64,000 nucleotides of DNA from Bdellovibrionota bacterium. Its GTDB lineage: Bacteria; Bdellovibrionota_C; UBA2361; JAFLCA01. The DNA lies in the NCBI GenBank assembly GCA_044347745.1, contig JBIKUD010000008.1:26841-90840 (forward strand). Reading direction: 5' to 3'. This document shows, piece after piece, positions 1 through 64,000 of this stretch. Position numbers and translations under genes: made by a program. Within the stretch, counting starts at the first letter, position 1; every line of letters begins with the position of its first letter. The notes beneath the pieces are model-generated. The model had not been told where the DNA came from, did not search any database, and was given only the letters and a program-made list of their open reading frames with translations.

Positions 1-30
1 ATTCGTCGGATTATACGAAGGACTAGGTCC

Positions 31-2304
31 ATGGCAGTAATAGACATTCAGCTTCCTATTGAATCTCGTGATCGATATTTGACCTATGCGTTAAGTGTGG
101 TGTCCGGTCGTGCGCTTCCAGATGTTAGGGATGGTCTTAAGCCTGTACAGCGTCGCATTTTGTTCGCCATGTACCGCAATCTTGGCTTGAAGCCAAGTTC
201 TAGTCACCGAAAGTCGGCTGCGGTTGTTGGTGAAGTGCTTGCACGATTTCATCCGCATGGCGACACCGCTTGTTACGATGCCATGGTTCGTATGGCTCAA
301 GATTTTTCGCTCCGCTATCCGCTTGTGGATGGGCAAGGTAACTTTGGTTCATTAGATGGCGATAATGCAGCGGCTTACCGATACACAGAGGCCAAACTGC
401 GAGAGCTTGCACTCGAGGTTATAGGTGAGATTGAAGAGGAGACCGTTGATTTCAGAGACAATTTTGACGGTACTCAAAAAGAGCCGGTAGTGTTGCCCAG
501 CCGTGTGCCTAATCTGCTGATTAACGGAGCAAGTGGCATCGCTGTAGGTATGGCCACGAGTATTCCTCCGCATAACTTGAGAGATGTGGTTAAGGCGCTT
601 ATTGAGCTCTCGCAAGATCGTGATATTACCGACCAGCGCCTTACTACCATTGTGAAAGCACCAGATTTTCCAACCGGTTGTCAAATATTAAATACACGAG
701 CCGAATTGGATGAGATGTACAAGACCGGACGCGGCGCGGTGCGCATGCGCGGCGAATGGAAGGTTGAGGAGGAATCTCGTGGGCGACGCCTCATAGTTAT
801 TTCCTCCATCCCATACGCCGTAAACAAATCTCAGCTTGTTGAGAAAATAGCTGGACTTATTATTGAGAAGAGATTGCCACAGCTTGTCGATGTGCGTGAT
901 GAATCAACAGATATCGTGCGCGTGGTGCTTGAGCTTGCAAGCGGAGCCGAGCCTGAAATGGCAATGGCCTTTCTTTTTAAACACACGCCTCTTGAGAGCA
1001 ATTTTCCCGTTAATTTAACCGCATTGGTGCCGGGAACCGAAGGTGGTGTGTTGCCTCAGCTTTTGTCTCTGAAGCAATGTTTGCTGCATTTTTTGATATT
1101 CCGTGAGCAAGTAACAGAGCGACGCCTTGTATTCGAACGCAAAACCCTGCTTGAGCGCATTCATATCTTAGAGGGCCTTGTTAAGATTTATGATGCCCTC
1201 GATGAAGCGCTTAAAATTGTGCGTAAGAGTGAAGGACGCTCAGACGCAGCCGAAAAACTGATGGCTCGGTTTAAGCTTACTGAATTACAGAGCTTTGCCG
1301 TTGTTGATATGCGTATTTATCAGCTTTCGCGCACCAACATTGAAGAAATTCGTGCGGAACTTGCAGCTAAAGAGAAGCGAGTGGCTGAGATTGATAAGCT
1401 TTTAAAGAGTAAGGCAAAAATACAAGAAATAGTCCGTAAAGATCTCGAAAGTGTTGCTGAGAAGTTTGGCGATAACCGACTCTGTAAGCTTGTAAAAGAC
1501 AACGTCGATATTGAGTTTCGAGAAGAAGACTACGTGGTGCATGAAGATGTCTACGCGATTGTCACTGTTGATGGGTGGCTCAAACGTATTCGTCAGAATA
1601 ATGAACTCGGCTCTACTCGTTTGCGTGAGGGAGATAGCATTTTGCGTGCCCTGCCGCTTTCTACCGTCGATTCGGTGGCGTTTTTCACTAACTTAGGCAT
1701 GTTATATTCGCTGCGGGTATCCGATTTTCCAGCATCAAGCGGATATGGCGACCCTGTTCAGAAAATCCTGAAGTTTAAAGATGGTGAATCTATTGTGGCA
1801 TGTTTTGGAGTGCGAGCCACGGAGGCTAAGCAAACCGAATTTGTGTTGGGAGCTGACGATACCTTAGCGGAAGGCGACACAATGGTTCTAGTTTCTCGCA
1901 CGGGCACTGGTTTCGGTCTTCAGGTCAAAGATTTGCAGGGACTTAAACGTAATGGCCGTCGAGCTATGAAACCTCGGGATGGAGACTTTTTGGCCGCGGT
2001 TACCAAATTAGAGAATAAGCTCGCTCTTTTTAGCCGAAAAGCGGCAGGCTTAATTATTGAAAAATCGGAGATTCCAGTTCGTGACAGCGCGGCAGTGGGC
2101 GTAGCGCTTATGGGTGTACGCGACGATGATGCGTTAGTGGCAGCAATAGGCTTCTCTGGCTCTACTACCTTTTCGGTTTTAAATGATGCTGGAAAGTCTA
2201 CGGATCTTAAAGCTTCTGAAATGCTGGCTGGGCACAGAGCACTTAAGGGCAATAAAGTTATTTCGCGTGGTGAAATCAAAGCAGTAAAGAGGGTCCATGG
2301 CTAA
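31..2304 (+). CDS. parC: Type IIA topoisomerase subunit A (GyrA/ParC family). The size (757 aa) and the short partner protein favour topoisomerase IV ParC.
   Basis: The N-terminus reads [32 protein letters not shown], the catalytic-Tyr region of GyrA/ParC. It overlaps the downstream B subunit by 8 nt. I saw no GyrA-box-like QRRGGKG. Confidence 0.8.
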
Positions 2305-4225
2305 GGCAGGAGCATATTCAGCAGCCGATATTGAAGTATTGGAAGGTTTAGAGCCGGTTCGAAAACGGCCTGGAATGTATATTGGAGGCACCGAGGGCCC
2401 TGCGGGGTTGCATCACCTTGCAAAAGAGATTCTCGATAACTCTGTTGATGAGGCCATGAATGGGCATGCGGACACCATTATCTTAACCCTGCATAAAGAT
2501 GGTGAAAGCATCACGGTCAAAGATAATGGACGTGGCATTCCGGTTGATATCCATCCAAAATTTAAAAAACCGGCTCTTGAGATTATTCTGACTACCCTGC
2601 ACTCGGGCGGAAAATTTTCTGATAACAATTACGTTTCCGCAGGCGGATTGCACGGCGTAGGATCCTCTGTAGTGAATGCATTATCCGAAAAATTTGACGC
2701 GCATATTTGCCGCGATGGTTACGAGTGGAGCCAGAGTTTTTCTCGGGGAAAGCCAACCGGAGGCATTAAAAAAGGTGCAAAAACCAAAGAGCATGGCACC
2801 TCCATTTTCTTTCGGCCAGACGATCAAATCTTTCGCGCTATTAAGTTCTCGGCAGAAAGACTTGAGCGCATGCTTGAAGAGAAAGCCTTTCTCAATAAAG
2901 GCTTACGGTTAACTTTTGTAGATGAGACCAGTGGCTCAAGCAAAACCTTTTGTTTCGAGGACGGTCTTAAGTCCTATCTCGCTGATACTTTGACAAAGCA
3001 GAATCTTAAACCCATAGCGAATGAGACATTTTATTTAGAGCGATCTGCCGGAATAAAAGTTGAGTGCGCATTTTGCTGGACAGAAGCCACCCAGGAACGG
3101 GTGCTCTCATACGTGAACGGAATTAGCACCGGCCAAGGCGGTAGCCATGAAGATGGTTTTAAAAGTGGCCTAGGCAAAGCTTTGCGAAATTACATGTCGG
3201 TGCACGACTTGGTTCCAAAGGGTGTAAAGGTAGTTGGCGAGGATCTGCGCGAGGGGTTGGTTGCGGTTCTTTCAGTTAATGTGCCAGGTGCAGTAGCTCA
3301 GCTTCAATTCCAGGGTCAAACCAAAGACAAGCTGAATAATCCAGAGGTGCTTCCTCCAGTTGAGGCGCTTCTTAGAAGTTTTGAGAATACCCTCAATTCG
3401 ACACCGACACTGGCAAACCAAATTGTTGAGCGAGTGCTCCTTGCTGCTAAGGCGCGAGCCGCCGCACGCAGCGCCGCCGACAGTATTTCACGTAAAGTAG
3501 GGGTGAGTCATAAGCTCAATTTGCCTGGCAAGCTGGCTGACTGCTCAGCGACTCGCCAAGATAAATGCGAGCTATTTATCGTAGAAGGTGATTCGGCTGG
3601 TGGCAGCGCCAAACAGGGGAGAGATAGAGAGACGCAGGCCATCTTGCCGCTGCGCGGAAAAATTTTAAATTCAATTGCTGCAGGCGAAGATAAACTTAAA
3701 GATAACCGCGAAATTTTGGATCTGGTATCTGCTTTGGGTGCCGGAATCGGAGAGCAGCTAAAACTCAACAAACTGCGTTACGGGAAAGTTATAATATTAA
3801 CCGATGCAGATGCTGACGGCATGCATATTTCGTCGCTATTAATGGCCTTCTTTTTTAGATTTATGCGCCCCTTAATTGAGGCTGGGCACCTTTATATTGG
3901 TATGCCCCCCTTGTATCGCATTAGGGTGGGCTCTGGCACCCGAGAGGACACCCATTGGGTGTATAATGATCAGGAAAAAGAGAAAGTATTAAAGACGGTA
4001 GGGAAGAGCAAGGTGCACATAACTCGCTTTAAAGGTCTTGGCGAAATGAACCCGAGCACGCTCTGGGAAACGACCCTAAACCCGCGAACTAGAAACATTT
4101 TACGTGTAACCTTTAGTGACGCAGCCGAGGCCATGAAGATGTTTGATAGCCTCCTAGGCAAGGATAGCAGCGAGCGTTATCGATTAATTCAAGAGAATGC
4201 CCATAGACTTGAACTAGATCTCTAA
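2297..4225 (+). CDS. parE: Type IIA topoisomerase subunit B (GyrB/ParE family); at 642 aa likely topoisomerase IV ParE.
   Basis: It has the GHKL ATPase motif [12 protein letters not shown] and the TOPRIM motif [15 protein letters not shown]...PLRGKILN. It is translationally coupled to the A subunit. Confidence 0.85.
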
Positions 4226-4379
4226 AAAGATTAAGAATTATGCCATAGTGTAAAAGGCCGTTTGCGTTGTCCTCGCTTGTTTTGGAATGCCAGGGTGTTC
4301 TATGCAACACTGCGAGGGTAGGCCAAAGTTTCGCGACTACAGTAAAGGGTTGCAGCGAAACAGCGGTAAGTGAGGAAGA

Positions 4380-5258
4380 GTGAGTTCTAATCTGTCAGAG
4401 TCTCTGCAAGCGATATATGCCGAAGTGCAGCGCAGTGCCGATCGTATGGGTGGTTGCGATCCCCAATGGCTTAGAAATTCCGAACCAGTTCAATTTAGCA
4501 CAGTTGAAATTCCAACCAAGTCAGTTGATGCTCAGGTTCCCGAGTTAGTGCTGCTGCACGGACTACTGGGTGCTTTATCAAACTGGGACACAGTAGCACC
4601 CTTGATGGCAGAGTATAGTAAGCCGGTGGCCCTCTCGTTGCCGATTTTGACCGCCCGTCGCACTGAAGTAAAAGTCAAAGCATTGGCTGCATATACTGAA
4701 GTTTTTATTCGCAGCAGAAAACTAACTCCGGTTGCACTTTGCGGGAATTCACTTGGCGGCCACGTGGCAATGCGCCTGTGTTTAGCAAGGCCAGAGTTGG
4801 TTGATTGTTTAATTTTGTCAGGGTCCTCTGGACTCTATGAGCATTCGGTAGATGCCTTGCCTGTGCGTCCTGATAGAAAATACCTGCGCGAGCATATGGC
4901 CAGAGTCTTCTATCAACCGCAGTTTACTACCGATGAGCGCATTGAGGAGATTTATAAAATTGTTTCAAAGCGTGGGAATGTGCTGAATTTAATTCACACT
5001 GCTCGCAGCGCCAAAAAAGATAATCTTTTGCAGGTGCTTAAAGAGATAAAGGTTCCGGTGCTTTTGTTGTGGGGAGAAGACGACCAAGTTACCACTATGC
5101 AAGTGGCTGAACAGTTTCATAAAAATTTGCCCAATTCTGAGCTTGTTTCGATTAAAAACTGTGGGCACGCGCCAATGATTGAGTATCCGGAGTGGTTTGC
5201 CGAGCAGGTGCAGCGTTTTTTAAAGAAACATTCTCGTTTTTCAAAAGTGAGCTCGTAG
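4380..5258 (+). CDS. Alpha/beta-fold hydrolase
   Basis: HGLLG oxyanion-type motif near the N-terminus and a GNSLGG nucleophile elbow (GxSxG). Length 292 aa. A late His lies in the CGHAP motif. Confidence 0.65.
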   Translation: MSSNLSESLQAIYAEVQRSADRMGGCDPQWLRNSEPVQFSTVEIPTKSVDAQVPELVLLHGLLGALSNWDTVAPLMAEYSKPVALSLPILTARRTEVKVKALAAYTEVFIRSRKLTPVALCGNSLGGHVAMRLCLARPELVDCLILSGSSGLYEHSVDALPVRPDRKYLREHMARVFYQPQFTTDERIEEIYKIVSKRGNVLNLIHTARSAKKDNLLQVLKEIKVPVLLLWGEDDQVTTMQVAEQFHKNLPNSELVSIKNCGHAPMIEYPEWFAEQVQRFLKKHSRFSKVSS

Positions 5259-5287
5259 TACACATATCTTAATTAGAGACGGTCCTA

Positions 5288-5839
5288 ATGATTAGAGAAA
5301 AAAGTAGCGATAAGTTCCCGCTCTTAAGCCCCATACCTGCATTTGCTTTGCGAAATGTAGATGGAGCAATGATATCTCAAAACTTTTTTCAGGGAGCAAA
5401 GGCGTCCTTGGTGTTTTTTAGCTGCAACCACTGCCCGTATGTGAAAGGAAGCGAAGACTTACTTGTTCGCCTCGTGCGTGAATTTGAGCCTAAGGGACTC
5501 CGCACTGTTGCCATAAACTCGAATGATGCTCAAAAATATCCTGATGACTCATTTGAGATGATGCAGCAAAAAGCTAAAATTGCAGCCTTGCCCTATCCGT
5601 ATCTACATGATGAATCACAAGAAGTGGCCCGTAGCTTTGATGCTGCCTGTACGCCAGAGTTTTATTTGTTTAATGCTGCTGGAAAACTTTGTTATCACGG
5701 AACTATTAATGATAGTCCAAAGGATGCCAGCAAGGTGAGCAAGCAGCATTTACGCACAGCGCTAGAGCAACTTTTTTCTGGAGCGGAAGTAAGCCCAGGC
5801 TATGTGCATCCGCTTGGCTGCTCGATTAAGTGGAAGTGA
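5288..5839 (+). CDS. Thioredoxin-fold protein (redoxin/TlpA-like thiol-disulfide oxidoreductase)
   Basis: CxxC motif in the context FFSCNHCPYVKG. Length about 180 aa, typical of thioredoxin-like proteins. Confidence 0.55.
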   Translation: MIREKSSDKFPLLSPIPAFALRNVDGAMISQNFFQGAKASLVFFSCNHCPYVKGSEDLLVRLVREFEPKGLRTVAINSNDAQKYPDDSFEMMQQKAKIAALPYPYLHDESQEVARSFDAACTPEFYLFNAAGKLCYHGTINDSPKDASKVSKQHLRTALEQLFSGAEVSPGYVHPLGCSIKWK

Positions 5840-6452
5840 AGTTCTTTTTTTGATGCGCGGGCTCGGATTTCAGTGTCCGTTGAGCGGCACTCCGTCAAAC
5901 TGTTATCTGTACAACTGTTAGTCCGTAACCCGTGATCTGCTGCTCCCGTTCTCCGTCGGCCCGTATTCAGTACACCAGTTAGTCCGTTTTCTGTGACCTG
6001 CTCCAGTTTCAGAAACCAGTTTCGAGCTCCTGAGAAATAAGGGGCTCTTAGCCCCGGTACATTAATAGCTTATAAAGATGAGCTGCCAAGCAGTCGGCTT
6101 CTGCTACAAGATGGCTGCCACTTGCTCCAAGCTCAAGTATGGCCTGGCACTCATTTTCCGTTGAGCCGAAATCCGACAAACCGGGATCAGCCCACTGGTC
6201 TCCGGCACCTGACTTGGCAAGAAGGCAGTCAGGCTTGGCAGAAGCTAGACTGCCTCGGCGCTCACTTATATAAACTTATTAAGAGTACGGGCTGAGGCCC
6301 TACTTTTTTTCCGAATTTCAGTTGCTGTTGGGCTGTCTCCCGTTGGCCCGTAGCCTGTCCTGGACCCTGGTTTTCCAGTCCCTGACCCGGATCCGGAAAA
6401 AACGGTCTCGGAGTTGGGCACCAGATCCTGAAACTTCCATTTATCTTAGTAG

Positions 6453-6488
6453 ATAAAAAAAAGGCTAAGTGGGTGGGGGACCCACTTA
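6453..6488 (-). terminator. Rho-independent terminator-like hairpin on the minus strand, with no annotated gene upstream of it
   Basis: Perfect 8-9 bp stem (aagtgggt / acccactt) with a 5-nt G loop. On the minus strand it is followed after 3 nt by a run of 9 T. Confidence 0.5.
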
Positions 6489-6794
6489 ACCAGGAGTCAG
6501 GCATTAAATATTTCACTTTGAAATTATCGCCGTGAATTAAAGGGTATTTCTATCCATTGCGAGAAGTGTGCCAATTCCCAGGTTGTGTTATCAGTACCAA
6601 GGTTACTAGTTTGTTAAGGTAACTGTAAGATTTGGACGTAACGTAAGATTGTAAGAAAAGTTATAAATTATATAGTAAATTCAATAAGATAAACTTAATC
6701 GCCAGCTTCTGGCCTGTCTGGCCGATAGAAACTAAGGCAAAATTGGCAACTCCTCAGAAAAATTGGGAACCAGGATTACGAAGGTGAACTACAT

Positions 6795-8783
6795 ATGAGT
6801 TTGAACATCAAAAACTTAAGCAAGTTGGCTAATGCCGTCCGAGTGCTATCAATTGATGCCATTGAAAAAGCAAATTCGGGACACCCTGGCTTGCCGCTCG
6901 GCGCTGCCGATTTCACCACTTTGCTTTGGGCAAACCACCTGCGTTTTAACCCCAAGAATCCCGGATGGATTGGCCGGGACCGCTTTATTTTGTCAGCCGG
7001 ACACGGCTGTATGCTTTGGTATTCTTTGCTTCATTTGTTTGGTTATGACCTTGGCCTAAATGACCTTAAAAGCTTTAGGCAATGGGAAAGCAGAACACCA
7101 GGACACCCTGAATTTGGAATGACCCCTGGTATTGAAACCACCACCGGGCCACTTGGGCAGGGGTTCGCAAATGGTGTGGGCATGGCACTGGCATCTAAAA
7201 TGCTGGCTGAGCGTTATTCGCAAAGCTTGTTTGGTTCAAAGGTTTTTGCCGTTGTCAGTGACGGAGATGTAATGGAAGGTGTCGCCAGCGAGGCGGCTTC
7301 ATTGGCCGGACACTGGGGCCTCAATAATCTAATTTACCTATACGACGATAATCATATCTCGTTGGCCGGACATACCGATGTTTGTTTTACCGAGTCAGTA
7401 CCTCAAAGACTTGAGGGCCAAGGTTGGTTTACTCAGTCGGTAAATGGGCATGATATCGCTGCGGTTGAAGCCTGCATTCAAAAGGCAAAGGCAGAAAAAA
7501 ACAGGCCAAGTATTATTTGCTGCCGAACGACTTTGGGGTTTGGTAGTCCCAATAAAGCTAATACCCATGACGTACATGGAGCTCCGTTGGGAGCCGAGGA
7601 ACTGAAGCTCACCAAAAAAGCTTTGGGTTGGCCTGAGGATAGTCAGTTTTTAGTTCCCGAAGATGTGCAGGCTTATTGTAATGAGTTAATTGAAAGCAAA
7701 ATTGCTGAGTACCAGAAATGGGAGAAAGAATTTGCAGCTTGGGAGAAAGCTGAAGGTGGAAAAGCGAAAGAGCTGAAGGCTCAAATTGCGCGAGAGTTAC
7801 CAGCAACCTTAAAAGGTAGTTTGCTTGCAGCTTTTGCTGAGCCCAAAAAAGATGCTACCCGCAATCTTTCCCATAAAGCGATTCAAGTTATCGCCAAAGA
7901 AGTGCCTTGGTTTGTGGGCGGATCCGCTGATCTTGATCCTTCAACCAAGACCAACATCAAAGATGGCGGAGATGTACAAAAGCCAGCTTTTAGTGGCAAA
8001 AACATAAAGTTTGGTGTGCGTGAACATGCGATGGGGTCGATTGCAAATGCGTTTGCATATACCCGCGCATGGGTTCCCTATACTGCAACCTTCCTCGTTT
8101 TTGCCGACTACATGCGGCCGCCAATACGGCTTGCCGCCATTTCGCATTTACAATCACTCTTTATTTTTACTCATGATTCATTTTGGGTTGGCGAAGATGG
8201 GCCTACTCATGAACCAATTGAGCATGTCATGAGTTTGCGCGCGATTCCGCAGTTGTATGTGTTTAGACCAGCGGACGGAATTGAAGTTGCCATGTGTTAT
8301 TACGAGGCGCTGAACCTTAAAGAACGTCCGAGCACCTTAATGTTTACTCGTCAAAATGTGGCCCCACTCGAAAGAGAGGCAAATTTCAACCCAGATATGA
8401 TTGGGAAAGGGGCTTACATCGTAAGTGGCACGGACGTAGAAAGTTTGGTGCTTGTTGCCACAGGTTCTGAAGTTGCCCTAGCTTGCGAAGCCAAGAAGCT
8501 GCTTGCTTCTAAGGGGATTAAGGCCAGAGTGGTTTCAATGCCCTGTATGGAGAAATTCTTTGAGCAGCCTCAGTCTTATCGCGAGGCGATTCTTCCCGCT
8601 GCTGCAAAGAAGGTTTCAATTGAAGCTGGAATTACTATGGGCTGGCATATAATAGTTGGCTCAGGCGGATTAACAATTGGCCTAGACCACTACGGAGCTT
8701 CGGCCCCTGGTGAACTATTGGCAGAAAAATTTGGTTTCACACCAGGTGCTGTTGCTCAGAAAATTGAAGCTTGGCTTAAATAG
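6795..8783 (+). CDS. tkt: Transketolase
   Basis: 662 aa. It has the N-terminal TPP-binding motif SGHPGLPLGAADF, and the length and overall layout are typical of Tkt. Confidence 0.92.
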   Translation: MSLNIKNLSKLANAVRVLSIDAIEKANSGHPGLPLGAADFTTLLWANHLRFNPKNPGWIGRDRFILSAGHGCMLWYSLLHLFGYDLGLNDLKSFRQWESRTPGHPEFGMTPGIETTTGPLGQGFANGVGMALASKMLAERYSQSLFGSKVFAVVSDGDVMEGVASEAASLAGHWGLNNLIYLYDDNHISLAGHTDVCFTESVPQRLEGQGWFTQSVNGHDIAAVEACIQKAKAEKNRPSIICCRTTLGFGSPNKANTHDVHGAPLGAEELKLTKKALGWPEDSQFLVPEDVQAYCNELIESKIAEYQKWEKEFAAWEKAEGGKAKELKAQIARELPATLKGSLLAAFAEPKKDATRNLSHKAIQVIAKEVPWFVGGSADLDPSTKTNIKDGGDVQKPAFSGKNIKFGVREHAMGSIANAFAYTRAWVPYTATFLVFADYMRPPIRLAAISHLQSLFIFTHDSFWVGEDGPTHEPIEHVMSLRAIPQLYVFRPADGIEVAMCYYEALNLKERPSTLMFTRQNVAPLEREANFNPDMIGKGAYIVSGTDVESLVLVATGSEVALACEAKKLLASKGIKARVVSMPCMEKFFEQPQSYREAILPAAAKKVSIEAGITMGWHIIVGSGGLTIGLDHYGASAPGELLAEKFGFTPGAVAQKIEAWLK

Positions 8784-9025
8784 TAGTGGTGGAAGCGCTG
8801 GTGCAGGATCAGGAGCCGGATCAGGTTCAGGATCTGGCGACGGGAAAACTGGCAAACTGTTCAACGGAAAGCAGTTGACTGCAAAACTCTGCAAGTGATT
8901 TTCTGATTCCCGAACCCGAAATCAGTATCTGGCGGCGGGATTACCAACAACTGTTGACCGTAAGCTATTGCTGCAACAAAATTTCAATTCGCCAAATTAA
9001 TAGCACTGCTCTGTTCTCATTCGCA

Positions 9026-11335
9026 CTATTCAGCAACTAAAGTGTACGGATTTAGCCCAACCGCAACTCTGGCGCAGGCAGCCGCTTGTTCAGCTTTACT
9101 CTGTAGAGTTGGCGCGACAGTAAGAGCATTTCTCTGGTCATCGCAGGAGCCTCCTTGCGGGCATGGTTCACGAAATCGACTTTGGAGCACACACGGCGAG
9201 CAGGCATGTAAAGCTTTGTTACAATCATTTGCTGGATTTGCGTCTAGGTCAGAATCGCAGGCGGCGCCCCCTCGATCGTTGTAAAAATTTACATAATTAC
9301 TTACTGGACCGGGTTCGAGCATTGGGCAAATAAAGCCACCGGTATCAATAGCAAGCTGTGTAAATAGCCCTACAGGAGAGCCAAAGATCCACCCAGTATT
9401 TCCTGCGGTAAAATTGTTAAATGCTTGGTCCAGAGCAGCAGTGGGAGCTCCAGTATCATCGTAGCTTGCTGAACTTACGAACGCTTGTGTGCCTCCGCCC
9501 CCTTGGCCAGAGAAGCCAAGCGCGCGGGCTTGGTCGTAACTTAAATAGCAAGCTGGATTGTCGGTAGTAAATCCGGTGCCTGAAGTCCAGGTGCCGCAAG
9601 CGGGGTTGTTGCTTGAAATATTAAAATAATTGGGGCGAATGCCGCTGCCGTCTAGAATAGTGGTCAGCGAAATTTCTCTTTGTTGTAAAAGTGTTCTGAT
9701 GCTTGGAATGCCAGGTCCAATATTATTAAAAAGGAGCTGTGCCTCAGCGCGCCGATAATACGAAAAAGTTGGTGGGCTGCCCGCTGGTAAAATAGGCACA
9801 TAACCAGTTCCCGTAGAATTGGAATACAAACTGGAGACCCCATCGGTAGCCAGAATAATTGACTTACTTGAAAGTGGGGGGCAAAAGTTTGTGAGCGTAT
9901 TGGCTGCATCTAAGAGCGCCAAGACAATATTTGTATTTTGGCTGTTTGCCGAAGGAAACCAACCCTTATCAACAAAATTTGGGTGAATTTTAGGATGTGC
10001 AGGGTCCGGTACGTTTGCTCCAGCGCTAAACACTATCCGTCCAGCATTGTCCATGTTGGTAAGCTGGATAAGGTACCCTAAATCATTCGTAAGGCCGGTG
10101 CCGGGCTCTTTATCTCGAATGACATCGGAAAACATTACGACAACGCTGCTATCTGTGCCCGATTGGGTGGCCTGCATTCGTCTAAGACCAGCGTTAAAAG
10201 CTAACATATTGTTCGAAAACGGCTGGGGCCCTGTGTACGCTGGTGGTGCGTGGAATTTTTCAACCCACACAGGCACATTGGGCCCTCCTGGCGTCACAGG
10301 GGCTGATTCAAGTTCGTAGTCGTCTTGATAATGGCGAATATCAGGCGGGGTTCCCGTGCCATAAGCGGAGGTTCTAAATTGCGGATAGTTGCACCATGCT
10401 ATTCCCTCGGCGCTTAAATATGGATTGCTTAAATTAGGAGACTGGCAGTTGACTGGAAGGTTTGCCTGAGTAAGTGCATAAAAGCCAAAATTGTCTTTGT
10501 TCGGCCCACCTAAGCTTTCAGGTAAAGCCATTTGCGAGGGAGCGCAGCAGGCAGTCCCTACGCAGGTGCTCGGAATCTGGTTACAAAACTCAACCGGAAG
10601 CCCCCCGGGGTTAGTAGGATCACAGCAGCTTGTTGGGTTTGCTGAATCATACTCGCAGGAGCTGGTGCTTATGTTAATGCAGGGGTTTGGTGGGGCAGCC
10701 CGATACGGCTTATGAGTTTCTACTTGAACTGAGATAGAAAGATCCATTACATAGGCCGCGCAGCGCGGCACAATAGCGGCAATTGCACTGGCGTTAATAT
10801 TAAATCCATTTAGCCCAAAAAAGTTACCGAACGGAAAATCGATGGGATCATTTGGCTCGGTATTTACCGAGAGCTTAACTGCATTAATTGTGGTGCCTGG
10901 AGTGCTGCTTGGGTTTCCCTCAACAAAGCAGGGGTAAGCTCCGCCGCAAGGGTCAATTCCAACGGGTTGTGACTGATACCAAGTGCCATAAGCAGCTACG
11001 CCGCCGCTGCCAACTAAAGGACTATAGCCAATGTTTTGAATCGGATTTTGGGTGCCGGCTAACTTATTTGCCGCAAGTATTTCTCTTGCGCGATTAATGC
11101 CGTCAGCCACACGGGCATCATGCATACTCGAGGGGTTTGGGCTATTTACATAACCCTCTAGGGCTGCAAGGGCGGCCAAATTGGTAGCATCAAGTAATCT
11201 TGTTTTGCTTGAGCTTAAAATGCCAAGTCCAATTACTGCGCCGGTAAGAAGCACAATTGCGGTAATAAGCAGGGCGAGGAGTACCATAAAAACTCCCTGC
11301 TCTTTTTTATTTTTCAGAGGTTGCAAGTGCTTCAT
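9026..11335 (-). CDS. TadG-like Tad/Flp pilus-associated protein with a probable vWA-like region and Cys-rich segments
   Basis: N-terminal single TM of the TadE/TadG type (VFMVLLALLITAIVLLTGAVIGLG). It also has a MIDAS-like VVVMFSDV...ILATDG segment and many Cys clusters. It lies adjacent to two TadE-like genes. Confidence 0.5.
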   Translation of the reverse strand: MKHLQPLKNKKEQGVFMVLLALLITAIVLLTGAVIGLGILSSSKTRLLDATNLAALAALEGYVNSPNPSSMHDARVADGINRAREILAANKLAGTQNPIQNIGYSPLVGSGGVAAYGTWYQSQPVGIDPCGGAYPCFVEGNPSSTPGTTINAVKLSVNTEPNDPIDFPFGNFFGLNGFNINASAIAAIVPRCAAYVMDLSISVQVETHKPYRAAPPNPCINISTSSCEYDSANPTSCCDPTNPGGLPVEFCNQIPSTCVGTACCAPSQMALPESLGGPNKDNFGFYALTQANLPVNCQSPNLSNPYLSAEGIAWCNYPQFRTSAYGTGTPPDIRHYQDDYELESAPVTPGGPNVPVWVEKFHAPPAYTGPQPFSNNMLAFNAGLRRMQATQSGTDSSVVVMFSDVIRDKEPGTGLTNDLGYLIQLTNMDNAGRIVFSAGANVPDPAHPKIHPNFVDKGWFPSANSQNTNIVLALLDAANTLTNFCPPLSSKSIILATDGVSSLYSNSTGTGYVPILPAGSPPTFSYYRRAEAQLLFNNIGPGIPSIRTLLQQREISLTTILDGSGIRPNYFNISSNNPACGTWTSGTGFTTDNPACYLSYDQARALGFSGQGGGGTQAFVSSASYDDTGAPTAALDQAFNNFTAGNTGWIFGSPVGLFTQLAIDTGGFICPMLEPGPVSNYVNFYNDRGGAACDSDLDANPANDCNKALHACSPCVLQSRFREPCPQGGSCDDQRNALTVAPTLQSKAEQAAACARVAVGLNPYTLVAE

Positions 11336-11374
11336 AGCAAAACTCCATTAAAATTTCTTGGTACCCGCTGGGTA

Positions 11375-12946
11375 TCAAACTCCGGTGCACCCACAACCTA
11401 AATTACAGCAGCGGTTATTGGCATTGCATCCGCTAGTACAGTAGGCACCTTGCGGCCCGCTACATTGACTACAGGTTAAGGTAGCTGTCGGAGAGGGTGT
11501 GTGGGTTGGTGTGGGCGTTAAGGTGATGGTCGCAGTGGCAGTCATAGTCGGTGTTGGAGACGGAGTGGTTGTGGCTGTAGCTGTTGCCGTTGCTGTTGCG
11601 GTTTGAGTTGGACTGCTTGTAGCGGTTGCAGTAGCTGTTTGCGTCGGAGTTGAAGTTGTTGTGGCCGTTTGAGTTGGAGTTCTCGTTGTTGTCGGAGTCC
11701 TTGTTGGTGTGCGTGTCGGCGTAACTGACGGTGTTAGGGTGACAGTCGGGGTTAAAGTCACGGTTGGCGTTAACGTAATTGTTGGCGTCGGGGTTACAGT
11801 TCCTGTTGCCGTGCTTGTCGGTGTGCTCGTTGTGGTCGGAGTCTGAGTCGGTGTCGGCGTAATAGTTGGCGTCAGTGTGGACGTTGGCGTTGAAGTAACC
11901 GTTGGCGTAAGGGTGATAGTTGGGGTGAGAGTCACCGTAGGCGTCGGCGTTATTGTAGGAGTAAGAGTTGGCGTCGGCGTTATTGTTGGTGTGCTCGTTG
12001 GTGTTGTCGTTGGTGTACTGGTGCTCGTTGGAGTTTGAGTCGGCGTTGGCGTAATTGTGGGTGTATTCGTAATCGTCGGTGTCAGCGTTGGGGTGTTCGT
12101 TGTTGTTGCCGTGGCTGTTGGTGTTGTAGTGGGTGTTAGTGTTGGCGTTGGTGTAAGTGTAGGAGTTGGAGTTGGGCTTACTGTAGCCGTTGGTGCCACG
12201 CCGCCTAGACCAAATACTCTTGCTCTACGAAAAGCAACCTGAGCTGCAACAAGTCTAAAATTTGGCACTAAAGGAGTGACTGGACTAAAGTCTACTTCTA
12301 AATGAACCACTAATGGATGCAAACCGAGCACATTCGCCCAGCTTTCTGTAGGTCCAGGCCAAAATTGGTTTGTGGTCGAATTTCGCGAAGGGTGCTCTAA
12401 AATCGAGTTATCACTCATGCGGCGCACTCTTTCGCCGGGACGCATAAACGCAGCATCTCTTAGATTTGAATTAGTAATGCCGCTGCCCGGAGCAACATAC
12501 GTAAGGCCCGAGCAATATGGGTTAGAGCTGCAGGTATAATCTGGAGAAAAGTAATGATCGAAAGGGATTAGTCGAGCACCACTAGGCACATTTGAAGGTG
12601 ATACTACCAGAGAAGCAGTTTGAAGCGCCCGCCCAAGCACGCCTGAATTCGGTACCCCGTTTGTGCCAAACACATCTGCGTGAAATTGGGCACATTTTTG
12701 GGTATTCGCGATTGTCGCCGTGCAAAATGTTTGATCAGTGGGAATTTCTGTTTCGCGTTTAGCTGCAAAATCAACTGCATCATGGGCAGCCCAATTCAGC
12801 ACCACCCAAATGAGAAAATAGCGGGCTATGTCGATGGTGAAAAAAACGAAGAGTAGAAAAATGGGCAGCGTGATGGCCGCCTCGATAAACGAGACCCCAG
12901 ATTGACTGGGTACTCTAGAGCGAAAAGATGAACGCGGGCCCTGCAT
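11375..12946 (-). CDS. TadE-like pseudopilin carrying a ~270-aa Thr-Pro repeat tract and a C-terminal Cys-rich knot
   Basis: N-terminal TadE motif [26 protein letters not shown]. The long (TPTPTLTPT)n region is encoded at about 11470-12250. The last 31 aa contain 10 Cys ([32 protein letters not shown]). Confidence 0.6.
11470..12250 (-). repeat. Highly repetitive coding DNA (degenerate 6-9 nt units encoding Thr-Pro repeats)
   Basis: On the plus strand I see periodic gttggcgt / gtcggcgt / gttggagt units. An antisense ORF translates as a VGV repeat. Confidence 0.7.
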
Positions 12947-13113
12947 AATTCTGTCGACTCAATCCGTAAGTACTCATACTAGGCAAGGGCCAGAATCCAT
13001 TCAAGCTATAGCTTACTTTTTAAATGACCAGCCATGGCCATTTAAAAAGCGCTCCAAACTCCATTGGGGCCCCACTGCACCCCAACACCTTGCTTTGCCC
13101 CGAGCTCACCCTT

Positions 13114-13773
13114 TTATGGGCAGGTACTTGGCGTACAGCTACTATCTGTGCAGCATGCCCCGCCAACGCTAATCAGGGTTCCATTGCAATCGTATAAACA
13201 TCCCGGATTTCCAAAGCGATTCAAAGAGCCTACTCCATTACCTGAGGTTGCAAGTATTGGAGCAACAACCTGTGTTTGGAAGTCGCCTGTCACAAGCTGA
13301 ACAAGTGGAGGTACGTTCGCGTCCATGGTGACGGTAATAGATCTCGCCGGAGCTCCCGTAACGTTATAAGAAGCGTCCATATCTGGAGGACCGCTCAATT
13401 TATGGTAGCGATTCATATTTCCGAGTTGGGTATTTCGATAGTTCATGTCATTGACGCCAATTTGCCCTTGAGGCCAGCCGGCTCCCGCAATTGCCACTTC
13501 GTAAGCCATATTGTTTACCCAGCTTACTTGGGAATAGAGGCGACCAAGTTCCAGAATTCCAGAGAAGAAGATGAAGATAATAGGCAAGGTAAAAAGAAAT
13601 TCTACAATGACACCGCCCTGGGCGTCTTTGCGCCAAGCTTGAGAAGAACAGTGTGATGCTAAATTCCACGCCATATTTGTATGCAGGGCCCAGTGAGCCC
13701 CTAACCTCTGTACCTTATATCTGGGGTTCAGCAAGAATTGATCCAATTCAAATTGCTCAAAAATCGATATCAT
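13114..13773 (-). CDS. TadE-like pseudopilin with a Cys-rich C-terminus. The true start is probably internal, near 13674.
   Basis: TadE motif GGVIVEFLFTLPIIFIFFSGILELGRLY. The C-terminal end reads GGACCTDSSCTPSTCP. The first 33 codons of the ORF look like an upstream run-on. Confidence 0.5.
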   Translation of the reverse strand: MISIFEQFELDQFLLNPRYKVQRLGAHWALHTNMAWNLASHCSSQAWRKDAQGGVIVEFLFTLPIIFIFFSGILELGRLYSQVSWVNNMAYEVAIAGAGWPQGQIGVNDMNYRNTQLGNMNRYHKLSGPPDMDASYNVTGAPARSITVTMDANVPPLVQLVTGDFQTQVVAPILATSGNGVGSLNRFGNPGCLYDCNGTLISVGGACCTDSSCTPSTCP

Positions 13774-13893
13774 GTTGAACTAACTAAGTAAAATTTCTAT
13801 TAGTCGCGGCAGACAAAAGGCGTTATGCTCAGCTTCTCAGAGTGCTCTGGCGTAACGCGCTGAATTTATTGTGTTTATTGGACTACGAATTTC

Positions 13894-14664
13894 ATGCAGA
13901 GCAGCAAAATGGCGGGGCCTGAACTAGTAATTGTAATGCCAGCCTATAACGAGGAAGGTTGTATCGAGCCCGTGGTATCTGGGTGGCTTAAGCAACTAGG
14001 GGCTATGGGGCTTAAGGGGCATTGCCTTCTCGTAGTTAACGACGGTTCCCGTGACCAAACCGGCAAAATCTTGGATAGCTTGGCAGCAAAGCAGCCTCAG
14101 GGCTTAAAGGTTATTCATCAACCTAATGGTGGGCATGGTAGAGCCCTACGGCATGCTTATGAGCAAGCACTGGCTCTTGAACCGAGCTGGGTTTTCCATG
14201 TTGATAGCGACGATCAGTTTATACCAGAAGATTTAAACAAACTTTGGCAGCAAAGGCACACCTCAGATTTTATACTTGGGCTCCGAGCAGTGCGACACGA
14301 TGCCCCGCATCGACTCGTTATAACCCGCATTATGAGGCTATTAAATTTTTTGGCTTTTGGTGTGTTTTTGAAAGATGCAAATGTGCCGTTTCGTTTGATT
14401 CGAGGATCGTACCTCAAATTGTTACTTGAAATTGTGCCTGCGACCGTATTTGCTCCAAACATTTTCCTCTCTGTGCTTGCTGCTCGTGATGGGCAGAATC
14501 TTGGTTTTTTACCGGTGCAACATCGTGAGCGAGAAACGGGAAAAGTATCTATCGTGCGCTGGGGACTGATAAAAGCTTGTATGCGTTGTGTCCGAGAGCT
14601 TATGGTTTTTCGGGTTCAGCTTGGATCAAATCTGGCAAAAATTCGGCGAGATCGTAAACCGTAA
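13894..14664 (+). CDS. GT2-family glycosyltransferase, polyprenol-phosphate sugar synthase type (Dpm1/GtrB/ArnC-like)
   Basis: The motifs VIVMPAYNEE, VVNDGSRDQT, NGGHGRAL and DSDDQF are all GT-A/GT2 signatures. The protein is short (256 aa), like polyprenyl-phosphate glycosyltransferases. Confidence 0.75.
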   Translation: MQSSKMAGPELVIVMPAYNEEGCIEPVVSGWLKQLGAMGLKGHCLLVVNDGSRDQTGKILDSLAAKQPQGLKVIHQPNGGHGRALRHAYEQALALEPSWVFHVDSDDQFIPEDLNKLWQQRHTSDFILGLRAVRHDAPHRLVITRIMRLLNFLAFGVFLKDANVPFRLIRGSYLKLLLEIVPATVFAPNIFLSVLAARDGQNLGFLPVQHRERETGKVSIVRWGLIKACMRCVRELMVFRVQLGSNLAKIRRDRKP

Positions 14665-14690
14665 AGTGCCCAAGTTTTATTCACCAACTC

Positions 14691-16736
14691 GTGGGCCCTT
14701 TGGAGAATCTACCTGTGACAAAAATTGACCCCATCGCAGCCAATGAAATGTCTGTATCAAAAAGTTATTTTGCTGGGTTTTCTCGAGTTCAGCTTGTCTT
14801 ATTTTGGCTCTGCGTTGCGGTTGGATTAGCGCTGCGTTGGATAGGACTTGATGAAAGACCGTTTCATCATGATGAATCGTTGCATGGAATGTACGGGAAG
14901 TATTTTTTTGATTGGCCAGAGCACAATTACTACAAATACTCTCCAATGCTGCATGGGCCTTTCCTCTACAATATGTTGCGGGTTGTCTACAATACGCTCG
15001 GTGAAAGTGATTGGGCGGCTCGTGCGCCCATTGCGCTTGTAGGAAGTGCACTGCTGTTTGTTCCACTCTTGTTTCGTCGCTGGCTTAGCGTAGGCAGCGT
15101 GCTCGTGCTTACCGCCACTGTGTCTCTCTCTCCAACCCTAGTGTATTGGTCCCGATTTTTGCGTGAGGATACGCTTATTCTTGCGTTGATGGCCTTAATG
15201 CTATTTGCGGTCACAGAAATGCGCGCGCCTCTTAAAGCGTTCTGGTTCATTCTCGCTTTTACATTGCAGTTTTGTATTAAAGAAAATGCTTATGTGACTT
15301 TAGCTATTTTACTTGGCTACCTTGTTTTTGAGCATTTGTATGCATTATGGAAATTGGACGATAAAAATTCATTAGTCCGTTCGATGTTTCGATATGTGTC
15401 TCAGCACAAAGTTGCAACTTTCGTTGCGTGTGCGGTTAGTACCTTTATTTATTGTTATCTCTACAGCGCTGGTTTTCGCTACTCTCAGGGAATTCTCGAT
15501 GGTCTGTATCGTGAGAGCATTGTGTACTGGATGCATCACCACAACATCGAACGTATCAGCGGGCCGTTTTTGTTTCATTTCTACATGCTGTCTTGGTATG
15601 AGAGCTTGTTTGTTCTGGCCTTCTTGGCGCACCTCTACTTCTTTTATAGAGCTGCTTCAATGCCAGTACGCGCACTCGCTGCCGCCACTTTAATTTTTGC
15701 CTTAACCCTGGGTATTTGGGTATCGACCAACATGGGCGTTGGAGTCCAAGCTACAGGTTCTTTCTTGGACCCAACTAGTATTAACTTTCTTGTATGGAAG
15801 TTTTTTAAACTGAAAGACGGCTATGATTTAGTCGGACTTATCATATTTTTGGTTCATCCGTTTATTGTCACAGTGGTGCATCTTAACCGTGGTGAAAGGG
15901 CGCTCGCATTTTTTGGCTACTTCTTTACCGCCACACTTTTTACCTACAGCTATTTAGGCGAGAAGGTACCTTGGTTGTCTGTTTACCCATTTGTGTCAGG
16001 ACTGGCCTACTTTGCGTTGTTTTTTGAATCTGTGCTCGCCAAGTTTGACGTGGGCTATTGGTCTGAATGCAGCACTGCCGCATTGCTACGCAATTTTGGT
16101 ATTCTATGCTCGCTTCTTGGATTATGGTTCTTGGTAGAGTCTGGGGAGGTAGCCGAGCTGTGGTGGGTCTTTTCTGGCCTTGTTTTTGTGTTCGCCGCTA
16201 ACGCCGCTCAATCGGCAGGCATGCTCGGCTCGTATAATGCGGCGCGTTTTGGTTTTGCGGTGCTGGCTCTTTTTATGCTGAGAGCCTCAGTATTAACAAA
16301 CTTTGTATATGCCGGAGATGCACGAGAGTATATTTCTCAAGTGCATACTACCAAAGAATTTCACACCATCATGAAGGCTCTTCAAACTGAGATAAACAGC
16401 GAGCTTAGGGGCTATCGGCCTTCGGTTTTTGTAACGGGGGAAGCTACCTGGCCTTCAACTTGGTATATGCGTCATTATCCAAACGAATATAAGTTTACCG
16501 CAGCAACCGCTGATTACCCGTCATTTAATTATCTGGTGCTTGATTGGAAAGAAGGTGAGCGTCCTGCTGGTATTCCCGAGCACTTTAGGGTGCTGAAGAT
16601 CAACTTGCGTGGCTGGTGGGTTCCTGACTTTCGGGAAATGACCCTCAAGAGATTTTTAGCTTATGCGCTCAATCGCACTCCCTGGGGGCCAACAGGATAT
16701 TCCTACGTTAACTTGGTGGTAAACCCGGCAAAATAA
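14691..16736 (+). CDS. GT-C fold integral membrane glycosyltransferase-like protein (PMT/ArnT-like, GT39-type)
   Basis: Polytopic membrane protein of 681 aa. Its first loop carries HHDESLHGMYGKYF, which resembles the PMT/ArnT DE motif (FDEVHFGKF). Confidence 0.55.
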   Translation: MGPLENLPVTKIDPIAANEMSVSKSYFAGFSRVQLVLFWLCVAVGLALRWIGLDERPFHHDESLHGMYGKYFFDWPEHNYYKYSPMLHGPFLYNMLRVVYNTLGESDWAARAPIALVGSALLFVPLLFRRWLSVGSVLVLTATVSLSPTLVYWSRFLREDTLILALMALMLFAVTEMRAPLKAFWFILAFTLQFCIKENAYVTLAILLGYLVFEHLYALWKLDDKNSLVRSMFRYVSQHKVATFVACAVSTFIYCYLYSAGFRYSQGILDGLYRESIVYWMHHHNIERISGPFLFHFYMLSWYESLFVLAFLAHLYFFYRAASMPVRALAAATLIFALTLGIWVSTNMGVGVQATGSFLDPTSINFLVWKFFKLKDGYDLVGLIIFLVHPFIVTVVHLNRGERALAFFGYFFTATLFTYSYLGEKVPWLSVYPFVSGLAYFALFFESVLAKFDVGYWSECSTAALLRNFGILCSLLGLWFLVESGEVAELWWVFSGLVFVFAANAAQSAGMLGSYNAARFGFAVLALFMLRASVLTNFVYAGDAREYISQVHTTKEFHTIMKALQTEINSELRGYRPSVFVTGEATWPSTWYMRHYPNEYKFTAATADYPSFNYLVLDWKEGERPAGIPEHFRVLKINLRGWWVPDFREMTLKRFLAYALNRTPWGPTGYSYVNLVVNPAK

Positions 16737-16746
16737 GCGAGGGATT

Positions 16747-17463
16747 TTGCGCGCATTATTCTACTATGATGAAGGTATAAGCGAATGGTCGAGGAAGTAT
16801 CTTCCGCAAGCCATGCAAGATTCTTTGGGTGGAAAAGGCATGGAAGTAGCTACCATTCTTGCCGACCAAATTATTGCTGGCGACCTTGATTCAGCTCAGT
16901 TGCTTATTATGCCTGGCGGTGCTGATAGGCCCTACATTAAAAAATTAGGCGCTGAGGGCTGTCGCCAAATTCGGCGCTTTGTCAGTTCTGGTGGTACCTA
17001 TTTGGGGATATGTGCAGGGGCATATTTTGCAGCATCTAAAATTGAGTGGAATACAGGAGCGCCAGGTTCAATTTGTGCAGAGCGTGATCTTAAGTTTTTT
17101 TCAGGTAAAGCCATAGGTCCGTTGACAGGACCTGGCTCCTATCAGGCAGATTCTGAAATGGGGGCGCGAGTGCTCAGGCTTCACAGCCCAGATGGAGCCA
17201 GTTTTGCCTCATACTATAATGGCGGCTGTTGGTTTGAGCCAAATGGTGAAAGTTATGAGCCGATTGCATTTTTCACGGACTATAAAAACCGTTTGGCCGT
17301 GGTGAAAGGTGCTGTGGGGAAGGGCCGGGTAGTCCTCAGTGGTGTGCACCCTGAATTTTCGCCTGCAATGTTGGGCCCGCAACATGCGTGTTACCCAGAA
17401 CTAAAAGCCCGCGATGCACAAAGGGCAGCGCTTTGGGTACGGATATGTGATGCTCTACAATGA
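16747..17463 (+). CDS. Class I glutamine-amidotransferase-like / BPL_N-type domain protein
   Basis: LLIMPGGADRPY...GGTYLGICAGAYFA resembles a GATase1-like nucleophile elbow (G-x-C-x-G). Confidence 0.4.
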   Translation: MRALFYYDEGISEWSRKYLPQAMQDSLGGKGMEVATILADQIIAGDLDSAQLLIMPGGADRPYIKKLGAEGCRQIRRFVSSGGTYLGICAGAYFAASKIEWNTGAPGSICAERDLKFFSGKAIGPLTGPGSYQADSEMGARVLRLHSPDGASFASYYNGGCWFEPNGESYEPIAFFTDYKNRLAVVKGAVGKGRVVLSGVHPEFSPAMLGPQHACYPELKARDAQRAALWVRICDALQ

Positions 17464-17481
17464 ATGAGCGACGGGTGACAA

Positions 17482-19536
17482 TTAGGGCACGTACACCTTG
17501 TATTCCTTGCTTCGCACTATCTCCTTGAGGCAGCTGAATTGATTGCTTTGTAGGGACGGGTAGGCCTTTTTTTCAAGTGGGCCGAGCACAATATACGTTA
17601 TACGTTCACGACGGGCCAAGGTTCGAATATTTTCGCAATTGGGGTCAGTGTATATTTGATTCGTAACTTCCGTGCGTCGATTTACTTCAGCGTAATCTTT
17701 GCTGAGTAAATTTACATGATTCGTCCATCCCAAATAGGCTGGTTTGCCTGAGAGAGTGGCCACGTGCGTAGTAAAGTCGTACGCAGGTCCTTGTGCTTCA
17801 AGTACAGTGCCAAATCTACTGCGCTCTAAGATTTGGATGGTAGTGGCTGCCCCAGGAAAGCGTTTGTCTATTTCGCTTAGGCCTTGAGCGAGTGGTATCA
17901 CATCGTGAGCACTCGATTTTCTCACCTGAATGGTGCTGGTGAAAAAGCCGGTCATGAGGGCAATCAAAGTTACTAATATGGGAATTCTTGGAATATCTTT
18001 AATCTCGCCTAACCAGGGCATAAGCCAGGTAGAGGTGCGCCATAAGGCGAAGACATGCAGTGGCAGCCATGCAGCAGTGTAGGCTTTAAATACCGTATTC
18101 ATTCTTTCAACATCGCCACCATACGAGTCGTCGAAAAAGAAAAGTTCTGGAAATATAATCAGAAAGAGCCCAAGTACGCCCAGTGTCTCAAGCACGATAG
18201 CATCAATGCTGAGGGCAGATTTAGTTTGTTGTCGTAGTCGCCAAATGTTCAGCGCGAAAGCCACGAGTAGTAAATAAAGTGCTTTATTCGCTGCCAAGCT
18301 GGGAATAATAAATATTAGGCATAAAGTCATCCATCCCCAGGTGCGTGAGCTGAGAATTGTTGCACTGAGTATGAGAAAAAGTGGAAATCCCCAATGACGC
18401 AGCAAATCCTGCACACTTGAGTGGCCTATGCTGCTTGTGACCGGTCGAAGAGGCATATCGCCGGGCAAAATATTGCGAGAGGAAGCAAACAGACTAATTC
18501 CAAGAAAGAGGATAAGGAGCGAGGCGCTCGCTAATTTTAAATCAGCGAAATCTTTAAGGCTTGGGCGCAGGCTCCATACGTACCCCAATCGTGTGGTCAA
18601 GCGAGGAAGTAGGAAAAAAAGCACGCCAATTCCACACAGTATGAGCCAAACTGGAACCTCCCAAGCGTTGGCGTTGTAGAGCCAAAGGGGAGGGATTACA
18701 AAAACGCTGATACCGATAAAAAAACGCCAAGCATTTTCGGTGGTTTGTTTTAAGAGTGTGTGTAGCGCCACTATACACAAAGGAGTTACGCTTAAGTTCA
18801 AATAGTGAGGGTGTGCGTCGCCAAGTAGAAACGACCACGCAGGAAATTCATTGATGGTTCCGGGAATAACCCGTGACGGGCCCCACCAGTTTTTGTCGGC
18901 TTTTAGGAAGAATAAGACACCTTCAATATTCGAACCAAGCGCGATTAACGTGCTTGATGCCAGTGCAAAGAGGGGAGAAAATTTTGCGATATCCCGCAGA
19001 ATCAAAAAACAAAAAGTTAAAAAGAAACTAAGAGAGAGTGCAACGAGGGAATGGTAAACCTCCCAGGTTTGGAGCCCGAATAGTGCATGCAGTACATGCC
19101 CAAAACGATACCAATAAAAATAATAATTGAGCGGGGTCTCCGCCATCCAAGGCTCAAGCGGGATAATAGGAGAGTGAACTGCCGAGGCAACTAGGGCATA
19201 GTCTCTTAAACGTTCGCCCATCTGGTAAAAGTCTGGCCAACGGAGACAGAGGGAATAAAGGGCTGCATAACTTATTATCCAGAGAAGCAGCGGCAAGCCC
19301 TCGCGCTGAAGGTTCAGCTGTGCCCGCTTCCTATATGGATTTGTAAGAAAGTGTATTATCGCAATACCAAGCATCCAAAACACCGCGTACGATACCGGAT
19401 TTGGGATACCCATGCTGCCGAAGGGGAATGCGAGGATGGGCACAGTGAGCAGGGTTAAGACCGCAGTTAGAAAGGCTGGGAGGCGTAACAAAAATGCGAC
19501 GAATGTTGCGGTGCTAACACCGAGTATTATTTCCAT
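17482..19536 (-). CDS. Polytopic membrane protein, DUF2298/YYY-motif type (GT-C-like candidate)
   Basis: 684 aa with more than 12 predicted TM segments. The NYYFYWYRFG motif is reminiscent of the chlor_Arch_YYY family. Confidence 0.45.
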   Translation of the reverse strand: MEIILGVSTATFVAFLLRLPAFLTAVLTLLTVPILAFPFGSMGIPNPVSYAVFWMLGIAIIHFLTNPYRKRAQLNLQREGLPLLLWIISYAALYSLCLRWPDFYQMGERLRDYALVASAVHSPIIPLEPWMAETPLNYYFYWYRFGHVLHALFGLQTWEVYHSLVALSLSFFLTFCFLILRDIAKFSPLFALASSTLIALGSNIEGVLFFLKADKNWWGPSRVIPGTINEFPAWSFLLGDAHPHYLNLSVTPLCIVALHTLLKQTTENAWRFFIGISVFVIPPLWLYNANAWEVPVWLILCGIGVLFFLLPRLTTRLGYVWSLRPSLKDFADLKLASASLLILFLGISLFASSRNILPGDMPLRPVTSSIGHSSVQDLLRHWGFPLFLILSATILSSRTWGWMTLCLIFIIPSLAANKALYLLLVAFALNIWRLRQQTKSALSIDAIVLETLGVLGLFLIIFPELFFFDDSYGGDVERMNTVFKAYTAAWLPLHVFALWRTSTWLMPWLGEIKDIPRIPILVTLIALMTGFFTSTIQVRKSSAHDVIPLAQGLSEIDKRFPGAATTIQILERSRFGTVLEAQGPAYDFTTHVATLSGKPAYLGWTNHVNLLSKDYAEVNRRTEVTNQIYTDPNCENIRTLARRERITYIVLGPLEKKAYPSLQSNQFSCLKEIVRSKEYKVYVP

Positions 19537-19802
19537 GGGCGGAGTATTTAGTAAATTTTAATGTGCTTGCCGTCATAGTACGAGCTGAGCCGCATTGGTT
19601 AATTCAAGTATTTTTAGAATTCGTTGCCCCCGGAGGGAAAATAAACAGTTAACCTAAAAAGTCATCAAAAAGGAGCTTTAACTATACCTGATAACAAAAG
19701 CACTCATCCATGGGTAGTTTTGGGTTGCGAGAAGGACGAGTTCTTCAGGAAAGGCTTATGCCTTTGCCTCCAAGTAAAGAAGCCGCAATACCAAACTGCG
19801 AG

Positions 19803-20966
19803 TTAGTAACTCGGTTCTTGCTGTGACTCTGCTGCTCTTTGAATGGCCTCCAGGAACCGTCTTCGAATTTCTTCGCGGCGTTCATCTAAAGACGAATCTG
19901 CCTCTGGGTGGGTTACAGAATCGAAGGTTTGTTGGTGGTTTGCGAGAGCGCTTTGCGGTTCGCGAGCTTCAAATAGAGGCGCAGGGTTTGTCTGTTCCGG
20001 GGTTTTAAATTGAAGTAGGGAGTCTGGTTTTAAGAAAGCTGTTTGTATTGCATCACGGATGTCTGCCGGAAAATAATCTTCCTTTAAGCCTTCATCTTGC
20101 TGAGGCACTTCTTCCTGTTTCGGCAACACAAAGGTAGGCGCTTTGGAGTCAGTTTGTGGACCGCTCAGAAGATAGGGATGTTTGTAGAGCGTAATGGCCA
20201 GACTTAAGGTTATTGTAAAGGCAAGTAAGCTTGCCAAAAGTGTGACGTGAGATTTCACTTCAGGCTTTTTGATTGCGGCACTGAGGCCGGAGAGGTTTTC
20301 CTCCCTCAGTTTATTTATCAAATCGTTGTTCTTCGTTGCGTCACTTCCGAAACCAATGGTAGCCGAGCGAGGTCTTTCAAGTTGTACTCGACTGATATAC
20401 TCATTCTCAATCCAACTTTGAGGGCGATCTGAGAGCTGGGTTATAACAATAATGGACTGGGTTTTTGCCACAAATTTGACCATTCGGTCGGCAAACTCCT
20501 CCCTGCGCTGTTCTGAAAGACCCTTAAACGGGTCACTAAGTACATGCACCGTTTCTGGCTGCGCTTCGAGTGCTATAAGCCTTAGAATGCGTTGCTGTTC
20601 CAGCGAAAGTTCGGTGCAGCGCCTTTTTTGGAGCCCACCAAGTCCATTGGTGAGAAGTAGGCGTTCGCACTGAGCAGCGTCAATTTGAAATTCTGCAAGA
20701 TACTCCTGAGTTGAGCCCAGGTAACTTGGGGCAAAATCAGAACCAATTCCAAAATGATTGCAGGGAGTGCTCGCAAAAGGGGTCTGCCCCAAGAGTACTG
20801 AGAATTGGCCTGACTGCGAGGTGCCTAGGAGTGCTGCTTCATATTGGGAGCGGTCTGACTGATGCCCACGAAAAACGGTGATACGCCCAGGGAGACAGTT
20901 GATGCGCCTCTCAATTTCGCCATTCTTTTTAAGTTTAAATATCTCTAATGATGGGCGCATAGACAC
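19803..20966 (-). CDS. Degenerate ABC-ATPase-like domain protein with a TM segment and a low-complexity C-terminal tail
   Basis: ABC signature-like LSLEQQRIL followed by a Walker-B-like VHVLSDPF. Walker A is eroded (RGHQSDRSQY). There is a hydrophobic segment VTLLASLLAFTITLSLAITLY, then a Glu/Gln/Pro-rich tail. Confidence 0.4.
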   Translation of the reverse strand: MSMRPSLEIFKLKKNGEIERRINCLPGRITVFRGHQSDRSQYEAALLGTSQSGQFSVLLGQTPFASTPCNHFGIGSDFAPSYLGSTQEYLAEFQIDAAQCERLLLTNGLGGLQKRRCTELSLEQQRILRLIALEAQPETVHVLSDPFKGLSEQRREEFADRMVKFVAKTQSIIVITQLSDRPQSWIENEYISRVQLERPRSATIGFGSDATKNNDLINKLREENLSGLSAAIKKPEVKSHVTLLASLLAFTITLSLAITLYKHPYLLSGPQTDSKAPTFVLPKQEEVPQQDEGLKEDYFPADIRDAIQTAFLKPDSLLQFKTPEQTNPAPLFEAREPQSALANHQQTFDSVTHPEADSSLDERREEIRRRFLEAIQRAAESQQEPSY

Positions 20967-21241
20967 TTCAATTCAGTAGTTAAATGCCGGAAGAGACAAG
21001 TGGTCAATCTTCTTAATATGGCTGGTGGGCCACCTTACGTTACCTTGAGTGAGCCTCTCCCCTCAAATATCGGTACGTAGTTTTGAGAGCATAAGGCAGG
21101 CGTTTAGAACGACGTTGTAGTTTGTGGCTGGTTGCGGGCCAAGGTTATGAAAATATGTAAAAATGCCGAATCATTGAGAGATGCATAGATTGCGCCGCAA
21201 ACAAAAGCGCTGAAGCGGGGCGACGAGGAACTAGGTTTTTC

Positions 21242-22099
21242 ATGTGCAAGTTCACATTTTTTGAAATAGCTCAGGGCATGTTGCATATTAATCGATGCTT
21301 TTTCCTTTTCATGCTGATGTTGTTTTTTGCCGACCGGGCCCAGGCTGAAGTTCGCTTCGGTCCTTTTAGCTGGGCGCCAGATGAAAAATCATTAGTTGTT
21401 GTTTCTCCTGCGCCAGAGCGTGCCGGCGTGTTTATCGGTTACGATGCACAAAGTGAGAACGCCCAACAACTTAGTTTATCGCGATTTTTTAAGGGGCTAG
21501 GGTTAAGCCTCTTTCTGGCATTCGACACCAAGCGTCATCAATTTACTGAGATTATATTTGGAAATGGCAAAAGATACCCCATCATGGGCGGAGTGACATT
21601 GCGAATTGGTTCTTTGCGAGTCGGAATTAATGCAGTTACTGGTCACACCCAAGAAGCGTATTGGTCAATCTCAGTCGAGTCGAAGGAAAAGCCTCGGATT
21701 GCAGGCTACTCAGGTTTGAGAGATCTTTTTTCGTATAGTGGGGCAACTGCGCTTTCCTATTTGGAAGCAAATCAGATTTTGAGCAAAGAATGGTCCAGCT
21801 CTGTGCATGAATATGTGGTTAAAGACAAACACGAATTGTTTGTGGGCGGGCAGCCATTTAAGGGCGATGTGCTTGGAGTTACCTTGCCAATTTCAAACCC
21901 ATGCTTAGACAGTGAAGTTCAGCTACAGACCACTGGGCCGGATGCTTCGATTGGCTCAATCGCCGATTTTCTAGTGATTAGTTTAAGCGAATCAGTTTTA
22001 CAGGTGTTTAGGCCTGCCGACGGAATGTTCGGTGTTATTCGAGCAAGTGGAGAGAAAGGCAAAGAAACGTGCACCTTTGTTCAAGTGCCAAATTCATAA
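21242..22099 (+). CDS. Hypothetical secreted protein
   Basis: N-terminal hydrophobic signal-like segment (FFLFMLMLFFADRAQA). I found no recognisable motifs. Confidence 0.35.
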   Translation: MCKFTFFEIAQGMLHINRCFFLFMLMLFFADRAQAEVRFGPFSWAPDEKSLVVVSPAPERAGVFIGYDAQSENAQQLSLSRFFKGLGLSLFLAFDTKRHQFTEIIFGNGKRYPIMGGVTLRIGSLRVGINAVTGHTQEAYWSISVESKEKPRIAGYSGLRDLFSYSGATALSYLEANQILSKEWSSSVHEYVVKDKHELFVGGQPFKGDVLGVTLPISNPCLDSEVQLQTTGPDASIGSIADFLVISLSESVLQVFRPADGMFGVIRASGEKGKETCTFVQVPNS

Positions 22100-25000
22100 A
22101 TTCGCACACCTCCACTTTGCATGCGTAATTTGAAGAGTCCGGGGTTCTCCGTAAATTTTCGTAAACCGACAGAGTTATAGGTTCCATTCGCGTAGAGCTT
22201 TTGTTCCTCCGTTCCAATAATAATATAGCGAACGGCAAGAAGTTTTAGATATGTATGTGCAATCTCAAGATTGTCGCTTGAGTAAATGGCATTAATTGCC
22301 TGTATTCGCTCGTGTACAGCTTGCCGCGAAGTCCCGCGTTGCTGCACATGATACTCCCAGCCAAGAACTGTAGGCAGGCCAGTGTGCATCGAAAAGCGAG
22401 TGAAGTTTTGATAGCTCTGACCATAGGCTTCCAGAATAACGGGTGTTCCCTGCACATTACGTCGCAGCCACTGGATGGCTTGGTATTCATGAAATGCATT
22501 TTCCTTTAGGTAGGCAGTGCCATTCAGAGTTGGACGTGGTCCATTAATTCGACGAAAAGAAGTCATGATATAGGCGTTATAAATTGAGCCCGCCATCACC
22601 ACTAGAAAACAAATTCCGCTTGCAAAGACCACGAAGCAGCTAAAATATCGGCCGAGCAGCTTGTACCTTGCGCCTCGATTCTGAAGGAGTCTTGAAAAGA
22701 GAGTTGCATTTGCGATTCCTAATAATAGCCAGATTGCATTGTAAAATTTAAAGACTGTATTCATGTGATCCATCAGAAAGCAGAGCTCGGCGAACGCCAT
22801 GATGCACCCAGCGAGCCAAAGAGATAGAGCGCCGAAACGCTGACCGCGGCTACTTTTGCTGTTAAGAGCCAGCGCAGCCCCGAGAGCACAGAGGAAACAT
22901 GAAACAGCAATAACGTCCCATGAAAGTGTTTGTGGTTGATGTGGCGAGCCAGCAGATAAGAGAAGTGGCGGGCTCATTAATATCAGTACGTAAAGAAAAT
23001 TGCGAAGGCGCTTCCATCGGGAAACGTCTGAACGAGAACTCAAAAGAAGCTGCAAGAAAACACCACAAGGAATAACCAGCCAATGTCCGAGATGACGCAA
23101 AATCTGATTAAGATTATTAAGTTCGAATGGGTGGTTGTATCCAAAGTGAGGCGTAAGGTCGTTTGCAGAATTTAATTTAAATATAACCAGAAATGGCAGC
23201 GCACCAATGGCGAGTAATGAGCCGTCACGTAAAAGATCTGCGAAAGCGGAGGTAATGCGAGCTATCGCGCGCTTCGGATATCTACCGCGTGCGTGCATAC
23301 AGGACGTATAGACCAGAATTATGCCAGTAAGTAGGCCATAGGAGATCGCATCCCAGGTGTTGGTAATAAAGATGAGGCCCAAAAGTATTCCGCAGAGAAT
23401 TCGGTGTAAAATGAGCGTAGGACTGAGGTCAGCGGGTTCTGCTCGGAAAAAGCGTGCCAGAAATAATAAACTGGTCAGAATGACCGGTACAACGATTACA
23501 TGCGCATGCAGGTCTGCAAATAAAAACGCCCAGAATGGATATTCAGTAATGCTCGGTTCGGTAAAGAGGCGAGAGCTTGCCCAGAATAAATCAAAGCTTT
23601 TTTTCTCGGCCTGCAAGGCAAGCAGTAAAACTTCAATGTTACTGCCCACCAACACAAGAATTGTAAAACTAAGCGCTATAAGCGGTTTTTTGGTTAGGTA
23701 GGCAAGCAAGGAATACAGCGCCGAAATGCTTAACGCCGCAATGGTTGCCATACTCAAATTGTAGCCAATGGCACTGTCGACTCCACTCATTTTATGAAGG
23801 AGTGCCATCATGTATGAGCCAAAGTAATAATAGCGCATCGAGGAGCCCGCGGCCCACGGATCTTGAGGAGGCAGAGTTTCAAGGCGGATAAAGTAATTTA
23901 GAAACCCAAAGTCCATGGGTTTTTCGCCCCAGAAAATTTCAGGCTGGAATGATCTTAGAAAAATAAAACCTGCAAATGAGAGCCAGAATAGGATGTCGAG
24001 CCTTAAGTACGACTTCAGCTTGGGAACAGTGATGAAATGAGACTTTCTATGTGCGAAATAACCGAGGGTTAAGCCAAGCAAAGTTAATAAAGTAAATAAC
24101 AGCCAGGCATTTGCTCCTGTTGAGCGCCAGAGATTGAAGCTGGTTCCAATCCATACAGTTCCAGATAACAATGCGAGGCCCAGCACTTTGTCGCATCCCG
24201 TGTCGGAATCTTGTTTCTGGGTAAATAAAATCCGAGTGAAGGTATTACCGAGAATCCCCAACGCGACAAGGACCAGCACCCACAATGATATGGCAAGCGG
24301 TGTCGACTGACGTGACTGTGCCGTATGGGCATGAGCTGGGCCGTCACGTTTAAGCATATCGCTTCGGGTGGGAAGTGGAGCAAATGCGTACGGCTCAGAA
24401 AGACGTCGGGAAATTTGCTCTGTTCCGAGTCTTTCCGAATTTTTAAACACCAGCACTTTGGGATGGTCGTATACAGTGAGACTTTCGTCTGCCTTATCGT
24501 TATTCCATACGTAGCCAGCAAATGTAGGCCTTGTTTTTTGGCTATACACTAGTTCGTAGCCAAGAGCGCCACGAAAGAGCAATTGGAACATCTGTGTGCT
24601 GAGGGGGTATTCTTCAGGAATGCGAGGGATAGCTCCATATGACCGGGCAGTAGGCAAGATAAGGTAGTCGGAACTGGCTAACTTTGTGGCGTACTGAGTT
24701 ACTTTATCGGAATTATCGGGATGATATAACTGAAGCTCATGGTCTGCGCCTTCAAAAAGGTATTGGCGAGCATCGAGTCCTGGAAGGCTCAGTGGGAGCC
24801 TGTCATCCCAGTCAACTCCCAGTAGTTTTGAACCGGGGGCAATGTTTTGATAAATCCAACGACTCGCGGTTTCATAGGCATGTGGCTCACTGTAAATTTG
24901 ATAAAATCCGAACCACCGTACAAGTGAAATCGATACGACAAAACAGGGCACCAGTTTACCAATATTTTGGGTGATGCTGTTCTTTAGAAATCCCGTGGTG

Positions 25001-26082
25001 AATATCGCTGCCCAGATTGCAAACATGGGGTACAGAGGCAAAAGATATCGTGGAAACTTAACGGGAAATCCTCCATAGATATAAAAAGTTACTAAAGACC
25101 AAGCGCTTACAATCAGCATTGAGGCAGAAAAATGAGACCTGAGCGAGTAAAGGAGACCGATTCCACTTGCGAGTGCTATAAATGGGCCTAGAGTATAAAA
25201 ATATATCTGGTGCAAAGGATACAACCAGGGTGTCGTGTGCGCGTATTGAATGATGTACGGAGGTCGCCAGTCACCACGCACCATAGAAATTTGCTCCATG
25301 GTGTGTTTGATAAAGAGATCTTTATCAATAAGTGCAAAGGGCTCAGAGAGGAGAAATGAGCACAATCCTACAAGTGGAATGCTGCTGGCATATATCCACC
25401 AGTGTGCGCTTTTAAGCATTCGTAGCTGGCAGCCAAAAATAAGAATGGCTAAACCCAAAGGTAAAGCAAGATTAAGTGCGCTCACTTTAGTTGCAAGTGC
25501 CAAGCCCCAAAGCCAGCCACTGAGGACAAATGCCCATAATTTTCCGGAGCGAATCTGAAGGATGGCCCAAAGGGTCCAGAGGCTTGCTGTGGTAAGAAAA
25601 ATATCCACCGCAAAAAAACGAGAAAGCTGAAAATAGAAAGTATTTGTTGCTAGTAATGCGGTGGCTATGACTGCAACCGAGCGAGAGTTGCAAATGCTCC
25701 ATGCAAGTTTCCAAGTTGCAATAAGGCCCAGCATGCCAACAAAAGCTGAAAGTCCACGACCTATTAAAAAAAGGTTGTCGTAGCTAAAGGCCGCGGGCCA
25801 AAGCAGTGCGAGCAATTTCGCCAGGCCCCAGGTTAGGTAAAATGGCAAGCTGCCATACGCAAAAGACAACGGGTTCATTCCGTTTTTTTCGAGGTCTAAG
25901 GTAACCATGACCATGTGGCGTTCGTCAGGATGGAAGCTTACCCCGTGATTGATGGTCGTCAGTGCGGCAAAGAAAAAAGCGAAGCAGAGCGCGGTGAGGG
26001 GCCAGGCGTCTTTCAGTGTCTGAATCTGCCCTTTCAAAGTCAGTTTTGAGTCTCCAGCTAAATCAGATTGAGGTGTATGCAT
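22081..26082 (-). CDS. Giant (1333 aa) polytopic membrane protein: an N-terminal PMT/ArnT-like GT-C domain fused to a DUF2298/YYY-type domain
   Basis: The N-terminal loop motif FHPDERH is of the DE-motif type. There are more than 20 hydrophobic segments and an MRYYYFGSY motif in the C-terminal half. It is a single uninterrupted ORF. Confidence 0.55.
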   Translation of the reverse strand: MHTPQSDLAGDSKLTLKGQIQTLKDAWPLTALCFAFFFAALTTINHGVSFHPDERHMVMVTLDLEKNGMNPLSFAYGSLPFYLTWGLAKLLALLWPAAFSYDNLFLIGRGLSAFVGMLGLIATWKLAWSICNSRSVAVIATALLATNTFYFQLSRFFAVDIFLTTASLWTLWAILQIRSGKLWAFVLSGWLWGLALATKVSALNLALPLGLAILIFGCQLRMLKSAHWWIYASSIPLVGLCSFLLSEPFALIDKDLFIKHTMEQISMVRGDWRPPYIIQYAHTTPWLYPLHQIYFYTLGPFIALASGIGLLYSLRSHFSASMLIVSAWSLVTFYIYGGFPVKFPRYLLPLYPMFAIWAAIFTTGFLKNSITQNIGKLVPCFVVSISLVRWFGFYQIYSEPHAYETASRWIYQNIAPGSKLLGVDWDDRLPLSLPGLDARQYLFEGADHELQLYHPDNSDKVTQYATKLASSDYLILPTARSYGAIPRIPEEYPLSTQMFQLLFRGALGYELVYSQKTRPTFAGYVWNNDKADESLTVYDHPKVLVFKNSERLGTEQISRRLSEPYAFAPLPTRSDMLKRDGPAHAHTAQSRQSTPLAISLWVLVLVALGILGNTFTRILFTQKQDSDTGCDKVLGLALLSGTVWIGTSFNLWRSTGANAWLLFTLLTLLGLTLGYFAHRKSHFITVPKLKSYLRLDILFWLSFAGFIFLRSFQPEIFWGEKPMDFGFLNYFIRLETLPPQDPWAAGSSMRYYYFGSYMMALLHKMSGVDSAIGYNLSMATIAALSISALYSLLAYLTKKPLIALSFTILVLVGSNIEVLLLALQAEKKSFDLFWASSRLFTEPSITEYPFWAFLFADLHAHVIVVPVILTSLLFLARFFRAEPADLSPTLILHRILCGILLGLIFITNTWDAISYGLLTGIILVYTSCMHARGRYPKRAIARITSAFADLLRDGSLLAIGALPFLVIFKLNSANDLTPHFGYNHPFELNNLNQILRHLGHWLVIPCGVFLQLLLSSRSDVSRWKRLRNFLYVLILMSPPLLLSAGSPHQPQTLSWDVIAVSCFLCALGAALALNSKSSRGQRFGALSLWLAGCIMAFAELCFLMDHMNTVFKFYNAIWLLLGIANATLFSRLLQNRGARYKLLGRYFSCFVVFASGICFLVVMAGSIYNAYIMTSFRRINGPRPTLNGTAYLKENAFHEYQAIQWLRRNVQGTPVILEAYGQSYQNFTRFSMHTGLPTVLGWEYHVQQRGTSRQAVHERIQAINAIYSSDNLEIAHTYLKLLAVRYIIIGTEEQKLYANGTYNSVGLRKFTENPGLFKLRMQSGGVRIYEFGT

Positions 26083-26421
26083 GTGGTCGTAATCCTAGGC
26101 CAAGGCGCTTTAAGTATTCGATGCAATTTAACCTTAAATGCCTCTTTTTGAGCAGGTGTAATATAATAAGCGCGCTTGAATATGCCCATTTTTGAGGGGG
26201 TTCACATTTCATTCGGTGCGCAAGATAACTCAGAAGCTGGTACCGCACCCGGCCCAGTCACCCGATTTTCCAGCCCCCCGATCCTGCCCGGACCTCCCTT
26301 ACTACTATTGTGTGGACTATCAGTAGGACTTGTCAGCCTGGGCAATGTAAATAACCGGGAGAAAGCTGCCAATTATGTACAAGGCGTTTCAGCTTGGGTC
26401 AAAAATTGCTATCAATAAGCA

Positions 26422-28050
26422 ATGACAAAACCCGCAGATTCACTTGGGTCTCGAATTGGTGCTTTTATTGGCGCTCACGATATTTTGGTTTTGGTAGCAT
26501 TTTATAGCATGCTGCTCGTTCAGGCCCCATTATTTGCGAGCGATGCGGGTGTTGGGTGGCACCTTAAGACCGGTGAATGGATTGCCAAGCACTTTTCGGT
26601 TCCGTATACAGATCCATTCCTATTTTCCTCGCAGCCTCGTGCTTGGATTTGTGATCAGTGGCTTTCAGATCTAATTCTTTGGGTTCTTTACCAAGCGGGG
26701 AATTGGCCGCTGCTGTATGCTTTTTTGGCCGTCATTTTTGGCGCGGTGTTTTTTGTATTGCTGTATAGAACACTGAGAGATTTTTCGGGATTCGCATTAC
26801 CTGTAAGTCTTGCCCTGATTTTAGCTTTTAAGCTCGCACAGATCCATTTTGTCTTGAGGCCAGTCATTTTTGGAATAGCCCTTTTTGCACTTCTGTACTG
26901 CCTAACCCTCAACATACTGAAGTATTTTTCCGTAGCAACCACTCAGCACATAATGCGTGAGTTCCACTTCATTGCCCTAGGGGCGGTTTTATTTGCTTTG
27001 TGGGCAAACATCCATCCAACTTTTGTATTGGGCTGGATATTTCTCGTGAGCGTCTTTTTGGGGTTAGCGCTCGATCGGTATCTATTAGAGCAGCATGAAG
27101 TTGCCTGGGTATCTCCAAAATTTTGGGCTTTTGCCGCTCTATTGCTGTTTGTTGCAGTAGCTGCCACTTTGCTTAATCCAAATTTTTTGGCGCTTCATCA
27201 GAGCATTTATGCCCTCGGCACCAGCGCATATTTTATGCGTTATCATCAAGAATGGTTGGGGGTCGATTTTATATCATTTGAAGGCAAGTTGGTTTTTTTT
27301 GTTTCTGCTGCTCTTTGGGTGGCCTTGGTTATTTCGCCCACCTTACGTCGGCACCTTGGATTCCGGTTTCTTGTGCCTTTTTTAGTTTTTTTGTGGTTTG
27401 GAATCACTGCGCAACGTGGGCTTCCCTTTTTTGGGATAGTGGCTTCGCTACCTTTTGCACTCGCGCTGGCACACCTGGGAAAAGCCGAGGCATTGCAGGG
27501 CAGGAGTTTGAAATCTCGATTGGTTCGGCATTTTGCTGTTATTGAGAGCTTTGAAAGGCGAGCGCCAAGGGGCGCCGCGATATTTTTTGCGCTTTCCTGT
27601 TTAGTTTTTGGGGATGTCTTCTTAAATGGGCAGACACTTTTCTACCGTGGCCCCTATGGACCTGCCCAAGAACGTTATCCCTATATTAGCCTCGGAGTGC
27701 TTAAAGACCTGGCGACTCCTGAAAATAAGCTTGCTGTGCTGGCTCCCGCCGACTGGGGCGGCTTTATGACCCTCGAAGGGGAGGGCAGTCTTGAGCCTAT
27801 TATTGATGACCGTAATGTGCTTCTTGGCGAGCAGTTTTATAAAGATTTCCATTTTTTTATGAACCCTACCCGTGATTGGCTTAATTATGCAGTCTCGTTA
27901 GGCAGTACCCACCTGCTTTGGCCAGCACAATCAGATCTGGCGCGAAAGATTAAGCAAAATGGAGATGCCTATCTTGTGCATGAGGATGAAATTGCTATTG
28001 TTTTTGAACTTCGGTCTACTCTTTCATTAAATGGCGAGGATGGAGACTAA
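26422..28050 (+). CDS. Polytopic membrane protein, possibly GT-C-like. It is translationally coupled to the VKOR-DsbA gene.
   Basis: 542 aa with many TM segments. It overlaps the downstream gene by 20 nt. Confidence 0.4.
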   Translation: MTKPADSLGSRIGAFIGAHDILVLVAFYSMLLVQAPLFASDAGVGWHLKTGEWIAKHFSVPYTDPFLFSSQPRAWICDQWLSDLILWVLYQAGNWPLLYAFLAVIFGAVFFVLLYRTLRDFSGFALPVSLALILAFKLAQIHFVLRPVIFGIALFALLYCLTLNILKYFSVATTQHIMREFHFIALGAVLFALWANIHPTFVLGWIFLVSVFLGLALDRYLLEQHEVAWVSPKFWAFAALLLFVAVAATLLNPNFLALHQSIYALGTSAYFMRYHQEWLGVDFISFEGKLVFFVSAALWVALVISPTLRRHLGFRFLVPFLVFLWFGITAQRGLPFFGIVASLPFALALAHLGKAEALQGRSLKSRLVRHFAVIESFERRAPRGAAIFFALSCLVFGDVFLNGQTLFYRGPYGPAQERYPYISLGVLKDLATPENKLAVLAPADWGGFMTLEGEGSLEPIIDDRNVLLGEQFYKDFHFFMNPTRDWLNYAVSLGSTHLLWPAQSDLARKIKQNGDAYLVHEDEIAIVFELRSTLSLNGEDGD

Positions 28051-29401
28051 TATAAAACATAAAGCTGTAGCGCTTGTCCCAGTACTCAGTGTTATTGGGG
28101 CGGTGCTTAGTCTCATTTCTCTGTATCAACATACCGCACTTGTTCATGGTGTGGCGACAGGGCCTTCATTCTGCAATTTAAGCGCTGAGGTGAATTGCGA
28201 TGCCGTGAATGCGAGTGCCTGGTCAACCGTATTGGGTCAGCCGCTTGCAGCCTATGGCGTTGCCTTTTATTTCTTAATCTTTTTTGGTTGGGTAGCGACC
28301 TTGCGAAAGCCAGCACTTTCGCAGACTCATTTTGTTGCTTTACTCAGTTTTTTTAGTGGTATTGCCTTTTTAGCCTCGATAGCGCTTTTCGCAATTTCCA
28401 AATTTGTGATCGGAACCCTGTGTCTACTCTGCATGGGGATGTATGCGGTCAATGCCGCTTTGTTTATGCTTGCGCTCCTTATTCCAGCCCAGGGTTCTGG
28501 GCTTGTGCATAAATTTTTGCTTGGAATTAAACTTTGCATTCAGTTTCCAAAGTTTTTGCTAAGCTCTAGCGCTCAGCAGTTAAGTGATGGTGATAAAAAC
28601 AGTGCAGATAAAAACTCCGGCGATAAAAATACCAGCGATAAAAATACCGTGCGATTGCAGGTGTTTGGCATTGCATCAATACTCTGCGCTGTTTTTTTCT
28701 TACCGAACTTCATGTACGCCGTCTTCATGCGCGACAAGCAGGTCGAGCGCAGTTTATCGCAGGTAAGTGAGCAAGTGTGGCAGAGTTGGCAAAATGCCCC
28801 TGTCAGTAATTTGGGGTTAGATTTTGACTCTGCCATCTCTCGCGATTATGCCTATGGGGCAGACGGGGCAGACGGGGCAGACGGGGCAGCATTTCAGTTA
28901 GTTGAGTTTGTTGATTTTGAATGCCCAGCTTGTCGCATGGCGTATCGGGAATTTAAAAAGTTAGCCCAGAAATTTGATGGCCAATTACAAATTGTGCTCA
29001 AGAATTATCCGCTTGATAATTCATGTAATCCAAGTATGCCAAGGCCGCTACATGCTTCAGCTTGCTTTCTTGCAAGTGTATCCCGCTGTGCTGGAGAGCA
29101 GGGGAAATTTTGGGAAGTTACAGATTATTTGTTCGAGCTGCCAATTGTTGAAGCTGAAGCTTCATTTGAGGAGGTCCGATCCGAGGCGTTTAAGGCTGTA
29201 GAGCTTTTCGAATTGGATGAGCAGGCGCTGCGAGAGTGTTTGGGCTCACCGCGAGTACTTGCAAAGCTTCATTCTGATATTGAGCTTGGTAATCAGCTTG
29301 GCTTACGGGGTACACCTTCCTTATGGTTAAACGGGAAAAAGCTTGAGGTTTCTCACCCTGAGGTAGTCGAGTCGCTGATAAAGAGAGCGATGCGCCAATG
29401 A
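28031..29401 (+). CDS. VKOR-like membrane domain fused to a periplasmic DsbA/thioredoxin-like domain (a disulfide-bond formation module)
   Basis: Membrane CxxC in LCLLCMGMYAVN plus loop cysteines (CNLSAEVNCDA), as in VKOR. The C-terminal FECPACRMAY is a thioredoxin CxxC. The linker contains DKNS and GADGADGAD repeats. Confidence 0.65.
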   Translation: MARMETNIKHKAVALVPVLSVIGAVLSLISLYQHTALVHGVATGPSFCNLSAEVNCDAVNASAWSTVLGQPLAAYGVAFYFLIFFGWVATLRKPALSQTHFVALLSFFSGIAFLASIALFAISKFVIGTLCLLCMGMYAVNAALFMLALLIPAQGSGLVHKFLLGIKLCIQFPKFLLSSSAQQLSDGDKNSADKNSGDKNTSDKNTVRLQVFGIASILCAVFFLPNFMYAVFMRDKQVERSLSQVSEQVWQSWQNAPVSNLGLDFDSAISRDYAYGADGADGADGAAFQLVEFVDFECPACRMAYREFKKLAQKFDGQLQIVLKNYPLDNSCNPSMPRPLHASACFLASVSRCAGEQGKFWEVTDYLFELPIVEAEASFEEVRSEAFKAVELFELDEQALRECLGSPRVLAKLHSDIELGNQLGLRGTPSLWLNGKKLEVSHPEVVESLIKRAMRQ

Positions 29402-29630
29402 GCTATGCCGGACAGCTCATCCAAGGGATTTCTCGACACATTTTTACCTATGAGTCGGATCCGAAGATTGCATTCCGATTCTGTGCGGGACTATAGTGCT
29501 TTGCCAGGACCCTTGTCTTATCACCGCCCATTGAACTTTGCAGCATTACAGCTACTTTGAGATCGGTTGTTTGTTGTTTTTGCGAGCAAAATCAATGGGT
29601 TGAGTACTTAGGCACAAACTCTATTTAGCT

Positions 29631-31466
29631 ATGTGCCTGCTCGCTTCGTATCTGGCGGGGTCCACTACATTTGCATTCGTAAGAGGCCATATGAGCTTAA
29701 CCACCAATCCGCATGTACACCGTTTTGTTGATGAGACAGCTGCCCGTTTGCAGCCCGATAAAATTGTTTGGATTGATGGTTCAGACGAAGAGTATGCCCG
29801 AATCTGTGATCAACTGGTTTCAGAGGGGACCTTTACTCCGCTGAATAAGGAAAAATATCCCAATTGTTTTTGGGCACTTTCTGACCCCAATGATGTTGCT
29901 CGCGTTGAAGATAGGACCTTTATTTGCACTCGCTCACAAGAAGACGCCGGCCCAACCAATAACTGGTGTGAGCCTCGAGAAATGTTTAAGCGTCTGAATG
30001 GTATCATGGAGTCAGCAATGAAGGGCCGTACTATGTACGTCGTGCCCTATTTGATGGGTCCAGATGGTTCTAAATACGCTCGCGTAGGATTTGAACTTAC
30101 CGATTCCCTTTATGTGGTAGCCAATATGCGCATCATGGCTCGCATAGGCAAGGTTGCATTGAAAAATCTTGGGGAATCGAGCAACGCTTTTGTTCGAGGA
30201 ATTCACTCAATTGGAGAGTTGGACCCCGAGCATCGGTATATTTGCCATTTCCCCGAATACAACACGATTGTCAGCTTTAATTCAAATTATGGTGGCAATG
30301 CATTACAAGGCAAGAAATGTTTTGCCTTGCGTATCGCCTCAGCGCTTGGACGGCGTGAGGGTTGGATGGCGGAGCATATGCTGATTGTGGGAATAACTAA
30401 CCCCAAAGGTGTGAAGCACTATGTTTGCGCCGCATTTCCATCAGCTTGTGGGAAGACAAATTTGGCTATGTTGGTTCCTCCCAAACCCTACCTTGACGCT
30501 GGTTGGAAAGTGGAGACCGTGGGCGATGACATTGCATGGCTTAATTTTGGCTCCGATGGGCGCCTCTGGGCTATAAATCCTGAAGCTGGCTTTTTCGGAG
30601 TGGCTCCGGGGACTTCGTACAAGACAAATCCGAACGCCATGAATTCGATTCAGCAGAATACCATTTTTACCAACACAGCCCTTGATCTCGATACCATGTG
30701 CCCATGGTGGGAAGGTATGGGCGAGCCTCCGGCTCGTGCGAAAGATTGGATGAATCGAGACTGGAATTCATCAATCAAAACAAAAGCGGCTCACCCGAAT
30801 GCGCGATTTACAGCACCAGCTCGCCAGTGTCCCTCCATTGATCCCCAATGGGAAAGTCCGGAAGGTGTTCCCATCTCGGCTATTGTTTTTGGCGGACGGC
30901 GCGCGCGCACGGTGCCGCTCGTGTATGAAGCACGAGATTGGCAGCACGGAACGTTCTTGGGAGTCACGATGGCTTCAGAAACCACCGCCGCTGCAACTGG
31001 AAAAGTTGGCGAACTTCGTCGCGACCCGATGGCAATGTTGCCCTTTATCGGCTATCACGCTGGCGAATATTTTCAGCATTGGCTCTCGCTTGGAAAGCGG
31101 CCTGGCGTGAAAATGCCAAAAGTATTCCACGTAAATTGGTTTGGCCAGGATGAGAGTGGTAAATATCTTTGGCCTGGCTTTGGCGATAATATCCGCGTGC
31201 TTGAGTGGATATTAAAACGGGTAGACGGAGCCTGCGGAGCAAAGGAGAGTCCACTTGGCGGCATACCTCAAAATGCAGATTTAAATCTTGAGGGCCTTGG
31301 GTTGACCGAGGCTGACGTTCAAAAGTTGTTTGAACTCAGAATCTCCGATTGGACAGAAGAGCTTGAGTCTCAAGAGAAGTTTTTCACCAAAATGGGAATG
31401 CGAATGCCCGTTGAGATGTGGGATGAGCACCGCGCATTGAGGAGACGTTTGAATGTTAGTAAGTAG
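29631..31466 (+). CDS. pckG: Phosphoenolpyruvate carboxykinase (GTP). The start is likely at 29691 (MSLTTNPH).
   Basis: About 600 aa. The kinase-1a P-loop CAAFPSACGKTNLAML is characteristic of GTP-PEPCK. Confidence 0.9.
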   Translation: MCLLASYLAGSTTFAFVRGHMSLTTNPHVHRFVDETAARLQPDKIVWIDGSDEEYARICDQLVSEGTFTPLNKEKYPNCFWALSDPNDVARVEDRTFICTRSQEDAGPTNNWCEPREMFKRLNGIMESAMKGRTMYVVPYLMGPDGSKYARVGFELTDSLYVVANMRIMARIGKVALKNLGESSNAFVRGIHSIGELDPEHRYICHFPEYNTIVSFNSNYGGNALQGKKCFALRIASALGRREGWMAEHMLIVGITNPKGVKHYVCAAFPSACGKTNLAMLVPPKPYLDAGWKVETVGDDIAWLNFGSDGRLWAINPEAGFFGVAPGTSYKTNPNAMNSIQQNTIFTNTALDLDTMCPWWEGMGEPPARAKDWMNRDWNSSIKTKAAHPNARFTAPARQCPSIDPQWESPEGVPISAIVFGGRRARTVPLVYEARDWQHGTFLGVTMASETTAAATGKVGELRRDPMAMLPFIGYHAGEYFQHWLSLGKRPGVKMPKVFHVNWFGQDESGKYLWPGFGDNIRVLEWILKRVDGACGAKESPLGGIPQNADLNLEGLGLTEADVQKLFELRISDWTEELESQEKFFTKMGMRMPVEMWDEHRALRRRLNVSK

Positions 31467-31499
31467 CAGTAGCTGTGCTTTTATACGGTAGGGAGAAGT

Positions 31500-32585
31500 A
31501 TGCGCAAGCAGGTCTATGCGCATATCGTAACGTACAATCCAACGAACGATATTTCGCTTTGTCTTGAGTCGGTGCTCGCACAGCAGGATTCAAGCATCCA
31601 GGTGACTCTTACTCTTCGAGATAATGCATCTCAAGTTGCCATTCCTTTTGATGAATTGAAAAAGTCTTTTGCGGATCGGCTTCGCATAGTTCGAAATGCC
31701 CATAATCTTGGTTTTAGTGGTGCGCATAATCAGGGAGTCTCGGAGTTCTTGGAAAGTTCAGCCGATTACTTTCTGGTGCTTAACTCTGATCTTAAACTTG
31801 GCCCTGGGTGCCTCAAGGCATTAATTGATACAGCCGAGAGGGTGGGGGCCGAGTTTGCGACTCCGCTACTGCTACGCTGCAACGAAAAGTTAGAACCTAT
31901 TGAGCCCGCGGTCGTTGATGCGGCAGGAATGGTGCTCAGAAAAAGTATAAGGCATTTCGATAGAGGGAGTGGATCTCCTTTGCTCCCTGAGTTTGAGATC
32001 CCGGCTTTTGTGTTTGGGGGAACCGGCGCTTGCTTGTTAATTAGTCGTAAGGGCGTTCTGGACTGCTTGTTACATTTAGAAGCATGGAAGCAAGACCTCT
32101 ACGCATGTTATCCCGTACTCGGTTTCAACACAGGCTCTCGCGCCGAGTTATTTGATGAGGCTTTTTTTGCCTATCGTGAAGATGCCGATTTGGCTTGGAG
32201 AGCTCAAGCTTTAGGTTGTCGCTGTGTATTTGTACCGCAGGCGCGGGCTTTTCATCGGCGTTGTGTACTACCCGAGAATCGCAGCCAGCAGCAGGCTTTT
32301 CTCAATTTGTTGGGTGTAAAAAATCGATTTCTGTTGCAGTTTAACAATTTTTTCCCGGAACTTGGTTGGGGGGCGATACTCAGCGGAGTTCTGCTTAGAA
32401 ATCTGATCGTATTGCTGGGAGTTTTTGTGCTTGAGCGTTCATCTATTCCTGGACTATTTGAAGCTTGGAAGCTTCGTCGCCGCGCTTGGGCATTAAGGAC
32501 TCAAGTTCGAAAGAAAAGCTTGGCATCTGCATCGCAACGCTCAATTTCCCGCTGGTTAACCCAAGATAGTGAGCCACTACAATGA
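31500..32585 (+). CDS. GT2-family glycosyltransferase
   Basis: AHIVTYNP...LRDNASQ matches a GT-A N-terminal domain. 361 aa. Confidence 0.65.
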   Translation: MRKQVYAHIVTYNPTNDISLCLESVLAQQDSSIQVTLTLRDNASQVAIPFDELKKSFADRLRIVRNAHNLGFSGAHNQGVSEFLESSADYFLVLNSDLKLGPGCLKALIDTAERVGAEFATPLLLRCNEKLEPIEPAVVDAAGMVLRKSIRHFDRGSGSPLLPEFEIPAFVFGGTGACLLISRKGVLDCLLHLEAWKQDLYACYPVLGFNTGSRAELFDEAFFAYREDADLAWRAQALGCRCVFVPQARAFHRRCVLPENRSQQQAFLNLLGVKNRFLLQFNNFFPELGWGAILSGVLLRNLIVLLGVFVLERSSIPGLFEAWKLRRRAWALRTQVRKKSLASASQRSISRWLTQDSEPLQ

Positions 32586-33367
32586 ATAATAGAAAATTGG
32601 CAGTCATCACTGGAGCCTCCTCTGGAATTGGTGCCGAATTTGCGCGGCAACTTGCTAATCAAGGTTATGACCTCTTGCTCGTGGCGAGGCGCAAGCCTCT
32701 TTTGGAGTCTTTGAAAGGCGAGTTGGAAACAGCTTTCAAGATTAACGTTGATTATAGGAGTGTCGATTTTTCAAATTCGACGGAACTTCGCCAATTTTGC
32801 TTCGAGTTGTCAAAAGTGCCCGTAGATCTATTGGTAAATAACGCAGGATTTGGCTCCTTCGGCCATTTTGACTCTCTTCCGATCGAATCTGAGTGTCAGA
32901 TGCTTGAGGTTAACGTGATTGCCGGGCTCAGAATATTGCACGCAGTTTTGCCAAATATGAAACAGCGGAGAAAGGGAGGGATACTGGTCACCTCCTCAGT
33001 GCTTGGCTTTCAGCCGACCCCCTACATGGCTACCTATGCTGGCACAAAGGCCTTCAATTTGTATCACTCGTTAGCCTTGCGTCAGGAATTAGAGCCATAT
33101 GGGATTCGTGTGGTTTCGGTCTGTCCGGGGCCCACAGATACAGAATTTGCCGGAGTGGCGCGGGTGCCTGGGCAATTTACTGCGGTGCGCCGAGATAGCG
33201 TTAGTCTTGTAGTCAGGCAAAGTCTGAGAGCTTATGAGCGTAATAACGCCTGTATCGTGCCTGGGCTTAGGTCTTGGGCGTTGTCACTGCTTAGTCGCAC
33301 CCTTCCATTTGCATCGACCATCCCATTATTTGAGAGAATATTGCGGGGTTCGCTTAAATCTCGGTAA
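32582..33367 (+). CDS. Short-chain dehydrogenase/reductase (SDR)
   Basis: TGASSGIG cofactor motif and a YAGTKAF catalytic YxxxK motif. It overlaps the upstream GT2 gene by 4 nt. Confidence 0.85.
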   Translation: MNNRKLAVITGASSGIGAEFARQLANQGYDLLLVARRKPLLESLKGELETAFKINVDYRSVDFSNSTELRQFCFELSKVPVDLLVNNAGFGSFGHFDSLPIESECQMLEVNVIAGLRILHAVLPNMKQRRKGGILVTSSVLGFQPTPYMATYAGTKAFNLYHSLALRQELEPYGIRVVSVCPGPTDTEFAGVARVPGQFTAVRRDSVSLVVRQSLRAYERNNACIVPGLRSWALSLLSRTLPFASTIPLFERILRGSLKSR

Positions 33368-33394
33368 ACTGATTGCCTATAGGCCGGACGAGAT

Positions 33395-34054
33395 ATGAAA
33401 GAGAAGGTTGCTGAAGAAATCGCACGACTTGTCCAGGATGGTCAGATTATTGGCGTCGGCACGGGCACCACAGTTGACTGTGCTCTTGAAGCCATAGGTC
33501 GCCGGATTCAAACTGAAAAATTGCGTCTATCTGTCGTTCCCACCTCCCTTGAGAGTGCCTGGCGCTGCGAGTCACTTGGATTGCAGGTGCTTCATTCAGC
33601 CTACAGTGGCGTGCTGAATTGGGGCTTCGACGGAGCGGATGCCGTAAATTCTCAAAAATGGCTTATCAAGGGAAAAGGCGGAGCGCTTTTTCAAGAGAAA
33701 GTTTTAGCTGCGCGCTGCAAAACTTTTCTGGTGATAGTTGATGAATCAAAAATTGTGAGCGATCTTTCAGTTTGCCCTATCCCACTCGAAGTACTTCCTC
33801 AAGCTCGCGCGCATGTAGAGAGAGAATTGAAATTGCGTGGCGCTCAATCTGTTACTCTTAGACAAGGTACTGGGAAACACGGCCCAATAATTTCGGAACA
33901 AGGCAATATTCTGCTCGATGCAAAATTTGCCCAAATCGGACCAGGCCTCGAAAAAGATCTAAAGACCATAGTTGGAGTTGTTGAGTCTGGCCTCTTTATT
34001 GGCTATGCCTCTGAGGTGTTGGTCGGTACGGCAGCTGGCGTGCGACGTCTTTGA
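33395..34054 (+). CDS. rpiA: Ribose-5-phosphate isomerase A
   Basis: GVGTGTTV and KGKGGALFQEKV motifs. 219 aa. Confidence 0.88.
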   Translation: MKEKVAEEIARLVQDGQIIGVGTGTTVDCALEAIGRRIQTEKLRLSVVPTSLESAWRCESLGLQVLHSAYSGVLNWGFDGADAVNSQKWLIKGKGGALFQEKVLAARCKTFLVIVDESKIVSDLSVCPIPLEVLPQARAHVERELKLRGAQSVTLRQGTGKHGPIISEQGNILLDAKFAQIGPGLEKDLKTIVGVVESGLFIGYASEVLVGTAAGVRRL

Positions 34055-34490
34055 ATGAGCTCTGCGCTTTATCAAATGACTAACATGAAGAAGTTCAAGT
34101 GTAATTTAGATCGGGCGCGCTGATGCGATTGAAAACTCCACCTTTGCTCCTTTTTCTTGTTCTTTGAGGAGGAGTTGGCAGCCGTGCTGAGTGGCTTCAT
34201 GTAAATTATGGACAGGCCGTAATGCGATTTGCTCGGATTGGCGTTCTGGCATAATGAGAACAAAATGTTCAGTTGCTTTTACCAAAAACACAGAACCTTC
34301 CTTTGCATAACTGCCAACCGGTTTTGCAGCTCTGAACGCATCGAGTAAAAGTGGAAAATCTGAATTTTCGATGGTGATTATTTGCATAGGAGTGTGGACT
34401 CGTATCCTCTCGGAATTTGCTGGCCAGGCCGCAGCAGATATCCTTTTCAGCTTTCAGTCTGCTGAGCCCATACCGTTTAAAATCGTCAGT

Positions 34491-35010
34491 TTATTTTAGA
34501 TCTTGAGGCTTTGGTGCGTTTTTTGTGGTTCGTAAGATATTGTAATTATTTAATTTTGCCATAGAGTGCTCGCCATTAATGACGATAAGATCATAGGGGC
34601 CGCGGCATTCACTATCACTCGCTACAATTTTTACGCTTCGACTTTGAATATTGACGTTGTCAAGACGAGAAACAAGCTCCGGAGTTGGAGCACATGAGAA
34701 GTAGCCTTGGATAAAAGTTGTAGGCTCTGATAGTTCCAGCTTCCTTGCCACATTCAAACAAGGGACGTCGCTTAGCGGGTGATTTAAGCCAAGTTGGATT
34801 CGAAGAGGAAAGTTAGGTTCGATACTCACAATATTCGCTTAAGGGTCTGACAACAATGCAATCACGCAGGCGCTAGTACCAACAAATGAGCCAATTTCTA
34901 AGATATTTTTTGGAGAGCCAGCACCGTAGGCTGTAAAAATATCTTCAATTTCCCATGGAAGAATAGAACCACACTCTATACTTTTTCGCTGCAACCCAAG
35001 CGAAAACAGA
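34491..35010 (-). pseudogene. Class I SAM-dependent O-methyltransferase (family-3-like) interrupted by an in-frame TAA stop
   Basis: The reverse strand upstream of ORF 34491..34829 translates as ...KNILEIGSFVGTSACVIALLSDP*ANIVSIEPN.... This is in the same frame as the downstream ORF, which continues DLIVINGEH... like the DLIFIDADK region of these methyltransferases. Confidence 0.5.
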
Positions 35011-35077
35011 ATGTTCACAACTTACTCAAATCGTGAAACAAATGGAGAGTCGTTGGTCCAGGTGCATGGAACTACTG

Positions 35078-35770
35078 TCATGATTTTTCTGCGCCTCCAC
35101 GGAGGAAGTTCGAGGATTTAGAATAAAAACCAATATTCTGACCCTTGAAGTTCAGTCGAAAGAAGCCAAGATCGAATCCGCTGGACTGCGCCACAACTGT
35201 CAGCCAAGAGAACCAATTGACGCCTTGCGGGGGAGTTTGTGGCTCATCGATTACACAACATGGCAATAAGATGAAACTCTTGTTGAGTTCACGAGCCGCT
35301 TCAATAATTACTAAATTTGATCCATGGGCATGCAGGCCTATAAGGAGGTCGTAATTTGCTGCAACTGAGATCTCAAATTTTTGTGAGCGGTGCGGTACCG
35401 ATTCTTTGGATAGACCCCGTCGGCGCCTATCTGCCAATAGTCTATGCTTCTCGGGTAGCGGTTGATACACTGGATCGATGACTTCGGCATCAAATCCTTG
35501 CTGCCGAAGGAGGTATGTCAGCAACCCCTTGCCACCACCCACGTCCGCCACTCGGCACGGCAGGTAGTTTTTGGCGACCCACTGTGCAAGCAAATCAAAG
35601 CGAAACTTGCCCATTTTAGGCAGGTTGTCCCCCGATAGTCGCTTCCCAGACTTAGCAGGATCGGGCAAACCCAAACTTTCCAATGATGGAAGCGGTGGAT
35701 ACTTATGTTGTCTTCGCTGGTCCGGCCCGGGGCCTCTGTCACTGTTTGGGTCTACTCTGAAATCAGCCAT
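35078..35770 (-). CDS. Methyltransferase-like protein (SAM-binding motif I-like) with a low-complexity N-terminus
   Basis: VADVGGGKGLLTYLL resembles the VLDVGCGTG motif I. The rest I could not recognise. Confidence 0.35.
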   Translation of the reverse strand: MADFRVDPNSDRGPGPDQRRQHKYPPLPSLESLGLPDPAKSGKRLSGDNLPKMGKFRFDLLAQWVAKNYLPCRVADVGGGKGLLTYLLRQQGFDAEVIDPVYQPLPEKHRLLADRRRRGLSKESVPHRSQKFEISVAANYDLLIGLHAHGSNLVIIEAARELNKSFILLPCCVIDEPQTPPQGVNWFSWLTVVAQSSGFDLGFFRLNFKGQNIGFYSKSSNFLRGGAEKS

Positions 35771-36455
35771 ATCTTAAACGCAAATAGGGGAAGGAAATGG
35801 AGTGCATGCCCAATTAATTCAGCGCCCTTATTATATATAAAGGGTGATTTTAGTTCAATTCAAGTACCCATGCCACTGTAGTCCATGCTCTATAATAAAG
35901 ATTGCGTACCTACAGTGGGTTCAAATTATTGACGCTAAATCCAAAATCTCTCAATGGAGTGACTGGGCGACTGGATCCCAGCTGCGTACCGACGAGCTCC
36001 TTCAAAATAATCCGGAAGAATCTGACTGGCATATAGTGCTAGGTCGTCCACTTTGCGATCGATGAAGTTCCCCACAATTAGCAATAACGGTGATGTCCCC
36101 AAAGCAATTTCCGCTGCCTGCTTGCTAGCTGACCTAGGTCCACCGACGTAGCACCGATACGCTTACAGTAAGCAAGCTCTTCTGCTTTTTTGATGGCGGC
36201 TACAGTGTCGACATCGGTGCTACATCCAGTTGGAGCGAACGGCGTGTACGTGCTGCGACTAAAACAAGTCACTATTGTCCGAGTAATCCCGCCCAATGCG
36301 TGCATCGTCGCACCTCAGGAAAGCGCAATATCGTCCGGGTGCGGTGAGAGGCAGCCGATTCCTCTAGTCTCGTCGAGCCCAAGTAACTCAAATAAGGTTG
36401 TGGTATCAGCTGCGTCGATCAACATTGAGAGATCCTCCCACTCTGTCCATCGCAC

Positions 36456-37046
36456 GTGCTCTTCAGTGAAGACCTACGACCTGAAAGGGCGGATGCTGAA
36501 AAGCAACTGGGCTCAAACTCAGTTGATCTTTTTTGGCATTCCGAAGATGCCCATTTTGCGAATAGTTGTGACTTTATAATGCTAATCTGCATCCGAGGCG
36601 ATAGGGTCGCACGAACTCTTTTGAGTCTCGTGAAGCCGGAAAATCTGCCAAAGCACACACTAAAAGCTCTCACTGAACCCTGGTATCAAATTTTCCCCGA
36701 TGATTCATTCAGTAACGTGTCGCGGCCAAGAAGCAGTTGCGCCGTTTTCAGCAGTGCGCCTGGGGGCAAGTTGAGATTCGACCCAATGTTTACGATCTGT
36801 TCTAATCCAGAAGCATTTGCTGCTTTGCGGTGCTTGAATGACCTCATAAATGAGCAAGCAATTTCAGTTTGCCTGGAACCAGGAGATTTATTGATTATCG
36901 ATAATAGGCGATGTGTTCATGCGAGGACTAGATATCAGCCCCGCTTTGACGGTTGGGATAGGTGGCTTCAACGTATGAGCCTCTATCTCTCCCCGCCACC
37001 AGCCCACCTCCTTGAGGGGGAGAACGAGCCAATTATTCGGTTCTAG
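36456..37046 (+). pseudogene. Fe(II)/2-oxoglutarate dioxygenase (TauD/TfdA or CAS-like) fragment; 5'-truncated or frameshifted
   Basis: WHSEDAHF (an HxD/E-type facial-triad motif) lies only about 27 aa from the ORF start, whereas it normally sits about 100 aa in. The C-terminal DLLIIDNRRCVHAR is the second-His region. An in-frame stop lies upstream. Confidence 0.45.
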
Positions 37047-37464
37047 GCCCCGACTGATCCTGTCATATTATTGAACACTGGTCTCCTTTTAAGGTTGAGT
37101 CGACAAAGTCGTACGTTCGCGGCGAAGAACCAAAAAAAGTTCTTTCTGGGATAAGCCACGTGAAAATCTGAAAAATACTTTGAATTGGGGGAGGGAAGCT
37201 CCTGAGGAGTCTAAAATTATTGCCAGGATAAAGCGATTTTGAGCTCACTTCTAGTAATCCTTTAGGCACTTCATATATTCCCACCCCAGCCGCGCCGCGT
37301 CTGTACATACGTCGACGGCGAACAGCAAAGCGGGGCAACCGCGTCAATATTGCAACTTAAGCAAAATTGACGTTATCACATAAAACGCTCATGGCGCGTA
37401 ATATATTCTAATTATTTAGTTTTCTTGTGCAGTTGTGTTTGGGTAGCAAGTTGCTGACTTGGCG

Positions 37465-38274
37465 TTATTTCTTACGAAAGCAGGACAAGAGCTTCCCCGT
37501 AATTCCCACGGACCTGCGCTCATAAAACAGCACTGACTGGGCGAGTAGCCCTGCATGAAGATGGTCGGCCCCAGACTTGGAAATGAGCACACGAAGTCCA
37601 TAGTTTCCAATCAAATGTGGTGCCACTATCTTTTCAAGCTGTACATGAAGCGAATTTGTAGAGCTGTGCGATGTTTCAACAAGCAATAGCATTTTTTCAT
37701 TCTCATCAAGGTCGCTGCCTTTTAAGAATGCCATTTTTAAAATGGAGTGCTCAGACTGCGCGAAAGCGCTTAGCTCGTCTTTTGCCTTCAAAAGAATTTC
37801 GTCATTCACCGCCGATACTTTGAGAAGGGAAAGATCTTCTTCCGGCTGATTCTCAGCGATGAGGTCATCGATGCACTCAGGTCCAAGTTTTAGCTGAGCA
37901 ATTTCCCAGGGCGAAAATTCCTTTTCTACGTTTTGGCCAGGGTTAAGGCAAAGCCACCAGTCTTGCGGCACGAGGTCACATAGTTGTTTAGCGCTTAGTT
38001 CCCGGAGCTGTAGTTTTTGTCCAGCCCAAGACTCAACTAATTCTGGCCTGGTAAAGATGGGCACAATTACTCTATCACCGGCATTGAGAGCCAGGACCTG
38101 AATTAAATCATTTTGATATTCTGCAAGCTCGTTAATGGGCAGAGATTGTGTGCGAGTTGGAACTTGTAGCATTGAGCTCAAGAATTGAAGCAGAAACGCT
38201 CGAACAATCTTCGGTTCTCCTTCAATCGCCTGTTCAAGCAGCTCTTCAAGAATTTGGTTGCTTTGTGAGCTCAT
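37465..38274 (-). CDS. Hypothetical protein (possibly SseB-like)
   Basis: 269 aa, with no TM segments. Weak resemblance only. Confidence 0.3.
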   Translation of the reverse strand: MSSQSNQILEELLEQAIEGEPKIVRAFLLQFLSSMLQVPTRTQSLPINELAEYQNDLIQVLALNAGDRVIVPIFTRPELVESWAGQKLQLRELSAKQLCDLVPQDWWLCLNPGQNVEKEFSPWEIAQLKLGPECIDDLIAENQPEEDLSLLKVSAVNDEILLKAKDELSAFAQSEHSILKMAFLKGSDLDENEKMLLLVETSHSSTNSLHVQLEKIVAPHLIGNYGLRVLISKSGADHLHAGLLAQSVLFYERRSVGITGKLLSCFRKK

Positions 38275-38307
38275 GCCATCAAATGCTCGAAAACAAGAGC
38301 CTTGCGG

Positions 38308-38886
38308 CTACTTGTTCATAGATTTAATGACATCTTCAGTGATGTCTGCCGATGTATCACCAAAAAGCACAGGTCCCCGCGCATCTTTGCCTTTATCGAG
38401 TACGAGGTCTATTTTTTTGCCCTCTGCGTAGGAGCGAATTGCTGCGAGCGCGGCATCAGTTAAATCTTTATTAATTTTGAGATAACGCTGCTTAAGATCA
38501 TCATCAGTGTCTTTGACCATGCGCGCAAATTCACGAGCATCTTGGCGAAATTTATCTGCTTCTTTAGAGTCTGGTTTTATATTGTCTTTTTTAAGTTTCT
38601 CTTCGGTCGTTTTGAGCGTTTTTCTTTCTGACTCAATTTTTGCCTTGGCTTTAAGGGTTACATCGTCCAGGGTCTTTTTTTTCTCTTTCGCTTCTTTCGA
38701 TTCATTGAGGACCCGATTTACGTCAACAGTGGCGATGCGATAATCGGCAACAGCAGCGCCCGTAAAGAGGAGGCCGGCGCTTAATGCGAGAGTGGTAAAC
38801 AGCTTGTACATATGTGGTAGTTCAAAAAGTTGGTATCGACTAAAAAGAGGCCGAGCAAATTTACTATACCCCTCGAGGGAAAACAA
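38308..38886 (-). CDS. Skp/OmpH-like periplasmic chaperone
   Basis: Signal peptide, then IATVDVNRVLNESKEAKE (the Skp hallmark) and a long K/E-rich coiled coil. About 190 aa. Confidence 0.6.
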   Translation of the reverse strand: MFSLEGYSKFARPLFSRYQLFELPHMYKLFTTLALSAGLLFTGAAVADYRIATVDVNRVLNESKEAKEKKKTLDDVTLKAKAKIESERKTLKTTEEKLKKDNIKPDSKEADKFRQDAREFARMVKDTDDDLKQRYLKINKDLTDAALAAIRSYAEGKKIDLVLDKGKDARGPVLFGDTSADITEDVIKSMNK

Positions 38887-38953
38887 ATAGAGTTTTTGCC
38901 CAAATGTCTCCTAAAGGGGAGTAACTGCACGAACATGCCATTCTGCAGGTGTT

Positions 38954-40651
38954 CTACAGTTCGACGGGAATGCCACCTGGAATTTGAGGTAGTTTCTGAT
39001 TTAAGAGGCCTACAACAGTTCTGAATACACGGCGTGCTTCGAACGTGAGGGAGTTGCTATTACCACAGTCAGCGTACAGAGCCACTGGCGTGTCATGATC
39101 AGCGTCAATCGGCGAAAGCGCAAAGGCTTTGCTGCCCCAAGGTGAATTTTTTGACTCCTTGTTACCGAAAGATTGTACTTTCGAAAAACATTGAGCCAGC
39201 GGCGATAGCGGATCGAGAAGATCAAGTTTTTGCCCATTGCCGATATTCGGCCCACGAGCTACGACCACTATTGCTTCAGTGCGGTCTTTAGAAACTACAA
39301 TCAAGGCCGACTTTTCAAATGGACCTTTGTCGACAAGCATCTCCAAAAGCGAGGCAATAAGCTCTTCGCTTGTCTTGGACTCGTTACAAATGTTGGTAAA
39401 ATTGTTCAGCACCTGATTACCGGCAGCGGTGCGAAGTTTTGGAGGTTCAATAAGTTTTTCTGTTGGTTCCACCCTCGGAACGGTCTTTGTATTTTCTCGG
39501 TTGCTTTTCAGGCTGAAGCGTTCGTCAATTTGCTCGTTTACGGTGTGAATTGTCGTCGCGGGTTTTTGCACAGCCCCTGATTTTGTCGGTGTTGGTGCTG
39601 TCGCGCTTGGCTTAGCGTCTTTGGCTATTGCTCCTGATACCGGAGTGCTTTTCTGTTGAATTAACTCAGAAATTTCAGTGTCCAGTTCCGAGGTCGCTTT
39701 AGTCCCGGGCTGCGCAGCAGCTGCGCTGCTTGTGCCTAAGAGAGCATCTTGTTTTTTCTTCTCTTCAAGTAATCGTAGAGAGAATAAATATTCAGAGCAA
39801 CGCTCGTAGATTCGCAAGTATTGCGTGTCGTTCATTTGCAGCATGCGAAGTGCGCTCTTCGGAGCTAAAGATTTCCCAGGAGCAAGTTTTTCCCAGCGAT
39901 TATTGTCGAAGGCATCTACCATTTCGGCTGCGGCTTGGCAGATTGGTTTAATAATTGCGCGATCTGGAGTTCTTGAACGTGCGTCTCTGTCGAGCGCAAA
40001 TAATAAAGCTTCTGGTATGCCATGACGACGCAGGTACGTAACTCCCATGCGTTCCACGTCAAATTTATGGTCCTGAGCTAGTCGGTAATTTATTCCGCTT
40101 CGCGAGAGTTCTTCAGCAAGTTTGGTGTAGGTTTCACCAAGATGAATTACGGCCAACATTTCGCCCGTACAGAATAGAAGTCCTGCTGCCTGGCAATCAT
40201 CAGTTAAGGTTCGTGCGAGTGCTTCAGCAAGAATTGTCCCGATGATTGAGGTTCGTTTACAGCGATTTCTATGAAGCTCAAACCAGTGTTTTATATCTTC
40301 ATTTTCAATCGGAGCGCGCTCTTTCATCTTTTCGAGTGTTTCGAGCACTACATCCGAGCCCAGGCGTACAATGGCTGTCTTTACCGAAGTAATTGGTGAG
40401 CGACCACCCGAAAAGAACATGGCGTTGGAAGTTCGAAGTAGCTCGATGACAATTGCTGGGTCCTGCGCCGCAATTACGGCTAAATCTTCAACACGAATGT
40501 TTTTATCAATAACCAGTTTGCGAGCCTCAAGCCACACGCTCATATCGGGTGGCATTAAAAGGGAGAAAGGACGCCCTCCGCCCTTGCCGCCATCACTGCC
40601 AGCTTCGCCAGAATCTTCAGACTTTGTGTTTAGTTGCTTCTCGTCGGCCAT
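38954..40651 (-). CDS. HDOD-domain signalling protein with an additional C-terminal domain
   Basis: An HDOD-like core, AAQDPAIVIELLRTSNAMFFSGGRSPITSVKTAIVRLGSDVV. The linker is rich in Ala/Thr/Pro/Lys. Confidence 0.6.
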   Translation of the reverse strand: MADEKQLNTKSEDSGEAGSDGGKGGGRPFSLLMPPDMSVWLEARKLVIDKNIRVEDLAVIAAQDPAIVIELLRTSNAMFFSGGRSPITSVKTAIVRLGSDVVLETLEKMKERAPIENEDIKHWFELHRNRCKRTSIIGTILAEALARTLTDDCQAAGLLFCTGEMLAVIHLGETYTKLAEELSRSGINYRLAQDHKFDVERMGVTYLRRHGIPEALLFALDRDARSRTPDRAIIKPICQAAAEMVDAFDNNRWEKLAPGKSLAPKSALRMLQMNDTQYLRIYERCSEYLFSLRLLEEKKKQDALLGTSSAAAAQPGTKATSELDTEISELIQQKSTPVSGAIAKDAKPSATAPTPTKSGAVQKPATTIHTVNEQIDERFSLKSNRENTKTVPRVEPTEKLIEPPKLRTAAGNQVLNNFTNICNESKTSEELIASLLEMLVDKGPFEKSALIVVSKDRTEAIVVVARGPNIGNGQKLDLLDPLSPLAQCFSKVQSFGNKESKNSPWGSKAFALSPIDADHDTPVALYADCGNSNSLTFEARRVFRTVVGLLNQKLPQIPGGIPVEL

Positions 40652-40808
40652 GGGCCAAAACTAATGATTTCAAAAGGTTATATTAGTGACCGGTATCCCT
40701 CTTCTTAGTAGTTCGGCAGGCTCGGGGTTTTACTTAATGCGCTGCGTGGCGTTCTCAAAGAGGTGAGCTATAATCGGCCCGGCTTTAAGTTGGAAAAGGA
40801 GATACCGT

Positions 40809-42194
40809 ATGCGAATTGAACGTGACTCGATGGGTGAGATGCAAGTGCCAGATGATGCATTATATGGAGCGTCAACGCAGCGCGCGGTACTCAATTTTCC
40901 TATCAGCGAGCTTCGTTTTTCGAAGCGATTTGTGCAAGCAGTCGGACATATTAAGCGCGCAGCCGCATTAGCTAATTCTGAGCTGGGTTTGCTTGATGAG
41001 AAAAAAACGAAAGCGATTGTCCAAGCAGCAGAGGAAATAATTGCCGACAAACTGTATTCGCATTTTGTGGTCGATATTTTCCAGACGGGCTCAGGCACAT
41101 CAACCAACATGAATGCGAATGAAGTGATTGCCAATCGTGCCATAGAATTAATGGGCGGGAAGCGCGGCGATAAAGCACTGATGCACCCCAACGATCATGT
41201 CAATATGTGTCAGTCATCAAATGACGTGATTCCTACAGCGATTCACGTTTCTGCGTACCTTGCCTGTGTGCAGGTTTTGTTGCCCGGTCTTAAACGACTG
41301 GAGGCCACTTTATTGGAAAAGTCCAAAGCGTTTTCGGGAGTCATAAAGTCTGGTCGCACGCATTTGCAGGACGCAACTCCCATTACCTTGGGCCAGGAGT
41401 TTGGCGGATATGCTACCCAGATTACAAATGGAATTGCGCGAATTAATCGTACTCTGCCTATGCTCGCAGAACTTGCATTGGGCGGCACAGCGGTGGGAAC
41501 GGGACTGAATACCCATCCCGAATTTGCAGCTCGTGCGATTCAGCACCTAAATAAAGCCACGGGAGCTCAGTTTGTGGAGGCTCCAAATCATTTTGAGGCT
41601 CAAGGCGCTCGGGACGCTGCCGTCGAAATGAGTGGGCAACTGAAAACAATCGCCTGTTCCCTTATGAAAATTGCAAACGATCTACGTTGGTTGTCGTCGG
41701 GGCCACGTTGTAGTTTGGCTGAAATTACTCTGCCAGAGACTCAGCCTGGCTCGAGCATCATGCCTGCAAAGGTAAATCCGGTGATTTGTGAATCAGTCAT
41801 GATGGTCTGCGCGCACGTATTTGGAAACGATGCCTGTATTACCTCCTGTGGTCAGCATGGCAATTTTGAATTGAACGTTATGCTCCCCGTTTTGGGGTAT
41901 AACTTGCTTCAGGCGGTTGAGTTATTGGGGGCAGCCTCTCTCAATTTTGCTGATGCCTGTGTTGCTGGAGTCGAAGCTGATACTGAAAAGTGCCTTGAGT
42001 ACGCAGAGAAGAGTCTTGCTACCTGCACCTCTTTGGCGCCAAAAGTTGGATATGATCTTGCAGCCAAGATTGCGAAACAAGCCTATGCTGAGGACAAAAC
42101 TGTTCGCCAAGTAGCCCTTGAGCTTAAAGTGTTGCCTGAGAAAGAACTTGCAAGAGTGCTTGATTTGCACGCAATGACAAAACCAGGACTTTAA
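40809..42194 (+). CDS. fumC: Class II fumarate hydratase / aspartase-family lyase (fumarase C favoured)
   Basis: GSSIMPAKVNPV signature, QTGSGTSTNMNANEVIANRA and SSNDVIPTA. At 461 aa it fits FumC. Confidence 0.75.
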   Translation: MRIERDSMGEMQVPDDALYGASTQRAVLNFPISELRFSKRFVQAVGHIKRAAALANSELGLLDEKKTKAIVQAAEEIIADKLYSHFVVDIFQTGSGTSTNMNANEVIANRAIELMGGKRGDKALMHPNDHVNMCQSSNDVIPTAIHVSAYLACVQVLLPGLKRLEATLLEKSKAFSGVIKSGRTHLQDATPITLGQEFGGYATQITNGIARINRTLPMLAELALGGTAVGTGLNTHPEFAARAIQHLNKATGAQFVEAPNHFEAQGARDAAVEMSGQLKTIACSLMKIANDLRWLSSGPRCSLAEITLPETQPGSSIMPAKVNPVICESVMMVCAHVFGNDACITSCGQHGNFELNVMLPVLGYNLLQAVELLGAASLNFADACVAGVEADTEKCLEYAEKSLATCTSLAPKVGYDLAAKIAKQAYAEDKTVRQVALELKVLPEKELARVLDLHAMTKPGL

Positions 42195-42485
42195 ATGAAG
42201 CATCTTACGGTTATCGCAACTATCAAAGCGAAACCCGGGCGTGTTGAGGATCTTAAAAGAGAGCTTCTTCGGCTCGTGGCTCCAACGAGGGTAGAGGACG
42301 GGTGTATTAATTACGATCTGCATCAGGATAAAGAGAACCCCGCAACTTTTGTCTTTTATGAAAATTGGACTTCAAAAGAGGCGCTTGATAAGCACCTTCA
42401 AAGTCCACACATTTTAAACTATCTCGAAAGAGAAGATGAGTTGCTGGAAGGCTGGGCTCTTCAAAAATTAGAGAAGTTGCTTTGA
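42195..42485 (+). CDS. ABM-domain (antibiotic biosynthesis monooxygenase-like) protein
   Basis: 96 aa with the pattern KAKPG...F..NW.S.EA...H typical of the ABM fold. Its start abuts the fumC stop. Confidence 0.6.
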   Translation: MKHLTVIATIKAKPGRVEDLKRELLRLVAPTRVEDGCINYDLHQDKENPATFVFYENWTSKEALDKHLQSPHILNYLEREDELLEGWALQKLEKLL

Positions 42486-42802
42486 GAAAAACGCGCTGCC
42501 TGTTCGCCTGGATCTCAAGAAATTTGTGAGTGCTTTTGAGGGTTTGGCTGCCTAATTCTTTTTTGAATATCCGAGAATCAACTCCCGTCTCAAAAGTGCC
42601 GATAAGATATCCATGGGCTCAAATTAGAAGGCCTGCTCTAATTGAACTAATTTTTCTTGGGTAACGAGACCAAGATTGTTACTATGAGGCATATGATGAA
42701 ACTACGGTCGTTACTCAATGCAGTTTTAGAGTTTGTATCCGCAGCCTATTACCACTTGTTTGTTCCGCGAGTCCCCGTCAAAGTGAAGCGACGCTAGTTG
42801 CT

Positions 42803-43396
42803 ATGACTCAACAACCTCTTCAAGATCCTCATCCGTTTGGCGGTTGTAACCGCCTTCTTTCCCAGTACGCTACAGTGGGCTCAGCGCTGCAAAAATATGA
42901 ACATGCTTTGCGTCGAATTGGTACTGCCCAGGCATTCTTACAATTTCGAGAACATGTCAGTTTTGTGCCCGTAGAGGTTTTAGAGTCTTATCTTGAAGAC
43001 TTGCTCGACCTCGATGTTAGTGAGTCAAAATTGTTTATTGAGGCAAAGGCTCCAGGTCTAAGATGGCTTGTGCTTGCGGCCTTAGGACTCTGTGCTGCAA
43101 TTGCAACAGGACTGCTTGCCGCCTCACGAGGGGCAAGCCTTGTAGTTTCTTTTGGACTCACTTTGTTATTGGCTTTTCCTTTTGGCTTGCTTTGGCATTA
43201 TGCCCCTCGCGATGCAGCGGCTCGGCGTATGAGTTTTGCTCAGGTCGTTTCACACGAAGTAGCCCGGCGTCGAGGCAGTGACAAAGAGCCCCGTGACGAT
43301 GTGCGGGCAGGCTTTTTGTTTGGACAATTGTTGGTACAAAAAACCCCCGGTTCGGCTCGATCATCGGCCGCACGTTCGGCCACAATCATCCACTAG
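42803..43396 (+). CDS. Hypothetical membrane protein
   Basis: Two to three hydrophobic segments (WLVLAALGLCAAIATGLLAA, LVVSFGLTLLLAFPFGLLW). Confidence 0.35.
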   Translation: MTQQPLQDPHPFGGCNRLLSQYATVGSALQKYEHALRRIGTAQAFLQFREHVSFVPVEVLESYLEDLLDLDVSESKLFIEAKAPGLRWLVLAALGLCAAIATGLLAASRGASLVVSFGLTLLLAFPFGLLWHYAPRDAAARRMSFAQVVSHEVARRRGSDKEPRDDVRAGFLFGQLLVQKTPGSARSSAARSATIIH

Positions 43397-43615
43397 CCCC
43401 CCTTTTTTTCGCCGGTAGATGTGTTGCTGGCTACGGCATCGCCTCCGCACTATGCTTCGCGATGAAAATTAAACCTGCGCTCAGTAGAATCAAAAAATTG
43501 CTCAGAGTAGTTATCTACAAAAAAGGTCGGCCCTCTGTGTTTCCACAAAGAGCCGACCAGGTGTGCAATGTTAGTCAGGGAATCTTAAAAGCAAGTAATA
43601 ACGAGTAACGTTTCG

Positions 43616-43948
43616 TTACGCTCGCGCTAAATACCAGGGGGCAATTCTGCTCTTTCCGCGTTTTGGCATGGCCTTTACCCGGGAAGAGATAAACTCAGGG
43701 CTTAGATCTAATTCTCTACAGACCCAATTAAAACTGAAAGGGTCTGCGTCTACTCCTTGAGAAGAGCTAAACAGCCAATCTTCCGCTTCTTTGACCTCTA
43801 GGGTGTCGTTGCCCACGTAATCCAAGATAGCGCGCTCGAGAATGGCTGCGAGGAGTCTGCGCTCTGGAGTCCCGGTTTGGTTTGGGATATCGAACACCGA
43901 AGCTCCGTCATCATCCACTATTGGAAATGTCGAAACGTTTGAGTCCAT
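43616..43948 (-). CDS. Hypothetical protein
   Basis: ORF only. 110 aa. Confidence 0.25.
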   Translation of the reverse strand: MDSNVSTFPIVDDDGASVFDIPNQTGTPERRLLAAILERAILDYVGNDTLEVKEAEDWLFSSSQGVDADPFSFNWVCRELDLSPEFISSRVKAMPKRGKSRIAPWYLARA

Positions 43949-44100
43949 AAAACCTTGTTAAGTAATGTGTGTGTTACATAAGATTGACGAAGTGCCGACA
44001 TAAATATTCAGAAAAGTTTTTTGAAAAGCAGCACTTGTCCCTTTTTATGAAAAGATGCTTTGCTTTCAAGAAGTTGTCTATAACACATGGCTTAAACTAC

Positions 44101-44592
44101 ATGAAAAAAATGCTGCTCTTTACTCTATTTCTTCAGTTTGTGGTGCTGCCTGGACTGGTGTGGGCCGAATTTAGCTGCGTGGCTGACATTACCTATTCAT
44201 ATAAAAAGCCCAAAGACGATCAGCCGCTGGTAGTCACCTACGCTACCGTTGAGGCTCGTGGTGCGGACGAGGCAAAAGCTAAGGCTGCGCTCGCCGAAAC
44301 AGCGAGTAGAGAGATTCCAAAAGTCCAGTCGCTTTGTAGGCAACAGCATGAAAATGAGGCGGGTTGTTTGGCGTCAAAATTTGCTGCTTCGTCTCAGAGT
44401 AGGAGTGCTTTAAGTTTTACTGCTCGAAAGGCAGTAGAGGATGCCGTGATAAACGATTGCAAAGCGCAGCAAGGTGTTTGCGGGGCGACGGTAGTTACTG
44501 AGGCTAAGTGCAGCGAGATTGCTGCCGCTGCCCCAGCAGCCGAGCCTGTAAAAGACGGGAAAGCAGGTAAAGAAGAAAAAAAGAAAAAATAA
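44101..44592 (+). CDS. Hypothetical secreted protein with a Lys/Glu-rich C-terminus. The start is taken at MKKMLLF.
   Basis: Signal peptide MKKMLLFTLFLQFVVLPGLVWA, Cys pairs, and a KAGKEEKKKK tail. Confidence 0.4.
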   Translation: MKKMLLFTLFLQFVVLPGLVWAEFSCVADITYSYKKPKDDQPLVVTYATVEARGADEAKAKAALAETASREIPKVQSLCRQQHENEAGCLASKFAASSQSRSALSFTARKAVEDAVINDCKAQQGVCGATVVTEAKCSEIAAAAPAAEPVKDGKAGKEEKKKK

Positions 44593-44691
44593 CTATCCTG
44601 ATTCAGTTTGATTTGGACAGCTTTGCCAAAGCCTCCACTGGAACTCAGTCGCTCCATTTTTTTGGTTCATCGATTATTGGCGGTGAACTTC

Positions 44692-45957
44692 TTAAAGTGA
44701 GGAAATTAAATTTTGAGCTGCCTCTACTTCGGTAAGATGCTCGAACGCTCGAGTTCCTGATTGAAGCTTGCCCTGTTCTGCCTGTAATTCTCCCTTAGTG
44801 TTCATGCACAGGGGTGCTTCTGGAAAAGCCTCACGGGCCCCAGCCACTAAAGCAAAAAGTGCAGGATCGAATGAAGGTTCTTGCAGGGTCGATACGGGAA
44901 CTTTAAGAGCTCGTTTGTGAAGTTGAGCAAGGTGGGTCAGGCCCAAACGATATAACTTCTGAAGTCCCAAATGCTCAAAGATGGTGAGGGCAGGCAAGGA
45001 GAGCTCGCGCTCGAGTATTTCAATGCCTATATTCATTGCTCCTTTCACCTTTGAGGCAAGCAGTTTTACCTTTTCGAGCTCATGGAACGGAACATTCCAA
45101 CGAATGAGGGCCGCGTTTAATACATAACTAAGCTCTCCCTCCAGTTCCTCTGTGTGTGCTCGAGATTTGAAAATTTCGTCAATGTGGGGAGGCAAATGTG
45201 CATCGTAGATGAGCGGGGAGATGTTTTGGATGTCTTGAATAATTAAGCGCTTCTGATTGAGTTTTATTTCTTCAGTGCAAGCTTTGGTGCTTAAAGGAGC
45301 ATGCACCTGGAAAGCTAAATCTTTCTCGGGAATGCCCTCAGAAATAAGACGTTTCTGTCGCTCAGAGTAAGACTCCTCTTCGAGCATTGAGGGTGTTGCC
45401 ACCCCGGGAATTGCGAGGATTTGATAAAATAGTTCTGCGTTTGTTTCAAAGATAAGAGCAAGCAGTCTTGTGAGATGGAAATGTTTGGTACCCTCTTGAA
45501 TTGTCACCTGAATCCAGGTGTGACCCTGGTCCGGCGTGTAAAACCCAGGGCCAGGGGGGTTCTCAGTCTTTTCGCTGAAGACCTGTGTTTGCACATGTCG
45601 CGAAATGATGAGCGCAACAACTTTGAGGTCGAAACATCGAATGAGTTTTTGTAAAACCTCAAGGCCGTGATCTTCGTCGGCAATGCCTAGCCATTCCCAG
45701 AAACGCTCCTCAGCAAATTCGTCGTTTTCCCAGCAATCAAAATCCAACATCAAGCGACACTGTTCGGCGCTAGCGGCCAGAATAATATCGGCGCAAGAGC
45801 TCACTCCCAGGTGCTTTACTCCTAGGAAAAGAGTTTGCGCTGGGAGGGCGCGGATTTGCTGCTCATTTAAGTCAGCTTTAAATAGATGATTTGCAAACTT
45901 TTGAATGCTGACATTTGCAATATCGCTAATGAGAAGTGGGCTGCTCATAAAAGGCAA
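44692..45957 (-). CDS. Hypothetical protein (421 aa)
   Basis: Long ORF with coding-like composition. I recognised no motifs. Confidence 0.4.
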   Translation of the reverse strand: MPFMSSPLLISDIANVSIQKFANHLFKADLNEQQIRALPAQTLFLGVKHLGVSSCADIILAASAEQCRLMLDFDCWENDEFAEERFWEWLGIADEDHGLEVLQKLIRCFDLKVVALIISRHVQTQVFSEKTENPPGPGFYTPDQGHTWIQVTIQEGTKHFHLTRLLALIFETNAELFYQILAIPGVATPSMLEEESYSERQKRLISEGIPEKDLAFQVHAPLSTKACTEEIKLNQKRLIIQDIQNISPLIYDAHLPPHIDEIFKSRAHTEELEGELSYVLNAALIRWNVPFHELEKVKLLASKVKGAMNIGIEILERELSLPALTIFEHLGLQKLYRLGLTHLAQLHKRALKVPVSTLQEPSFDPALFALVAGAREAFPEAPLCMNTKGELQAEQGKLQSGTRAFEHLTEVEAAQNLISSL

Positions 45958-46074
45958 TTTCCAATAGTAAACCTATTACGCATGGGAGAAAGTAAGGGGC
46001 CATCTGCTCTCTTTGGCTGCAATCTCAAGCTCAGAGAGAAGGCTAACTTTCCCCACGCGGTTGGCTCTACGGAG

Positions 46075-46725
46075 TTACTCACCAACTTTTGCAGGAGCTG
46101 GTTTTACTGGGCTTCCCTTAGCTGCTGGTGCGCCTTTTGACGGAGCAAAAACAATATGAATTTGTCGTCCGAACGCTGGCGATTTTTCATCAACCACGGC
46201 GATATCAGCGAGTCTTTGCGAAATAACATCAAATTTCTCTAAGCCAAGGTTTATGTACATGGCTTCTCGGCCCTTAAAGCGCATCGAGAATTTGACTTTA
46301 TTTCCTTCCTCGAGAAAATCTCTTGCTTGCTTCAACTTGGTCTCAAGGTCTCCGGTGTCAGTGCGGTAACGGATTCTTAATTCTTTGAGAGCGCTTTCAT
46401 GATGCTTTTTGCGAGCCTCAGCTTCTTTCTTCTGTTCGCGATATTTAAATTTGCCGTAGTCCATTAGGCGGCATACGGGTGGCTTTGCATCAGGAGAAAC
46501 TTCTACGAGGTCCATGCCAACCGTTTCTGCTCTTGTGAGTGCGTCGCGCAATGAAACTATTCCTGCTTGTTCGCCAGTTTCCGTGATGAGGCGAACTTCG
46601 CGAGCAATAATTTTATCATTGATGCGGTGGGTGTCAGGGGTTTGAGGGGGGCGACGAAATTTGCCGCCGCGATCTCCGGGGCCGGATCCTTGGAACGTAC
46701 TCAAAAATAACTCCTTATGAAACAA
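46075..46725 (-). CDS. infC: Translation initiation factor IF-3. The ORF as drawn probably over-extends the N-terminus, and the C-terminal tail is unusual.
   Basis: INDKIIAREVRLITETGEQAGIVSLRDALTRAETVGMDLVEVSPDAKPPVCRLMDYGKFKY... is canonical IF-3. The tail is AAKGSPVKPAPAKVGE. Confidence 0.85.
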   Translation of the reverse strand: MFHKELFLSTFQGSGPGDRGGKFRRPPQTPDTHRINDKIIAREVRLITETGEQAGIVSLRDALTRAETVGMDLVEVSPDAKPPVCRLMDYGKFKYREQKKEAEARKKHHESALKELRIRYRTDTGDLETKLKQARDFLEEGNKVKFSMRFKGREAMYINLGLEKFDVISQRLADIAVVDEKSPAFGRQIHIVFAPSKGAPAAKGSPVKPAPAKVGE

Positions 46726-47128
46726 GGTGTTGGTTACAATCTATGGTCTAAGAATGCCCGTCTTGCTCGATAAAATCAAGTAGTTACAGGGTTTTGATGT
46801 TTAGCCATTCGGAGCGAACTCTGTAGTAACATCGGTTAGTTGCAAAGTTTACTCAAACCATGGCCTTAAGGCTTCACTAAGTCGCATTCTTGGGCTATCC
46901 TATTGGCACTTGTCGCTCTTTGGGCTGCTTAACCATAGGCCCGTTCACTTTCTTTAGTAGTTTCAGACTTTAGTAGTTGTTTTTGCGCTTTATGCTGCTT
47001 ATCTAAGAAATAAGCTGAAGCGCCTGGCCGATTTGCTCGGATGTAGCTTCGGACCAAAAAATACGTGTGAAATGGACTTTTCGCACAAGGTTGCTGGTGG
47101 AATAGCAATCGTGGGGGATAGATAAGAT

Positions 47129-48463
47129 ATGGATATCAATACAGAGACATCGAATGTTCAGTCACGGCCAGTATCTAGGGGCCCATCTACTTGGGCTGGT
47201 TTGGTCCTTGTCGGTCTAAGCTCGCTATTCCCAGGCGAAAGTGCGCTTGCTCAGTCTGGCCCGCGCGATAAAGATGGTGGCGCGCTTGCTTCAGCCCCTG
47301 CTGAGGTTAAAGTGCTTAAGGCCGAGGCTAGTAACATGAAGCCAGCCTCAAATGTTTCTGAGCCCTCTCCGTGGGGTCAAATGCTTTCTGAGCCGAAAGC
47401 TCCTTCGGCAGATCTTAAATGTAACTATAAAACTGTGCTCATTAGATATCCTGAAGGAGCTGATGGGTGGGTTGATGCAGCGAAGGCCACCATTGACTGC
47501 ACCGTGCAAGAGCTTGCGAAGTTTGGAGTAAAACTTGCTCCTGGGATAACTATCCATCTTGTTGGAAGTCAAGAGGAGTATGACCGCCTTGTCAGTGATT
47601 CTGGGAAGGGCGGAAATGGGCGTTGGATTGCTGGTGGCGATAAGCTCATTACCTATCACGGACCGACTGTTACCTCTGCCTTCATTATTGATGTTGCGCG
47701 TGGTATCTCAGGAATCTCCACGTATGCGCATCAAGGTGGGCAGGAAATGACTTTGCCGCAGTGGCTGATTGATGGCATTCAGAATTGGGCCATACTTGCG
47801 AACGCCGCAAGGGTTAGGGGGGTAGGATTTAACGAGACCCCTGAGTATGAGGCCTCTATGGGCCGAGTACTTAATGTAATGGACCGCGACGATCGCCCAG
47901 CAGTGCTTCAGATCTTGGCTGACAAGCAAAGAAACGAGAAGTCAGGCCCAAATGAGATTAGCATTAACGTCCTCGTGCTTAATTCTATTTTGCCATTCTT
48001 GGCTCCATCTTCCCTTGAGAAGGGCGGAGCAGCAAAAGTGAAAGCTTATGGGGAGATGTTTGCTACCCTTGTTAAAGCTGAAAAAGATGGCAAGGAGCTC
48101 AATCCGCAAGAGTTAAGGCCGGTAGCTCAGACACTAGTAAAAGTCTTAAAGATTGAAGAGTGGTTTAAAGAGGCTTCAAAGGACAAGGCTAATCATGAAG
48201 TGTGGAAGAGTTATGGCTTAGATGTTAACTCTCCCGAATTTAAGGCAGCTTTGAAGGATTCGAAGATCGAGCCTCCAAAGGCTGGCAAAGAAGATGCTAG
48301 CGTGCCGCTGCGTTATGCAGGTGGAAAGTGGGCAGCGCTCCTGGAGGTTTATTTCGCTGACCAGGCCGCAAAGACTAAAGATCACCTTAAGTCCCTGAAG
48401 ACTAGAAATGTTGCAGCCGCGGTTCCTGTTCCTGAGAAGCAGGATGGTTCTGCTAAAAAGTGA
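47129..48463 (+). CDS. Hypothetical secreted protein
   Basis: 444 aa with an N-terminal hydrophobic stretch (AGLVLVGLSSLFPGESALA). Confidence 0.4.
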   Translation: MDINTETSNVQSRPVSRGPSTWAGLVLVGLSSLFPGESALAQSGPRDKDGGALASAPAEVKVLKAEASNMKPASNVSEPSPWGQMLSEPKAPSADLKCNYKTVLIRYPEGADGWVDAAKATIDCTVQELAKFGVKLAPGITIHLVGSQEEYDRLVSDSGKGGNGRWIAGGDKLITYHGPTVTSAFIIDVARGISGISTYAHQGGQEMTLPQWLIDGIQNWAILANAARVRGVGFNETPEYEASMGRVLNVMDRDDRPAVLQILADKQRNEKSGPNEISINVLVLNSILPFLAPSSLEKGGAAKVKAYGEMFATLVKAEKDGKELNPQELRPVAQTLVKVLKIEEWFKEASKDKANHEVWKSYGLDVNSPEFKAALKDSKIEPPKAGKEDASVPLRYAGGKWAALLEVYFADQAAKTKDHLKSLKTRNVAAAVPVPEKQDGSAKK

Positions 48464-48543
48464 TGCCATAAGTTCATAGCGGACCGCCGCTGCGGAAGCG
48501 CTTAATAGATGGGTGCTTCCGCTCAGGATAGCTTCTCGGCTGA

Positions 48544-50043
48544 CTATCTGACCTTGAGGCGTCTTTTTAGGTAAGAGCGCTCTTCCTTATCAGTCAAAAA
48601 GGCCAAGTACCCCGTACAAAGCAAGGCGGCGCTTATTGTGTTGCTGACTAGGAATCCCATCCATGACGTCCCCGGAAATACACTTTGAGTAAGTGAGAGA
48701 GCCACGCAGTAGGTGAGGAATAAAGGCAATAAACAAAGAATAGAATGACTGATGTATTGCAGCATCGAGATACTTAGTTTTCTGCAGACGTAAAACGGAA
48801 TGTAGAGGCCTCGAATAATTATTGCTGGGGCTAGAGTCCCTAAAGCGATACCTTCTATTCCGTGCCTGTGGGCGAGAATATAAGATGAAGTGAGGGCAAG
48901 AACTGCTTCTAGGGCAAATAAAAGTGAAGCGATGCGATGCTGCGCAGTTGCATAAAGATAATAGGTAAACACCACTCCTGGCAGCACTAAAATAAAGGGA
49001 GCCACCAATATTTTGAGAATCACACTAGACTGAGCAAAGTCAGAGCCCATCCAAAGGGCAAGAAAGTCCTGCCCTGTAATCCAAATTGAAACGCCTATGG
49101 CTAGGGCAAGGAAAGCTGAGTACCTGCTCCATTTAAGAAGTAGTTTTGAGATTTCGGCATTTTTGCCCTCGGCATGAAGTGCAGCAAATCGCGGGGCTAA
49201 AAGTCCATTTGAAGACTCGGCCAAAGAGCGAATCTGGTCGATGATAATCACCGGAATTGCATATACGGCTGCAGCAATTGGACCAAATAGCGCCCCAGCC
49301 AAAATTGAATCAGCTCGATAGAGCAGGCGATAGGCTGCTTGTTGCAATCCTGACCAGCGACCGTACGCCAAAAGATCTTTGAAGTAGCTCGGGGAAACTA
49401 ATCTTATTTTAATCTGTTTTGTTGAGTAGTATTTGTTGCATAACCAGATCAGGCCCAGACGTTGAACCGTCTTTGCGGCAAAGGTTGCGCTTGCTACTCC
49501 CAGCAAACCAAAACCTGAATTGAGAGCAAGGAAGGTAAGTAGCGCGTATAAGCACATTCGACTGACGTTGAGCATGTTGATAGCGTCAAAGCGTTCGCGG
49601 GCGCTCACGCTGCTTTCAAAAAATCCAAAAAACACATCGCAGGCTGCGTCGATTGCAGCAATGAGAAAGGCCACCTGGCTTATAAAATGCAGGTGCGCTG
49701 GCACAGCAAAGAGGGAATTAAAAAATGGGGCAAACAAAACGAGAGCTAGGCCGGCGCTCATTCCGCAACACGCGAAAAGGACCAACGCGCTTGAGAGAAA
49801 TCGGGAAAGATTTGCTTCTTCACCTTGGGGAAAATATTTGACGCAAAATGCTACGACCGCATGTTTGGCCCCAAGGTCAAAAATAATTGATTGCGCGGTA
49901 ATTGAGACAATTAGTGACCAAACCCCATATTGTTCTTTGCCTAGCTGTCCCACTATGTAGGGCGAAATGCAAAATCCGATTGCTATCGTCAGGGCGAGCC
50001 CGAGCCAATTGGCTATTAAACTTCTCAATAATGATGCCGACAT
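48544..50043 (-). CDS. MOP-superfamily polysaccharide/oligosaccharide flippase (Wzx-like)
   Basis: 499 aa with about 12-14 TM segments. The architecture is typical of polysaccharide-biosynthesis transporters. Confidence 0.55.
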   Translation of the reverse strand: MSASLLRSLIANWLGLALTIAIGFCISPYIVGQLGKEQYGVWSLIVSITAQSIIFDLGAKHAVVAFCVKYFPQGEEANLSRFLSSALVLFACCGMSAGLALVLFAPFFNSLFAVPAHLHFISQVAFLIAAIDAACDVFFGFFESSVSARERFDAINMLNVSRMCLYALLTFLALNSGFGLLGVASATFAAKTVQRLGLIWLCNKYYSTKQIKIRLVSPSYFKDLLAYGRWSGLQQAAYRLLYRADSILAGALFGPIAAAVYAIPVIIIDQIRSLAESSNGLLAPRFAALHAEGKNAEISKLLLKWSRYSAFLALAIGVSIWITGQDFLALWMGSDFAQSSVILKILVAPFILVLPGVVFTYYLYATAQHRIASLLFALEAVLALTSSYILAHRHGIEGIALGTLAPAIIIRGLYIPFYVCRKLSISMLQYISHSILCLLPLFLTYCVALSLTQSVFPGTSWMGFLVSNTISAALLCTGYLAFLTDKEERSYLKRRLKVR

Positions 50044-50114
50044 GCCCCAATTTTCCTTGAAATTTCTGGCTTTCGATAGTCGGTATTAAATTGACTTCGC
50101 CTCACGCGCTTGTT

Positions 50115-50270
50115 AACAAAAGGGTAGTTAAGTTCAAGGGAAGAACGGTGTAATTCCGTCGCGGTCCCGCCGCTGTATAAGGCGTATCTAGCTCCAATAC
50201 GACCACTCCTGCATATCTTTGGTAGGGGGAAGGTCGGAGCTTCCTTTAGCCTCAAGCCAGAAGACCTACT
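50115..50270 (+). ncRNA. Cobalamin (adenosylcobalamin) riboswitch leader
   Basis: It matches the consensus core: aagggaagaacggtgtaattccgtcgcggtcccgccgctgtataagg, then a B12-box-like gaccactcctgca...ggtagggggaaggtcgg. It lies just upstream of the TonB-dependent receptor gene. Confidence 0.8.
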
Positions 50271-50321
50271 TAGCTGTGTGAGTTGATTTCTCCCTCGTGG
50301 ATTGGGGTTTAATCACACTAT

Positions 50322-52289
50322 GTGTCTATATACATATCTTTTGGAGGCTCTATGCCATCCCGCCTTTCGTGCTGCGCGTTAGTTTCGTTGCTAATGCCGG
50401 TTAGTTTAATTCATGCCCAAGAAAATGTTCCCGTCCAAAATGATCAACCAAATGCTTCAAGCCGGCGCGTTGTAGTCACTGCAACCCGCACCGAGGTAGA
50501 CCGCGAGCGAGTTGCAAGTTCAATATCGGTAATTGACTCCGAAACCATTCAGCGAAGTGGTGCTGTGACAGTTGCTGATTTGTTGCGCATCGTTCCGGGA
50601 GTGGATGTGGTGCGTTCTGGGCCAGTTGGTGGCAATGTGGCGGTATTTTTACGGGGCGCGAATTCGGAACATACCCTCGTGTTGATTGATGGAGTTGAGG
50701 CCAACGATCCCATTTCACCTACACGAGTGTACAATTTTGCTGATTTTCCAGCCGAAAATATAGAACGTATTGAAATATTGCGTGGGCCCCAAAGCACTCT
50801 CTATGGCTCCGATGCTATGGGCGGCGTCATCGCCTTATTCACCAAAAAAGGCAGCAAAGGCACTCAGGCATCATTGAGCTTTGAAGGAGGCTCATACAAC
50901 ACATTCAAAGAGACTGCTGAGCTTTCTGGGGCAGCCACTCAGTTTAACTATTCTCTTAGTGCCCAGCGATTTGACACGGGGGGTGTCTCGGCTGCCGATA
51001 GGAGAGATGGAAACAGGGAAAAAGATGGGTATGAGCGAAATTCCTTTTCGGCAGTCCTTGGTGCTGAAATAACAAATAACCTTCGCTCAGATTCTACTTT
51101 CCGTTATCTAGCTTCTGAAGCTGAGCTTGATAATTTTGGCGGCATTGGAGCAGATGATCCTAACCGAATTCTTGAGCGAGAGCAGCTTTTTGCGCGAACT
51201 GCACTGAGTGGCACCGTATTACATCCTGATTTGACACAGACCCTAGGCGTAAGTGTAAGTCATCAAAACTTTGAGGATAATAATGATCCTGACGTGCTTA
51301 ATCCGCTTGATTCGCTTAGATCAAGTTATACAAGCAGGCTTCTTAAGTTCGACTTTCAGAATGAATTCAAAGCTTCAGAGGCTGTCAGCATAGTTGCTGG
51401 ATTAGAAACGGAAGATGAACGTGGAAGTTCAGCTTATTCTTCCGATGGGTTTTTTGGACCATTTGAGAATAATTTTGATTCCGCTGATGCACGCACAAAC
51501 TCTGCGTACCTCAATTTCCTACTGCACGTAGGGAGCGGTTTCTCTACCTCAATAGGTGCCCGTGTTGACGACCATTCTCGATTTGGTTCTGAGGAATCTT
51601 GGAAATTAGCCCCGGCATACATGTTTTCCGAGACAAATACTCGTGTTTTTGGTTCGGTTGGAACTGGATTTAAAGCTCCTTCCCTCTTTCAGTTGTACTC
51701 AAGTTATGGAAATCCCGATTTGAAGCCAGAAGAAAGTTTGGGATGGGATTTGGGAATTGAGCAACAGATAGGATCTGACGGGGCCTCGGCGTCGCTGACC
51801 TATTTTCATAACGATTTTGATGAGCTGATCTCGTTTAACCCCAACACATTTGTTTCTGAAAATATTGCGAGAGCGAGAACTGAGGGTGTTGAGTTTGCCT
51901 TAAAAACTCCGTTAATTGAAGGCGTACATGCCACTACTTCTTATACCTACACGGATACAGAAGACCTTGATTTAAGGAGCTCCCTTTTAAGGCGTCCACG
52001 CCACAAAGCAGCCCTCGAATTAAGCGCGCAAGCGACCAAAGACCTTGCGTTTGATGTCGGTGCGACCATGGTTGGTAGAAGCTTTGATAATGATTTTTCT
52101 ACCTTTCCAGCTTCGCGAGTGGCGCTCGGATCGCATACGCTTGTACATGCGGGAGCCAGATATACGCTGTCTGAAAACGTACAGCTTTTTGCAAGAGTTG
52201 AGAATCTACTCGACAAATCCTATCAGCGAGTTTTAGGCTATGGCGAGCAAGGGTTGGCTGCTTTTGGGGGCCTAAAAGTGAAACTCTAA
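50322..52289 (+). CDS. btuB: TonB-dependent outer-membrane receptor, likely a cobalamin transporter
   Basis: Signal peptide, a TonB-box-like RRVVVTATRTEV, a plug domain, and a C-terminal beta-barrel ending in ...LKVKL. It is preceded by the cobalamin riboswitch. Confidence 0.8.
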   Translation: MSIYISFGGSMPSRLSCCALVSLLMPVSLIHAQENVPVQNDQPNASSRRVVVTATRTEVDRERVASSISVIDSETIQRSGAVTVADLLRIVPGVDVVRSGPVGGNVAVFLRGANSEHTLVLIDGVEANDPISPTRVYNFADFPAENIERIEILRGPQSTLYGSDAMGGVIALFTKKGSKGTQASLSFEGGSYNTFKETAELSGAATQFNYSLSAQRFDTGGVSAADRRDGNREKDGYERNSFSAVLGAEITNNLRSDSTFRYLASEAELDNFGGIGADDPNRILEREQLFARTALSGTVLHPDLTQTLGVSVSHQNFEDNNDPDVLNPLDSLRSSYTSRLLKFDFQNEFKASEAVSIVAGLETEDERGSSAYSSDGFFGPFENNFDSADARTNSAYLNFLLHVGSGFSTSIGARVDDHSRFGSEESWKLAPAYMFSETNTRVFGSVGTGFKAPSLFQLYSSYGNPDLKPEESLGWDLGIEQQIGSDGASASLTYFHNDFDELISFNPNTFVSENIARARTEGVEFALKTPLIEGVHATTSYTYTDTEDLDLRSSLLRRPRHKAALELSAQATKDLAFDVGATMVGRSFDNDFSTFPASRVALGSHTLVHAGARYTLSENVQLFARVENLLDKSYQRVLGYGEQGLAAFGGLKVKL

Positions 52290-53140
52290 TGCGTTATTAT
52301 TGGGCACTCTTACTGCTATTTTTGCCCACCTTGGTGCGAGCTGAGCCATGTCAACGTGTGGTTCCGCTTGCACCAAGCCTTGCTGAAATTGTCTACGAGC
52401 TTGGTATGGAAACACGGATTGCCGCTGTGCCCGCGTTTACTACCTATCCCGCCGTAGCGAAGCAAAAGCCGACAATTGGAGCGCTTACTGATCTAAATTA
52501 TGAAGCTCTGCTTATGCAAAAGCCCGACATGGTCCTCGCCTTAAGCGAGTTTAGAGAGCGTATACCTCAGATTCGTCAATTGGGCTTGGTTGTTGAAGTG
52601 TTTGAGCATAGATCGCTAAGAGGCGTGCTTGAGTCAATTGATGACATTGGAGCAAAATGTGCTGTTGCCACTCAGGCCCATGCTCTTGTCTCGAAACTTA
52701 AGGCGGGGGCGGATAATGTGCGGAAGCGTTATGCGAGCCAAGCAATTCAAAGAGTATTGGTGGTAGTTGCGGAGGCTTCGGGCACTGCTAAGAGTTACTT
52801 TCTTTCAGGCACCGATGGATATTTTTCTGATGTACTTCAGTTGGTAGCCGGAAAAAACGTAGTACAAACAGAAACGTTTGGGCAATCAAACATTTCAGCT
52901 GAGGGTATTCTTGCTTTAGATCCAGATGTCATTGTTGAAATATTACCCGTAGAAGATAAGCCAGAAATGGTAGAAGCCGCTATCGCCGAGTGGCGACGTA
53001 TCCCTGGGCTCCGTGCGGTTCAGAATGGACGGGTGCATATTTTTACCAAGGACTATCATACTATTCCGGGACCAAGGTTCCTCCAACTTGCCGAGGATTT
53101 GGGAAGAATTCTACATCCCCAGGTGAGGCTCCATGAGTAG
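52289..53140 (+). CDS. Periplasmic substrate-binding protein (class III, BtuF/FecB-like)
   Basis: Signal peptide and VVPLAPSLAEIVYELG. It sits in the operon with the ABC ATPase and permease. Confidence 0.65.
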   Translation: MRYYWALLLLFLPTLVRAEPCQRVVPLAPSLAEIVYELGMETRIAAVPAFTTYPAVAKQKPTIGALTDLNYEALLMQKPDMVLALSEFRERIPQIRQLGLVVEVFEHRSLRGVLESIDDIGAKCAVATQAHALVSKLKAGADNVRKRYASQAIQRVLVVVAEASGTAKSYFLSGTDGYFSDVLQLVAGKNVVQTETFGQSNISAEGILALDPDVIVEILPVEDKPEMVEAAIAEWRRIPGLRAVQNGRVHIFTKDYHTIPGPRFLQLAEDLGRILHPQVRLHE

Positions 53141-53915
53141 GCCAATTTTAGAGCTGAGCGCAGTGTCTGTTACACTTATGGCTCGTAAGGTTGTAGACAC
53201 AATTAGTTTTACGCTCCAGGCAGGGGAGAGACTAGCGCTTGTTGGTCCGAATGGAGCCGGCAAGAGCACCCTTTTAAAATCGATAGCTGGTCTTTTGCCG
53301 ATTCAAACGGGGAGTATCTGTATTGAAGGGCAAGATATCTCTCAGCTTTCAGCGCTTCGGCGGGCGCAGCTTATCGGCTATTTACCTCAGCGTTTTGAAG
53401 TTCGAATCGATATTTCAGTTTACGAATTTCTTAAAGTCAGCTTATACCCTGTGACGGGACTTTATACGGCTCCCGACAGCGATCGCCGTATTTTAGACTT
53501 AATGAATCAATTTAAGCTTCAGGAGCTCAGCGAACGAAGTTTGTTATGTGTAAGCGGTGGGGAGCTGCAGCGAGTGTTGTTGGCTTCTGCGCTTGTGCAT
53601 AAACCTAAAGTGTTGCTTCTTGATGAACCGGGGAGTTTTTTAGATCCCTACAATTACGAAGAAATAATGAAGGTTCTGTTTGAATATACATCCGCACACG
53701 CGCTGACTGTGCTTTCAGTATCACATGATTTAAATCTCTCGGCCCTGTGGAATCATACGCTATTAGCTCTTAAATGCGGACGCAGCGCATATTATGGTGA
53801 AGCGCAAAAATTTATGACTGCGGCCCATGTGCAGGATGTGTTTGGTTACAGTCCGCTCCTCGTTCCTCATCCTCAGGCAAACTGTCAACTTGTCTTGCCG
53901 CGAGGACCTCAATGA
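53133..53915 (+). CDS. ABC transporter ATP-binding protein (BtuD/FecE-like)
   Basis: Walker A GPNGAGKST, signature LSGGELQRV, Walker B VLLLDEP. Confidence 0.85.
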   Translation: MSRPILELSAVSVTLMARKVVDTISFTLQAGERLALVGPNGAGKSTLLKSIAGLLPIQTGSICIEGQDISQLSALRRAQLIGYLPQRFEVRIDISVYEFLKVSLYPVTGLYTAPDSDRRILDLMNQFKLQELSERSLLCVSGGELQRVLLASALVHKPKVLLLDEPGSFLDPYNYEEIMKVLFEYTSAHALTVLSVSHDLNLSALWNHTLLALKCGRSAYYGEAQKFMTAAHVQDVFGYSPLLVPHPQANCQLVLPRGPQ

Positions 53916-54871
53916 AGAAAGTGTGCGCATTTTGTCTAGCGATTGCTATCCTATTAGTCTGTCCTTGGATTGGGGCAGTAGATGTATTTTCCTCCTGGCC
54001 CTGGTCAGAGAATGACACGGCAGCAAGAATATTTTTTGAACTCAGACTTCCAAGAGTTTGTTTGGCGGCATTGGCTGGCGCCGCCCTCGCAGCCTCAGGC
54101 ATGGTATTCCAAGGGATTTTCAGAAATGCGCTAGCTTGTCCGTACACTCTGGGCGTTTCGACGGGAGCTGCTTTTGGTGCAGCGCTTGCTCAGCGCTTTG
54201 CCTGGATGGGCCTTTGGGGAATAGGCCAATCTTTTTTTGCCATGTGCGGGGCCCTCAGCACGGTATTATTAATAGCGTTGTTTTCAAAACGGGCACAGGT
54301 CAGCGCCATGTTGCTTTTAGGCATAGTCATCAGTTTATTTTTTTCTAGTTTGATAGTGCTCCTTCAATACTTAAGTGATTATCACGGCTTATTTCGAATG
54401 ATACGCTGGCTTATGGGAGGGGTTGAAACGGTGGGTTGGGCATCTGTGTACCAAACACTGCCCTTTGTACTTATGGGACTCATCATTTTATGGGTGTTAA
54501 GTAAACCCCTCGATTTAATTTCGCTTGGTGATGATTTTGCGGCGAGTAAGGGCGTAGCGGTAGCTCGGGATAGAATGATTTTGTTTATAGCAGCATCTCT
54601 CATGACCGGTGCCGTGGTTTCGGTTTGTGGCCCAATTGGGTTTATTGGCATTATGATTCCGCATTTTACGCGGAATTCAACTTATTTTGGGCATCGACAG
54701 CAACTTGGATGGAATATTCTCTATGGCGCCGCTTTTTTGGCGTTATGCGATTCCATAGGGAGAACTATCATTCCACCGTTTGAAATTCCGGTCGGTGTCA
54801 TTATGGCTTTGCTCGGCGCTCCGTTTTTTCTTTGGTTGCTTCTAAGCCGTCGAATTGGAGTGCTGTCTTAA
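53912..54871 (+). CDS. FecCD-family ABC permease (BtuC-like)
   Basis: 319 aa with about 9 TM segments. It overlaps the ATPase gene by 4 nt. Confidence 0.75.
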   Translation: MKKVCAFCLAIAILLVCPWIGAVDVFSSWPWSENDTAARIFFELRLPRVCLAALAGAALAASGMVFQGIFRNALACPYTLGVSTGAAFGAALAQRFAWMGLWGIGQSFFAMCGALSTVLLIALFSKRAQVSAMLLLGIVISLFFSSLIVLLQYLSDYHGLFRMIRWLMGGVETVGWASVYQTLPFVLMGLIILWVLSKPLDLISLGDDFAASKGVAVARDRMILFIAASLMTGAVVSVCGPIGFIGIMIPHFTRNSTYFGHRQQLGWNILYGAAFLALCDSIGRTIIPPFEIPVGVIMALLGAPFFLWLLLSRRIGVLS

Positions 54872-55022
54872 ATCGGAAGGGATTAGCCCATCTTTTTTTG
54901 CTTCGCTCAGCGTAACTGCCTTTGTGCTAATATCCTGAATTTACGACAAAAAGGGGACGCTTGAGTGTGCTCTCGGTTTTGCTAAAATACTGGGATTAAA
55001 TCCCGTATTTGGCATATGTGAT

Positions 55023-55511
55023 ATGATAGCAATTGCAAATCCCGAACGGCCTCATGGTCCTAATCAGAATAGTTTAGTGCGGCTGCCGCTACCTTTCGAG
55101 ATACCGGCGAGCATCGAAGTTCCTCGAAGTTGGTCATTTGAAATAGTTAAAGCTACCTCTACACTTCGATTTTTAAGTCCGAATCATGCAAGCACAGTGG
55201 AGGTCTCTTTTCGTCATGTAATGGAAGGGCCTCAATTTTTAGAGCGTGTGCGAGATGAACTTACAATAGCTGGTGCTCGATTTCAGAAGCGTCAGATTGA
55301 AGCCATGAAATTCGGTGATTTTTCAGGGTTTGCCGAATATATAGAGGCCAAGATGCCTGATGAACTAACCTATGTTGAGTACTCGGGGGTGGTCTCTGCT
55401 GAGAAAGGTGAGATAATAATTCGTGCCAGTCACTTATCCGAATTTGTCTATCTCTCAGAGACTGAGGTGCTTCAGCGTATTCTTCTCAGTTTAAAGCTTC
55501 CCAAATTATGA
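55023..55511 (+). CDS. Hypothetical protein
   Basis: ORF only. 162 aa. Confidence 0.3.
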   Translation: MIAIANPERPHGPNQNSLVRLPLPFEIPASIEVPRSWSFEIVKATSTLRFLSPNHASTVEVSFRHVMEGPQFLERVRDELTIAGARFQKRQIEAMKFGDFSGFAEYIEAKMPDELTYVEYSGVVSAEKGEIIIRASHLSEFVYLSETEVLQRILLSLKLPKL

Positions 55512-55592
55512 TCTGAGGCGCTTTGGCTTAAGGTGGCGCTGGAAGAACTGTGCCCAAAAGGCTAGCATGGTGGCTAGGTAGGAGCGAGGCGT

Positions 55593-56432
55593 ATGACACC
55601 TAACCTCAAAAAAACTATGTTACCTATTGGCGTATTTGATAGTGGCCTCGGTGGCCTTACGGTGCTGCGTGAGCTCCGGAAACGGCTGCCTGCTGAGCGC
55701 TTTATCTATTTGGGAGACACCGCGCGTGCTCCCTACGGCAGCAAAAGTGAGGAGACTATTCTTCGTTATGCCCAAGAGTGTGCGCATTTCCTACAGGTGC
55801 AAGGTGTAAAACTGGTAGTAGTTGCATGTAACACAGTGTCGGCGGTAGCCCTTGATGTCTTAGCTAAAGACTCCTCGGTGCCTTTGGTGGGCACCATAGA
55901 TTCGGCGGTGAATTCTGTACTTGAGCTCTCAGAGGTACAACGGATAGGAGTTATCGGAACGCAGGCAACAATAGCCAGTCAGAGTTACGAACGTGCATTG
56001 TTTCAAAATAAAATTGATGCGCAGGTGCTCACAAAACCTTGCCCACTTTTTGTGCCCTTAGTGGAAAATGGGTTATGTGAGGGTGAGATTGTCGATCGGG
56101 TGATTGATCTTTATTTATCTGACCTCAGGGCTGCCCGCATAGACACGTTGATTCTTGGATGTACCCACTACCCAATGTTGACGCGAGCATTGCAAAAGTA
56201 TTTTGGCGCTAGGACCCGAATTGTAGAGTGCTCAAAGTCTGTTGCTTACTCTGTTTCGAGCCTCTTAGCTCAGCAGCAGCTTGAGCAAGATTCTAGCGGG
56301 TTGTTAGGCGATAGTGAGAGGTATTTTGTTACCGACGATGTTGCCCGTTTTAATGCGCTGGCATCTCTGTTTCTTGAGGGGCATACTGTGCAAGCAGTGC
56401 AGCTTGAATCGATTGCATCCATTATTACTTGA
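55593..56432 (+). CDS. murI: Glutamate racemase
   Basis: GVFDSGLGGLTV and GCTHYP motifs. Confidence 0.9.
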   Translation: MTPNLKKTMLPIGVFDSGLGGLTVLRELRKRLPAERFIYLGDTARAPYGSKSEETILRYAQECAHFLQVQGVKLVVVACNTVSAVALDVLAKDSSVPLVGTIDSAVNSVLELSEVQRIGVIGTQATIASQSYERALFQNKIDAQVLTKPCPLFVPLVENGLCEGEIVDRVIDLYLSDLRAARIDTLILGCTHYPMLTRALQKYFGARTRIVECSKSVAYSVSSLLAQQQLEQDSSGLLGDSERYFVTDDVARFNALASLFLEGHTVQAVQLESIASIIT

Positions 56433-56535
56433 ATAAGCGGCTAAGCCCCCTCATAATACTGAAACCCTGCCGAGTATAGGTTTGAAGCGGCAGAAAGTAG
56501 CTTTATGGTGAGGACCTCTTTTTAAAAGGGACTAT

Positions 56536-56964
56536 ATGACCTGGTCAATGTGGCTGGTTCTGGGGTTATGCTTGCTCGCGGGTGAAATGCTGGTTCCGGG
56601 AGGGCTCTTTCTATTGTTTTTTGGCCTAGGCGCGTTGGTGGTGGGGCTACTCAGTATGATTGGCCTTCTTGGTCAGGCTTGGACCGAGTGGATGATCTTT
56701 GCGCTCGTATCGCTCGGTCTCCTTGTCTTGCTACGGGCTAAGCTAAAGCTTATTTTTGGAAAAGGCAGCGTTCAGGATGTTGACTCTTATGTAGGGGAGC
56801 TTGCCGTAGTGCTTGAGAAGTTAGTCGCGGGAGGCCGAGGGAAAGTTGAACTGCGTGGATCAAGCTGGACAGCATTGAATGTAGGCGTATCTGATTTGGA
56901 AATTGGTTCTCGTGTGCGGGTACAAAAAGTAGATGGTCTTACGGTTCACGTCGTCGCTGAGTAA
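56536..56964 (+). CDS. NfeD-family membrane protein (partner of the downstream SPFH protein)
   Basis: Two to three N-terminal TM segments and a C-terminal OB-like segment, GKVELRGSSWTALNVGVSDLEIGSRVRVQKVDGLTVHV. Confidence 0.65.
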   Translation: MTWSMWLVLGLCLLAGEMLVPGGLFLLFFGLGALVVGLLSMIGLLGQAWTEWMIFALVSLGLLVLLRAKLKLIFGKGSVQDVDSYVGELAVVLEKLVAGGRGKVELRGSSWTALNVGVSDLEIGSRVRVQKVDGLTVHVVAE

Positions 56965-56973
56965 TATATTTTA

Positions 56974-57912
56974 TTGAAAGAGGTCTTTATGGGTGGTGGT
57001 CTGCTTATTGTCGCAATGTTCTTCTTGGTATTTGTTGTTGTCGTAGTATTAAAAACTGCGGTGGTTGTGCCACAGCAAAGTGCCTATGTGGTTGAGCGCC
57101 TTGGTCGATACAGAACAACCCTTGGTGCTGGGTTTCACATACTCTTGCCGTTTATAGATCAGATTCGGTATCGGCATTCTCTCAAAGAGCAGGCTATCGA
57201 TATCCCCGAGCAGGTATGTATTACAAAAGACAACGTGCAAGTTGGCGTTGATGGAATTATTTACCTAAAAGTGCTGAATGCTGAGCGTGCTTCCTACGGA
57301 ATTGAGAATTATGAATTTGCAATTCAGCAGTTAGCGCAAACTACCTTGCGATCTGAGATCGGTAAAATTGACCTCGACAGAACTTTTGAGGAGAGATCGC
57401 ATATTAATGGGCTTGTCATAACCGAACTCGATAAGGCATCAGAAGCTTGGGGAATAAAAGTGCTTCGCTATGAGATTAAGAATATTAATCCACCCCACGA
57501 TGTACTTGCCGCGATGGAAAAGCAGATGCGAGCTGAGCGTGAAAAACGAGCTCTTATTTTAACCTCAGAAGGTGAGCGCGACGCTGCAATTAATAGAGCT
57601 GAAGGCGAAAAACAACAGCTCATCAAAGTTTCTGAGGCGCAGAAGCAAGAGCAAATAAATCTGGCCGAAGGTGAAGCCTCTGCGATTTTGAGTGTTGCCC
57701 AGGCAACGGCAGAAGGTTTGCGTTCAGTAGCTGCTGCTATTCATGATAAAGGTGGAGCGGAGGCTGTGCAGCTTCGAGTAGCTGAGCAGTATGTGAACCA
57801 ACTGGGGCAACTTGCCAAGGCTGGAAACACCCTCGTTGTTCCTGCCAATTTAACCGATGTGGGCTCTATGATTGCGTTAGCCATGTCAGCACTTAAAAAA
57901 GGCCAAAACTAG
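56974..57912 (+). CDS. SPFH/band-7 (stomatin-like) protein
   Basis: N-terminal TM, then VVPQQSAYVVERLGRYRTTLGAGFHILLPFID... typical of stomatin/HflKC-family proteins. Confidence 0.85.
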   Translation: MKEVFMGGGLLIVAMFFLVFVVVVVLKTAVVVPQQSAYVVERLGRYRTTLGAGFHILLPFIDQIRYRHSLKEQAIDIPEQVCITKDNVQVGVDGIIYLKVLNAERASYGIENYEFAIQQLAQTTLRSEIGKIDLDRTFEERSHINGLVITELDKASEAWGIKVLRYEIKNINPPHDVLAAMEKQMRAEREKRALILTSEGERDAAINRAEGEKQQLIKVSEAQKQEQINLAEGEASAILSVAQATAEGLRSVAAAIHDKGGAEAVQLRVAEQYVNQLGQLAKAGNTLVVPANLTDVGSMIALAMSALKKGQN

Positions 57913-57918
57913 TATTCA

Positions 57919-58500
57919 GTGAGTGGAGCCCATTTAATGTATAAATTTTTAAAGACCCTCGTTGTCTTGTTTCTGGCGGTAGTTTTTACAGCATCAATAG
58001 TAGGTGCACAGCCTGCAACAAGTTTATACGAGCTAGAAGCCATTTCGCTGGATAAGGAGGAAGTGTCTTTAAGTAGCTATAAAGGCAAAGTTGCTTTAGT
58101 CGTGAACACAGCTTCTCGCTGTGGATTTACCTCCCAGTACCAAGGACTTGAGGCAATTTATAAGGAATATAAAGATAGAGGATTTGTAGTCCTTGGCTTT
58201 CCTTCCAATGACTACCTTTCTCAAGAGCCTGGCACTGACGAGGAAATAAAGAAGTTCTGTAAGTTAAATTACGATGTCTCCTTTCCTATGTTTTCAAAAG
58301 CACCAGTCTCGGGTGCTGAGAAACAGCCGGTGTATAAATTCTTAACCGAGCAGAGCAACGAAGAGTTTCGCGGAGACCCTGGGTGGAATTTTGTAAAGTT
58401 TTTAATATCAAAAGAAGGGCAAGTAATTGGCAGATTTGCCTCGCGAGTTAAGCCAGATTCTGAGGAAATGCGGCAAGCAATTGAAACTGCGCTTAGATAG
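57919..58500 (+). CDS. Glutathione peroxidase (Cys-type), with a signal peptide
   Basis: NTASRCGFTSQY...LGFPSNDYLSQEPG matches the GPx signature motifs. Confidence 0.88.
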   Translation: MSGAHLMYKFLKTLVVLFLAVVFTASIVGAQPATSLYELEAISLDKEEVSLSSYKGKVALVVNTASRCGFTSQYQGLEAIYKEYKDRGFVVLGFPSNDYLSQEPGTDEEIKKFCKLNYDVSFPMFSKAPVSGAEKQPVYKFLTEQSNEEFRGDPGWNFVKFLISKEGQVIGRFASRVKPDSEEMRQAIETALR

Positions 58501-59156
58501 TGGCGAGCAGTGTTACATGGGTCGATGAATCGGCTTAATCTCCAGTAATAATCCAGGGGGCAGGGCAAAAAGACGCTAAATGGCGTCCCCTTGGATCCGT
58601 TAATTTGGGTGCTCCAGCACTTGAGCATCTGATTATGCTTAAGTTAATTCACATATACCTGTAATTGTGACAGGTAGGATTTGAGCGTACGGGGCCTTCC
58701 ATAGTAGTTTTTTTAGGTCGGCTCAGTGAAACCGGTGTAGTTGGCCTCTCTTTGAGCGAGTGCCTTCAGCAAACAAAACGACCGTTGTATTAGGCCTGTA
58801 AGCTGCATCAGTAAAGTCGATGAGCTCGCGAGAGTTTTGCGCCTCAATTACTTTGCCTAAGCAACAGAGAGAATATTACCTGGAAGCAACATCTCTCAGC
58901 CATGAAGAGGTTCAGGCGCTTTGGAGACATTAGAAAGCGCTTCAATAAGGCCAAGCAGTATAAGCGAAAATTCACTTAAGAGACCCAAAAAATCCTCATA
59001 TATTTCAGGCGCTTAGAGGGGTGTTCGATATACCAATTACTCAAGAAACTTTGTGCTTAAGAGCTGCTTCTAAATAAGAATGGTTTGTTTTGTTTATTTG
59101 CTCACCGCCGCTCAAGATTTAACGATTGAAAGCTACCCTAGGGTAAATGGTCGCCA

Positions 59157-60866
59157 ATGGCTCTCGACGATGATGCGATAATTTCTACTCATAGACTGAA
59201 GCCTCACTTTTTGTTCACGGGTACTAAATACCTCCTTTGTGATTCAAATTTAGCTGAAAATGCATTGGCGACGTTTACCTATAACTCGCTGCGTGATTCG
59301 GGTTATGGAAGTTTTGATTTCCTTGCCATTGATAGATATGTGAAGGATGAGCGCCCATATGACCAGGATCTTTTAGCTCTTTGTCGACAACGTCGTCCTG
59401 ATATCTATGCACTCGTTTGGTGGCCGCTTGGTCATCAGTATCGTAATCCCTCTTTTGAGACTCTTTATACTATTAGAGAGCAATATAAAATTCCGATTGT
59501 GGCTTTTTGGTATGACACGTGGGACGAAAAGTTTGTTAAGGATGCAGAGCGGCTATCGCGCCAAGTAGATTTATCGGTAATTTCCGATTCGCTCGAGCAT
59601 TTTGAAAACAGTCCCCAGCTTGAAAGATTTATCAACCTTGTACCGCCGTTTGACCGAAATGTCTTTCAAGATCCAAACTTACCCAGAGATATTCCGATTA
59701 GTTTTAATGGGGCCGTCGGATCATATGCGGATCGAAAAGATGGCTTAGAGTTTTTGACTAGCCACGGCATTCCAGTAGTGAAAACTGGAGGACAGATGGA
59801 AGAGCGCTTGTCGTTGGCAGACTATGCTCAAGTGTTTATGCGCTCGAAAATTTCACTCAATTGGACGCGTTCCGGCCAGAAATTAACCCTAAAAGGTCGT
59901 GCCTTTGAAGCTACTCTTTGTGGCTCTATGCTACTTGAGAGCGAATGCGTTGAGACTACAAAGTACTTTAAACCTTATCGAGATTATGTCCCTTTTAGTT
60001 CGAACGAGGACTTGCTTGTTAAACTACAGTACTACCTAAGTCACGAAGAAGAGCGCAATGCCATTGCCCAAAATGGAAAGGCCATAGCAGAGCAAATTGT
60101 TGATGGCTCGGCTTATTGGCAGAATATATATCGACAGACTCTAGAAAACTCTCGCTGGGATAGCGATGAGGCGATTGGTTCACTGCTTAATGACCTGGTG
60201 CTACGGGGAGAATTTCACCGGGTTTACGATCATCTCTTAAAATTATTCACGCGCTATCAACAGGGTGTTCCGCCTTCCTTTGCCAGCGGAGCAGAAGCGC
60301 AAGGGGGAACTGAACTTTTGTCGAGCTGCTTCGCCCAGAAAAAGCTCCTCCCTGGCTTTATCTCGGTGACACCAACGGACCAAAAATGTGCCTGGATGAG
60401 TGAGGACTCAGGAACCCTGATTGCAAAGGCGCAATTATTCAATTCTGAGCAAGTTGCTCCTGAAGGGAGTTGTGTACAAATACCGGTCATCAGTATTCAT
60501 TGTGCCGAACAGCAAAATTATATTAATGTAGCGGTCGATTTAAATAAGATGTCGATTCAAGTTCAGCTTCTCAAAGACGGAGCCCTGACTGAAACCCTCT
60601 GCAGCATTCCAAAAAGCCTGTCTCCGAATATGCTCCAGATTATTTATGTGCGCTATTCTCCCGAGAAGATCACCCTAGCGGTTAATGGGGTGCTTTGCGC
60701 GAAAATAGAAAATCCTAGAATTGGCAGAGGTTTTAACTTTCTTAAAATCCATCCGTCTCAGGGCGACCACCCTCACGGCTACTTGTCTCTAGAGAATCTT
60801 AGTTATGCGCCACAAGCAATTTTTAATCTGGAACAATACCTTCGCTGTTGTCTTGTAGTGCCGTAG
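59157..60866 (+). CDS. CgeB-like (DUF3880 / GT1-type) glycosyltransferase-like protein with a C-terminal concanavalin/LamG-like domain
   Basis: The central region SLNWTRSG...LCGSMLLESECVETTKYFKPYRDYVPF... resembles the CgeB/Glyco_trans_1_2 family. The C-terminal ~180 aa have beta-rich lectin-like patterning. Confidence 0.4.
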   Translation: MALDDDAIISTHRLKPHFLFTGTKYLLCDSNLAENALATFTYNSLRDSGYGSFDFLAIDRYVKDERPYDQDLLALCRQRRPDIYALVWWPLGHQYRNPSFETLYTIREQYKIPIVAFWYDTWDEKFVKDAERLSRQVDLSVISDSLEHFENSPQLERFINLVPPFDRNVFQDPNLPRDIPISFNGAVGSYADRKDGLEFLTSHGIPVVKTGGQMEERLSLADYAQVFMRSKISLNWTRSGQKLTLKGRAFEATLCGSMLLESECVETTKYFKPYRDYVPFSSNEDLLVKLQYYLSHEEERNAIAQNGKAIAEQIVDGSAYWQNIYRQTLENSRWDSDEAIGSLLNDLVLRGEFHRVYDHLLKLFTRYQQGVPPSFASGAEAQGGTELLSSCFAQKKLLPGFISVTPTDQKCAWMSEDSGTLIAKAQLFNSEQVAPEGSCVQIPVISIHCAEQQNYINVAVDLNKMSIQVQLLKDGALTETLCSIPKSLSPNMLQIIYVRYSPEKITLAVNGVLCAKIENPRIGRGFNFLKIHPSQGDHPHGYLSLENLSYAPQAIFNLEQYLRCCLVVP

Positions 60867-60911
60867 CGTTGGACTGACCGAGGGCTGATCTTTACACACT
60901 CTTGCGAAATA

Positions 60912-61904
60912 CTATTTAAGCCCACTCCTCGCCAACTCCTCAAAGTGCGGCAGAGCTAACTCGTAGAGAGCCTCCTCAGGACTACCAGCGCCGGCATGAA
61001 ACTTAAGGCGGTGTAGCAACACATATGGAAGTATCGTTTTTAAATCATCTTCGTTGACATAATTTCTTCCCTCCAGTACCGCCCAGGATTTCGCTGCTGA
61101 TTGAATCATAAGTGCCGCTCTGGTTGAGGCCCCAAACTGAAGTAGCGGATTGCCCCTGGTTGCTTGGGTTATTTGAACTATAGTTTCCCGAATATGTGGG
61201 TGCACATACACCTGCGAAACAAGAGCTCGTGCATTTAAAATTTCCTCTCGGGTGCATACTGGTTGAATTTCTTGAACGGCACGGGCTATTTGCTCGTGAT
61301 CGGACAAAATTTGCGCTTCAATTTCAGCGTTCACATAAGTCATTGGAATACGAAACAAGAAGCGATCGAGTTGTACGAGCGGCAAGGGGTAGGTGCCCGC
61401 TACATCAAGTGGATTCTGGGTTCCTACGACAAAGAAGAGATCGTCAAGCTTATGGGTGACATTATCTATAGTCACTTGTTTTTCGGCCATACACTCGAGG
61501 AAGGCAGCCTGTACTTTAGGACCAGTGCGGTTAATCTCGTCGGCAAGAAGGACGTGCGCAAATACAGGGCCGTGAATAAACCTAAATTGCCCCGTTTTTG
61601 GCTCAAATACGCTTACACCCAATACATCACCGGGAAGCATGTCGGGAGTAAACTGGACGCGTCTAAAGTTCAAGATATGCTCCGCAACCTTAGAGTGGTT
61701 TTCTCTCGTCACCAGACGTCCAAGAGTTTTTGTGAGAGTTGTTTTTCCGGAGCCTGGATAATCTTCGAGCAGCACATGCCCATCAGCCAGCAGGGCAGCA
61801 ATAACGAGCTTAATCGTATCCTCCCGGCCCCGTATAACTGTAGACAAAGAGTGACAGAGCTTGCTGGAGAGTGTGTGAGCAGAAGAAATGTCTATATCGT
61901 TCAT
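60912..61904 (-). CDS. MoxR-family AAA+ ATPase
   Basis: Walker A in LLEDYPGSGKTTLTK, Walker B VLLADEINR, 330 aa. Confidence 0.85.
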   Translation of the reverse strand: MNDIDISSAHTLSSKLCHSLSTVIRGREDTIKLVIAALLADGHVLLEDYPGSGKTTLTKTLGRLVTRENHSKVAEHILNFRRVQFTPDMLPGDVLGVSVFEPKTGQFRFIHGPVFAHVLLADEINRTGPKVQAAFLECMAEKQVTIDNVTHKLDDLFFVVGTQNPLDVAGTYPLPLVQLDRFLFRIPMTYVNAEIEAQILSDHEQIARAVQEIQPVCTREEILNARALVSQVYVHPHIRETIVQITQATRGNPLLQFGASTRAALMIQSAAKSWAVLEGRNYVNEDDLKTILPYVLLHRLKFHAGAGSPEEALYELALPHFEELARSGLK

Positions 61905-61914
61905 GTTAGCCTCT

Positions 61915-63972
61915 TTATTTCAAATCTTGGGTAAATACTTCTTCGTTGAATTTATTTATTGCCTCGTACAAATCTGCACCTCGTACTTTGACTGCAACCT
62001 GGCCTCCGGCGGTTGAGCGGAACTCAAGTTCGATCCCTTGCTGGCTTCGGTAGTAACCTACTGCATATTGAAGGCTACGGGTGTTGTCCAAAATAAATCC
62101 AGTCTTTTTAAGTGCGCTTAATATCTCTTTATCTCCTTCGGCGTAATTCACGGGAAGAGCATATCCTGCGTTCCTGAGACTCGGCCTGGAGATGGCATAC
62201 GCTTGTTGGGCTAGGGAGACGTACTCCTCGGTTCCCGGTATCAGTTTTTGAAGGGAAACTATAATTGCGTGTAATCTCAACAAAGAGTCATATTTTGGCC
62301 TAGCGCCATTGATTACCTGGTTGAGTAGTTGGGTTCCGTTCTGCCGGTCTCCATGCTGAAGAAGATTTTCACCTTTGTATGCCTGGTAATAGAGCTGCGC
62401 ATCTTTACGCGAATCTTGCGCAATTTCTCGGGCAAGGCGATCTTCTAAAGTTGACGAGGGAATGCCAGCGAGCACGGTGCCAAATGTGGGGTACTCAATT
62501 AGGCTGTCGGTGTTTCGAATAAAGAGATCTTCAATGTTCTTGAGATCTTCAATAAGCACCTGTCGGGCGCGACGCATAAGCCACCATGCTCGTACTCGAT
62601 GCTCCGCGATACGCTTCCATTTTTTCATTTCTTCAAAGACGCCATTGGTTAACTGAATTGAGAGCGAATGAGCCTGTGCTTGTAGAGCAGCGCTCAGCGA
62701 GATAAGACCAGCCGAATAGAGGTCGTCTTGGTTGGTGCCAATTTTACCAAACCATTGCCTATGTTGCAGTGCGCTTTCAAATTTTGAAATGGCTTGTGCG
62801 CTGTCCCCTGAATGAAAAGCAATCCGTCCGCGTGCAAGCTCAACAAGCGCTCGGTGCTCTTCGCCATTTCTAAGGGGATACTGTGCGATGCAGCTCTCAA
62901 AATTATCCAATGCCCTCGATGCGCCTACAAGGTTAAGTTGTTCAAGGTAGAGGAGAGTTAAATTGAGGGTAGGCAACACATGCTCGCAGCCATCGGGCAT
63001 CCCAGTAGCACGCAACCAGGATCCTTCAGCTTTATCTTCTTGGAAAATCTCCTCATATACCTCACCAGAGTTATTGAGTGGTGTCGCCGGCTGACCAAGT
63101 GTTCCCAGTGCAAGCTCCTCAGCTATAGCTTCGCGAAAAATACGCAAAGAGCCCTCTCGGTCCTTCTTCATGCTGAGTAAAATTCCGAGTACATTAAGCG
63201 AGCGCCCTCTTTCTTGACCGGAGAGTACAGCTAGCCGCGCGGCGGCGATGGCGTCATCTAGGCGGTCAAGCTTCATCAGCACCCAGGCCCGGGAGCCGTA
63301 GTACCATTCAGCGCTATACCCAAGCTTTGCATACTCATCGAGCACATCGAGTGAGCCTTGGTAGTCGTCAAGATTGAGGCGAACTTGTGAGAGAATATAG
63401 AGCAGATGCCCGTGCTGCATTCGTAATCTAAAGTCGCTATAGGGGGGCTTGCCGTTTTGTTCTTCGAATAGTTGCTGGGCTTTTTTAATATATTTGAGTG
63501 ACAAACGGTAATGGCCTACGTGAGCCAGATAATAACCCGAGAGAAGAGAGTGCACTTGAAAAGAGTTTGGGTCTTTTTCGAGTGCTCGAAGGAGCTTCGT
63601 GCGCGCGTCCAAAAGGCGCTCGTCTTGCATTAAGATAGTTGCCTCAAGAAGTAGTTCATCAGCGCTCTTATTTTTATCAGCGGCAGCGTCAGTATCGTCA
63701 ACCGAGTTATTGTAGGCTTCAAATGGATCAAGAGGATCTAGCGGTTGTGAGTGTATATCCCCGCCATGTATACAAACGGAAAAAAGGAATGCTATCAAGC
63801 ACTCTCGCAATCTGATTGAGCGTTGTTTCCAGTGATTATCAGCGCCTAGTTCTTTCTGCGCTATAGATTTATTTGCGTCGAAATAGATGCCGTAGCGTAC
63901 TGACGAGCGCCAAATGGAGATTAGCGATGAAAGCTTTAGTGTTTGCCAATTTACCATCGGCCGCCTCCCCAT
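61915..63972 (-). CDS. TPR-like repeat protein with an N-terminal signal/TM segment, co-oriented immediately upstream of MoxR
   Basis: 685 aa. It has a hydrophobic LIAFLFSVCIHG segment and many helical-repeat segments with TPR-like W/Y/L/A spacing. A 10-nt gap separates it from MoxR. Confidence 0.5.
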   Translation of the reverse strand: MGRRPMVNWQTLKLSSLISIWRSSVRYGIYFDANKSIAQKELGADNHWKQRSIRLRECLIAFLFSVCIHGGDIHSQPLDPLDPFEAYNNSVDDTDAAADKNKSADELLLEATILMQDERLLDARTKLLRALEKDPNSFQVHSLLSGYYLAHVGHYRLSLKYIKKAQQLFEEQNGKPPYSDFRLRMQHGHLLYILSQVRLNLDDYQGSLDVLDEYAKLGYSAEWYYGSRAWVLMKLDRLDDAIAAARLAVLSGQERGRSLNVLGILLSMKKDREGSLRIFREAIAEELALGTLGQPATPLNNSGEVYEEIFQEDKAEGSWLRATGMPDGCEHVLPTLNLTLLYLEQLNLVGASRALDNFESCIAQYPLRNGEEHRALVELARGRIAFHSGDSAQAISKFESALQHRQWFGKIGTNQDDLYSAGLISLSAALQAQAHSLSIQLTNGVFEEMKKWKRIAEHRVRAWWLMRRARQVLIEDLKNIEDLFIRNTDSLIEYPTFGTVLAGIPSSTLEDRLAREIAQDSRKDAQLYYQAYKGENLLQHGDRQNGTQLLNQVINGARPKYDSLLRLHAIIVSLQKLIPGTEEYVSLAQQAYAISRPSLRNAGYALPVNYAEGDKEILSALKKTGFILDNTRSLQYAVGYYRSQQGIELEFRSTAGGQVAVKVRGADLYEAINKFNEEVFTQDLK

Positions 63973-64000
63973 ACATGAAGCACGGAAGCAGGATTAATAA

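Follow-up and report, generated by a model that had tools for sequence, protein, structure and literature searches.

A Predicted Sigma-54-Type Small RNA Gene and an Adjoining Strain-Variable Spacer Between a Thioredoxin-Like Gene and tkt

The 955-bp gap between a thioredoxin-like (Trx-like) gene, with its stop at 5839, and tkt, with its start at 6795, very probably contains an independent small RNA (sRNA) gene, predicted from the sequence, that is divergent from tkt and ends at a minus-strand terminator flagged earlier in this region. We favor a reading in which the gap holds two unrelated things, the minus-strand sRNA gene (6455-6547) and a non-coding spacer (5840-6446). All positions refer to the window, the whole 64-kb stretch of DNA that was analyzed. 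The initial annotation described the gap as poor in open reading frames, and this description holds: no gene is called within the gap in any public contig with the Trx-tkt locus, and the single ORF of at least 60 amino acids is an 84-residue frame on the minus strand (6262-6516) that crosses the terminator. The AT-rich block described before tkt is also present, with a GC content of 0.31-0.36 at 6500-6800 compared to 0.50-0.545 at 5800-6500. A tRNA/tmRNA scan of the whole 64-kb window found none, and a BLAST search of 5840-6800 against plasmid and phage collections gave no match. When the genome contigs were searched with the Trx-like protein, the best match was just 48% identical and lacked synteny.

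The features of the candidate sRNA and its upstream region are as follows.

6455-6547, minus strand: candidate sRNA of ~92 nt, defined by conservation, fold, covariance-model matches and promoter
near 6546/6547, minus strand: predicted +1 of the candidate sRNA, placed at the start of the conserved block
6537-6547, minus strand: 5′ single strand, (A)UACCCUUUAA
6512-6536, minus strand: stem-loop SL1
6492-6511, minus strand: conserved single-stranded linker, AUAUUUAAUGCCUGACUCCU
6463-6491, minus strand: terminator stem-loop with a 12-bp stem
6455-6462, minus strand: U8 run of the terminator
6558-6573, minus strand: putative sigma-54 type -24/-12 promoter, TGGCACACTTCTCGCA, with GG-N10-GC, identified by motif, spacing and position weight matrix (PWM)
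6601-6607, minus strand: AGTAACC box, candidate activator site, from sequence likeness to the boxes of relatives
6618-6624, minus strand: AGTTACC box, candidate activator site, on the same grounds

The consensus fold of the candidate sRNA across five lineages consists of two hairpins, and single-sequence folding gives z-scores of -5.1 to -7.3. In all five lineages the terminal hairpin has a 12-bp stem that is followed by U6-U8. The strong minus-strand terminator of the initial annotation is thus present, with its stem at 6463-6491 and its U8 run at 6455-6462, while its supposed orphan status did not survive, since it ends a predicted sRNA gene of ~92 nt with a sigma-54 promoter motif of its own. 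Two unpaired stretches are conserved, one at the 5′-end (UAACCCUUUAG) and one between the hairpins (AUAAUGCCUGACUCCUGG), the latter including CUCCU, which is complementary to a ribosome-binding site. The sequence UAAUGCCUGACUCCUGG is invariant; it is predicted to be unpaired in four of the five lineages and partly paired in the minimum free energy fold of the window. SL1 of the window is unlike SL1 of the other four lineages. Among five distinct sequences, covariation is weak: two pairs changed on both sides, which is not significant since 56 of 500 shuffles reach that count, and there is no variation in 11 of the 12 terminator pairs. In the sRNA alignment 95% of cells are paired, compared to 29-47% when the partners are slid. 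The U-run lies 3′ of the hairpin on the minus strand only, and G-U pairs in SL1 (L029 and L047) and in the terminator of the window become A-C mismatches on the opposite strand. Because these two observations agree with the orientation of the promoter motif, we assign the sRNA to the minus strand.

The unit of promoter and sRNA is found again in four other lineages (L029, L032, L051 and L047), each time at the same place between Trx and tkt; there, a block comprising ‘TAGATAAAAAAAAGG..’, the hairpin, the linker, SL1 and the 5′ strand directly follows the Trx-like gene. The conserved portion comprises the terminator, ~60 nt upstream of the terminator and the sigma-54 promoter motif. The Trx-like proteins of these four lineages are just 60-64% identical to that of the window, and the neighbors of the element are always the same. 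Identity between lineages is 78-96% for the sRNA compared to 63-78% for the Trx and tkt coding DNA, and reaches 88-98% over the 3′ 57 nt of the sRNA. The region upstream of the promoter is ~50% identical, except in the closely related pair L032 and L051 (83%). The initial annotation had proposed one or two structured non-coding RNAs transcribed divergently from tkt, possibly a duplicated sRNA. What stands of this proposal is a candidate sRNA that ends at the flagged terminator and is conserved in four other lineages, while the repeats and hairpins are not its parts. The idea of a duplication fell away, as covariance-model matches (80-117 bits) occur once per locus and the spacer and the sRNA part share no similarity by BLAST.

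The element is missing from the site and the fetched flanks in L030, L035, L037 and L054, with Trx-like proteins 61-64% identical to that of the window, and likewise in L052 (59% identical). A scan of metagenome contigs with ATGCCTGACTCCTGG-N(18-42)-TTTTTT returned seven loci, all of them chance matches without the hairpin, and a scan of viral contigs for the sRNA core gave 0 matches. The candidate sRNA has no significant match among the Rfam 15 families, which would include Qrr and CrcZ if this release has them: a scan of 5500-7100, of the kind suggested by the initial annotation, gave no match at E ≤ 10, and the L029 region gave only sub-threshold, chance-level matches to eukaryotic U8 (25 bits vs. 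a gathering score of 41) and mir-327 (15 bits vs. 76). Two coding explanations for the conserved block were rejected, a peptide from the AUG in the linker on the minus strand and a plus-strand leader peptide (AGGAG..ATG) of 5-10 codons that is missing in the window. The block is considered non-coding because the only minus-strand frame does not survive a frameshifting 1-nt indel in the terminator loop, and because the plus-strand mini-ORF varies between lineages.

Upstream of the block, the predicted promoter element fits the sigma-54 consensus, with GG and GC 10 nt apart within TGGCAC-N5-TTGCW. The motif TGGCAY-N5-TYGCW, with invariant GG-N10-GC spacing, occurs in five of five lineages and once per locus. 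Its GC lies 11 nt before the conserved, putatively transcribed block in the window, and 10-12 nt before it across lineages; the bases between -12 and +1 are variable, and the conserved block starts exactly at the predicted +1. We scored the motif with a PWM trained on 18 sigma-54 promoters of E. coli (training range 9.5-21.1 bits). The motif of the window, at 19.6 bits, has the top score among all positions on both strands of the 64 kb and falls among the higher scores of the training set. The corresponding motif again takes first place in L029, L051 and L047, and it ranks second in L032. At -14 the base is C instead of T, as in E. coli glnAp2. No conserved sigma-70-like promoter was found at the sRNA start. 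A reading of the TGGCA..TCGC block as an RNA hairpin loop was rejected, as the flanking “stems” shift from lineage to lineage and the bases and spacing are those of a sigma-54 promoter.

Further upstream, the four relatives carry two boxes in the arrangement GGTAAC-N6-GGTAAC, always -44 and -32 from the -24 element, and in the window just the proximal box keeps its place (-33), with GTTAC at -50 and -69. The AGTTACC and AGTAACC boxes may be an enhancer site for an activator, judging from these counterparts, with the qualification that the GTAAC boxes, at about -56 to -70 from +1, lie unusually close for an enhancer and could serve tkt instead. Consensus sites for LuxO, NtrC, NifA, GlrR and full CbrB were not found upstream of the promoter. 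The 64-kb window contains no genes for rpoN, an enhancer-binding protein (GAFTGA/RpoN-box) or hfq, and we assume that all three are encoded elsewhere in this genome. In the wider group, Bdellovibrio bacteriovorus HD100 has a predicted RpoN-like gene, and a listing for Bacteriovorax marinus includes rpoN.

The same conservation could mark an element that acts in cis rather than a trans-acting sRNA. In one form, the block would terminate transcription in both directions, or insulate the convergent Trx-like transcript from a short sigma-54 transcript, with regulation by the act of transcription or by antisense read-through into the Trx-like gene; in another, it would be regulator-binding DNA controlling tkt. 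In L029 the hairpin lies ~6 nt past the Trx stop, with no other Trx terminator visible, the element never changes its neighbors, the GTAAC boxes sit between the sRNA promoter and tkt, and the target search described below identified no target, all of which would suit a cis role. We nonetheless judge it distinctly unlikely. A terminator alone would not keep at least 45 nt identical, including the unpaired linker and 5′ strand, and no T-run follows the hairpin in the plus direction. The Trx-like gene lies 58-607 nt away in the window, L032, L051 and L047, where it has terminator-like hairpins of its own, and conservation sets in exactly at the predicted +1.

For the trans-acting sRNA, we propose that sigma-54 RNA polymerase would recognize the -24/-12 element at 6558-6573 and would require an ATP-dependent enhancer-binding activator, possibly on the GTAAC-type boxes 30-50 nt further upstream. 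The product would be an RNA of ~92 nt ending at the 12-bp hairpin and U8. Most likely it would pair with translation-initiation regions in mRNAs from other loci, resulting in their repression when the activator is on. Transcription of the sRNA, its dependence on sigma-54 and an activator, its pairing in trans and its targets are all predictions from motif, fold and conservation. Target prediction within the 64 kb gave just one marginal candidate and none that was convincing; in this best candidate, the duplex with a murI-like start at 55593 has -18.9 kcal/mol (z-score of ~-3.2 among 270 candidates). The spacer contains 8 nt complementary to the sRNA seed (AGTCAGGC, ~6227-6234), a match that was dismissed, as its chance probability is ~0.1 by rough estimate.

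Few sRNAs depend on sigma-54, and these tend to stand at the head of major lifestyle decisions, such as quorum sensing for Qrr, multicellular development for Pxr, carbon catabolite control for CrcZ and cell-envelope synthesis for GlmY. Qrr1-5 of Vibrio are base-pairing sRNAs of ~100 nt with a Rho-independent terminator, their promoters requiring sigma-54 together with an activator of the NtrC type. The candidate resembles these sRNAs, which depend on sigma-54 and LuxO, in its ~100-nt size class, sigma-54 type promoter and intrinsic terminator; it differs in having no Rfam match, no upstream LuxO site (TTGCAW3TGCAA) and a single copy per locus, and in belonging to a different phylum. Pxr, from Myxococcus xanthus and other myxobacteria, is likewise an intergenic sRNA of ~100 nt, although no sequence or Rfam-level similarity to it was found. 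Pxr has three stem-loops and adjoins the activator gene nla19, while the candidate has two hairpins, lies between the Trx-like gene and tkt and has no activator gene in its neighborhood. CrcZ is ~400 nt long and sequesters a protein through A-rich motifs, whereas the candidate is 92 nt with no A-rich motifs. CrcZ and CrcY of Pseudomonas have sigma-N-dependent promoters with the upstream activator subsites TGTTAC, GTAACA and GTAACg (PMC6296734). The boxes at our locus come near these subsites, with two copies of GGTAAC(A/C/G) in the relatives and GTTACC plus GTAACC in the window, which is a lead and not a test; the full CbrB site TGTTAC-N14-GTAACA is missing upstream of the candidate, and CbrAB is described as exclusive to pseudomonads (PMC6296734). 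The core promoter sequence resembles E. coli glnAp2 and other enterobacterial sigma-54 promoters, with the L029 promoter TGGCACAGATTTCGCA matching glnAp2 TGGCACAGATTTCGCT at 15 of 16 positions (PMC2831329), although the candidate promoter would drive a predicted non-coding RNA and lacks the NtrC site TGCACC-N5-GGTGCA.

A literature search turned up no sigma-54-dependent sRNA reported for the Oligoflexia/Bdellovibrionales group. Tentatively, and with the balance of our own judgment still against it, the locus may represent an uncatalogued family of riboregulators controlled by sigma-54 and an activator in uncultured freshwater bacteria, with Oligoflexia/Bdellovibrionales MAGs as nearest named relatives. 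It would be a switch similar to Qrr and Pxr, with a near-invariant anti-Shine-Dalgarno linker silencing a regulon in response to a two-component signal. If this is true, the promoter, the candidate enhancer boxes and the 17-nt invariant seed would give a handle on signal-dependent post-transcriptional control in a group with regulation that is essentially unknown. The conserved element is a short, inconspicuous stretch beside eye-catching repeats, and insertion of a recombination-prone palindrome at the sRNA terminator could have produced the adjoining hypervariable spacer as a side effect. The spacer has the following features.

5840-6446, no strand: lineage-specific, strain-variable non-coding spacer of ~600 bp, from the Trx stop to the sRNA 3′ end
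5864-6005, plus strand: degenerate tandem modules A1 and A2, a 61-nt-spaced repeat
6041-6055: hairpin GGGGCTCTTAGCCCC
6057-6288, no strand: segment B, an imperfect palindrome of ~230 nt (232 bp), from folding and arm alignment
6223-6255: hairpin
6284-6310, plus strand: terminator-like hairpin (AGTAcGGGC-tgag-GCCCTACT) followed by T7, read from the sequence
6312-6446, plus strand: degenerate third A-like module A″, 77% identical over 22 nt, weak alone

Both hairpins that had been pointed out, GGGGCTCTTAGCCCC and the one at 6223-6255, are present, and the imperfect repeats were upheld in part. The best off-diagonal self-alignment of 5840-6450 scores 17, compared to 9.3 ± 0.8 (maximum 11) in 40 dinucleotide shuffles. 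The pairs 5890-5941/5951-6002 (73% identity over 52 nt, spacing 61 nt) and 5870-5907/6151-6188 (76% over 38 nt; 15.5 on the same scoring) are therefore real, while the 13-nt pair 5953-5965/6340-6352 (12 of 13 matching) is by itself at chance level. Segment B has arms of ~80 nt (about 6057-6140 and 6200-6288), starts and ends with GTAC, and carries an A-like module in its center (6145-6188); it folds at -103 kcal/mol with a z-score of -5.8 on either strand. The plus-strand hairpin at 6284-6310 has a bulge in its stem and was for that reason missed by a simple terminator scan; from its sequence, it probably ends the Trx-like transcript. Along with the palindrome and the sigma-54 motif at 6558-6573, this terminator was missed by the earlier reading.

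The ~600-bp repeat-bearing spacer is missing from every relative compared, with 6 nt in its place in L029, ~58 nt in L032 and L051, and ~70 nt in L047. The spacer also differs between strains of the same population, the flanking genes being 100% identical, and the contigs L024, L027 and L028 end inside it. The strain variant L028 has an additional A copy after the plus-strand terminator, at the position matched by A″, and keeps both this terminator, with T8, and the hairpin at 6223-6255. As the repeats lie downstream of the sRNA terminator on the minus strand, are missing in relatives and vary between strains, they are not part of the sRNA.

That the repeats and hairpins at 5840-6450 form one or two structured sRNAs of their own, or a duplicated sRNA, is very unlikely. 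The region does fold better than shuffles (z-scores of -3.7 on the plus strand and -4.8 on the minus strand), the stable hairpin at 6223-6255 and the ensuing plus-strand terminator are both kept in L028, and four L028 substitutions are C-to-U changes that keep the pair as G-U on the plus strand. However, 6 of the 15 substitutions between L028 and the window in segment B break pairs and none is compensatory, and the strong fold stems from an inverted duplication at the DNA level that scores equally on both strands. There is also no promoter-like site inside the region on either strand, no Rfam match, no similarity to the conserved sRNA and no counterpart in any relative.

Could the spacer instead be a remnant of a deleted or decayed protein gene, for example a minus-strand Gly/Ser/Thr-rich repeat protein? 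Its GC content of 0.50-0.545 is coding-like, and the minus-strand frames read as low-complexity peptides rich in G, S, T and P. Yet six-frame translation finds stops in every frame, the 61-nt repeat period is not divisible by 3, comparison of the window with L028 gives no synonymous excess in any frame, ten stop-free segments have no significant Pfam match, and the relatives have no gene at this position, which together make a gene remnant extremely improbable. The initial annotation had named such a remnant as a finding that would count against its RNA proposal, and the frames, the synonymous comparison with L028 and the Pfam search were all without signal for it. Its alternative of a decayed duplicated element comes closer for the spacer at 5840-6446, with no sign of a decayed protein gene.

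The spacer may also be, or contain, a miniature mobile element, with the palindrome at 6057-6288 similar to a MITE and the A modules as duplicated target or flank. Long imperfect inverted arms, a size below 300 bp, the lack of an ORF and presence in this lineage only would suit such an element, as would polymorphism concentrated in the spacer between fully identical flanking genes, and three contigs that break in the spacer as assemblers do at repeats. Segment B also shares with ERIC- and MITE-like palindromes its non-coding nature, a length within 100-300 bp, a location in a predicted transcribed intergenic region and variability between lineages. It differs from them in being single-copy in the 64-kb window and its flanks, including the additional L022 and L023 flanks, in having GTAC within the stem and in matching no plasmid or phage collection. 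The flanking GTAC, which is self-complementary and forms pairs inside the hairpin, is not a clear target-site duplication, and strain variability alone also accounts for the contig breaks. On these grounds we regard a mobile element as unlikely.

We infer rather that the spacer grew in this lineage only, through duplication of a ~60-nt module and the gain or formation of the ~230-nt palindrome, and that it would now give the Trx-like transcript a 3′ untranslated end reaching the plus-strand terminator at 6284-6310. It shows no sign of function, its conspicuous repeats being a strain-variable stretch. Separately, the spacer has marginal similarity to the region downstream of tkt, with scores of 11.5-12.5 compared to a null maximum of 11.5.

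Between the end of the Trx-like gene at 5839 and the start of tkt at 6795 lies a 955-bp gap where no caller predicted a gene in the public contigs with the locus. The features that the initial annotation described in this gap (imperfect repeats, hairpins, a minus-strand terminator and an AT-rich block) were confirmed overall, including both hairpins it named. GC content is 0.50-0.545 across 5800-6500 and 0.31-0.36 across 6500-6800; in the terminator, a 12-bp stem (6463-6491) precedes a U8 run (6455-6462). In the related locus L029 (NCBI GCA_041907145.1; Trx-like 64% identical), the gap measures just 286 bp, and ctagataaaaaaaaggttaagtgggtgggggaacccacttaaccaggagtcaggcatta, located directly after the Trx stop codon, matches window positions 6447-6506 nearly base-for-base. 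The same conserved block is found in relatives L032, L051 and L047-L049, and is absent from the Trx-tkt site and fetched flanks of L030, L035, L037, L052 and L054. The Trx stop codon lies 6 nt, about 58 nt or about 70 nt from the block in the relatives and 607 nt from it in the window, so the spacer (5840-6446), with all the repeats in it, is an expansion specific to this lineage. Judged from this comparison, the terminator described as an orphan is the 3′ end of a conserved element. The initial interpretation is half supported: a candidate ncRNA runs divergently from tkt and ends at this terminator, but it is a compact 92-nt sigma-54-type sRNA at 6455-6547 rather than the repeat-rich 5840-6450. 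A search of 5500-7100 against Rfam 15 brought no hit at E ≤ 10.

We aligned five versions of the unit in the sense of the window minus strand. From 5′ to 3′ it comprises GTAAC-type boxes, ~27 variable nt, TGGCAY-N5-TYGCW, 10-12 variable nt and the conserved block of 90-92 nt, a candidate small RNA (sRNA) with the following elements:

Promoter, -24/-12 element: TGGCACACTTCTCGCA, 6573-6558, minus strand, GG and GC exactly 10 nt apart
sRNA 5′ end (predicted fold): UAACCCUUUAG, unpaired
First stem-loop, SL1 (predicted fold): 9-12 bp, 5 bp in the window
Linker (predicted fold): A(U/A)UCAUAAUGCCUGACUCCU, unpaired
Terminator (predicted fold): 12-bp hairpin, then U6-U8

Between lineages, the sRNA shares 78-96% identity (88-98% in its 3′ 57 nt), compared with 63-78% for adjacent coding DNA; 5′ of the promoter, identity is ~50% in all pairs but the closely related L032 and L051 (83%). 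A covariance model built here detected a single copy per locus and no paralogue in the loci and flanks scanned. Folding z-scores range from -5.1 to -7.3. Covariation is weak, with 2 pairs changed on both sides among five distinct sequences, which 56 of 500 shuffles also reached (not significant); the structure is therefore based on thermodynamics and conservation. The U-run lies 3′ of the hairpin on the minus strand only, and reading the other strand would turn G-U pairs of the window's terminator and of SL1 in L029 and L047 into A-C mismatches. Since these agree with the promoter orientation, the sRNA is assigned to the minus strand. By its sequence, the conserved unit is non-coding. Coding was considered on both strands and rejected: the terminator loop has a 1-nt indel that frameshifts the sole minus-strand ORF, and a small plus-strand ORF behind AGGAG spans 5-10 codons, is different in each lineage and does not occur in the window.

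The arrangement GG-N10-GC is the signature of a sigma-54 promoter. All five lineages share its spacing and flanking consensus bases, and the bases in the interval vary. A degenerate sigma-54 pattern occurs once per sRNA locus, always in the same place, and three times in the 64-kb window (0.5 expected). Scored with a weight matrix trained on the 18 E. coli sigma-54 promoters that PMC2831329 lists, the site reaches 19.6 bits (training range 9.5-21.1), more than any other position on either strand of the window; it likewise tops the ranking in L029, L051 and L047 and comes second in L032. The next-best matches in the window, at 57072 (minus), 1651 (minus) and 48283 (plus), score 13.4-14.9 bits, well below this value. 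The L029 promoter, TGGCACAGATTTCGCA, differs from E. coli glnAp2, TGGCACAGATTTCGCT, at the last base only. The conserved block starts eleven bases 3′ of the promoter GC, the expected sigma-54 transcription start, and no conserved sigma-70-type promoter was found at the locus in the window or the five-lineage alignment. We lean towards the prediction that the sRNA is a genuine transcription unit driven by sigma-54. The 64-kb window has no gene for rpoN, an enhancer-binding protein or hfq; in the wider group, Bdellovibrio bacteriovorus has a predicted RpoN-like gene, and rpoN is among the genes listed for Bacteriovorax marinus. Our literature search brought up no sigma-54-dependent sRNA from Bdellovibrio-like bacteria.

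In four lineages, GGTAAC-N6-GGTAAC lies upstream of the promoter, fixed at -44 and -32 from the -24 element. In the window, GTAAC is retained at -33, and GTTAC is present at -50 and -69. These boxes resemble the CbrB subsites TGTTAC/GTAACA at the sigma-N promoters of crcZ and crcY (PMC6296734), and are plausible candidate subsites for an enhancer-binding activator. Full consensus sites of CbrB, LuxO, NtrC, NifA and GlrR are all absent upstream of the sRNA promoter.

The sRNA has a promoter of its own, a 5′ seed, a stem-loop, a conserved A/U-rich linker and a terminator followed by a U-tail. This is a base-pairing-type architecture, from which we infer that it probably acts in trans. Its closest precedents are Pxr of myxobacteria (PMC5568312), Qrr and CrcZ. 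The invariant linker contains CUCCU, and its full complement, AGGAG-N9-AUG, points to pairing with translation-initiation regions. The best complement to the linker in the window is such a region of a murI-like gene (CUAGGUAGGAGCGAGGCGUAUG, 55563-55610, plus strand); this gene start, at 55593, is the top target candidate in the 64 kb (duplex -18.9 kcal/mol, z ~-3.2 among 270 candidate starts), unconvincing alone. Rfam matched the L029 homologue (5045-5151, minus strand) to the eukaryotic U8 snoRNA below threshold (25.2 bits, gathering score 41, E 0.014) and more weakly to mir-327; the U8 identity is taken as chance.

The spacer contains degenerate ~60-nt repeats, or modules, and other elements:

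5864-6005: two tandem ~61-nt modules
6041-6055: small hairpin
6057-6288: ~230-nt imperfect palindrome, fold -103 kcal/mol, z -5.8 on either strand
6145-6188: module-like stretch at the palindrome centre
6284-6310, plus strand: terminator-like hairpin with T7
6312-6446: further, degenerate module (repeat search)

Among the repeats initially reported, the repeat search recovered 5890-5941/5951-6002 (73% identity across 52 nt, spacing 61 nt) and 5870-5907/6151-6188 (76% across 38 nt). Both are real, since the top self-alignment score of 5840-6450 is 17, compared to 9.3 ± 0.8 (maximum 11) in dinucleotide shuffles. A third pair, 5953-5965/6340-6352, is present (12/13 match) but at chance level alone. 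Strain variation is concentrated in the spacer. The strain variant L028 (ENA ERZ27272066) is identical to the window across 5288-6103, then has 15 differences across 6104-6283 and an extra clear module copy 3′ of the plus-strand terminator; contigs L024 and L026 have two and one spacer substitutions. Three independent metagenome contigs end inside the spacer (L024 at 6098, L027 at 5992, L028 in the extra module), which suggests population heterogeneity or repeat-induced assembly breaks. None of the 15 L028 substitutions is compensatory, and 6 break predicted palindrome pairs. Strain comparison gave no synonymous excess in any reading frame, every frame has stops, and ten stop-free segments had no significant Pfam match. 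No promoter-like site was found inside the spacer, no second copy in the window, and no match to plasmids and phages. The spacer is best read as an expansion of the Trx-like 3′ untranslated region that is non-coding, prone to recombination and without evidence of function; a MITE-like palindrome may have seeded it. Downstream of tkt, 8823-8837 and 8946-8963 show short, marginal likeness to the modules (e.g., ACAACTGTTGACCGTAA vs. ACAACTGTTAGTCCGTAA; scores 11.5-12.5, null maximum 11.5).

The window derives from an uncultured freshwater bacterium; JGI, ENA and Logan metagenome assemblies include contigs that match it at 98-100% identity across the stretch compared. In a protein collection search, the Trx-like protein (AhpC/TSA) shares at most 67% identity with any other entry; the few relatives with a name are MAGs labelled "Oligoflexia bacterium" and "Pseudomonadota bacterium", and its top species-representative genomes are Bdellovibrionales and Bacteriovoracaceae MAGs (48% identity). 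The order parC-parE-hydrolase-Trx-like-tkt is kept in most relatives whose contigs reach that far, with L037 and L052 as partial exceptions. In L052 (2943-3181), which lacks the sRNA, TadE and Tad genes follow the Trx-like gene instead of tkt, and synteny is therefore not universal. Direct repeats AAAATTGGCAAC and AAAATTGGGAAC (6739-6750 and 6759-6770, plus strand), 20 nt apart and 25-55 nt 5′ of the tkt start codon, may form an operator or belong to the tkt leader. Elsewhere, four small called "genes" (35-61 aa; public contigs) at 11499-12242 (plus) translate to V/G-only low-complexity strings antisense to the T/N/Y-rich repetitive part of a 527-aa ORF (11378-12958, minus), and probably are not true genes. 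At 50113-50287 (plus), a cobalamin riboswitch (RF00174, 81 bits, E 2e-18) immediately precedes an ORF at 50313-52286.

Follow-up and report, generated by a model that had tools for sequence, protein, structure and literature searches.

In a 64,000-nt stretch of DNA (here, the window) from a Bdellovibrionota bacterium (assembly GCA_044347745.1, contig JBIKUD010000008.1, positions 26,841 to 90,840 of the forward strand), we found three genes for pilin-like proteins back to back with genes for a glycosyltransferase and several GT-C-type membrane proteins. The pilin-like genes, which we call the triad, occupy positions 9026-13773 of the reverse strand and encode two TadE-like proteins, one small and one with a Thr/Pro tract, and a TadG-like protein. 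Across a divergent junction lie genes for an ArnC/GtrB-type GT2 and for three membrane proteins: one of the TIGR03663 (Agl23) family, one with DUF2298, and one that fuses PMT_2 to DUF2298 (Table 1). We tentatively read the locus as a minor-pilin operon of the Kil/Tad "Tip" type paired with a periplasmic glycosylation cluster that uses polyprenyl-phosphate sugars, with the Thr/Pro linker as the most likely prime acceptor in this clade (probability, roughly 0.45). From gene neighborhoods, we infer that this stalk is a likely but unproven substrate of the neighboring cluster. All loci compared come from uncultured MAGs. What the analysis shows is the identity of the genes, their GT-C folds, and the recurring adjacency; donor, acceptor, sequence of reactions, and placement at the pilus tip are inferred. 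Open reading frame calls and Pfam/NCBIfam profiles recovered every gene named in the original prediction where it had been placed. However, the region had been described as an island, and its GC content is flat (0.45-0.51), so it is not a compositional island.

Table 1. Features of the triad, the glycosylation cluster, and the genes between them (positions are those of the window).
Feature	Positions	Strand	Length	Evidence or remark
TadG-like large minor pilin	9026-11335	-	769 aa	Pfam Tad PF13400, 22.6 bits (cut-off 22.3)
TadE-like minor pilin with Thr/Pro linker	11375-12946	-	523 aa	TadE PF07811, E 1.4e-9
Small TadE-like minor pilin	13114-13773	-		TadE PF07811, E 4.4e-8
Divergent intergenic region	13774-13893		120 bp	Between Tad-like operon and GT2 gene
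GT2 glycosyltransferase	13894-14664	+	256 aa	PF00535, E 2e-19
TIGR03663/Agl23-family GT-C-fold membrane protein	14691-16736	+	681 aa	TIGR03663, 229.6 bits (cut-off 126)
BPL_N gene	16747-17463			Inside span; not conserved among relatives
DUF2298 (YYY-domain) GT-C-fold membrane protein	17482-19536	-	684 aa	DUF2298, E 2e-49
Hypothetical gene	19803-20966			Inside span; not conserved among relatives
Hypothetical gene	21242-22099			Inside span; not conserved among relatives
PMT_2-DUF2298/TIGR03662 two-module GT-C fusion	22081-26082	-	1,333 aa	Pfam/NCBIfam
Unclassified 12-TM membrane protein	26422-28050	+	542 aa	Belongs to cluster; absent from original prediction
VKOR-DsbA fusion	28031-29401	+	456 aa	VKOR, E 4e-21; Thioredoxin_4, E 1.5e-15; DSBA, E 8e-10

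The TadG-like protein has a pilin-type hydrophobic helix at its N terminus. Tad is matched by four of the seven members of its family alignment, and its own Tad_C score (20.3 bits) lies just under the Pfam cut-off. A DxSxS...TDG (vWA/MIDAS-like) motif is conserved, with D198, D498, and G499 invariant in the alignment; a comparison with PDB sequences gave no match. The 523-aa TadE-like protein consists of a pilin-like N-domain of ~245 aa that carries the class-III signal motif G/VSFIE, a linker of TPTx type (residues ~252-491; 49% Thr, 19% Pro), and a C-terminal module of 31 aa with 8 Cys (8 in the last 32 aa). By composition the linker spans about 240 aa, not the ~270 aa of Thr-Pro repeats first described. 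This domain architecture is kept in relatives: among 57 long (at least 330 aa) representative homologs, 39 have a Thr/Pro linker and 51 a Cys-rich tail. Linker and tail together are a trait of the family. In two homologs (L092 and L094), the linker is rich in Gly, Thr, and Ala instead of Thr and Pro, and a role as a plain spacer is therefore possible. The small TadE-like gene probably starts at an internal Met and would then encode ~185 aa as in its relatives, where orthologs measure 181 to 187 aa. Cys-rich tails had been attributed to all three proteins. They are present in both TadE-like proteins (6 Cys within the last 28 aa of the small one), but the 24 Cys of the TadG-like protein are spread along its length, with just 2 in the last 40 residues.

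The closest described counterparts of the triad are similar in architecture. In Myxococcus xanthus, the minor pilins KilL, KilM, and KilN assemble into "Tip" complexes of the Kil pilus, which is Tad-like; the genes of such triads lie at a distance from those of the pilus machinery, their products have many predicted disulfides, and Tip-like complexes have been reported in Bdellovibrio as well (Herrou et al. 2025, PMC12075869). Like them, the triad is a three-gene operon of TadE/TadF/TadG homologs, one small, one C-terminally extended, and one large, with many cysteines. It too lies apart from pilus machinery: no Tad machinery genes were found in the 64-kb window, Pfam profile searches being among the evidence. 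Several paralogous triads per genome are a further shared feature, seen here as two tandem triads in each of three contigs (L002, L003, and L101). In contrast, the long Thr/Pro linker with its terminal Cys-knot and the neighboring GT-C cluster have not been described for Kil Tips, and the Kil study makes no mention of glycosylation (PMC12075869).

On the other side of the junction, the GT2 was assigned in the original prediction to the enzymes that load sugars onto polyprenol phosphate, and its best solved relatives bear this out: ArnC (9bhc, E 5.6e-7 over residues 11-223) and GtrB (5ekp, E 2e-4). Weak NCBIfam matches to ArnC, AglJ, PpgS, and a halobacterial Dol-P-hexose transferase model (E 5e-5) agree with a polyprenyl-phosphate-sugar synthase type, an assignment that is thus supported at the sequence level. 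The protein has no C-terminal TM helices.

The three membrane proteins predicted to be of GT-C type proved to be so. For the TIGR03663 protein (AF2 pLDDT 85), the best 25 Foldseek matches in the PDB all have the GT-C fold. ArnT (E 1e-5), ALG12, ALG9, STT3, Pmt1/2/4, EmbB, and PimE were among the matches, as was PIGU, a GPI-transamidase subunit of the same fold. The PMT/ArnT-like loop-1 motifs could be located as well: HHDES in the TIGR03663 protein, invariant across 20 homologs, and FHPDERH at residues 50-56 of the fusion, within its N-terminal PMT_2 module (E 1.1e-8). The C-terminal module of the fusion matches DUF2298 (E 3.5e-76) and TIGR03662 (428 bits; cut-off, 300). The fusion is kept in four other contigs (P0002, L003, L012, and L101), and the modules are separate adjoining genes in L046; that they are fused here and adjacent or fused in many relatives argues for joint action.

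Two further genes follow the fusion in the window. The 12-TM protein matches nothing in Pfam, NCBIfam, or the PDB, and only 47 homologs were found, with loop-1 residues D41, P42, W46, H47, L48, and G51 invariant or nearly so. We regard it as a candidate accessory or GT-C-like component. The start of the VKOR-DsbA gene overlaps the 12-TM gene by 20 nt. Bacterial VKOR homologs fused to thioredoxin- or DsbA-like domains replace DsbB/DsbA, and the protein encoded here is an ordinary member of this group, with loop cysteines and a CXXC (CLLC) in the VKOR domain and CPAC in the DsbA-like domain; only the overlap and its place bordering the GT-C cluster are distinctive. It adjoins the GT-C cluster in four other loci (L012, L004, L021, and L046). 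The gene does stand at the end of the region, as originally noted, but a dedicated role is not borne out: in triad-free relatives it travels with a housekeeping block (RpiA and a GT2 homologous to window positions 31500-32585). It is probably the general periplasmic disulfide oxidase of the cell, a substitute for DsbB/DsbA.

How closely the two halves of the locus belong together can be judged from their distribution. The triad is divergent from GT2-TIGR03663 in seven contigs including the window, all of one clade with TIGR03663 identities of at least 50% (P0002, 70%; L002, 63%; L003, 54%; L102, 54%; L101, 53%; L012, 50%). The divergent layout of the window is repeated in five of them. L012 differs: its small-TadE-like open reading frame is longer, matches weakly, and runs directly up to the GT2 gene, leaving no spacer. 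To this extent the expected co-localization was found. However, of the species-level TIGR03663 loci, 44 are flanked by 5 kb or more on both sides; a GT2 was present in 18 of these, DUF2298 in 16, and the triad in 1, which implies that the cluster has other or broader targets. The triad-free loci (43/44) span several phyla and Archaea, and no GT-C gene lies within 10 kb of one distant triad (L088); the locus is therefore not the self-contained system first proposed.

These counts bear on a reading in which the adjacency is incidental. The cluster would then serve an envelope glycan, lipid, S-layer, or general glycoproteome, synteny would be inherited within one Bdellovibrionota subclade, and the Thr/Pro tract would be an unglycosylated spacer. 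We consider this a serious competitor, though one with less than even odds. Besides the single clade and the triad-free clusters, among them sister loci at 47 to 51% identity (L103, L004, L009, and P0021), it draws on fold relatives that act on lipids or glycans (ArnT, AftA, AftD, and ALG9/12) and on the variable composition of the linker. Yet the triad/GT2/TIGR03663 junction persists while outer flanks and inserted genes vary among the seven contigs, and in L102 it has outlasted the loss of DUF2298. Furthermore, a distant triad lineage (N-domain 35 to 37% identical) lies directly downstream of non-orthologous PMT_2 GT-Cs, joined in L096 by a 252-aa GT2 and a UDP-GlcNAc 2-epimerase. The 12-TM family is independently linked to both halves: it recurs in the region in L012 and L101, L004 and L103 carry it within their GT-C clusters, and in L097 (E 5e-49), L092, and L093 it stands beside the triad of another distant lineage. 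Also at odds with an incidental arrangement, secreted proteins with Thr/Pro linkers are encoded close to TIGR03663 in other phyla (L033, L072, L080/L082, L083, and L086).

Those same proteins suggest that the cluster could be an O-glycosylation system of general scope, acting on Thr/Pro-rich linkers in a wide range of exported proteins, with the tip pilin as one substrate among many, nearby by chance or for co-expression. The model would be the Ppm1/PMT O-mannosylation of Actinobacteria and fungi (GT39), where a GT2 polyprenyl-phosphate-sugar synthase supplies a GT-C enzyme with a loop-1 Asp-Glu that modifies Ser/Thr in Pro-rich exported segments. The window follows the same logic, with a PMT_2 domain and Pmt1/2/4 among fold matches, and the cluster is widely distributed. 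TPT-linker proteins from unrelated families are encoded next to TIGR03663 in other lineages, including an 840-aa beta-propeller (L004/L033), vWA-like proteins (L080/L082), and others in L083 and L086, but enrichment over a background frequency is unproven. Moreover, the 64-kb window encodes only one Thr/Pro-linker protein, and its PMT_2 protein has no MIR domain, GT39 PMT signature, or PF02366 match in Pfam; it is fused to DUF2298, in a Gram-negative host. We find this explanation rather less likely than not. Least probable is that DUF2298 proteins act like oligosaccharyltransferases, transferring preassembled glycans en bloc from polyprenyl diphosphate instead of stepwise from polyprenyl-phosphate monosaccharides: the DUF2298 protein shares with STT3/AglB/PglB the membrane-spanning GT-C module and, at its C terminus, an AglB-like globular domain, but sequence similarity is undetectable, the WWDYG motif was not identified, ArnT, ALG12, and PMTs score equally or higher in fold comparison, the three Tad-like proteins show no excess of N-x-S/T sequons (6 versus ~9 expected, 1 versus ~6.6, and 2 versus ~2), and Pfam/NCBIfam revealed no initiating phosphoglycosyltransferase or Wzx-type flippase in the cluster.

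Pairing of a pilin with a GT-C enzyme has a precedent in arrangement. TfpW of group IV Pseudomonas aeruginosa, a GT-C whose gene adjoins pilA, O-glycosylates Ser/Thr of the pilin in the periplasm; its donor is a polyprenyl-phosphate-linked sugar that other genes supply (D-Araf via the DprE1/2 pathway; bioRxiv 10.1101/2020.04.19.049825). In that system one GT-C, which includes a TPR domain, targets the major type IVa pilin, whereas the window offers three or four different membrane enzymes, Tad minor pilins, and a candidate Thr/Pro repeat acceptor. A GT2 paired with a TIGR03663-family protein is also known, as Agl22/Agl23 of Haloarcula hispanica, although that system is archaeal, dolichol-based, and without a pilin link. 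Agl23, after which the TIGR03663 model is named, is the one characterized member; in purified form it translocated a lipid-linked oligosaccharide. Its description as a flippase rather than a transferase counts against our preferred explanation.

Under the reading that we favor, with the Thr/Pro linker as prime acceptor, the triad would be an orphan Tip operon whose three proteins, by analogy with KilL/M/N, form a heterotrimer capping a Tad pilus with machinery encoded elsewhere. The GT2 would load a monosaccharide on polyprenyl phosphate at the cytoplasmic face, and the Agl23-family protein would flip or use the resulting donor. Sugars would be transferred to exported acceptors, and perhaps extended there, by the PMT_2-DUF2298 fusion and the DUF2298 enzyme, with the linker of the neighboring minor pilin as the most likely prime target, and VKOR-DsbA would oxidize the many cysteines of the triad. 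If the linker is glycosylated, it would form a stiff, protease-resistant stalk bearing a disulfide-knotted head.

Eleven open reading frames of at least 200 aa lie within positions 9026-29401, and three adjacent ones form what we call the triad: a small TadE-like protein, a TadE-like protein with a Thr/Pro tract, and a large TadG-like protein. Both TadE-like proteins have the N-terminal domain that defines membership in PF07811, a hydrophobic helix with a G/xxxxE motif, and the class-III signal motifs SG/VSFIEA and G/GVIVEF are present in the two sequences. In the 523-aa protein, an N-terminal domain of about 245 aa carrying G/VSFIE is followed by a TPTx-patterned tract of about 240 aa (49% Thr, 19% Pro), and then by a 31-residue tail with 8 cysteines. 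The TadG-like protein, with its conserved DxSxS...TDG motif, scored 22.6 bits for Tad (PF13400; cut-off, 22.3) and 20.3 bits for Tad_C (PF09977; cut-off, 22.1). Other members of its family gave stronger matches (best E 1.5e-8), with four of seven matching Tad and four of seven matching Tad_C; a sequence search of the family profile against the PDB returned nothing meaningful. Cysteine makes up 2.3 to 3.2% of the triad proteins, among the highest values for the 38 genes of the window. The original prediction described this gene content as we found it, apart from the length of the tract and a Cys-rich tail assigned to the TadG-like protein, whose cysteines are instead spread out.

To define the family of the Thr/Pro-tract pilin, we scanned 1.84 billion representative proteins in full with its N-terminal domain. 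Relatives fell into 143 clusters, 84 of them at E <= 1e-10; with about 140 clusters when grouped at 50% identity, this is a small, rare family. Among the best 92 of the 143 clusters by score, which we used for composition analysis, 39 of the 57 members of at least 330 aa had a linker rich in T and P that spanned 40 aa or more, and at least four cysteines fell within the last 45 residues in 51 of those 57. Because of these counts, we take the hallmark of this rare, undescribed family, as read from sequence, to be a pilin domain, a flexible or glycosylatable stalk, and a Cys knot. Most members also end in a short Gly-rich terminus directly after the Cys-rich module (...GGG, ...GTGG, or ...KPIG), which might act as a signal for sorting or processing; the window pilin ends in ...CTGV (11375-11470). 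In members from one lineage (loci L092 and L094) the linker is Gly/Thr/Ala-rich in place of Thr/Pro, with GTAGTAG repeats and interspersed Cys-rich EGF-like modules.

A gap of 120 bp separates the triad from divergently oriented GT2 and TIGR03663 genes. A promoter and terminator scan of this divergent region found sites no more numerous than in shuffled sequence. The GT2 is of the ArnC/GtrB/DPM1 type, and among solved structures its best relatives are the polyprenyl-phosphate transferases ArnC and GtrB. By alignment it has a GT-A domain and juxtamembrane interface helices similar to theirs: it aligned to ArnC at E 5.6e-7 over residues 11 to 223, which takes in the region after the DxD motif, and to GtrB at E 2e-4. 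Unlike ArnC and GtrB, it has no C-terminal transmembrane (TM) helices on sequence inspection and ends in an amphipathic segment. Some DPM1-type enzymes likewise lack TM helices.

Features of the window and of related loci (L-numbers, loci of relatives; P0021, a relative's contig; positions are those of the window unless a locus is named)
Feature	Position	Strand	Remarks
Triad of pilin-like proteins	13773 to 9026	-	TadE, TadE, and Tad/Tad_C domain matches
Small TadE-domain protein	13114-13773	-	PF07811 E 4.4e-8; 6-Cys tail
523-aa TadE-domain protein	11375-12946	-	PF07811 E 1.4e-9
769-aa TadG-like protein	9026-11335	-	Borderline Tad/Tad_C; 24 Cys along length
GT2, 256 aa	13894-14664	+	Best solved relatives ArnC and GtrB
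TIGR03663 protein, 681 aa	14691-16736	+	229.6 bits (curated NCBIfam cut-off 126.25)
BPL_N (class I amidotransferase-like)	16747-17463	+	ParD antitoxin in its place in 70% relative
DUF2298 protein, 684 aa	17482-19536	-	PF10060 169 bits (cut-off 27.8)
Hypothetical, 387 aa, one TM	19803-20966	-	Otherwise only in 70% relative
Hypothetical, 285 aa, signal-like N-terminus	21242-22099	+	Otherwise only in 70% relative
Fusion, 1333 aa	22081-26082	-	PMT_2 module (FHPDERH) and DUF2298/TIGR03662 module
12-TM protein, 542 aa	26422-28050	+	Unclassified
VKOR-DsbA fusion	28031-29401	+	VKOR 75.9, Thioredoxin_4 58.2, DSBA 39.2 bits; CLLC, CPAC
Second GT2, 361 aa	31500-32585	+	
Second triad, in tandem with first	L002 1-4158; L003 1-2904; L101 1-2771		Divergent from first
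Extra TadG-like gene	L102 766-3030		
Pilins with Gly/Thr/Ala-rich linker	L092 3561-5363; L094 1741-3126		
12-TM relatives	L012 14854-16416; L097 6702-8186; L004 15109-16536; L103 2839-4650; L101 20383-21980		
TPTx-linker secreted proteins	L080 15345-17807; L082 9259-11361; L083 1009-1737; L086 8213-9037; L004 12483-15005		
Flavoprotein	L003 8591-9952; L101 8628-9989; L102 8631-9992; L012 4908-6389; P0021 contig		

Three membrane proteins of the cluster were expected to be GT-C enzymes; their profile matches were to TIGR03663, TIGR03662/DUF2298, and PMT_2. The fusion reached 428.2 bits on TIGR03662 (cut-off, 300.25), and the 684-aa DUF2298 protein scored 219.6 bits, below that cut-off. As judged from sequence, the conserved acidic residues typical of the first extracytoplasmic loop of the GT-C superfamily appear in all three. 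In the TIGR03663 protein, HHDESLH follows the first TM helix and does not vary across 20 homologues, with D61 and E62 directly after TM1; FHPDERH holds the equivalent place after TM1 of the fusion; and E108 and D112 are invariant in the DUF2298 protein. The fusion does not qualify as a GT39 PMT, since it matched PMT_2 (PF13231) alone and neither PF02366 nor MIR at E <= 0.01; some of its orthologues do match PF02366. The PMT_2 and DUF2298 modules are fused or often adjacent, and we therefore argue that they may act on the same substrate.

Because searches of the TIGR03663 and DUF2298 profiles and the 1333-aa fusion against PDB sequences found nothing meaningful, we modelled two of the membrane proteins and compared them by fold. 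The relationship between TIGR03663 and DUF2298 was likewise settled by fold, because profile-profile comparisons among the TIGR03663, DUF2298, and 12-TM families were not significant. The TIGR03663 model (pLDDT 85) gave Foldseek matches at probability 1.0, and its top 25 matches all had the GT-C fold, the polytopic fold shared with ArnT, PMT, STT3, and ALG enzymes: ArnT, ALG12, ALG9, STT3, Pmt1/2/4, EmbB, PimE, ALG6, and PIGU, the last a GPI-transamidase subunit. The model of DUF2298 predicts a GT-C core joined to a C-terminal domain like that of AglB. In the literature that we searched, DUF2298 was mentioned only in passing, in two papers, and bacterial TIGR03663 not at all; as far as those papers show, the GT-C assignment for DUF2298, made on the model, is new.

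To characterize the neighbourhood of the cluster, we used a TIGR03663 alignment to search genomes, one for each species, which yielded 78 loci, mostly from Bdellovibrionota. Among the 44 in which the gene is flanked by 5 kb or more on each side, a related GT2 lay within 10 kb in 18, DUF2298 in 16, a PMT_2 module in 8, VKOR-DsbA in 4, and a Tad-like triad in 1. The cluster is not a dedicated pilin system, because it is widely distributed without Tad genes, and the self-contained island of the original prediction does not survive these counts. What does recur is the junction itself. Together with look-ups of closer relatives, the species scan gave seven contigs in which the triad diverges from GT2-TIGR03663: the window, the P0002 contig (70% TIGR03663 identity), L002 (63%), L003 and L102 (54% each), L101 (53%), and L012 (50%). 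At L012 the series is complete as far as the 12-TM protein and VKOR-DsbA; L102 has lost DUF2298. Sister loci lacking the triad occur at 47 to 51% identity (L103, L004, L009, and the P0021 contig).

Genes around the junction vary, with inserted toxin-antitoxin genes, an amino-oxidase flavoprotein, and a PAS protein. The flavoprotein (FAD amino-oxidase/NAD_binding_8, about 450 aa) lies between GT2 and TIGR03663 in most relatives, but the window lacks the gene; its product might alter the lipid carrier or the lipid-linked sugar. We rejected the BPL_N gene and the two hypothetical genes (19803-22099) as parts of the system, as they are missing or replaced in relatives. The window flanks are housekeeping genes (topoisomerase IV, transketolase, PEP carboxykinase, RpiA, and fumarase), and no tRNA was found in the window. 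A horizontally transferred compositional island was rejected on flat GC. By its homologues, the organism falls among uncultured Oligoflexia/Bdellovibrionota.

In the reverse direction, a metagenome scan with the pilin N-terminal domain gave 14 loci, in which the three-gene operon and the linker/Cys-tail design are conserved. At L096, the triad comes immediately after two PMT_2 genes, on their downstream side (products of 827 and 890 aa; FCDEA loop-1 motif), together with a 252-aa GT2 and a UDP-GlcNAc 2-epimerase. The related locus L095, counted with it as one lineage, has a PMT_2 protein, a homologue of the 890-aa GT-C, and a fragment resembling the N-module of the window fusion. These GT-C genes matched neither the TIGR03663 nor the DUF2298 profile, and the association at these two loci involves mostly different GT-C genes from those of the window. 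A third lineage (L097/L092/L093), with a Gly/Thr/Ala-rich linker, has a 12-TM homologue (E 5e-49) 1.8 kb upstream of the pilin; a peptidase C39-TPR gene is immediately upstream of the pilin gene in L097, which shares a contig with L092. At L088 (20 kb), the triad has no GT-C, and the genes around it encode methyltransferases, a GT2-DUF2334 fusion, AsnB, and ETF. Assuming about 10 GT-C genes in 3 Mb, one would fall within 10 kb of a locus by chance in roughly 7% of cases.

The triad can be compared with the Tip proteins KilL/M/N of the Kil (Tad-like) pilus of Myxococcus xanthus, which are TadE/F/G homologues encoded by clusters of three genes at a distance from the pilus machinery, come in several sets of paralogues, have many predicted disulfides, and have Tip-like counterparts in Bdellovibrio (Herrou et al. 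2025, PMC12075869). By analogy, the triad fits these complexes in gene layout, paralogous sets, and high cysteine content. Specifically, it is a three-gene pilin-like operon; no Tad machinery (CpaF/TadA, TadB/C, RcpA, or prepilin peptidase) was found within the 64-kb window; and three relatives carry a second triad, while a fourth has an extra TadG-like gene. The tandem second triads recall the interchangeable Tip sets of Myxococcus.

Disulfide formation had been assigned to a dedicated component, the VKOR-DsbA fusion, which is a standard fusion of a VKOR CXXC domain and a thioredoxin-fold DsbA CXXC domain. Its start overlaps the 12-TM gene by 20 nt, which suggests from the layout that the two genes may be co-transcribed, and the same gene order is seen at L012. 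In triad-free relatives, VKOR-DsbA stays beside a homologue of the window's second GT2 (L004 and L021), with RpiA adjoining in L004, and the dedicated role was downgraded to a probably generic one. VKOR-DsbA most likely oxidises all periplasmic cysteines, those of the Cys-rich tip proteins included. The second GT2 accompanies VKOR-DsbA in L004/L033 and L021, with RpiA as well in L004/L033; these genes form a conserved block that has the GT-C cluster as its neighbour. The 12-TM protein had no Pfam or PDB match, and hhalign comparisons with the TIGR03663 and DUF2298 profiles were not significant. Its family is rare and unannotated, with only 47 homologues found, and has invariant or nearly invariant residues (D41, P42, W46, H47, L48, G51, R146-P147, W194, N196, H198, and E277-W278). 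It occurs in GT-C clusters without Tad genes and beside a distant triad without TIGR03663/DUF2298.

A GT2 that feeds a GT-C enzyme is known from ArnC/ArnT and Ppm1/PMT, and the window cluster follows the same logic, as does the archaeal pair Agl22/Agl23, in which Agl23 is reported to be a flippase of hexose-P-dolichol for extracellular glycans, both N- and O-linked. In the reading that fits the evidence best, the GT2/GT-C cluster would make a polyprenyl-phosphate sugar and use this donor on the periplasmic side, and in the window clade a favoured acceptor would be the Thr/Pro stalk on the neighbouring tip pilin. There is precedent in TfpW, a GT-C encoded beside a pilin gene that can O-glycosylate pilin Ser/Thr (bioRxiv 10.1101/2020.04.19.049825). 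N-glycosylation of the Tad-like proteins is unsupported, as N-x-S/T sequons are not enriched; in the Thr/Pro-tract pilin they are depleted (1 observed versus about 6.6 expected from composition), because Asn in the tract is almost always followed by Thr-Pro (NTP).

Thr/Pro linkers are also found near TIGR03663 outside the pilins. Proteins of unrelated families with such linkers adjoin TIGR03663 genes at L033, L072, L080/L082, L083, and L086, and secreted TPTx-linker proteins lie within a few kb of the gene in Acidobacteria, Gaiellaceae, a deltaproteobacterial MAG, and another Bdellovibrionota genome; one is a vWA-like protein that has three of these linkers, and another is a beta-propeller protein of 840 aa. 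Such cases hint that the cluster may favour Thr/Pro linkers in general.

The original prediction is confirmed in what it observed and partly supported in its interpretation. Glycosylation of Tad tip pilins is plausible, and from gene neighbourhood in one clade and in one or two distant lineages we put its probability at about 45%. A more specific version seems doubtful: that the (probably predatory) Bdellovibrionota clade has Tad/Kil tips with a Thr/Pro stalk and a disulfide-knotted head, the stalk being heavily O-glycosylated by a dedicated GT-C relay of an Agl23-family protein, the PMT_2-DUF2298 fusion, and the STT3/AglB-like DUF2298 protein. If true, it would be the first Tad minor-pilin glycosylation system and would give bacterial DUF2298/TIGR03663 proteins their first function. 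Pilin glycosylation by GT-C enzymes and Tad Tip complexes are already known, and the literature that we searched held nothing specific on glycosylation of TadE/TadG-type proteins. The predicted DUF2298 fold, a GT-C core with an AglB-like domain, is relevant to how protein glycosylation enzymes evolved. If the link between cluster and triad is real, it would supply a concrete acceptor for two large, essentially unstudied membrane-protein families (DUF2298 and bacterial TIGR03663), and the glycosylation of pilins, so far one of major type IVa pilins (TfpW, PilO, and PglL), would take in Tad/Kil tip minor pilins, recently proposed as determinants of prey and target specificity.

Follow-up and report, generated by a model that had tools for sequence, protein, structure and literature searches.

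A TadE-type minor pilin with a long Thr/Pro stalk and a Cys-rich C-terminal module, encoded within a three-gene cassette in an uncultured Bdellovibrionota

Inspection of a 64,000-nucleotide stretch of DNA (hereafter the window) from an uncultured, Oligoflexia-like member of the Bdellovibrionota showed a minus-strand gene, located at 11375..12946 (stop codon included), coding for a modular minor pilin of 523 amino acids. The open reading frame, taken from the ORF listing, was genuine and intact, and residues 17-58 of its product matched the Pfam family TadE (PF07811) with 38.3 bits (cutoff 22.9; E = 1.4e-9). The protein consists of three parts: a pilin domain (residues 1-248), a stalk and a Cys tail. 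The first 17 residues (12896..12946, minus strand) correspond to a class III (Flp/TadE-type) leader, recognized by the motif SG|VSFIEAA and ending at G17. A prepilin peptidase is predicted to cut after G17, which would leave V18 as the first residue and a Glu (E22) at position +5. E22 was invariant in an alignment of 16 homologous sequences (alignment A1). The remainder of the pilin domain (residues 18-247; 12206..12895, minus strand) comprises an alpha1 helix followed by an alpha/beta globular head. An AF2 model of the pilin part reached a pLDDT of 85, and showed a long alpha1 helix (model residues 16-63, pLDDT >90) and a globular head. The domain contains the conserved motifs AF(L/M)RPGE (residues 166-172), W196-P197 and E201-x-W203, and four Cys residues (75, 85, 139 and 145). 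The PF07811 match and the G|xxxxE motif bear out the TadE-type (pseudo)pilin proposed in an earlier note on this DNA. That note preferred a surface role 'rather than a classic minor pilin', a false opposition, since a minor pilin can carry such an extra module, as this one does.

The pilin head and the Cys module are joined by a low-complexity Thr/Pro segment, the stalk (residues 248-491; 11474..12205, minus strand), which was delimited by composition, phase count, a regular expression and DNA autocorrelation. Its 244 residues include 122 Thr, 48 Pro, 17 Ala and 14 Ser (50% Thr, 20% Pro), a composition that agrees with the mucin-like spacer described earlier. The regular expression detected an unbroken ([T/S]-X)121 run of 242 amino acids at 11465..12190, with no register slip; in one phase of the stalk, 120 of the 122 positions were occupied by Thr (115) or Ser (5). 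A run of this length is far above chance, and it was the sole tract of its kind within the 64-kb window. The Cys tail stays in frame after 726 nt of repeat, which argues that the whole ORF is translated. The idea that the repeat merely gives rise to a spurious ORF was rejected, the minus-strand frame being backed by the conserved in-frame Cys tail of the orthologues.

The C-terminal module (11378..11473, minus strand), defined by Cys count and by conservation in orthologous tails, is 32 residues long and includes eight Cys (492, 495, 503, 507, 513, 514, 518 and 520), spaced as C-x2-C-x7-C-x3-C-x5-CC-x3-C-x-C. All eight were kept in the orthologous tails of two related loci (L006a and L013a), where the loops diverge. 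The earlier note quoted the tail string correctly, but counted ten Cys in the final 31 residues instead of eight in 32; it also called the tail a Cys knot to be searched for among knottin and defensin-like families. These searches were negative throughout. Pfam gave no match to the tail even at E ≤ 1, and none to the Cys modules of ten relatives; phmmer against PDB sequences returned nothing below E = 6, and a Foldseek comparison of the tail model with the PDB nothing below E = 8. The AF2 single-sequence model of the tail was of low confidence (pLDDT 66, pTM 0.33, the five models spanning 50-66), and it therefore establishes neither a knot nor a disulfide connectivity. The Cys-rich module thus stands, but its placement in a Cys-knot class is not supported, and the assignment to knottins or defensins was rejected. 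The tail does resemble knottin/ICK/defensin peptides in its length (~30 residues), its dense Cys and its CC doublet, and in that its last six Cys are ordered C-C-CC-C-C. It differs from them in having eight Cys, and in the loops between the last six (3, 5, 0, 3 and 1 residues), the final one being, we presume, shorter than the ICK consensus permits.

Two further candidates were discarded. A RiPP or lanthipeptide, which might be considered for a Thr-rich and Cys-rich product, was rejected because the conserved neighbourhood contains no dehydratase, cyclase or radical-SAM gene, and because the product is a 523-residue pilin. A C-terminal sorting signal of the PEP-CTERM, MYXO-CTERM or GlyGly-CTERM type was rejected because the Cys module has no trailing transmembrane segment or basic tail.

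The gene is the middle one of a three-gene cassette, in the order small TadE, Thr/Pro-stalk TadE and TadG-like. The upstream gene (13114..13773, minus strand; Pfam TadE, 33.6 bits) codes for a small minor pilin, TadE-like and with six Cys in its C-terminal tail, that contains the motif G|GVIVE. In locus L006, its orthologue (48% identity) ends in the same tail; judging from their alignment, the true start of the gene is probably M34, at 13674. The downstream gene (9026..11335, minus strand) codes for a large, TadG-like minor pilin (769 amino acids, 24 Cys). It scored 22.6 bits against Pfam Tad (cutoff 22.3) and 20.3 bits against Tad_C, just under the 22.1 cutoff, while a DxSxS motif at residue 198 and a TDG motif at residue 497 may point to a divergent vWA/MIDAS domain. 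The cassette was syntenic in the window and in L001, L002, L005, L006 (two copies), L007 (two or more), L013 (two), L015, L020, L021 and L022, with tandem duplications in L006, L007 and L013. A TadG-like homologue was found downstream of the stalk-bearing TadE gene in nearly every locus for which downstream sequence was available.

A profile of the N-domain detected 93 family clusters at E<1e-30 (clusters defined at 50% identity; about 90 or more), mostly from Bdellovibrionota and "Deltaproteobacteria" MAGs. The same three-part architecture was seen in the orthologues of L006 and L013 and in about 90 of the family clusters. A terminal Cys cluster was present in 79 members, and in 73 of them the number of Cys was even and at least six. 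Of the 79, 30 members had 8 Cys, 28 had 6, 6 had 10, 6 had 12 and 2 had 14. Such even numbers speak for all Cys being paired in disulfides. The even number alone is conserved, the Cys spacing varying strongly between tail classes. Many tails open with a CxxC motif (C-SQ-C here; CLAC, CGDC, CTRC or CQEC in relatives). The tail classes also differ by tandem cassette, class A being found in the first and class B in the second (L006, L013 and L007). The architecture had been described as unusual; it was indeed absent from Pfam and from the literature searched, but within the family it is the norm. As a class of small cystine-rich domains of bacteria, the Cys modules lack annotation.

A group of genes resembling a glycosylation cluster lies next to the cassette. 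The gene divergent from it (13894..14664, plus strand) codes for a GT2 glycosyltransferase (Pfam Glycos_transf_2, E = 2e-19) that resembles polyprenyl-phosphate sugar synthases (ArnC, AglJ, PpgS or Dol-P-hexose transferase), every match to NCBIfam being below its equivalog cutoff. Orthologues with 55-68% identity adjoin the cassette in L006, L013, L014, L015 and L022. There follows a gene for an Agl23-family, PMT_2-like polytopic membrane protein (14691..16736, plus strand; TIGR03663, 229.6 bits versus a cutoff of 126), the syntenic orthologue of which in L022 bears a precomputed PMT_2 match. A DUF2298/Chlor_Arch_YYY polytopic membrane protein, a candidate GT-C-type transferase, is encoded at 17482..19536 (minus strand; Pfam DUF2298, E = 2.3e-49). 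It scored 219.6 bits against TIGR03662, under the cutoff, and its gene is syntenic in L006, L013, L014, L015 and L022. The gene at 22081..26082 (minus strand) codes for a 1333-residue fusion of PMT_2 (E = 1.1e-8) and DUF2298 (Chlor_Arch_YYY; E = 3.5e-76); this protein reached 428 bits against TIGR03662 (cutoff 300) and is syntenic in L014, L015 and L022. Thus, a GT2, an Agl23-like and one or two DUF2298 genes lie beside the cassette in the window and in L006, L013, L014, L015 and L022, loci in which N-domain identities go down to 33%. Further, the window contains a VKOR-DsbA/thioredoxin fusion gene (28031..29401, plus strand; Pfam VKOR, Thioredoxin_4 and DSBA), whose product might catalyse the formation of disulfides in the cell envelope. 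In the Dadabacteria locus L010, a VKOR-DsbA homologue and a 542-residue membrane protein lie directly beside the cassette. No published function for DUF2298 was found in the literature. Agl22 and Agl23 of Haloarcula are described, in a passage of PMC11182771 that cites Lu 2020, as supplying Dol-P-hexose for extracellular O- and N-glycans.

The explanation that we favour, with modest confidence, is that the protein is a modular TadE-type minor pilin, encoded by the middle gene of a tip cassette, whose glycosylated stalk displays a disulfide knob at the pilus tip. The prepilin would enter the inner membrane, and a TadV-type prepilin peptidase would cut it past G17, with the Glu at +5. In the periplasm, the C-terminal module and the head would fold with all 12 Cys in disulfides, two of these in the head and four in the 8-Cys tail; an envelope oxidase, for example the nearby VKOR-DsbA fusion, might aid their pairing. 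The ([T/S]-X)121 stalk would remain extended, and would probably be O-glycosylated by periplasm-facing PMT_2/DUF2298 (GT-C-like) enzymes. The adjacent GT2 would synthesise the glycosyl donor, a polyprenyl-phosphate sugar, which the Agl23-like protein would handle. The three cassette proteins would form a complex that primes the assembly of an Flp pilus by a Tad machine encoded elsewhere, and this priming role would place the stalk-bearing pilin at the distal tip. The cystine-stabilised knob, held on a tether of tens of nm (estimated contour ~70-85 nm, at 0.3-0.36 nm per residue), might then serve as a contact or recognition element, binding a ligand. A tip location is plausible because an extension of this bulk at the C-terminus is in keeping with a modular minor pilin, and because the gene lies in a Kil-Tip-like cassette. 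The surface adhesin tip of the earlier note is to that extent credible as regards location, and an adhesive role may be envisaged.

In Myxococcus xanthus, the Kil Tip clusters encode KilM, KilL and KilN, corresponding to TadE, TadF and TadG (Herrou et al. 2025, PMC12075869). KilM is short, KilL extended and KilN large; the complex is disulfide-rich, and analogues are predicted in Bdellovibrio (PMC12075869). A lone tadG tip gene is required for prey invasion by Bdellovibrio. Judged by gene layout, the cassette described here, with its short pilin, C-terminally extended pilin and large TadG-like protein, would be a similar cluster. As in the Kil Tip, the clusters are separable from the core, occur several per genome and are rich in predicted disulfides, and the host phylum includes predators. 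However, the variable exposed element of the Kil Tip is the distal domain of KilN, whereas here it would be the TadE-like subunit, and PMC12075869 reports neither a Thr/Pro stalk nor a terminal Cys mini-module for KilL or KilM. Canonical TadE/TadF proteins (Aggregatibacter, Caulobacter, Pseudomonas) share with the present protein the G|xxxxE leader, the hydrophobic alpha1, the PF07811 match and a TadG-like neighbour. They are, however, about 130-200 residues long and encoded inside tad operons, whereas the present protein adds a family-specific head of roughly 190 residues, a 244-residue stalk and the Cys module, in a cassette that is an orphan relative to the Tad core. Finally, a passage in PMC12075869 describes PilB (with a vWA module) and PilC (with a lectin module) of Streptococcus sanguinis as modular type IV pilins, in which, as here, a module is attached C-terminally to a pilin domain. 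Modules of the PilB/PilC type are too bulky for the filament body, and are therefore shown at the tip for adhesion. They are large, have recognisable folds and are directly joined to the pilin, whereas here a 32-residue cystine-rich peptide stands on a very long low-complexity tether, in a Tad (type IVc) and not a type IVa context. The customisation of Tad tips via interchangeable minor-pilin complexes was shown only in 2025; the cassette would represent an alternative way of functionalising the tip, in which the TadE-like subunit, and not TadG/KilN, bears the displayed stalk and knob.

A credible, though tentative, alternative retains the minor pilin but regards the stalk as an unglycosylated, passive linker, with the GT2/Agl23/DUF2298 cluster acting on lipid, polysaccharide or S-layer. 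The six cluster-bearing loci also share a transketolase and other neighbours, including a redoxin and an alpha/beta-hydrolase, so the adjacency may be synteny inherited within one lineage, due to shared genome ancestry, and not functional coupling. The cluster was not found nearby in about half of the related loci (L001, L002, L005, L007, L020 and L021), its presence did not correlate with the length of the stalk, and (T-X)n linkers occur in thousands of unrelated secreted proteins. On the other hand, the head-to-head layout, with its ~220 bp spacer, has been retained while the cassette proteins diverged to 33-67% identity, and in L003, a separate lineage, PMT/PMT_2 genes are also present upstream. 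In Actinobacteria, moreover, Thr/Pro linkers are classic substrates for O-glycosylation by GT-C PMT enzymes, which receive their sugar donor from GT2 polyprenyl-P-sugar synthases, and in C. acnes the adhesins with PT repeats are heavily glycosylated; both speak against a passive linker. The stalk shares the X-T/P-T alternation of O-glycosylated Pro-Thr linkers (the PT box of Cellulomonas cellulase, actinobacterial PMT/Ppm1 substrates and C. acnes DsA1), and likewise has a GT2 polyprenyl-P-sugar synthase-like gene and PMT_2-type membrane proteins nearby. It departs from that known PMT/Ppm1-type enzymology of Pro-Thr linker O-glycosylation in that the candidate transferases are of the Agl23 and DUF2298 (Chlor_Arch_YYY) type, not canonical PMTs, and in that the putative substrate is a pilin. 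Overall, the glycosylated stalk put forward by the earlier note receives circumstantial support from the adjacent Agl22/Agl23-like cluster (GT2, Agl23-like and DUF2298), here and in related loci, and the stalk may well be O-glycosylated.

The favoured reading can be extended to a new class of Tad tip, a "fishing-line" tip in which a rapidly diversifying cystine mini-domain is presented on a glycosylated tether that is a substrate of Agl22/Agl23 and DUF2298 enzymes; we consider this extension doubtful. If true, the tandem cassettes would offer a choice of knobs according to the target (prey or surfaces), an Agl22/Agl23 and DUF2298 (Chlor_Arch_YYY) pathway of the archaeal/Chloroflexi type would have the stalk as its dedicated substrate, and the first function for DUF2298 would be that of a protein O-glycosyltransferase for T-X repeats. 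A candidate substrate with 121 consecutive T/S-X dipeptides does lie beside membrane proteins of unassigned function (DUF2298/Chlor_Arch_YYY and Agl23-like), and this conserved substrate-enzyme neighbourhood makes the activity of the DUF2298 and Agl23-like proteins directly testable.

Instead of being displayed, the Cys tail could be docked, binding the distal domain of the TadG-like protein or the Cys tails of its partners by intermolecular disulfides and so locking the tip. Such an arrangement, which we think unlikely, would recall the Kil Tip models, in which the extended regions of KilL wrap KilN and KilM. It would also find partners in the 6-Cys tail of the small TadE and the 24 Cys of the TadG-like protein, and would suit the succession of class A and class B tails along tandem cassettes. 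However, a tether of ~240 residues far exceeds the span of a tip complex, the Cys tail of the small TadE is missing from many cassettes, and the even Cys count per protein favours intramolecular pairing, as expected of a displayed knob.

A function unrelated to pili was also considered, in which the TadE-like N-terminus would be an uncleaved inner-membrane anchor, the stalk would cross the periplasm, and the knob would meet peptidoglycan, the outer membrane or a secretin. No gene for the Tad core (T2SSE ATPase, T2SSF platform or secretin), for Flp or for a prepilin peptidase was found within the 64-kb window, and the cassette does not lie inside a tad locus with flp, tadA/B/C and rcpA, its neighbours of the Tad type being limited to the TadE-like and TadG-like genes; the tie to a particular pilus is therefore indirect. 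Many TadE-domain proteins are uncharacterised, and X-Pro dipeptide repeats are known periplasm-spanning rods, as in the Pro-rich rod of TonB. We nevertheless give this membrane anchor little credence: the G|xxxxE motif, with its invariant Glu at +5, is kept family-wide, the TadE-like and TadG-like flanking genes are always present, as in core-distant Tad/Kil tip clusters, and a stalk of 242 residues is several-fold longer than a periplasm crossing requires. A tail acting as a CxxC-type zinc or iron site, or as a redox-active module, would account for the CxxC at the start of many tails, but is very improbable given its predicted extracytoplasmic location, the highly variable Cys spacing from class to class, the absence of matches to metal-binding Pfam families and the presence of a disulfide-forming VKOR-DsbA in the neighbourhood.

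Similarly improbable is a contingency locus, in which slipped-strand mispairing would lengthen and shorten the Thr-Pro tract, so that the length of the stalk would vary rapidly between strains or by phase. The earlier note had suggested such slippage, describing a tract of ~780 bp built of 6-9 nt units; the Thr/Pro tract is real, but it spans about 730 bp and its DNA period is strictly 6 nt, equivalent to one dipeptide. DNA autocorrelation was 0.54-0.57 at each multiple of 6, versus a background of ~0.23, and TRF detected only short arrays (68-90% matches, scores ≤88) with periods of 6, 12, 18, 30 and 36, all multiples of 6, which suggests past duplication of units. Stalk length also varies among orthologues and paralogues, being 242 residues here, 206 and 286 in L006, and 174 and 170 in L013. 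At the DNA level, however, the repeat is scrambled by synonymous codons: the 121 units of the tract comprise 74 distinct hexamers, and Thr is encoded by each of its four codons (ACA 44, ACG 34, ACT 27 and ACC 17). Hexamers reach at most two exact tandem copies and units of 9-36 nt one, the longest stretch that recurs exactly being 17 nt. The tract therefore lacks the multi-copy exact tandem repeats of a simple-sequence contingency locus, and its degeneracy leaves hypervariability by slippage unsupported. Any length change by multiples of 6 would preserve the frame, and so could not act as an on/off switch. Strain-level relatives in which polymorphism could show were not found in the collections searched: exact look-up found no identical protein, a metagenome scan with the single protein gave no match, and word-indexed searches gave no relative above 45%. 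The closest genome match in any collection searched had 67% identity in the N-domain. More generally, a periodic protein repeat whose DNA is scrambled by synonymous codons is no evidence of slipped-strand hypervariability. The opposite strand of the tract contains a GV-rich mirror ORF (12057..12242, plus strand), and it is this ORF that is the artefact.

Inspection of the ORF at 11375..12946 (minus strand) showed it to be intact and to encode a 523-aa protein, here named TP-TadE, formed by a pilin head (aa 1-248), a Thr/Pro stalk and a Cys-rich tail. The Pfam TadE profile (PF07811) matched residues 17-58 with 38.3 bits (cutoff 22.9), and the N-terminus contains SG17/VSFIE22, a class III (Flp/TadE) prepilin motif with Glu at +5; the TadE-type assignment made in an earlier note from the sequence was thus borne out. 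Residue E22 was invariant across 16 aligned homologous N-domains, in which AF(L/M)RPGE, W196-P197 and E201-x-W203 were likewise conserved. AlphaFold2 modelling with this 16-sequence alignment (pLDDT 85.1, pTM 0.82) confidently predicts a long alpha1 helix (residues 16-63) followed by an alpha/beta head. Foldseek found no solved structure in the PDB resembling this head at E<0.001, and a PDB profile search with it returned noise only. Of the 244 residues at 248-491 (window 11474..12205), 122 are Thr and 48 are Pro; an unbroken ([T/S]-X)121 alternation, free of register slips, runs at 11465..12190. In one phase, 115 of the 122 residues are Thr and 5 are Ser; the other phase is made up mainly of P (48), A (16), L (12), S (9), V (8), I (8) and T (7). 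The window contains no second tract of this kind.

The TP-TadE gene is the middle one of a minus-strand cassette, lying between those for a small TadE-like protein with a C-terminal 6-Cys tail (13114..13773) and a TadG-like protein of 769 aa and 24 Cys (9026..11335), for which Pfam Tad matched at threshold and Tad_C slightly under it. The small TadE probably starts at M34 (position 13674), not at the start of the listed 219-aa ORF; the part upstream of M34 aligns with non-coding DNA in the related locus L006. Almost all related loci with enough flanking sequence kept this gene order. The cassette occurs once in the window and, in loci L006 (5755..15400), L007 (7444..19125) and L013 (5455..14749), as two to three tandem copies, which differ in tail class (first copy, 8-Cys class A; second, 10-Cys class B). 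No Tad core genes or Flp pilin were found within the window. The TadG-like protein shows DLSIS (DxSxS) at aa 198-202 and a downstream TDG at aa 497-499, reminiscent of a vWA/MIDAS site; it had neither a VWA Pfam match nor a PDB sequence match. The 167 bp that separate the small TadE and TP-TadE genes contain an 11-nt inverted repeat (CTTTTTAAATG / CATTTAAAAAG, at 13016..13026 and 13039..13049), which could be an internal attenuator or operator. Further, comparison of the window with L006 revealed a partly conserved block (TTAGTTAGTTCAACATGATATC.. / TGGATCAA) within 13675..13893, upstream of the small-TadE M34, that may be a regulatory site shared by the divergent promoters of the cassette and a neighbouring GT2 gene.

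An N-domain profile searched against 1.84 billion cluster representatives matched 93 clusters at E<1e-30 and 283 at E<1e-10. The best 80-100 members show a pilin head, a linker of 0 to ~300 aa, usually Thr/Pro-rich, and one or several Cys-rich modules. The closest genome locus, 67% identical in the head, is from an Oligoflexia-labelled MAG; others come from Bdellovibrionota, 'Deltaproteobacteria' and Dadabacteria MAGs. Literature text searches found no published description of this pilin-stalk-Cys-module architecture. The architecture is unusual, as the earlier note had it, with respect to databases and literature, but is the norm within the family. Minor pilins of modular build are already known, as are Tad tip cassettes; a family whose TadE-like subunit bears a (T-X)n stalk of strict alternation together with a small cystine-framework module seems not to have been described before.

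In Myxococcus xanthus, four Kil 'Tip' clusters (KilM/KilL/KilN, TadE/F/G-like) provide interchangeable, disulfide-rich tip complexes; some are encoded away from the core, and analogues have been predicted in Bdellovibrio (PMC12075869). Bdellovibrio Tad genes are dispersed, and prey invasion needs a lone tadG tip gene (bioRxiv 10.64898/2026.07.08.737194). The window cassette parallels the Kil Tip clusters in gene organisation, and TP-TadE very probably belongs to such a tip cassette as a TadE-type minor pilin. From the motifs, head fold, stalk register, Cys framework and synteny shown here, the following course can be proposed. The TP-TadE prepilin would be cut after G17, and oxidation in the periplasm would form two disulfides in the head and four in the tail. 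The stalk would be extended and probably O-glycosylated. TP-TadE, the small TadE and the TadG-like protein would form a complex priming Flp polymerisation, which would place TP-TadE at the pilus tip, its tail displayed as a contact knob on a long tether (contour estimated at ~70-85 nm, from 0.3-0.36 nm per residue; the mean reach would be much shorter). Taken as a whole, with glycosylation and a free, tethered recognition knob included, this chain has somewhat less than an even chance of being right.

Thr/Pro linkers are classic O-glycosylation targets, the PT-repeat adhesins of C. acnes being an example. The GT2 gene, divergent from and just beyond the cassette, encodes a protein resembling polyprenyl-phosphate sugar synthases (every NCBIfam match fell below the equivalog cutoff). 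Nearby are an Agl23-family gene (TIGR03663, 229.6 bits) and two genes for DUF2298/Chlor_Arch_YYY membrane proteins, one fused to PMT_2. Between the Agl23-like and DUF2298 genes sits one for a 238-aa protein (16747..17463, plus strand) with a BPL_N domain only (biotin-protein-ligase N-terminal, glutamine-amidotransferase-like). The GT2/Agl23/DUF2298 block adjoins the cassette not only in the window but also in L006, L013, L014, L015 and L022, with head identities as low as 33%; in L003, PMT/PMT_2 genes also lie upstream. Haloarcula Agl22 and Agl23 are described, in the account of Lu 2020 within PMC11182771, as taking part in both the synthesis and the use of Dol-P-hexose for extracellular N- and O-glycans. 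This role, the adjacent block and the nature of the linker make O-glycosylation of the stalk likely by analogy. However, the six block-bearing loci have transketolase and further neighbours in common, so that the adjacency may reflect inherited synteny; in half of the related loci no such block lies nearby, stalk length was uncorrelated with its presence, and no published function for DUF2298 was found in the literature. An unglycosylated stalk acting as a passive linker, which would be compatible with the rest of the proposal, is possible but doubtful. The recurrent pairing of the cassette with an Agl23/DUF2298-type cluster appears undescribed. The main value of the findings lies in a substrate-enzyme hypothesis for DUF2298-type proteins that is clear and testable, together with a second route to diversify Tad pilus tips.

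The tail comprises 32 residues with 8 Cys; the string quoted earlier was correct, but not its description as 31 residues with 10 Cys. Its spacing class (2-7-3-5-0-3-1) was common only to the window and the orthologous tails of L006 and L013, among which all eight Cys align. The family has several such classes, within which the framework is kept and the loops diverge: between the window protein and its L006 first-copy orthologue, identity was 66% in the head and 37% in the tail, most of the latter contributed by cysteines. No Pfam profile matched the Cys modules of TP-TadE or of 10 relatives, and a PDB sequence search with the tail gave no match. The single-sequence AlphaFold2 model of the tail was weak (pLDDT 66, pTM 0.33), and Foldseek found nothing with it; the knottin or defensin-like relationship proposed for checking is therefore unsupported. 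Instead of a free knob, the tail might dock on TadG or make intermolecular disulfides, which is unlikely; that TP-TadE is an uncleaved membrane anchor with a periplasm-spanning rod, rather than a pilin cut after G17, is quite improbable. Terminal Cys counts in the 79 members with a terminal cluster were nearly always even, including 8 (30 members), 6 (28), 10 (6), 12 (6) and 14 (2), which argues for complete disulfide pairing; metal binding by the tail is very improbable.

Domain matches identified a VKOR-DsbA fusion at 28031..29401 (plus strand), whose presence fits oxidative folding of the Cys-rich cassette proteins. The start of its gene is overlapped by 20 nt by that of a 542-aa polytopic membrane protein (26422..28050, plus strand) with no match in Pfam or NCBIfam. 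In the Dadabacteria locus L010 the corresponding two genes (about 5428..8314) immediately adjoin the cassette, suggesting a functional link to the Cys-rich pilins. Elsewhere in the window, a typical operon for B12 uptake (50322..54871), coding for a TonB-dependent receptor, a periplasmic binding protein, an ABC ATPase and a FecCD permease, follows a cobalamin riboswitch (RF00174, 81 bits; 50113..50287, plus strand).

The Thr-Pro repeat of the earlier note is present and more regular than described, the unbroken alternation being encoded with a strict 6-nt period (autocorrelation 0.54-0.57 at multiples of 6, background ~0.23). Its proposed slipped-strand instability is not supported: the units are degenerate (74 distinct hexamers in 121, all four Thr codons used), exact tandem hexamers reach two copies at most, no larger unit is repeated exactly in tandem, the longest exact repeat is 17 nt, and TRF reported short arrays only (68-90% matches). 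A slipped-strand contingency locus, contradicted by the DNA, is hardly credible. A 61-aa Gly/Val-rich ORF opposite the tract (12057..12242, plus strand) arises as a mirror-frame artefact of the repeat and does not represent a gene. (T-X)n linkers also occur in thousands of unrelated exported metagenome proteins (e.g. P0047, P0080, P0097, P0119), among them GH44 and other glycoside hydrolases and dockerin/cohesin, LamG and RCC1-repeat proteins; many are from Chloroflexota, the phylum in which the DUF2298/TIGR03662-3 families were defined.

Follow-up and report, generated by a model that had tools for sequence, protein, structure and literature searches.

The window, the whole 64,000-nucleotide stretch of Bdellovibrionota DNA analysed here, carries on its reverse strand one uninterrupted ORF with an ATG start that encodes a protein of 1333 amino acids. 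As an earlier note had proposed, this single ORF joins a PMT/ArnT-like GT-C domain to a DUF2298/YYY domain, and PMT_2, DUF2298 and TIGR03662 were all matched above their cutoffs. From the N- to the C-terminus, a PMT_2 module is followed by a periplasmic domain, the DUF2298/YYY module and a second, C-terminal periplasmic domain. The gene, its parts and the neighbours considered below are as follows:

22081..26082, reverse strand: whole gene, read as a tandem GT-C protein (1333-aa ORF; Pfam and NCBIfam matches)
24898..26082, reverse strand: membrane part of the N module, aa 1-~395, ArnT/PMT-type GT-C with ~11 TM helices (PMT_2, AF2, Foldseek)
24313..24897, reverse strand: alpha/beta domain of the N module on the periplasmic side, aa ~396-590 (AF2 secondary structure, invariant columns)
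22558..24312, reverse strand: membrane part of the DUF2298/YYY module, aa ~591-1175 (DUF2298, TIGR03662, AF2, Foldseek)
22084..22557, reverse strand: globular, periplasmic domain at the C-terminus of the DUF2298 module, aa ~1176-1333 (alpha/beta in AF2, Foldseek, conservation)
13894..14664, forward strand: GT2 glycosyltransferase, 256 aa (Glycos_transf_2, E 2e-19)
14691..16736, forward strand: 681-aa polytopic membrane protein of the Agl23 family (TIGR03663, scoring 229.6 bits where the cutoff is 126)
17482..19536, reverse strand: standalone DUF2298(B) paralog, 684 aa (DUF2298, E 2.3e-49)

A long ORF of this kind could be an artefact, either an assembly chimera or a frameshift joining two neighbouring genes, and the only support we found for this was that split versions are known in relatives (loci L008 and L010-L012). 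However, the exact 1333-aa protein is present on at least 12 contigs assembled independently from separate samples, the domain order recurs in over 100 homologs that are 1290-1930 aa long, and 57 complete fusions are among the 150 nearest family representatives. Base composition is uniform along the gene. Furthermore, most of the split relatives (L010, L012) encode PMT_2 on the opposite strand, and their break falls at aa ~361-390, not at ~590. The contig, homolog and fusion counts refute an artefact, to which we assign a practically negligible probability, and dispose of the assembly chimera that the earlier note had considered.

In the N module (aa 1-~590), PMT_2 (PF13231) matched aa 111-238 with 35.9 bits against a gathering cutoff of 26.1 (E 1.1e-8, Pfam), and homologs of the fusion also matched PMT (PF02366). 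When compared with the PDB by Foldseek, the AF2 model of the module (pLDDT 89) gave 19 matches at E<=1e-3, all of them GT-C proteins, including STT3, ALG9/12, AglB, ArnT, PglB, DPY19 and Pmt4; the lowest E was 5.8e-8 and the highest TMq 0.52. Directly after TM1 (helix 16-42) lies the stretch H51-P-D53-E54-R55, in which conservation among 42 sequences is 90% or higher at D53, E54 and R55; further along, K342, P344, R345 and Y346 of V341-K-F-P-R-Y346 are invariant in 42 sequences. A profile search of PDB sequences returned weak matches to Pmt4 (9i5k, E 0.0015) and ArnT (5ezm, E 0.016), and the profile alignment paired KFPRY with the KLPGY of ArnT. For the fusion as a whole, phmmer found no match among PDB sequences, and the ArnT equivalog of NCBIfam (PRK13279) gave none at E<=0.01. 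The periplasmic domain of the N module contains the invariant W425-D-D427 and D532-E-S ... Y538-D-H-P and belongs to a family of 2165 representative clusters, in which it occurs after PMT_2, before DUF2298 or within the fusion. Whereas GT39 protein O-mannosyltransferases (PMT proper) carry MIR in a large luminal loop, a Pfam search of the fusion detected no MIR domain. The 'family 39' label borne by homologs in public databases derives entirely from PMT_2/PMT similarity.

The C module (aa ~591-1333) matched DUF2298 (PF10060) at aa 641-1121 over profile positions 4-488 of 488 (257.6 bits against 27.8, E 3.5e-76, Pfam) and TIGR03662 (chlor_Arch_YYY) at aa 597-1330 over model positions 4-725 of 727 (428.2 bits against 300.25, NCBIfam). 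The YYYxG motif of TIGR03662 is present as M-R-Y751-Y-Y-F-G (aa 749-755). In the AF2 model, four TM helices (594-619, 631-648, 656-680 and 689-711) precede an EL1-like loop containing E720, D724, W743 and Y751-Y-Y753, downstream of which lie R838, E847, D857-x-H859-x-H861 and N1108-x-x-F-K1112. We aligned 83 DUF2298 modules, comprising fused, split and standalone forms and the B paralog of the window. Invariant in all 83 were E720, D724, W743, Y751, R838, E847, D857, H859, H861 and N1108-x-x-F-K1112, together with E1218, Y1224, G1241-W1242 and H1245 of the C-terminal domain, while Y752 and Y753 were mostly conserved. E720 and D724 are placed 9-13 residues past helix 689-711 and, by position only, may be the counterpart of the GT-C catalytic acid.

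Foldseek comparison of the AF2 model of the C half (pLDDT 92, pTM 0.93) with the PDB gave 16 matches at E<=1e-3, again exclusively GT-C proteins: DPY19 (2.5e-8), STT3, AglB, AftA and also ArnT. TM-scores were just 0.35-0.42, with high rmsd, the highest being that of AftA (0.42/0.50). The C-terminal domain matched the globular domain at the C-terminus of AglB (3vu0; prob 1.00, TMt 0.50, E 0.06). A profile search of PDB sequences returned nothing for the C half, Pfam STT3 did not match it, and hhalign between it and the N module was not significant (E 0.042). Homologs gave cross-matches to STT3, GT87 and GT22, all of them within the N half; in homolog P0110, STT3 matched aa 55-188. No WWDYG, DK or MI motif was present in the C half, the C-terminal domain reading G-W-E-Y-H. 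On the fold search alone, and with these low TM-scores, the C half appears to have a GT-C fold. Because its model matched GT-C enzymes alone in the PDB, we read the protein as a tandem of GT-C modules, not as a transferase with an unrelated partner; the product is best read as one long inner-membrane protein with its two GT-C modules arranged end to end. Our literature search found no study of function for DUF2298, TIGR03662 or PF10060. Matches to 'YYY domain' concerned the unrelated Y_Y_Y domain and were discarded.

Two unrelated genes (19803..20966 and 21242..22099) lie between the fusion and the DUF2298(B) paralog; tested as mutase or flavoenzyme remnants and as defence genes, they showed no similarity. 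The paralog is 26% identical to the C half over ~670 aa (BLASTP, E 5e-29), aligns with it by hhalign (probability 100 in the membrane part, 99.8 in the C-terminal domain), retains every residue invariant in DUF2298 modules and forms a separate clade B in an NJ tree. The idea that each half of the fusion resembles a neighbouring gene thus holds for the C half. It fails for the N half, which against the product of 14691..16736 reached only E 2 by BLASTP and E 0.14, with a probability below 1%, by hhalign. An NCBIfam search also gave no TIGR03663 match on the fusion at E<=0.01. Since the N half lies outside TIGR03663, the ORF is not a TIGR03662/TIGR03663 pair in fused form, as had been supposed. 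Judged by sequence, the N half and the Agl23-family protein are related at the superfamily level only, through PMT_2, which was matched by 12 of 15 orthologs of the latter (best E 2.3e-8), though not by the window's own copy. Among the N module, the C module, the Agl23-like protein and the product of gene g26422, hhalign was significant for the C half against the B paralog only. We had considered g26422 as a possible fifth GT-C protein and rejected it, there being no match in PDB or Pfam.

The Agl23-family protein carries an invariant H59-H-D61-E62-S63 motif, and the GT2 gene ends 27 nt upstream of its reading frame. This GT2 is a candidate polyprenyl-phosphate sugar synthase: it weakly matched models for ArnC, AglJ, PpgS and dolichyl-phosphate hexose transferase, all far under the NCBIfam cutoffs, and has syntenic orthologs of 55-62% identity in three related loci (L001, L002 and L016). 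Within the window, we found neither the mutase, flavoenzyme and UbiA genes that occur in relatives nor any lipid A genes nearby.

In one scan, relatives of the fusion were present in 170 species-representative genomes, with the fused architecture in most of those examined, and the fusion itself occurs in Bdellovibrionota, Acidobacteriota, Binatia, SAR324 and further groups. A fusion of this kind is therefore not notable for occurring in a diderm, as the earlier note had thought; uncultured Gram-negative bacteria commonly have this design, and it has already been annotated in them. Across 80 related loci, a DUF2298(B) paralog comes after the fusion, directly downstream of it, or after a DUF2298(A) module that is not fused, and in ~21 loci the A and B genes adjoin or overlap by 4 nt. 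By tblastn, 24 of the 80 loci have a TIGR03663 gene in the flank (23 by ORF-level BLASTP), with a GT2 located upstream of it, and in locus L025 the DUF2298 and TIGR03663 genes share a 4-nt overlap. An apparent 1287-aa DUF2298-TIGR03663 'fusion' in L059 proved to be a spurious ORF extension, in another frame, over a real 693-aa DUF2298 gene. The PMT_2 module was seen fused, split and standalone, which is a classic Rosetta-stone pattern; together with the A-B order and the flanking TIGR03663 genes, it supports the earlier view that the families of the locus are functional partners. The clusters of some relatives include a UDP-galactopyranose mutase (E 3e-136 to 4dsg) and those of others a decaprenyl-phosphate phosphoribosyltransferase-like UbiA (E 5e-29 to 8j8j). 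Such mutase and UbiA enzymes supply precursors from which lipid-linked furanose donors are made; GT-C enzymes of mycobacteria use these donors, and the presence of the two enzymes in relatives hints at furanose donors here. The fused architecture is abundant in Acidobacteriota and Binatia, where its loci contain NHL propellers and UbiA/UGM genes. TadE/TadG-like pseudopilin genes are also syntenic neighbours. The conserved association of GT2, Agl23-like and second DUF2298 genes points to periplasmic glycosylation with polyprenyl-phosphate sugars.

We propose, with a probability of about 0.55, that the fusion is a covalently linked pair of GT-C glycosyltransferase modules that sits in the inner membrane and serves a periplasmic pathway. 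Topology was derived from helix parity in the AF2 model, hydropathy-only prediction being too crude for a GT-C protein. Four helices separate the periplasmic domain of the N module from the EL1-like loop of the C module, and because this number is even, the two loops lie on the same side of the membrane. Accordingly, both active-site loops and both globular domains should face the periplasm. Both modules are probably catalytically competent, and the donor is presumably lipid-linked; the pathway roles given to the neighbours are likewise presumptive. The GT2 enzyme would put a sugar on undecaprenyl phosphate at the cytoplasmic face, and the Agl23-family protein would aid passage of the lipid-linked sugar to the periplasmic face. 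There, the N module, the DUF2298 C module and DUF2298(B) would each pass sugar from a lipid donor to the same envelope acceptor, putatively a glycan, lipid or protein. The fusion would thereby represent a single-polypeptide form of GT-C hetero-oligomers such as Pmt1-Pmt2 and EmbA-EmbB, holding two transfer steps, sequential or cooperating, next to each other.

It is possible, though fairly unlikely, that only one module transfers, while the other, itself non-catalytic, serves to bind, present or scramble the polyprenyl-phosphate-linked donor or to hold the acceptor. Purified archaeal Agl23, a member of the PMT_2 superfamily, flips lipid-linked oligosaccharide in liposomes (PMC11182771), while the TIGR03663 neighbour keeps its invariant HHDES, which indicates that a GT-C-like scaffold is able to move lipid-linked sugars. 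Moreover, since Agl23 proteins keep the DE motif and yet are flippase-associated, conservation of the motif is no proof of transferase activity. The existence of ~21 Bdellovibrionota loci with a DUF2298 A+B pair and no nearby PMT_2 module also suggests that the core system can do without the N module. Against this, the N half is not TIGR03663, the locus already has a dedicated Agl23-family gene, and both modules retain invariant polar residues at the expected GT-C active-site positions, in sets exceeding what a passive scaffold usually retains. We accordingly do not favour the division of labour suggested in the earlier note, with one half flipping or presenting the donor and the other transferring it: both halves combine a predicted GT-C fold with strictly conserved candidate catalytic residues, next to a separate Agl23-family gene.

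Two further alternatives concern the acceptor. That the DUF2298 module is an STT3/AglB/DPY19-like glycosyltransferase for periplasmic or surface proteins, its C-terminal domain recognising the acceptor peptide, seems quite improbable. Its best Foldseek matches are indeed the peptide-modifying DPY19, STT3 and AglB, the C-terminal domain resembles that of AglB, and pseudopilin genes are syntenic; the domain also contains an invariant G-W-x-x-H (aa 1241-1245), which we take to be loosely like the WWDYG motif of STT3. However, rank among GT-C_A folds is no guide to the acceptor, the TM-score being topped by AftA, and both the Pfam STT3 match and the WWDYG, DK and MI motifs are missing from the C half, the cross-matches of homologs sitting in the N half. 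In addition, the furanose donors suggested by the clusters of relatives are typical of glycan rather than protein modification. Bdellovibrio lipid A reportedly carries mannose replacing phosphate, and the host is Bdellovibrionota-like and diderm; the N module might then be an ArnT/FlmK-like lipid A or LPS-core glycosyltransferase in a locus that decorates LPS, an explanation to which we give very little credence. The N half is like ArnT by fold and, weakly, by sequence including KxPxY, and the GT2 and GT-C pairing parallels ArnC/ArnT and Francisella FlmF/FlmK (PMC2233673). Nevertheless, the ArnT equivalog model is unmatched, lipid A genes are lacking nearby, and the company that the Acidobacteriota and Binatia copies keep with NHL propellers and UbiA/UGM genes is no LPS-modification signature.

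Returning to the pair of linked glycosyltransferases, a more specific and rather unlikely extension is that DUF2298/YYY is an unrecognised GT-C family using lipid-linked furanose donors (polyprenyl-P-galactofuranose, -ribofuranose or -arabinofuranose). Alongside the PMT_2 module, whether fused or separate, the A/B pair and the Agl23-like flippase, it would make an envelope glycan resembling arabinogalactan in diderms (for example Bdellovibrionota, Acidobacteriota and Binatia). If true, Gram-negative bacteria would have their own counterpart of the Emb/Aft machinery of mycobacteria. The gene at 22081..26082 is an ordinary member of its group, and its value lies in the family-level reading rather than in the single locus. 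DUF2298 is a large membrane-protein family without known function; its members recur in fusions or translational coupling with other GT-C-like proteins and are located by genes making lipid-linked sugar donors. With a GT-C fold suggested by modelling and a set of candidate catalytic residues that do not vary, the family is now open to testing. The questions raised are which envelope glycoconjugate these abundant and mostly uncultured diderms make in this way, and why two transferases should be tied together.

Among known systems, ArnC/ArnT and Francisella FlmF/FlmK are like the locus in having a GT2 that adjoins a polytopic membrane protein and, in addition, a PMT_2-type GT-C with DE motif and KxPxY. 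They follow a three-component logic in which an Und-P-sugar is loaded, flipped and then transferred in the periplasm (PMC2233673). In contrast to these systems, the locus has three to four GT-C-like modules, not one, its ArnT equivalog search is unmatched, and its putative flippase is Agl23-like. The known flippase components of three-component systems are small, namely ArnE/F or GtrA. In Haloarcula hispanica, according to the passage of PMC11182771 that cites Lu 2020, Agl22 (GT2) and Agl23 (TIGR03663) make and use hexose-P-dolichol. These are the same two families as encoded by 13894..14664 and 14691..16736, a likeness by family; here, however, the host is bacterial, sequence similarity is distant and the fusion itself is no Agl23 homolog. 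The AftA/Emb arabinofuranosyltransferases and the DPA pathway resemble the locus in using several GT-C enzymes per pathway, AftA giving the top TM-score, and relatives carry an Rv3806c-like UbiA or a mutase. The window has neither of these, there is no sequence similarity to Aft or Emb proteins, and the hosts are diderm bacteria, not known arabinogalactan makers, unlike mycobacteria. STT3/AglB/PglB and DPY19, which gave the best E-values for the C half, share its layout of a membrane domain followed by a C-terminal globular domain, whereas the C half has four extra N-terminal helices and uses E-x3-D, D-x-H-x-H and N-x-x-F-K instead of STT3-type signatures such as WWDYG. Precedents for the paired arrangement are Pmt1-Pmt2 of yeast (6p25) and EmbA-EmbB of mycobacteria (7bvf), both among the Foldseek fold matches of the halves and each an obligate pair of GT-C glycosyltransferases with polyprenyl-phosphate donors and extracytoplasmic active sites. 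Compared to these pairs, the fusion does without a MIR domain or a carbohydrate-binding module and unites two very different GT-C families, PMT_2 and DUF2298, in one polypeptide.

The fusion is a single minus-strand ORF running from an ATG start at 26082 down to 22081, and it encodes 1333 aa with a base composition that is uniform along its whole length. Pfam places PMT_2 on residues 111-238 (35.9 bits; cutoff, 26.1) and DUF2298 on residues 641-1121 (257.6 bits), and NCBIfam places TIGR03662, 'chlor_Arch_YYY', on residues 597-1330 (428 bits; cutoff, 300), in agreement with the two-domain ORF described in the earlier note. An assembly chimera, which that note had considered, is ruled out on two grounds: at least 12 contigs assembled from independent samples encode the exact 1333-aa sequence, among them contigs of one Logan run and of three JGI metagenomes, and a database search returned over 100 full-length homologs (1290-1930 aa) with the domains in identical order. 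The surrounding features of the window are as follows.

9026..13773, minus: three TadG/TadE-like pseudopilin genes (769, 523 and 219 aa) adjoining the GT2 gene
13894..14664, plus: GT2, 256 aa, its 3' end 27 nt before the Agl23-like gene
14691..16736, plus: Agl23-like (TIGR03663) gene, 681 aa
16747..17463, plus: BPL_N (biotin-protein ligase N-terminal, amidotransferase-like) protein, 238 aa, between the Agl23-like gene and DUF2298(B)
17482..19536, minus: DUF2298(B), the separately encoded paralog, 684 aa
19803..20966, minus: 387-aa protein, one stretch of it weakly ABC-ATPase-like
21242..22099, plus: 285-aa protein, its N-terminal signal peptide apparent by eye, convergent with the fusion, 19-nt overlap of its 3' end
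26422..28050, plus: polytopic membrane protein, 542 aa, with a C-terminal soluble domain, divergent from the fusion
28031..29401, plus: VKOR-DsbA fusion gene, 20-nt overlap with 26422..28050
31500..34054, plus: 361-aa GT2, SDR (4-nt overlap) and 219-aa unknown gene, operon-like, just past PEPCK
50113..50287, plus: cobalamin riboswitch (81 bits, full-length model) upstream of a 655-aa ORF, 50322..52289

The earlier note had taken both halves to resemble neighbouring genes. For the C half this holds: it aligns with DUF2298(B) over ~670 residues at 26% identity (BLASTP E 5e-29), and hhalign matches the membrane parts at probability 100 and the C-terminal domains at 99.8; the two are clear, though old, paralogs. 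The N half, by contrast, has no detectable similarity to the Agl23-like product (BLASTP E 2, hhalign E 0.14), and the resemblance claim is therefore half right. The Agl23-like product belongs to TIGR03663 (229.6 bits; cutoff, 126), currently named 'flippase activity-associated protein Agl23' at NCBI, and this model matched nowhere on the fusion, the N half included, so that reading the fusion as a TIGR03662/TIGR03663 pair has to be given up. The only tie between the Agl23-like product and the N half is at the superfamily level, via Pfam PMT_2, which 12 of 15 orthologs of that product match (best E 2.3e-8).

AlphaFold modelling from a 42-43-sequence alignment gave confident models of both halves. 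The N-half model (mean pLDDT 89, pTM 0.89) comprises ~11 helices followed by an alpha/beta domain at residues ~396-590, which bears the invariant motifs W425-D-D and D-E-S...Y-D-H-P. Its significant Foldseek matches in the PDB were exclusively GT-C enzymes (STT3, ALG9, ALG12, AglB, ArnT, PglB, DPY19, Pmt4 and Emb, E down to 5.8e-8), and a profile search found Pmt4 (E 0.0015) and ArnT (E 0.016). D53-E54, at least 90% conserved, directly follow the first helix, and the invariant V341-K-F-P-R-Y346 was aligned in the profile search with ArnT S-K-L-P-G-Y, the stretch whose tyrosine contacts undecaprenyl phosphate. By its profile matches the N half is a PMT_2 family member; it carries no MIR domain and thus falls outside GT39 proper, and the ArnT equivalog test was negative.

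The C half scores as a bona fide DUF2298/TIGR03662 member. Its model (mean pLDDT 92, pTM 0.93) likewise had significant Foldseek matches exclusively to GT-C enzymes, namely DPY19 (2.5e-8), yeast and human STT3, AglB and AftA, then ArnT and Pmt, and its C-terminal globular domain separately matched the AglB C-terminal domain 3vu0 (E 0.06, probability 1.0). It is the predicted fold that assigns the C half to GT-C, with modest TM-scores that peak at 0.42/0.50 for AftA; hhalign and profile searches against the PDB and Pfam returned no sequence-level link to any GT-C. Across 83 DUF2298 modules from fused, split and standalone genes, E720, D724, W743, Y751, R838, E847, D857, H859, H861, W910, N1108, F1111, K1112, E1218, Y1224, W1242 and H1245 are essentially invariant (at most one gap). 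E720 and D724 lie 9-13 residues past the modelled helix 689-711, a position that would correspond to that of the catalytic acid in GT-C enzymes, and the D-x-H-x-H motif looks like a putative metal site. The E720/D724 loop lies four modelled helices past the N-module periplasmic domain. Because this number is even, the two globular domains and the loops of the two putative active sites, YYY motif included, would all face the periplasm, a placement based on helix parity and the universal GT-C orientation, hydropathy-only prediction being too crude.

In one scan of species-representative genomes, 170 species had relatives of the fusion, among Bdellovibrionota/Oligoflexia, 'Deltaproteobacteria' MAGs, Acidobacteriota (Thermoanaerobaculia, Holophagales), Binatia and others, the closest being just 46-48% identical, which places the window in a Bdellovibrionota-like lineage that is otherwise unsampled. 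The fused pair had been thought notable for a diderm; the architecture is in fact abundant in diderm phyla and known in public annotation (as 'DUF2298 domain-containing protein', 'glycosyltransferase family 39 protein' or 'phospholipid carrier-dependent glycosyltransferase'), though of an uncharacterised kind, and a literature search returned no paper on the function of DUF2298/TIGR03662. With the periplasmic domain alone as query, 2165 clusters were retrieved among 1.84 billion representatives; the best 150 included 57 complete and 14 truncated fusions, 41 standalone PMT_2 proteins with the domain, and ~27 proteins joining the domain to DUF2298 without the PMT_2 membrane part. ORF-level comparison of 80 related loci (handles beginning with L) distinguished four gene-order states.

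State 1 (window, L001, L002, L005, L006, L016 and others): PMT_2-DUF2298(A) fusion, same-strand DUF2298(B), convergent Agl23-like gene, GT2 beyond
State 2 (L008, L010-L012): PMT_2 membrane part as its own gene (divergent in L010 and L012), periplasmic domain still leading DUF2298(A), in proteins of 967-973 aa
State 3 (~21 Bdellovibrionota loci): DUF2298(A) and (B) genes for ~760-770 aa each, usually with a 4-nt overlap, adjoining the Agl23-like gene; no PMT_2 nearby
Acidobacteriota/Binatia form: PMT_2-DUF2298 with a C-terminal NHL beta-propeller, ~1590-1700 aa; standalone DUF2298 often upstream, sometimes an Agl23-like-NHL protein

In Acidobacteriota, C-terminal NHL beta-propellers occur on both Agl23-like and PMT_2-DUF2298 proteins (L060 13484..16504, L079 14789..17476, the homologous protein P0058 and similar ones), which suggests a common periplasmic ligand or acceptor. 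In a neighbour-joining tree of DUF2298 modules, tentative and without bootstrap, clade B, with the window's 17482..19536, stands apart from clade A, which holds all fused modules and, nested within, the unfused Bdellovibrionota A modules. This topology tentatively suggests an old A/B duplication, with secondary loss or splitting off of the PMT_2 module in some lines.

Other neighbours vary in their conservation. In L001, L002, L005, L006 and L009, the 26422..28050 and 28031..29401 pair keeps its synteny with the fusion; the family of the 542-aa protein, annotated solely as hypothetical, had no match in Pfam or the PDB, TPR repeats occur in a few of its distant relatives, and it could be another envelope-glycan enzyme. 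The genes at 19803..20966 and 21242..22099 separate the fusion from DUF2298(B), which are adjacent in relatives; they occur in no related locus, PADLOC matches neither, and the 387-aa protein has a single weak PHROG match of unknown function. The BPL_N gene was found in 0 of the 80 loci. The pseudopilin genes are syntenic in L001, L002 and L016, and the 31500..34054 run partly so in L002, L005, L006 and L009.

The best NCBIfam matches of the window's GT2 are weak and far under cutoffs, and include ArnC, AglJ, PpgS and dolichyl-phosphate hexose transferase. For Agl23, PMC11182771 describes the Haloarcula protein as a hexose-P-dolichol flippase and reports that, when purified, it moves lipid-linked oligosaccharide across the membrane in liposomes. 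Related loci carry further candidate donor genes.

L001 18065..19426, minus: eukaryote-type UDP-galactopyranose mutase, also in L002, L016 and L079
L071 17079..18470, minus: amine-oxidase-family flavoprotein, 463 aa, also in ~14 other loci; GT2-flavoprotein-Agl23-like operon
L013 7814..8743, plus: UbiA-family gene in 9-12 Acidobacteriota-type loci, directly upstream of the PMT_2-DUF2298-NHL gene

In L001, L002 and L016, the closest syntenic loci, the mutase (E 3e-136 to 4dsg from T. cruzi) is flanked by GT2 and the Agl23-like gene, and in L079, from Acidobacteriota, it adjoins GT2 near the Agl23-like gene; the window's 27-nt interval holds no mutase. In State 3 the flavoprotein, weakly similar to the bacterial mutase 1i8t (E 5e-7), takes the mutase's position, with a GT2 on one side and the Agl23-like gene on the other. 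The UbiA-family gene, accompanied by a DUF362 gene, is closest to mycobacterial decaprenyl-phosphate phosphoribosyltransferase (E 5e-29 to 8j8j). By homology, the mutase and UbiA-type genes encode predicted enzymes for furanose sugar donors, a kind of donor that mycobacterial GT-C enzymes use. Within the 64-kb window, none of the three (mutase, 463-aa flavoprotein, UbiA) was found.

We propose, with a probability of roughly 0.55, that the fusion covalently links two GT-C transferases that face the periplasm and act, together with the B paralog, on a GT2-loaded, Agl23-assisted undecaprenyl-phosphate sugar. GT2 would load the sugar onto undecaprenyl phosphate, the Agl23-like protein would help to move it across the membrane, and both GT-C modules and DUF2298(B) would work with the lipid-carried sugar on the periplasmic side. 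That one module is instead non-catalytic, presenting or scrambling the lipid-linked donor, is the main rival and seems rather unlikely; Agl23 proteins keep a DE motif too, which speaks for it, but a dedicated Agl23-like gene at the locus and full sets of invariant residues in both modules make it less economical than two transferases. As to the acceptor, the data favour neither a protein, in an STT3-like manner, nor lipid A/LPS, in an ArnT-like manner.

For the DUF2298 family, the analysis contributes a GT-C fold from predicted structure, a defined set of invariant residues, a series of fused, split and standalone modules, and an association with genes for lipid-linked, possibly furanose, donors. 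Whereas Pmt1-Pmt2 and EmbA-EmbB pair non-covalently, the fusion holds its two modules in one chain, and covalent linkage may take the role that non-covalent pairing has in those systems.
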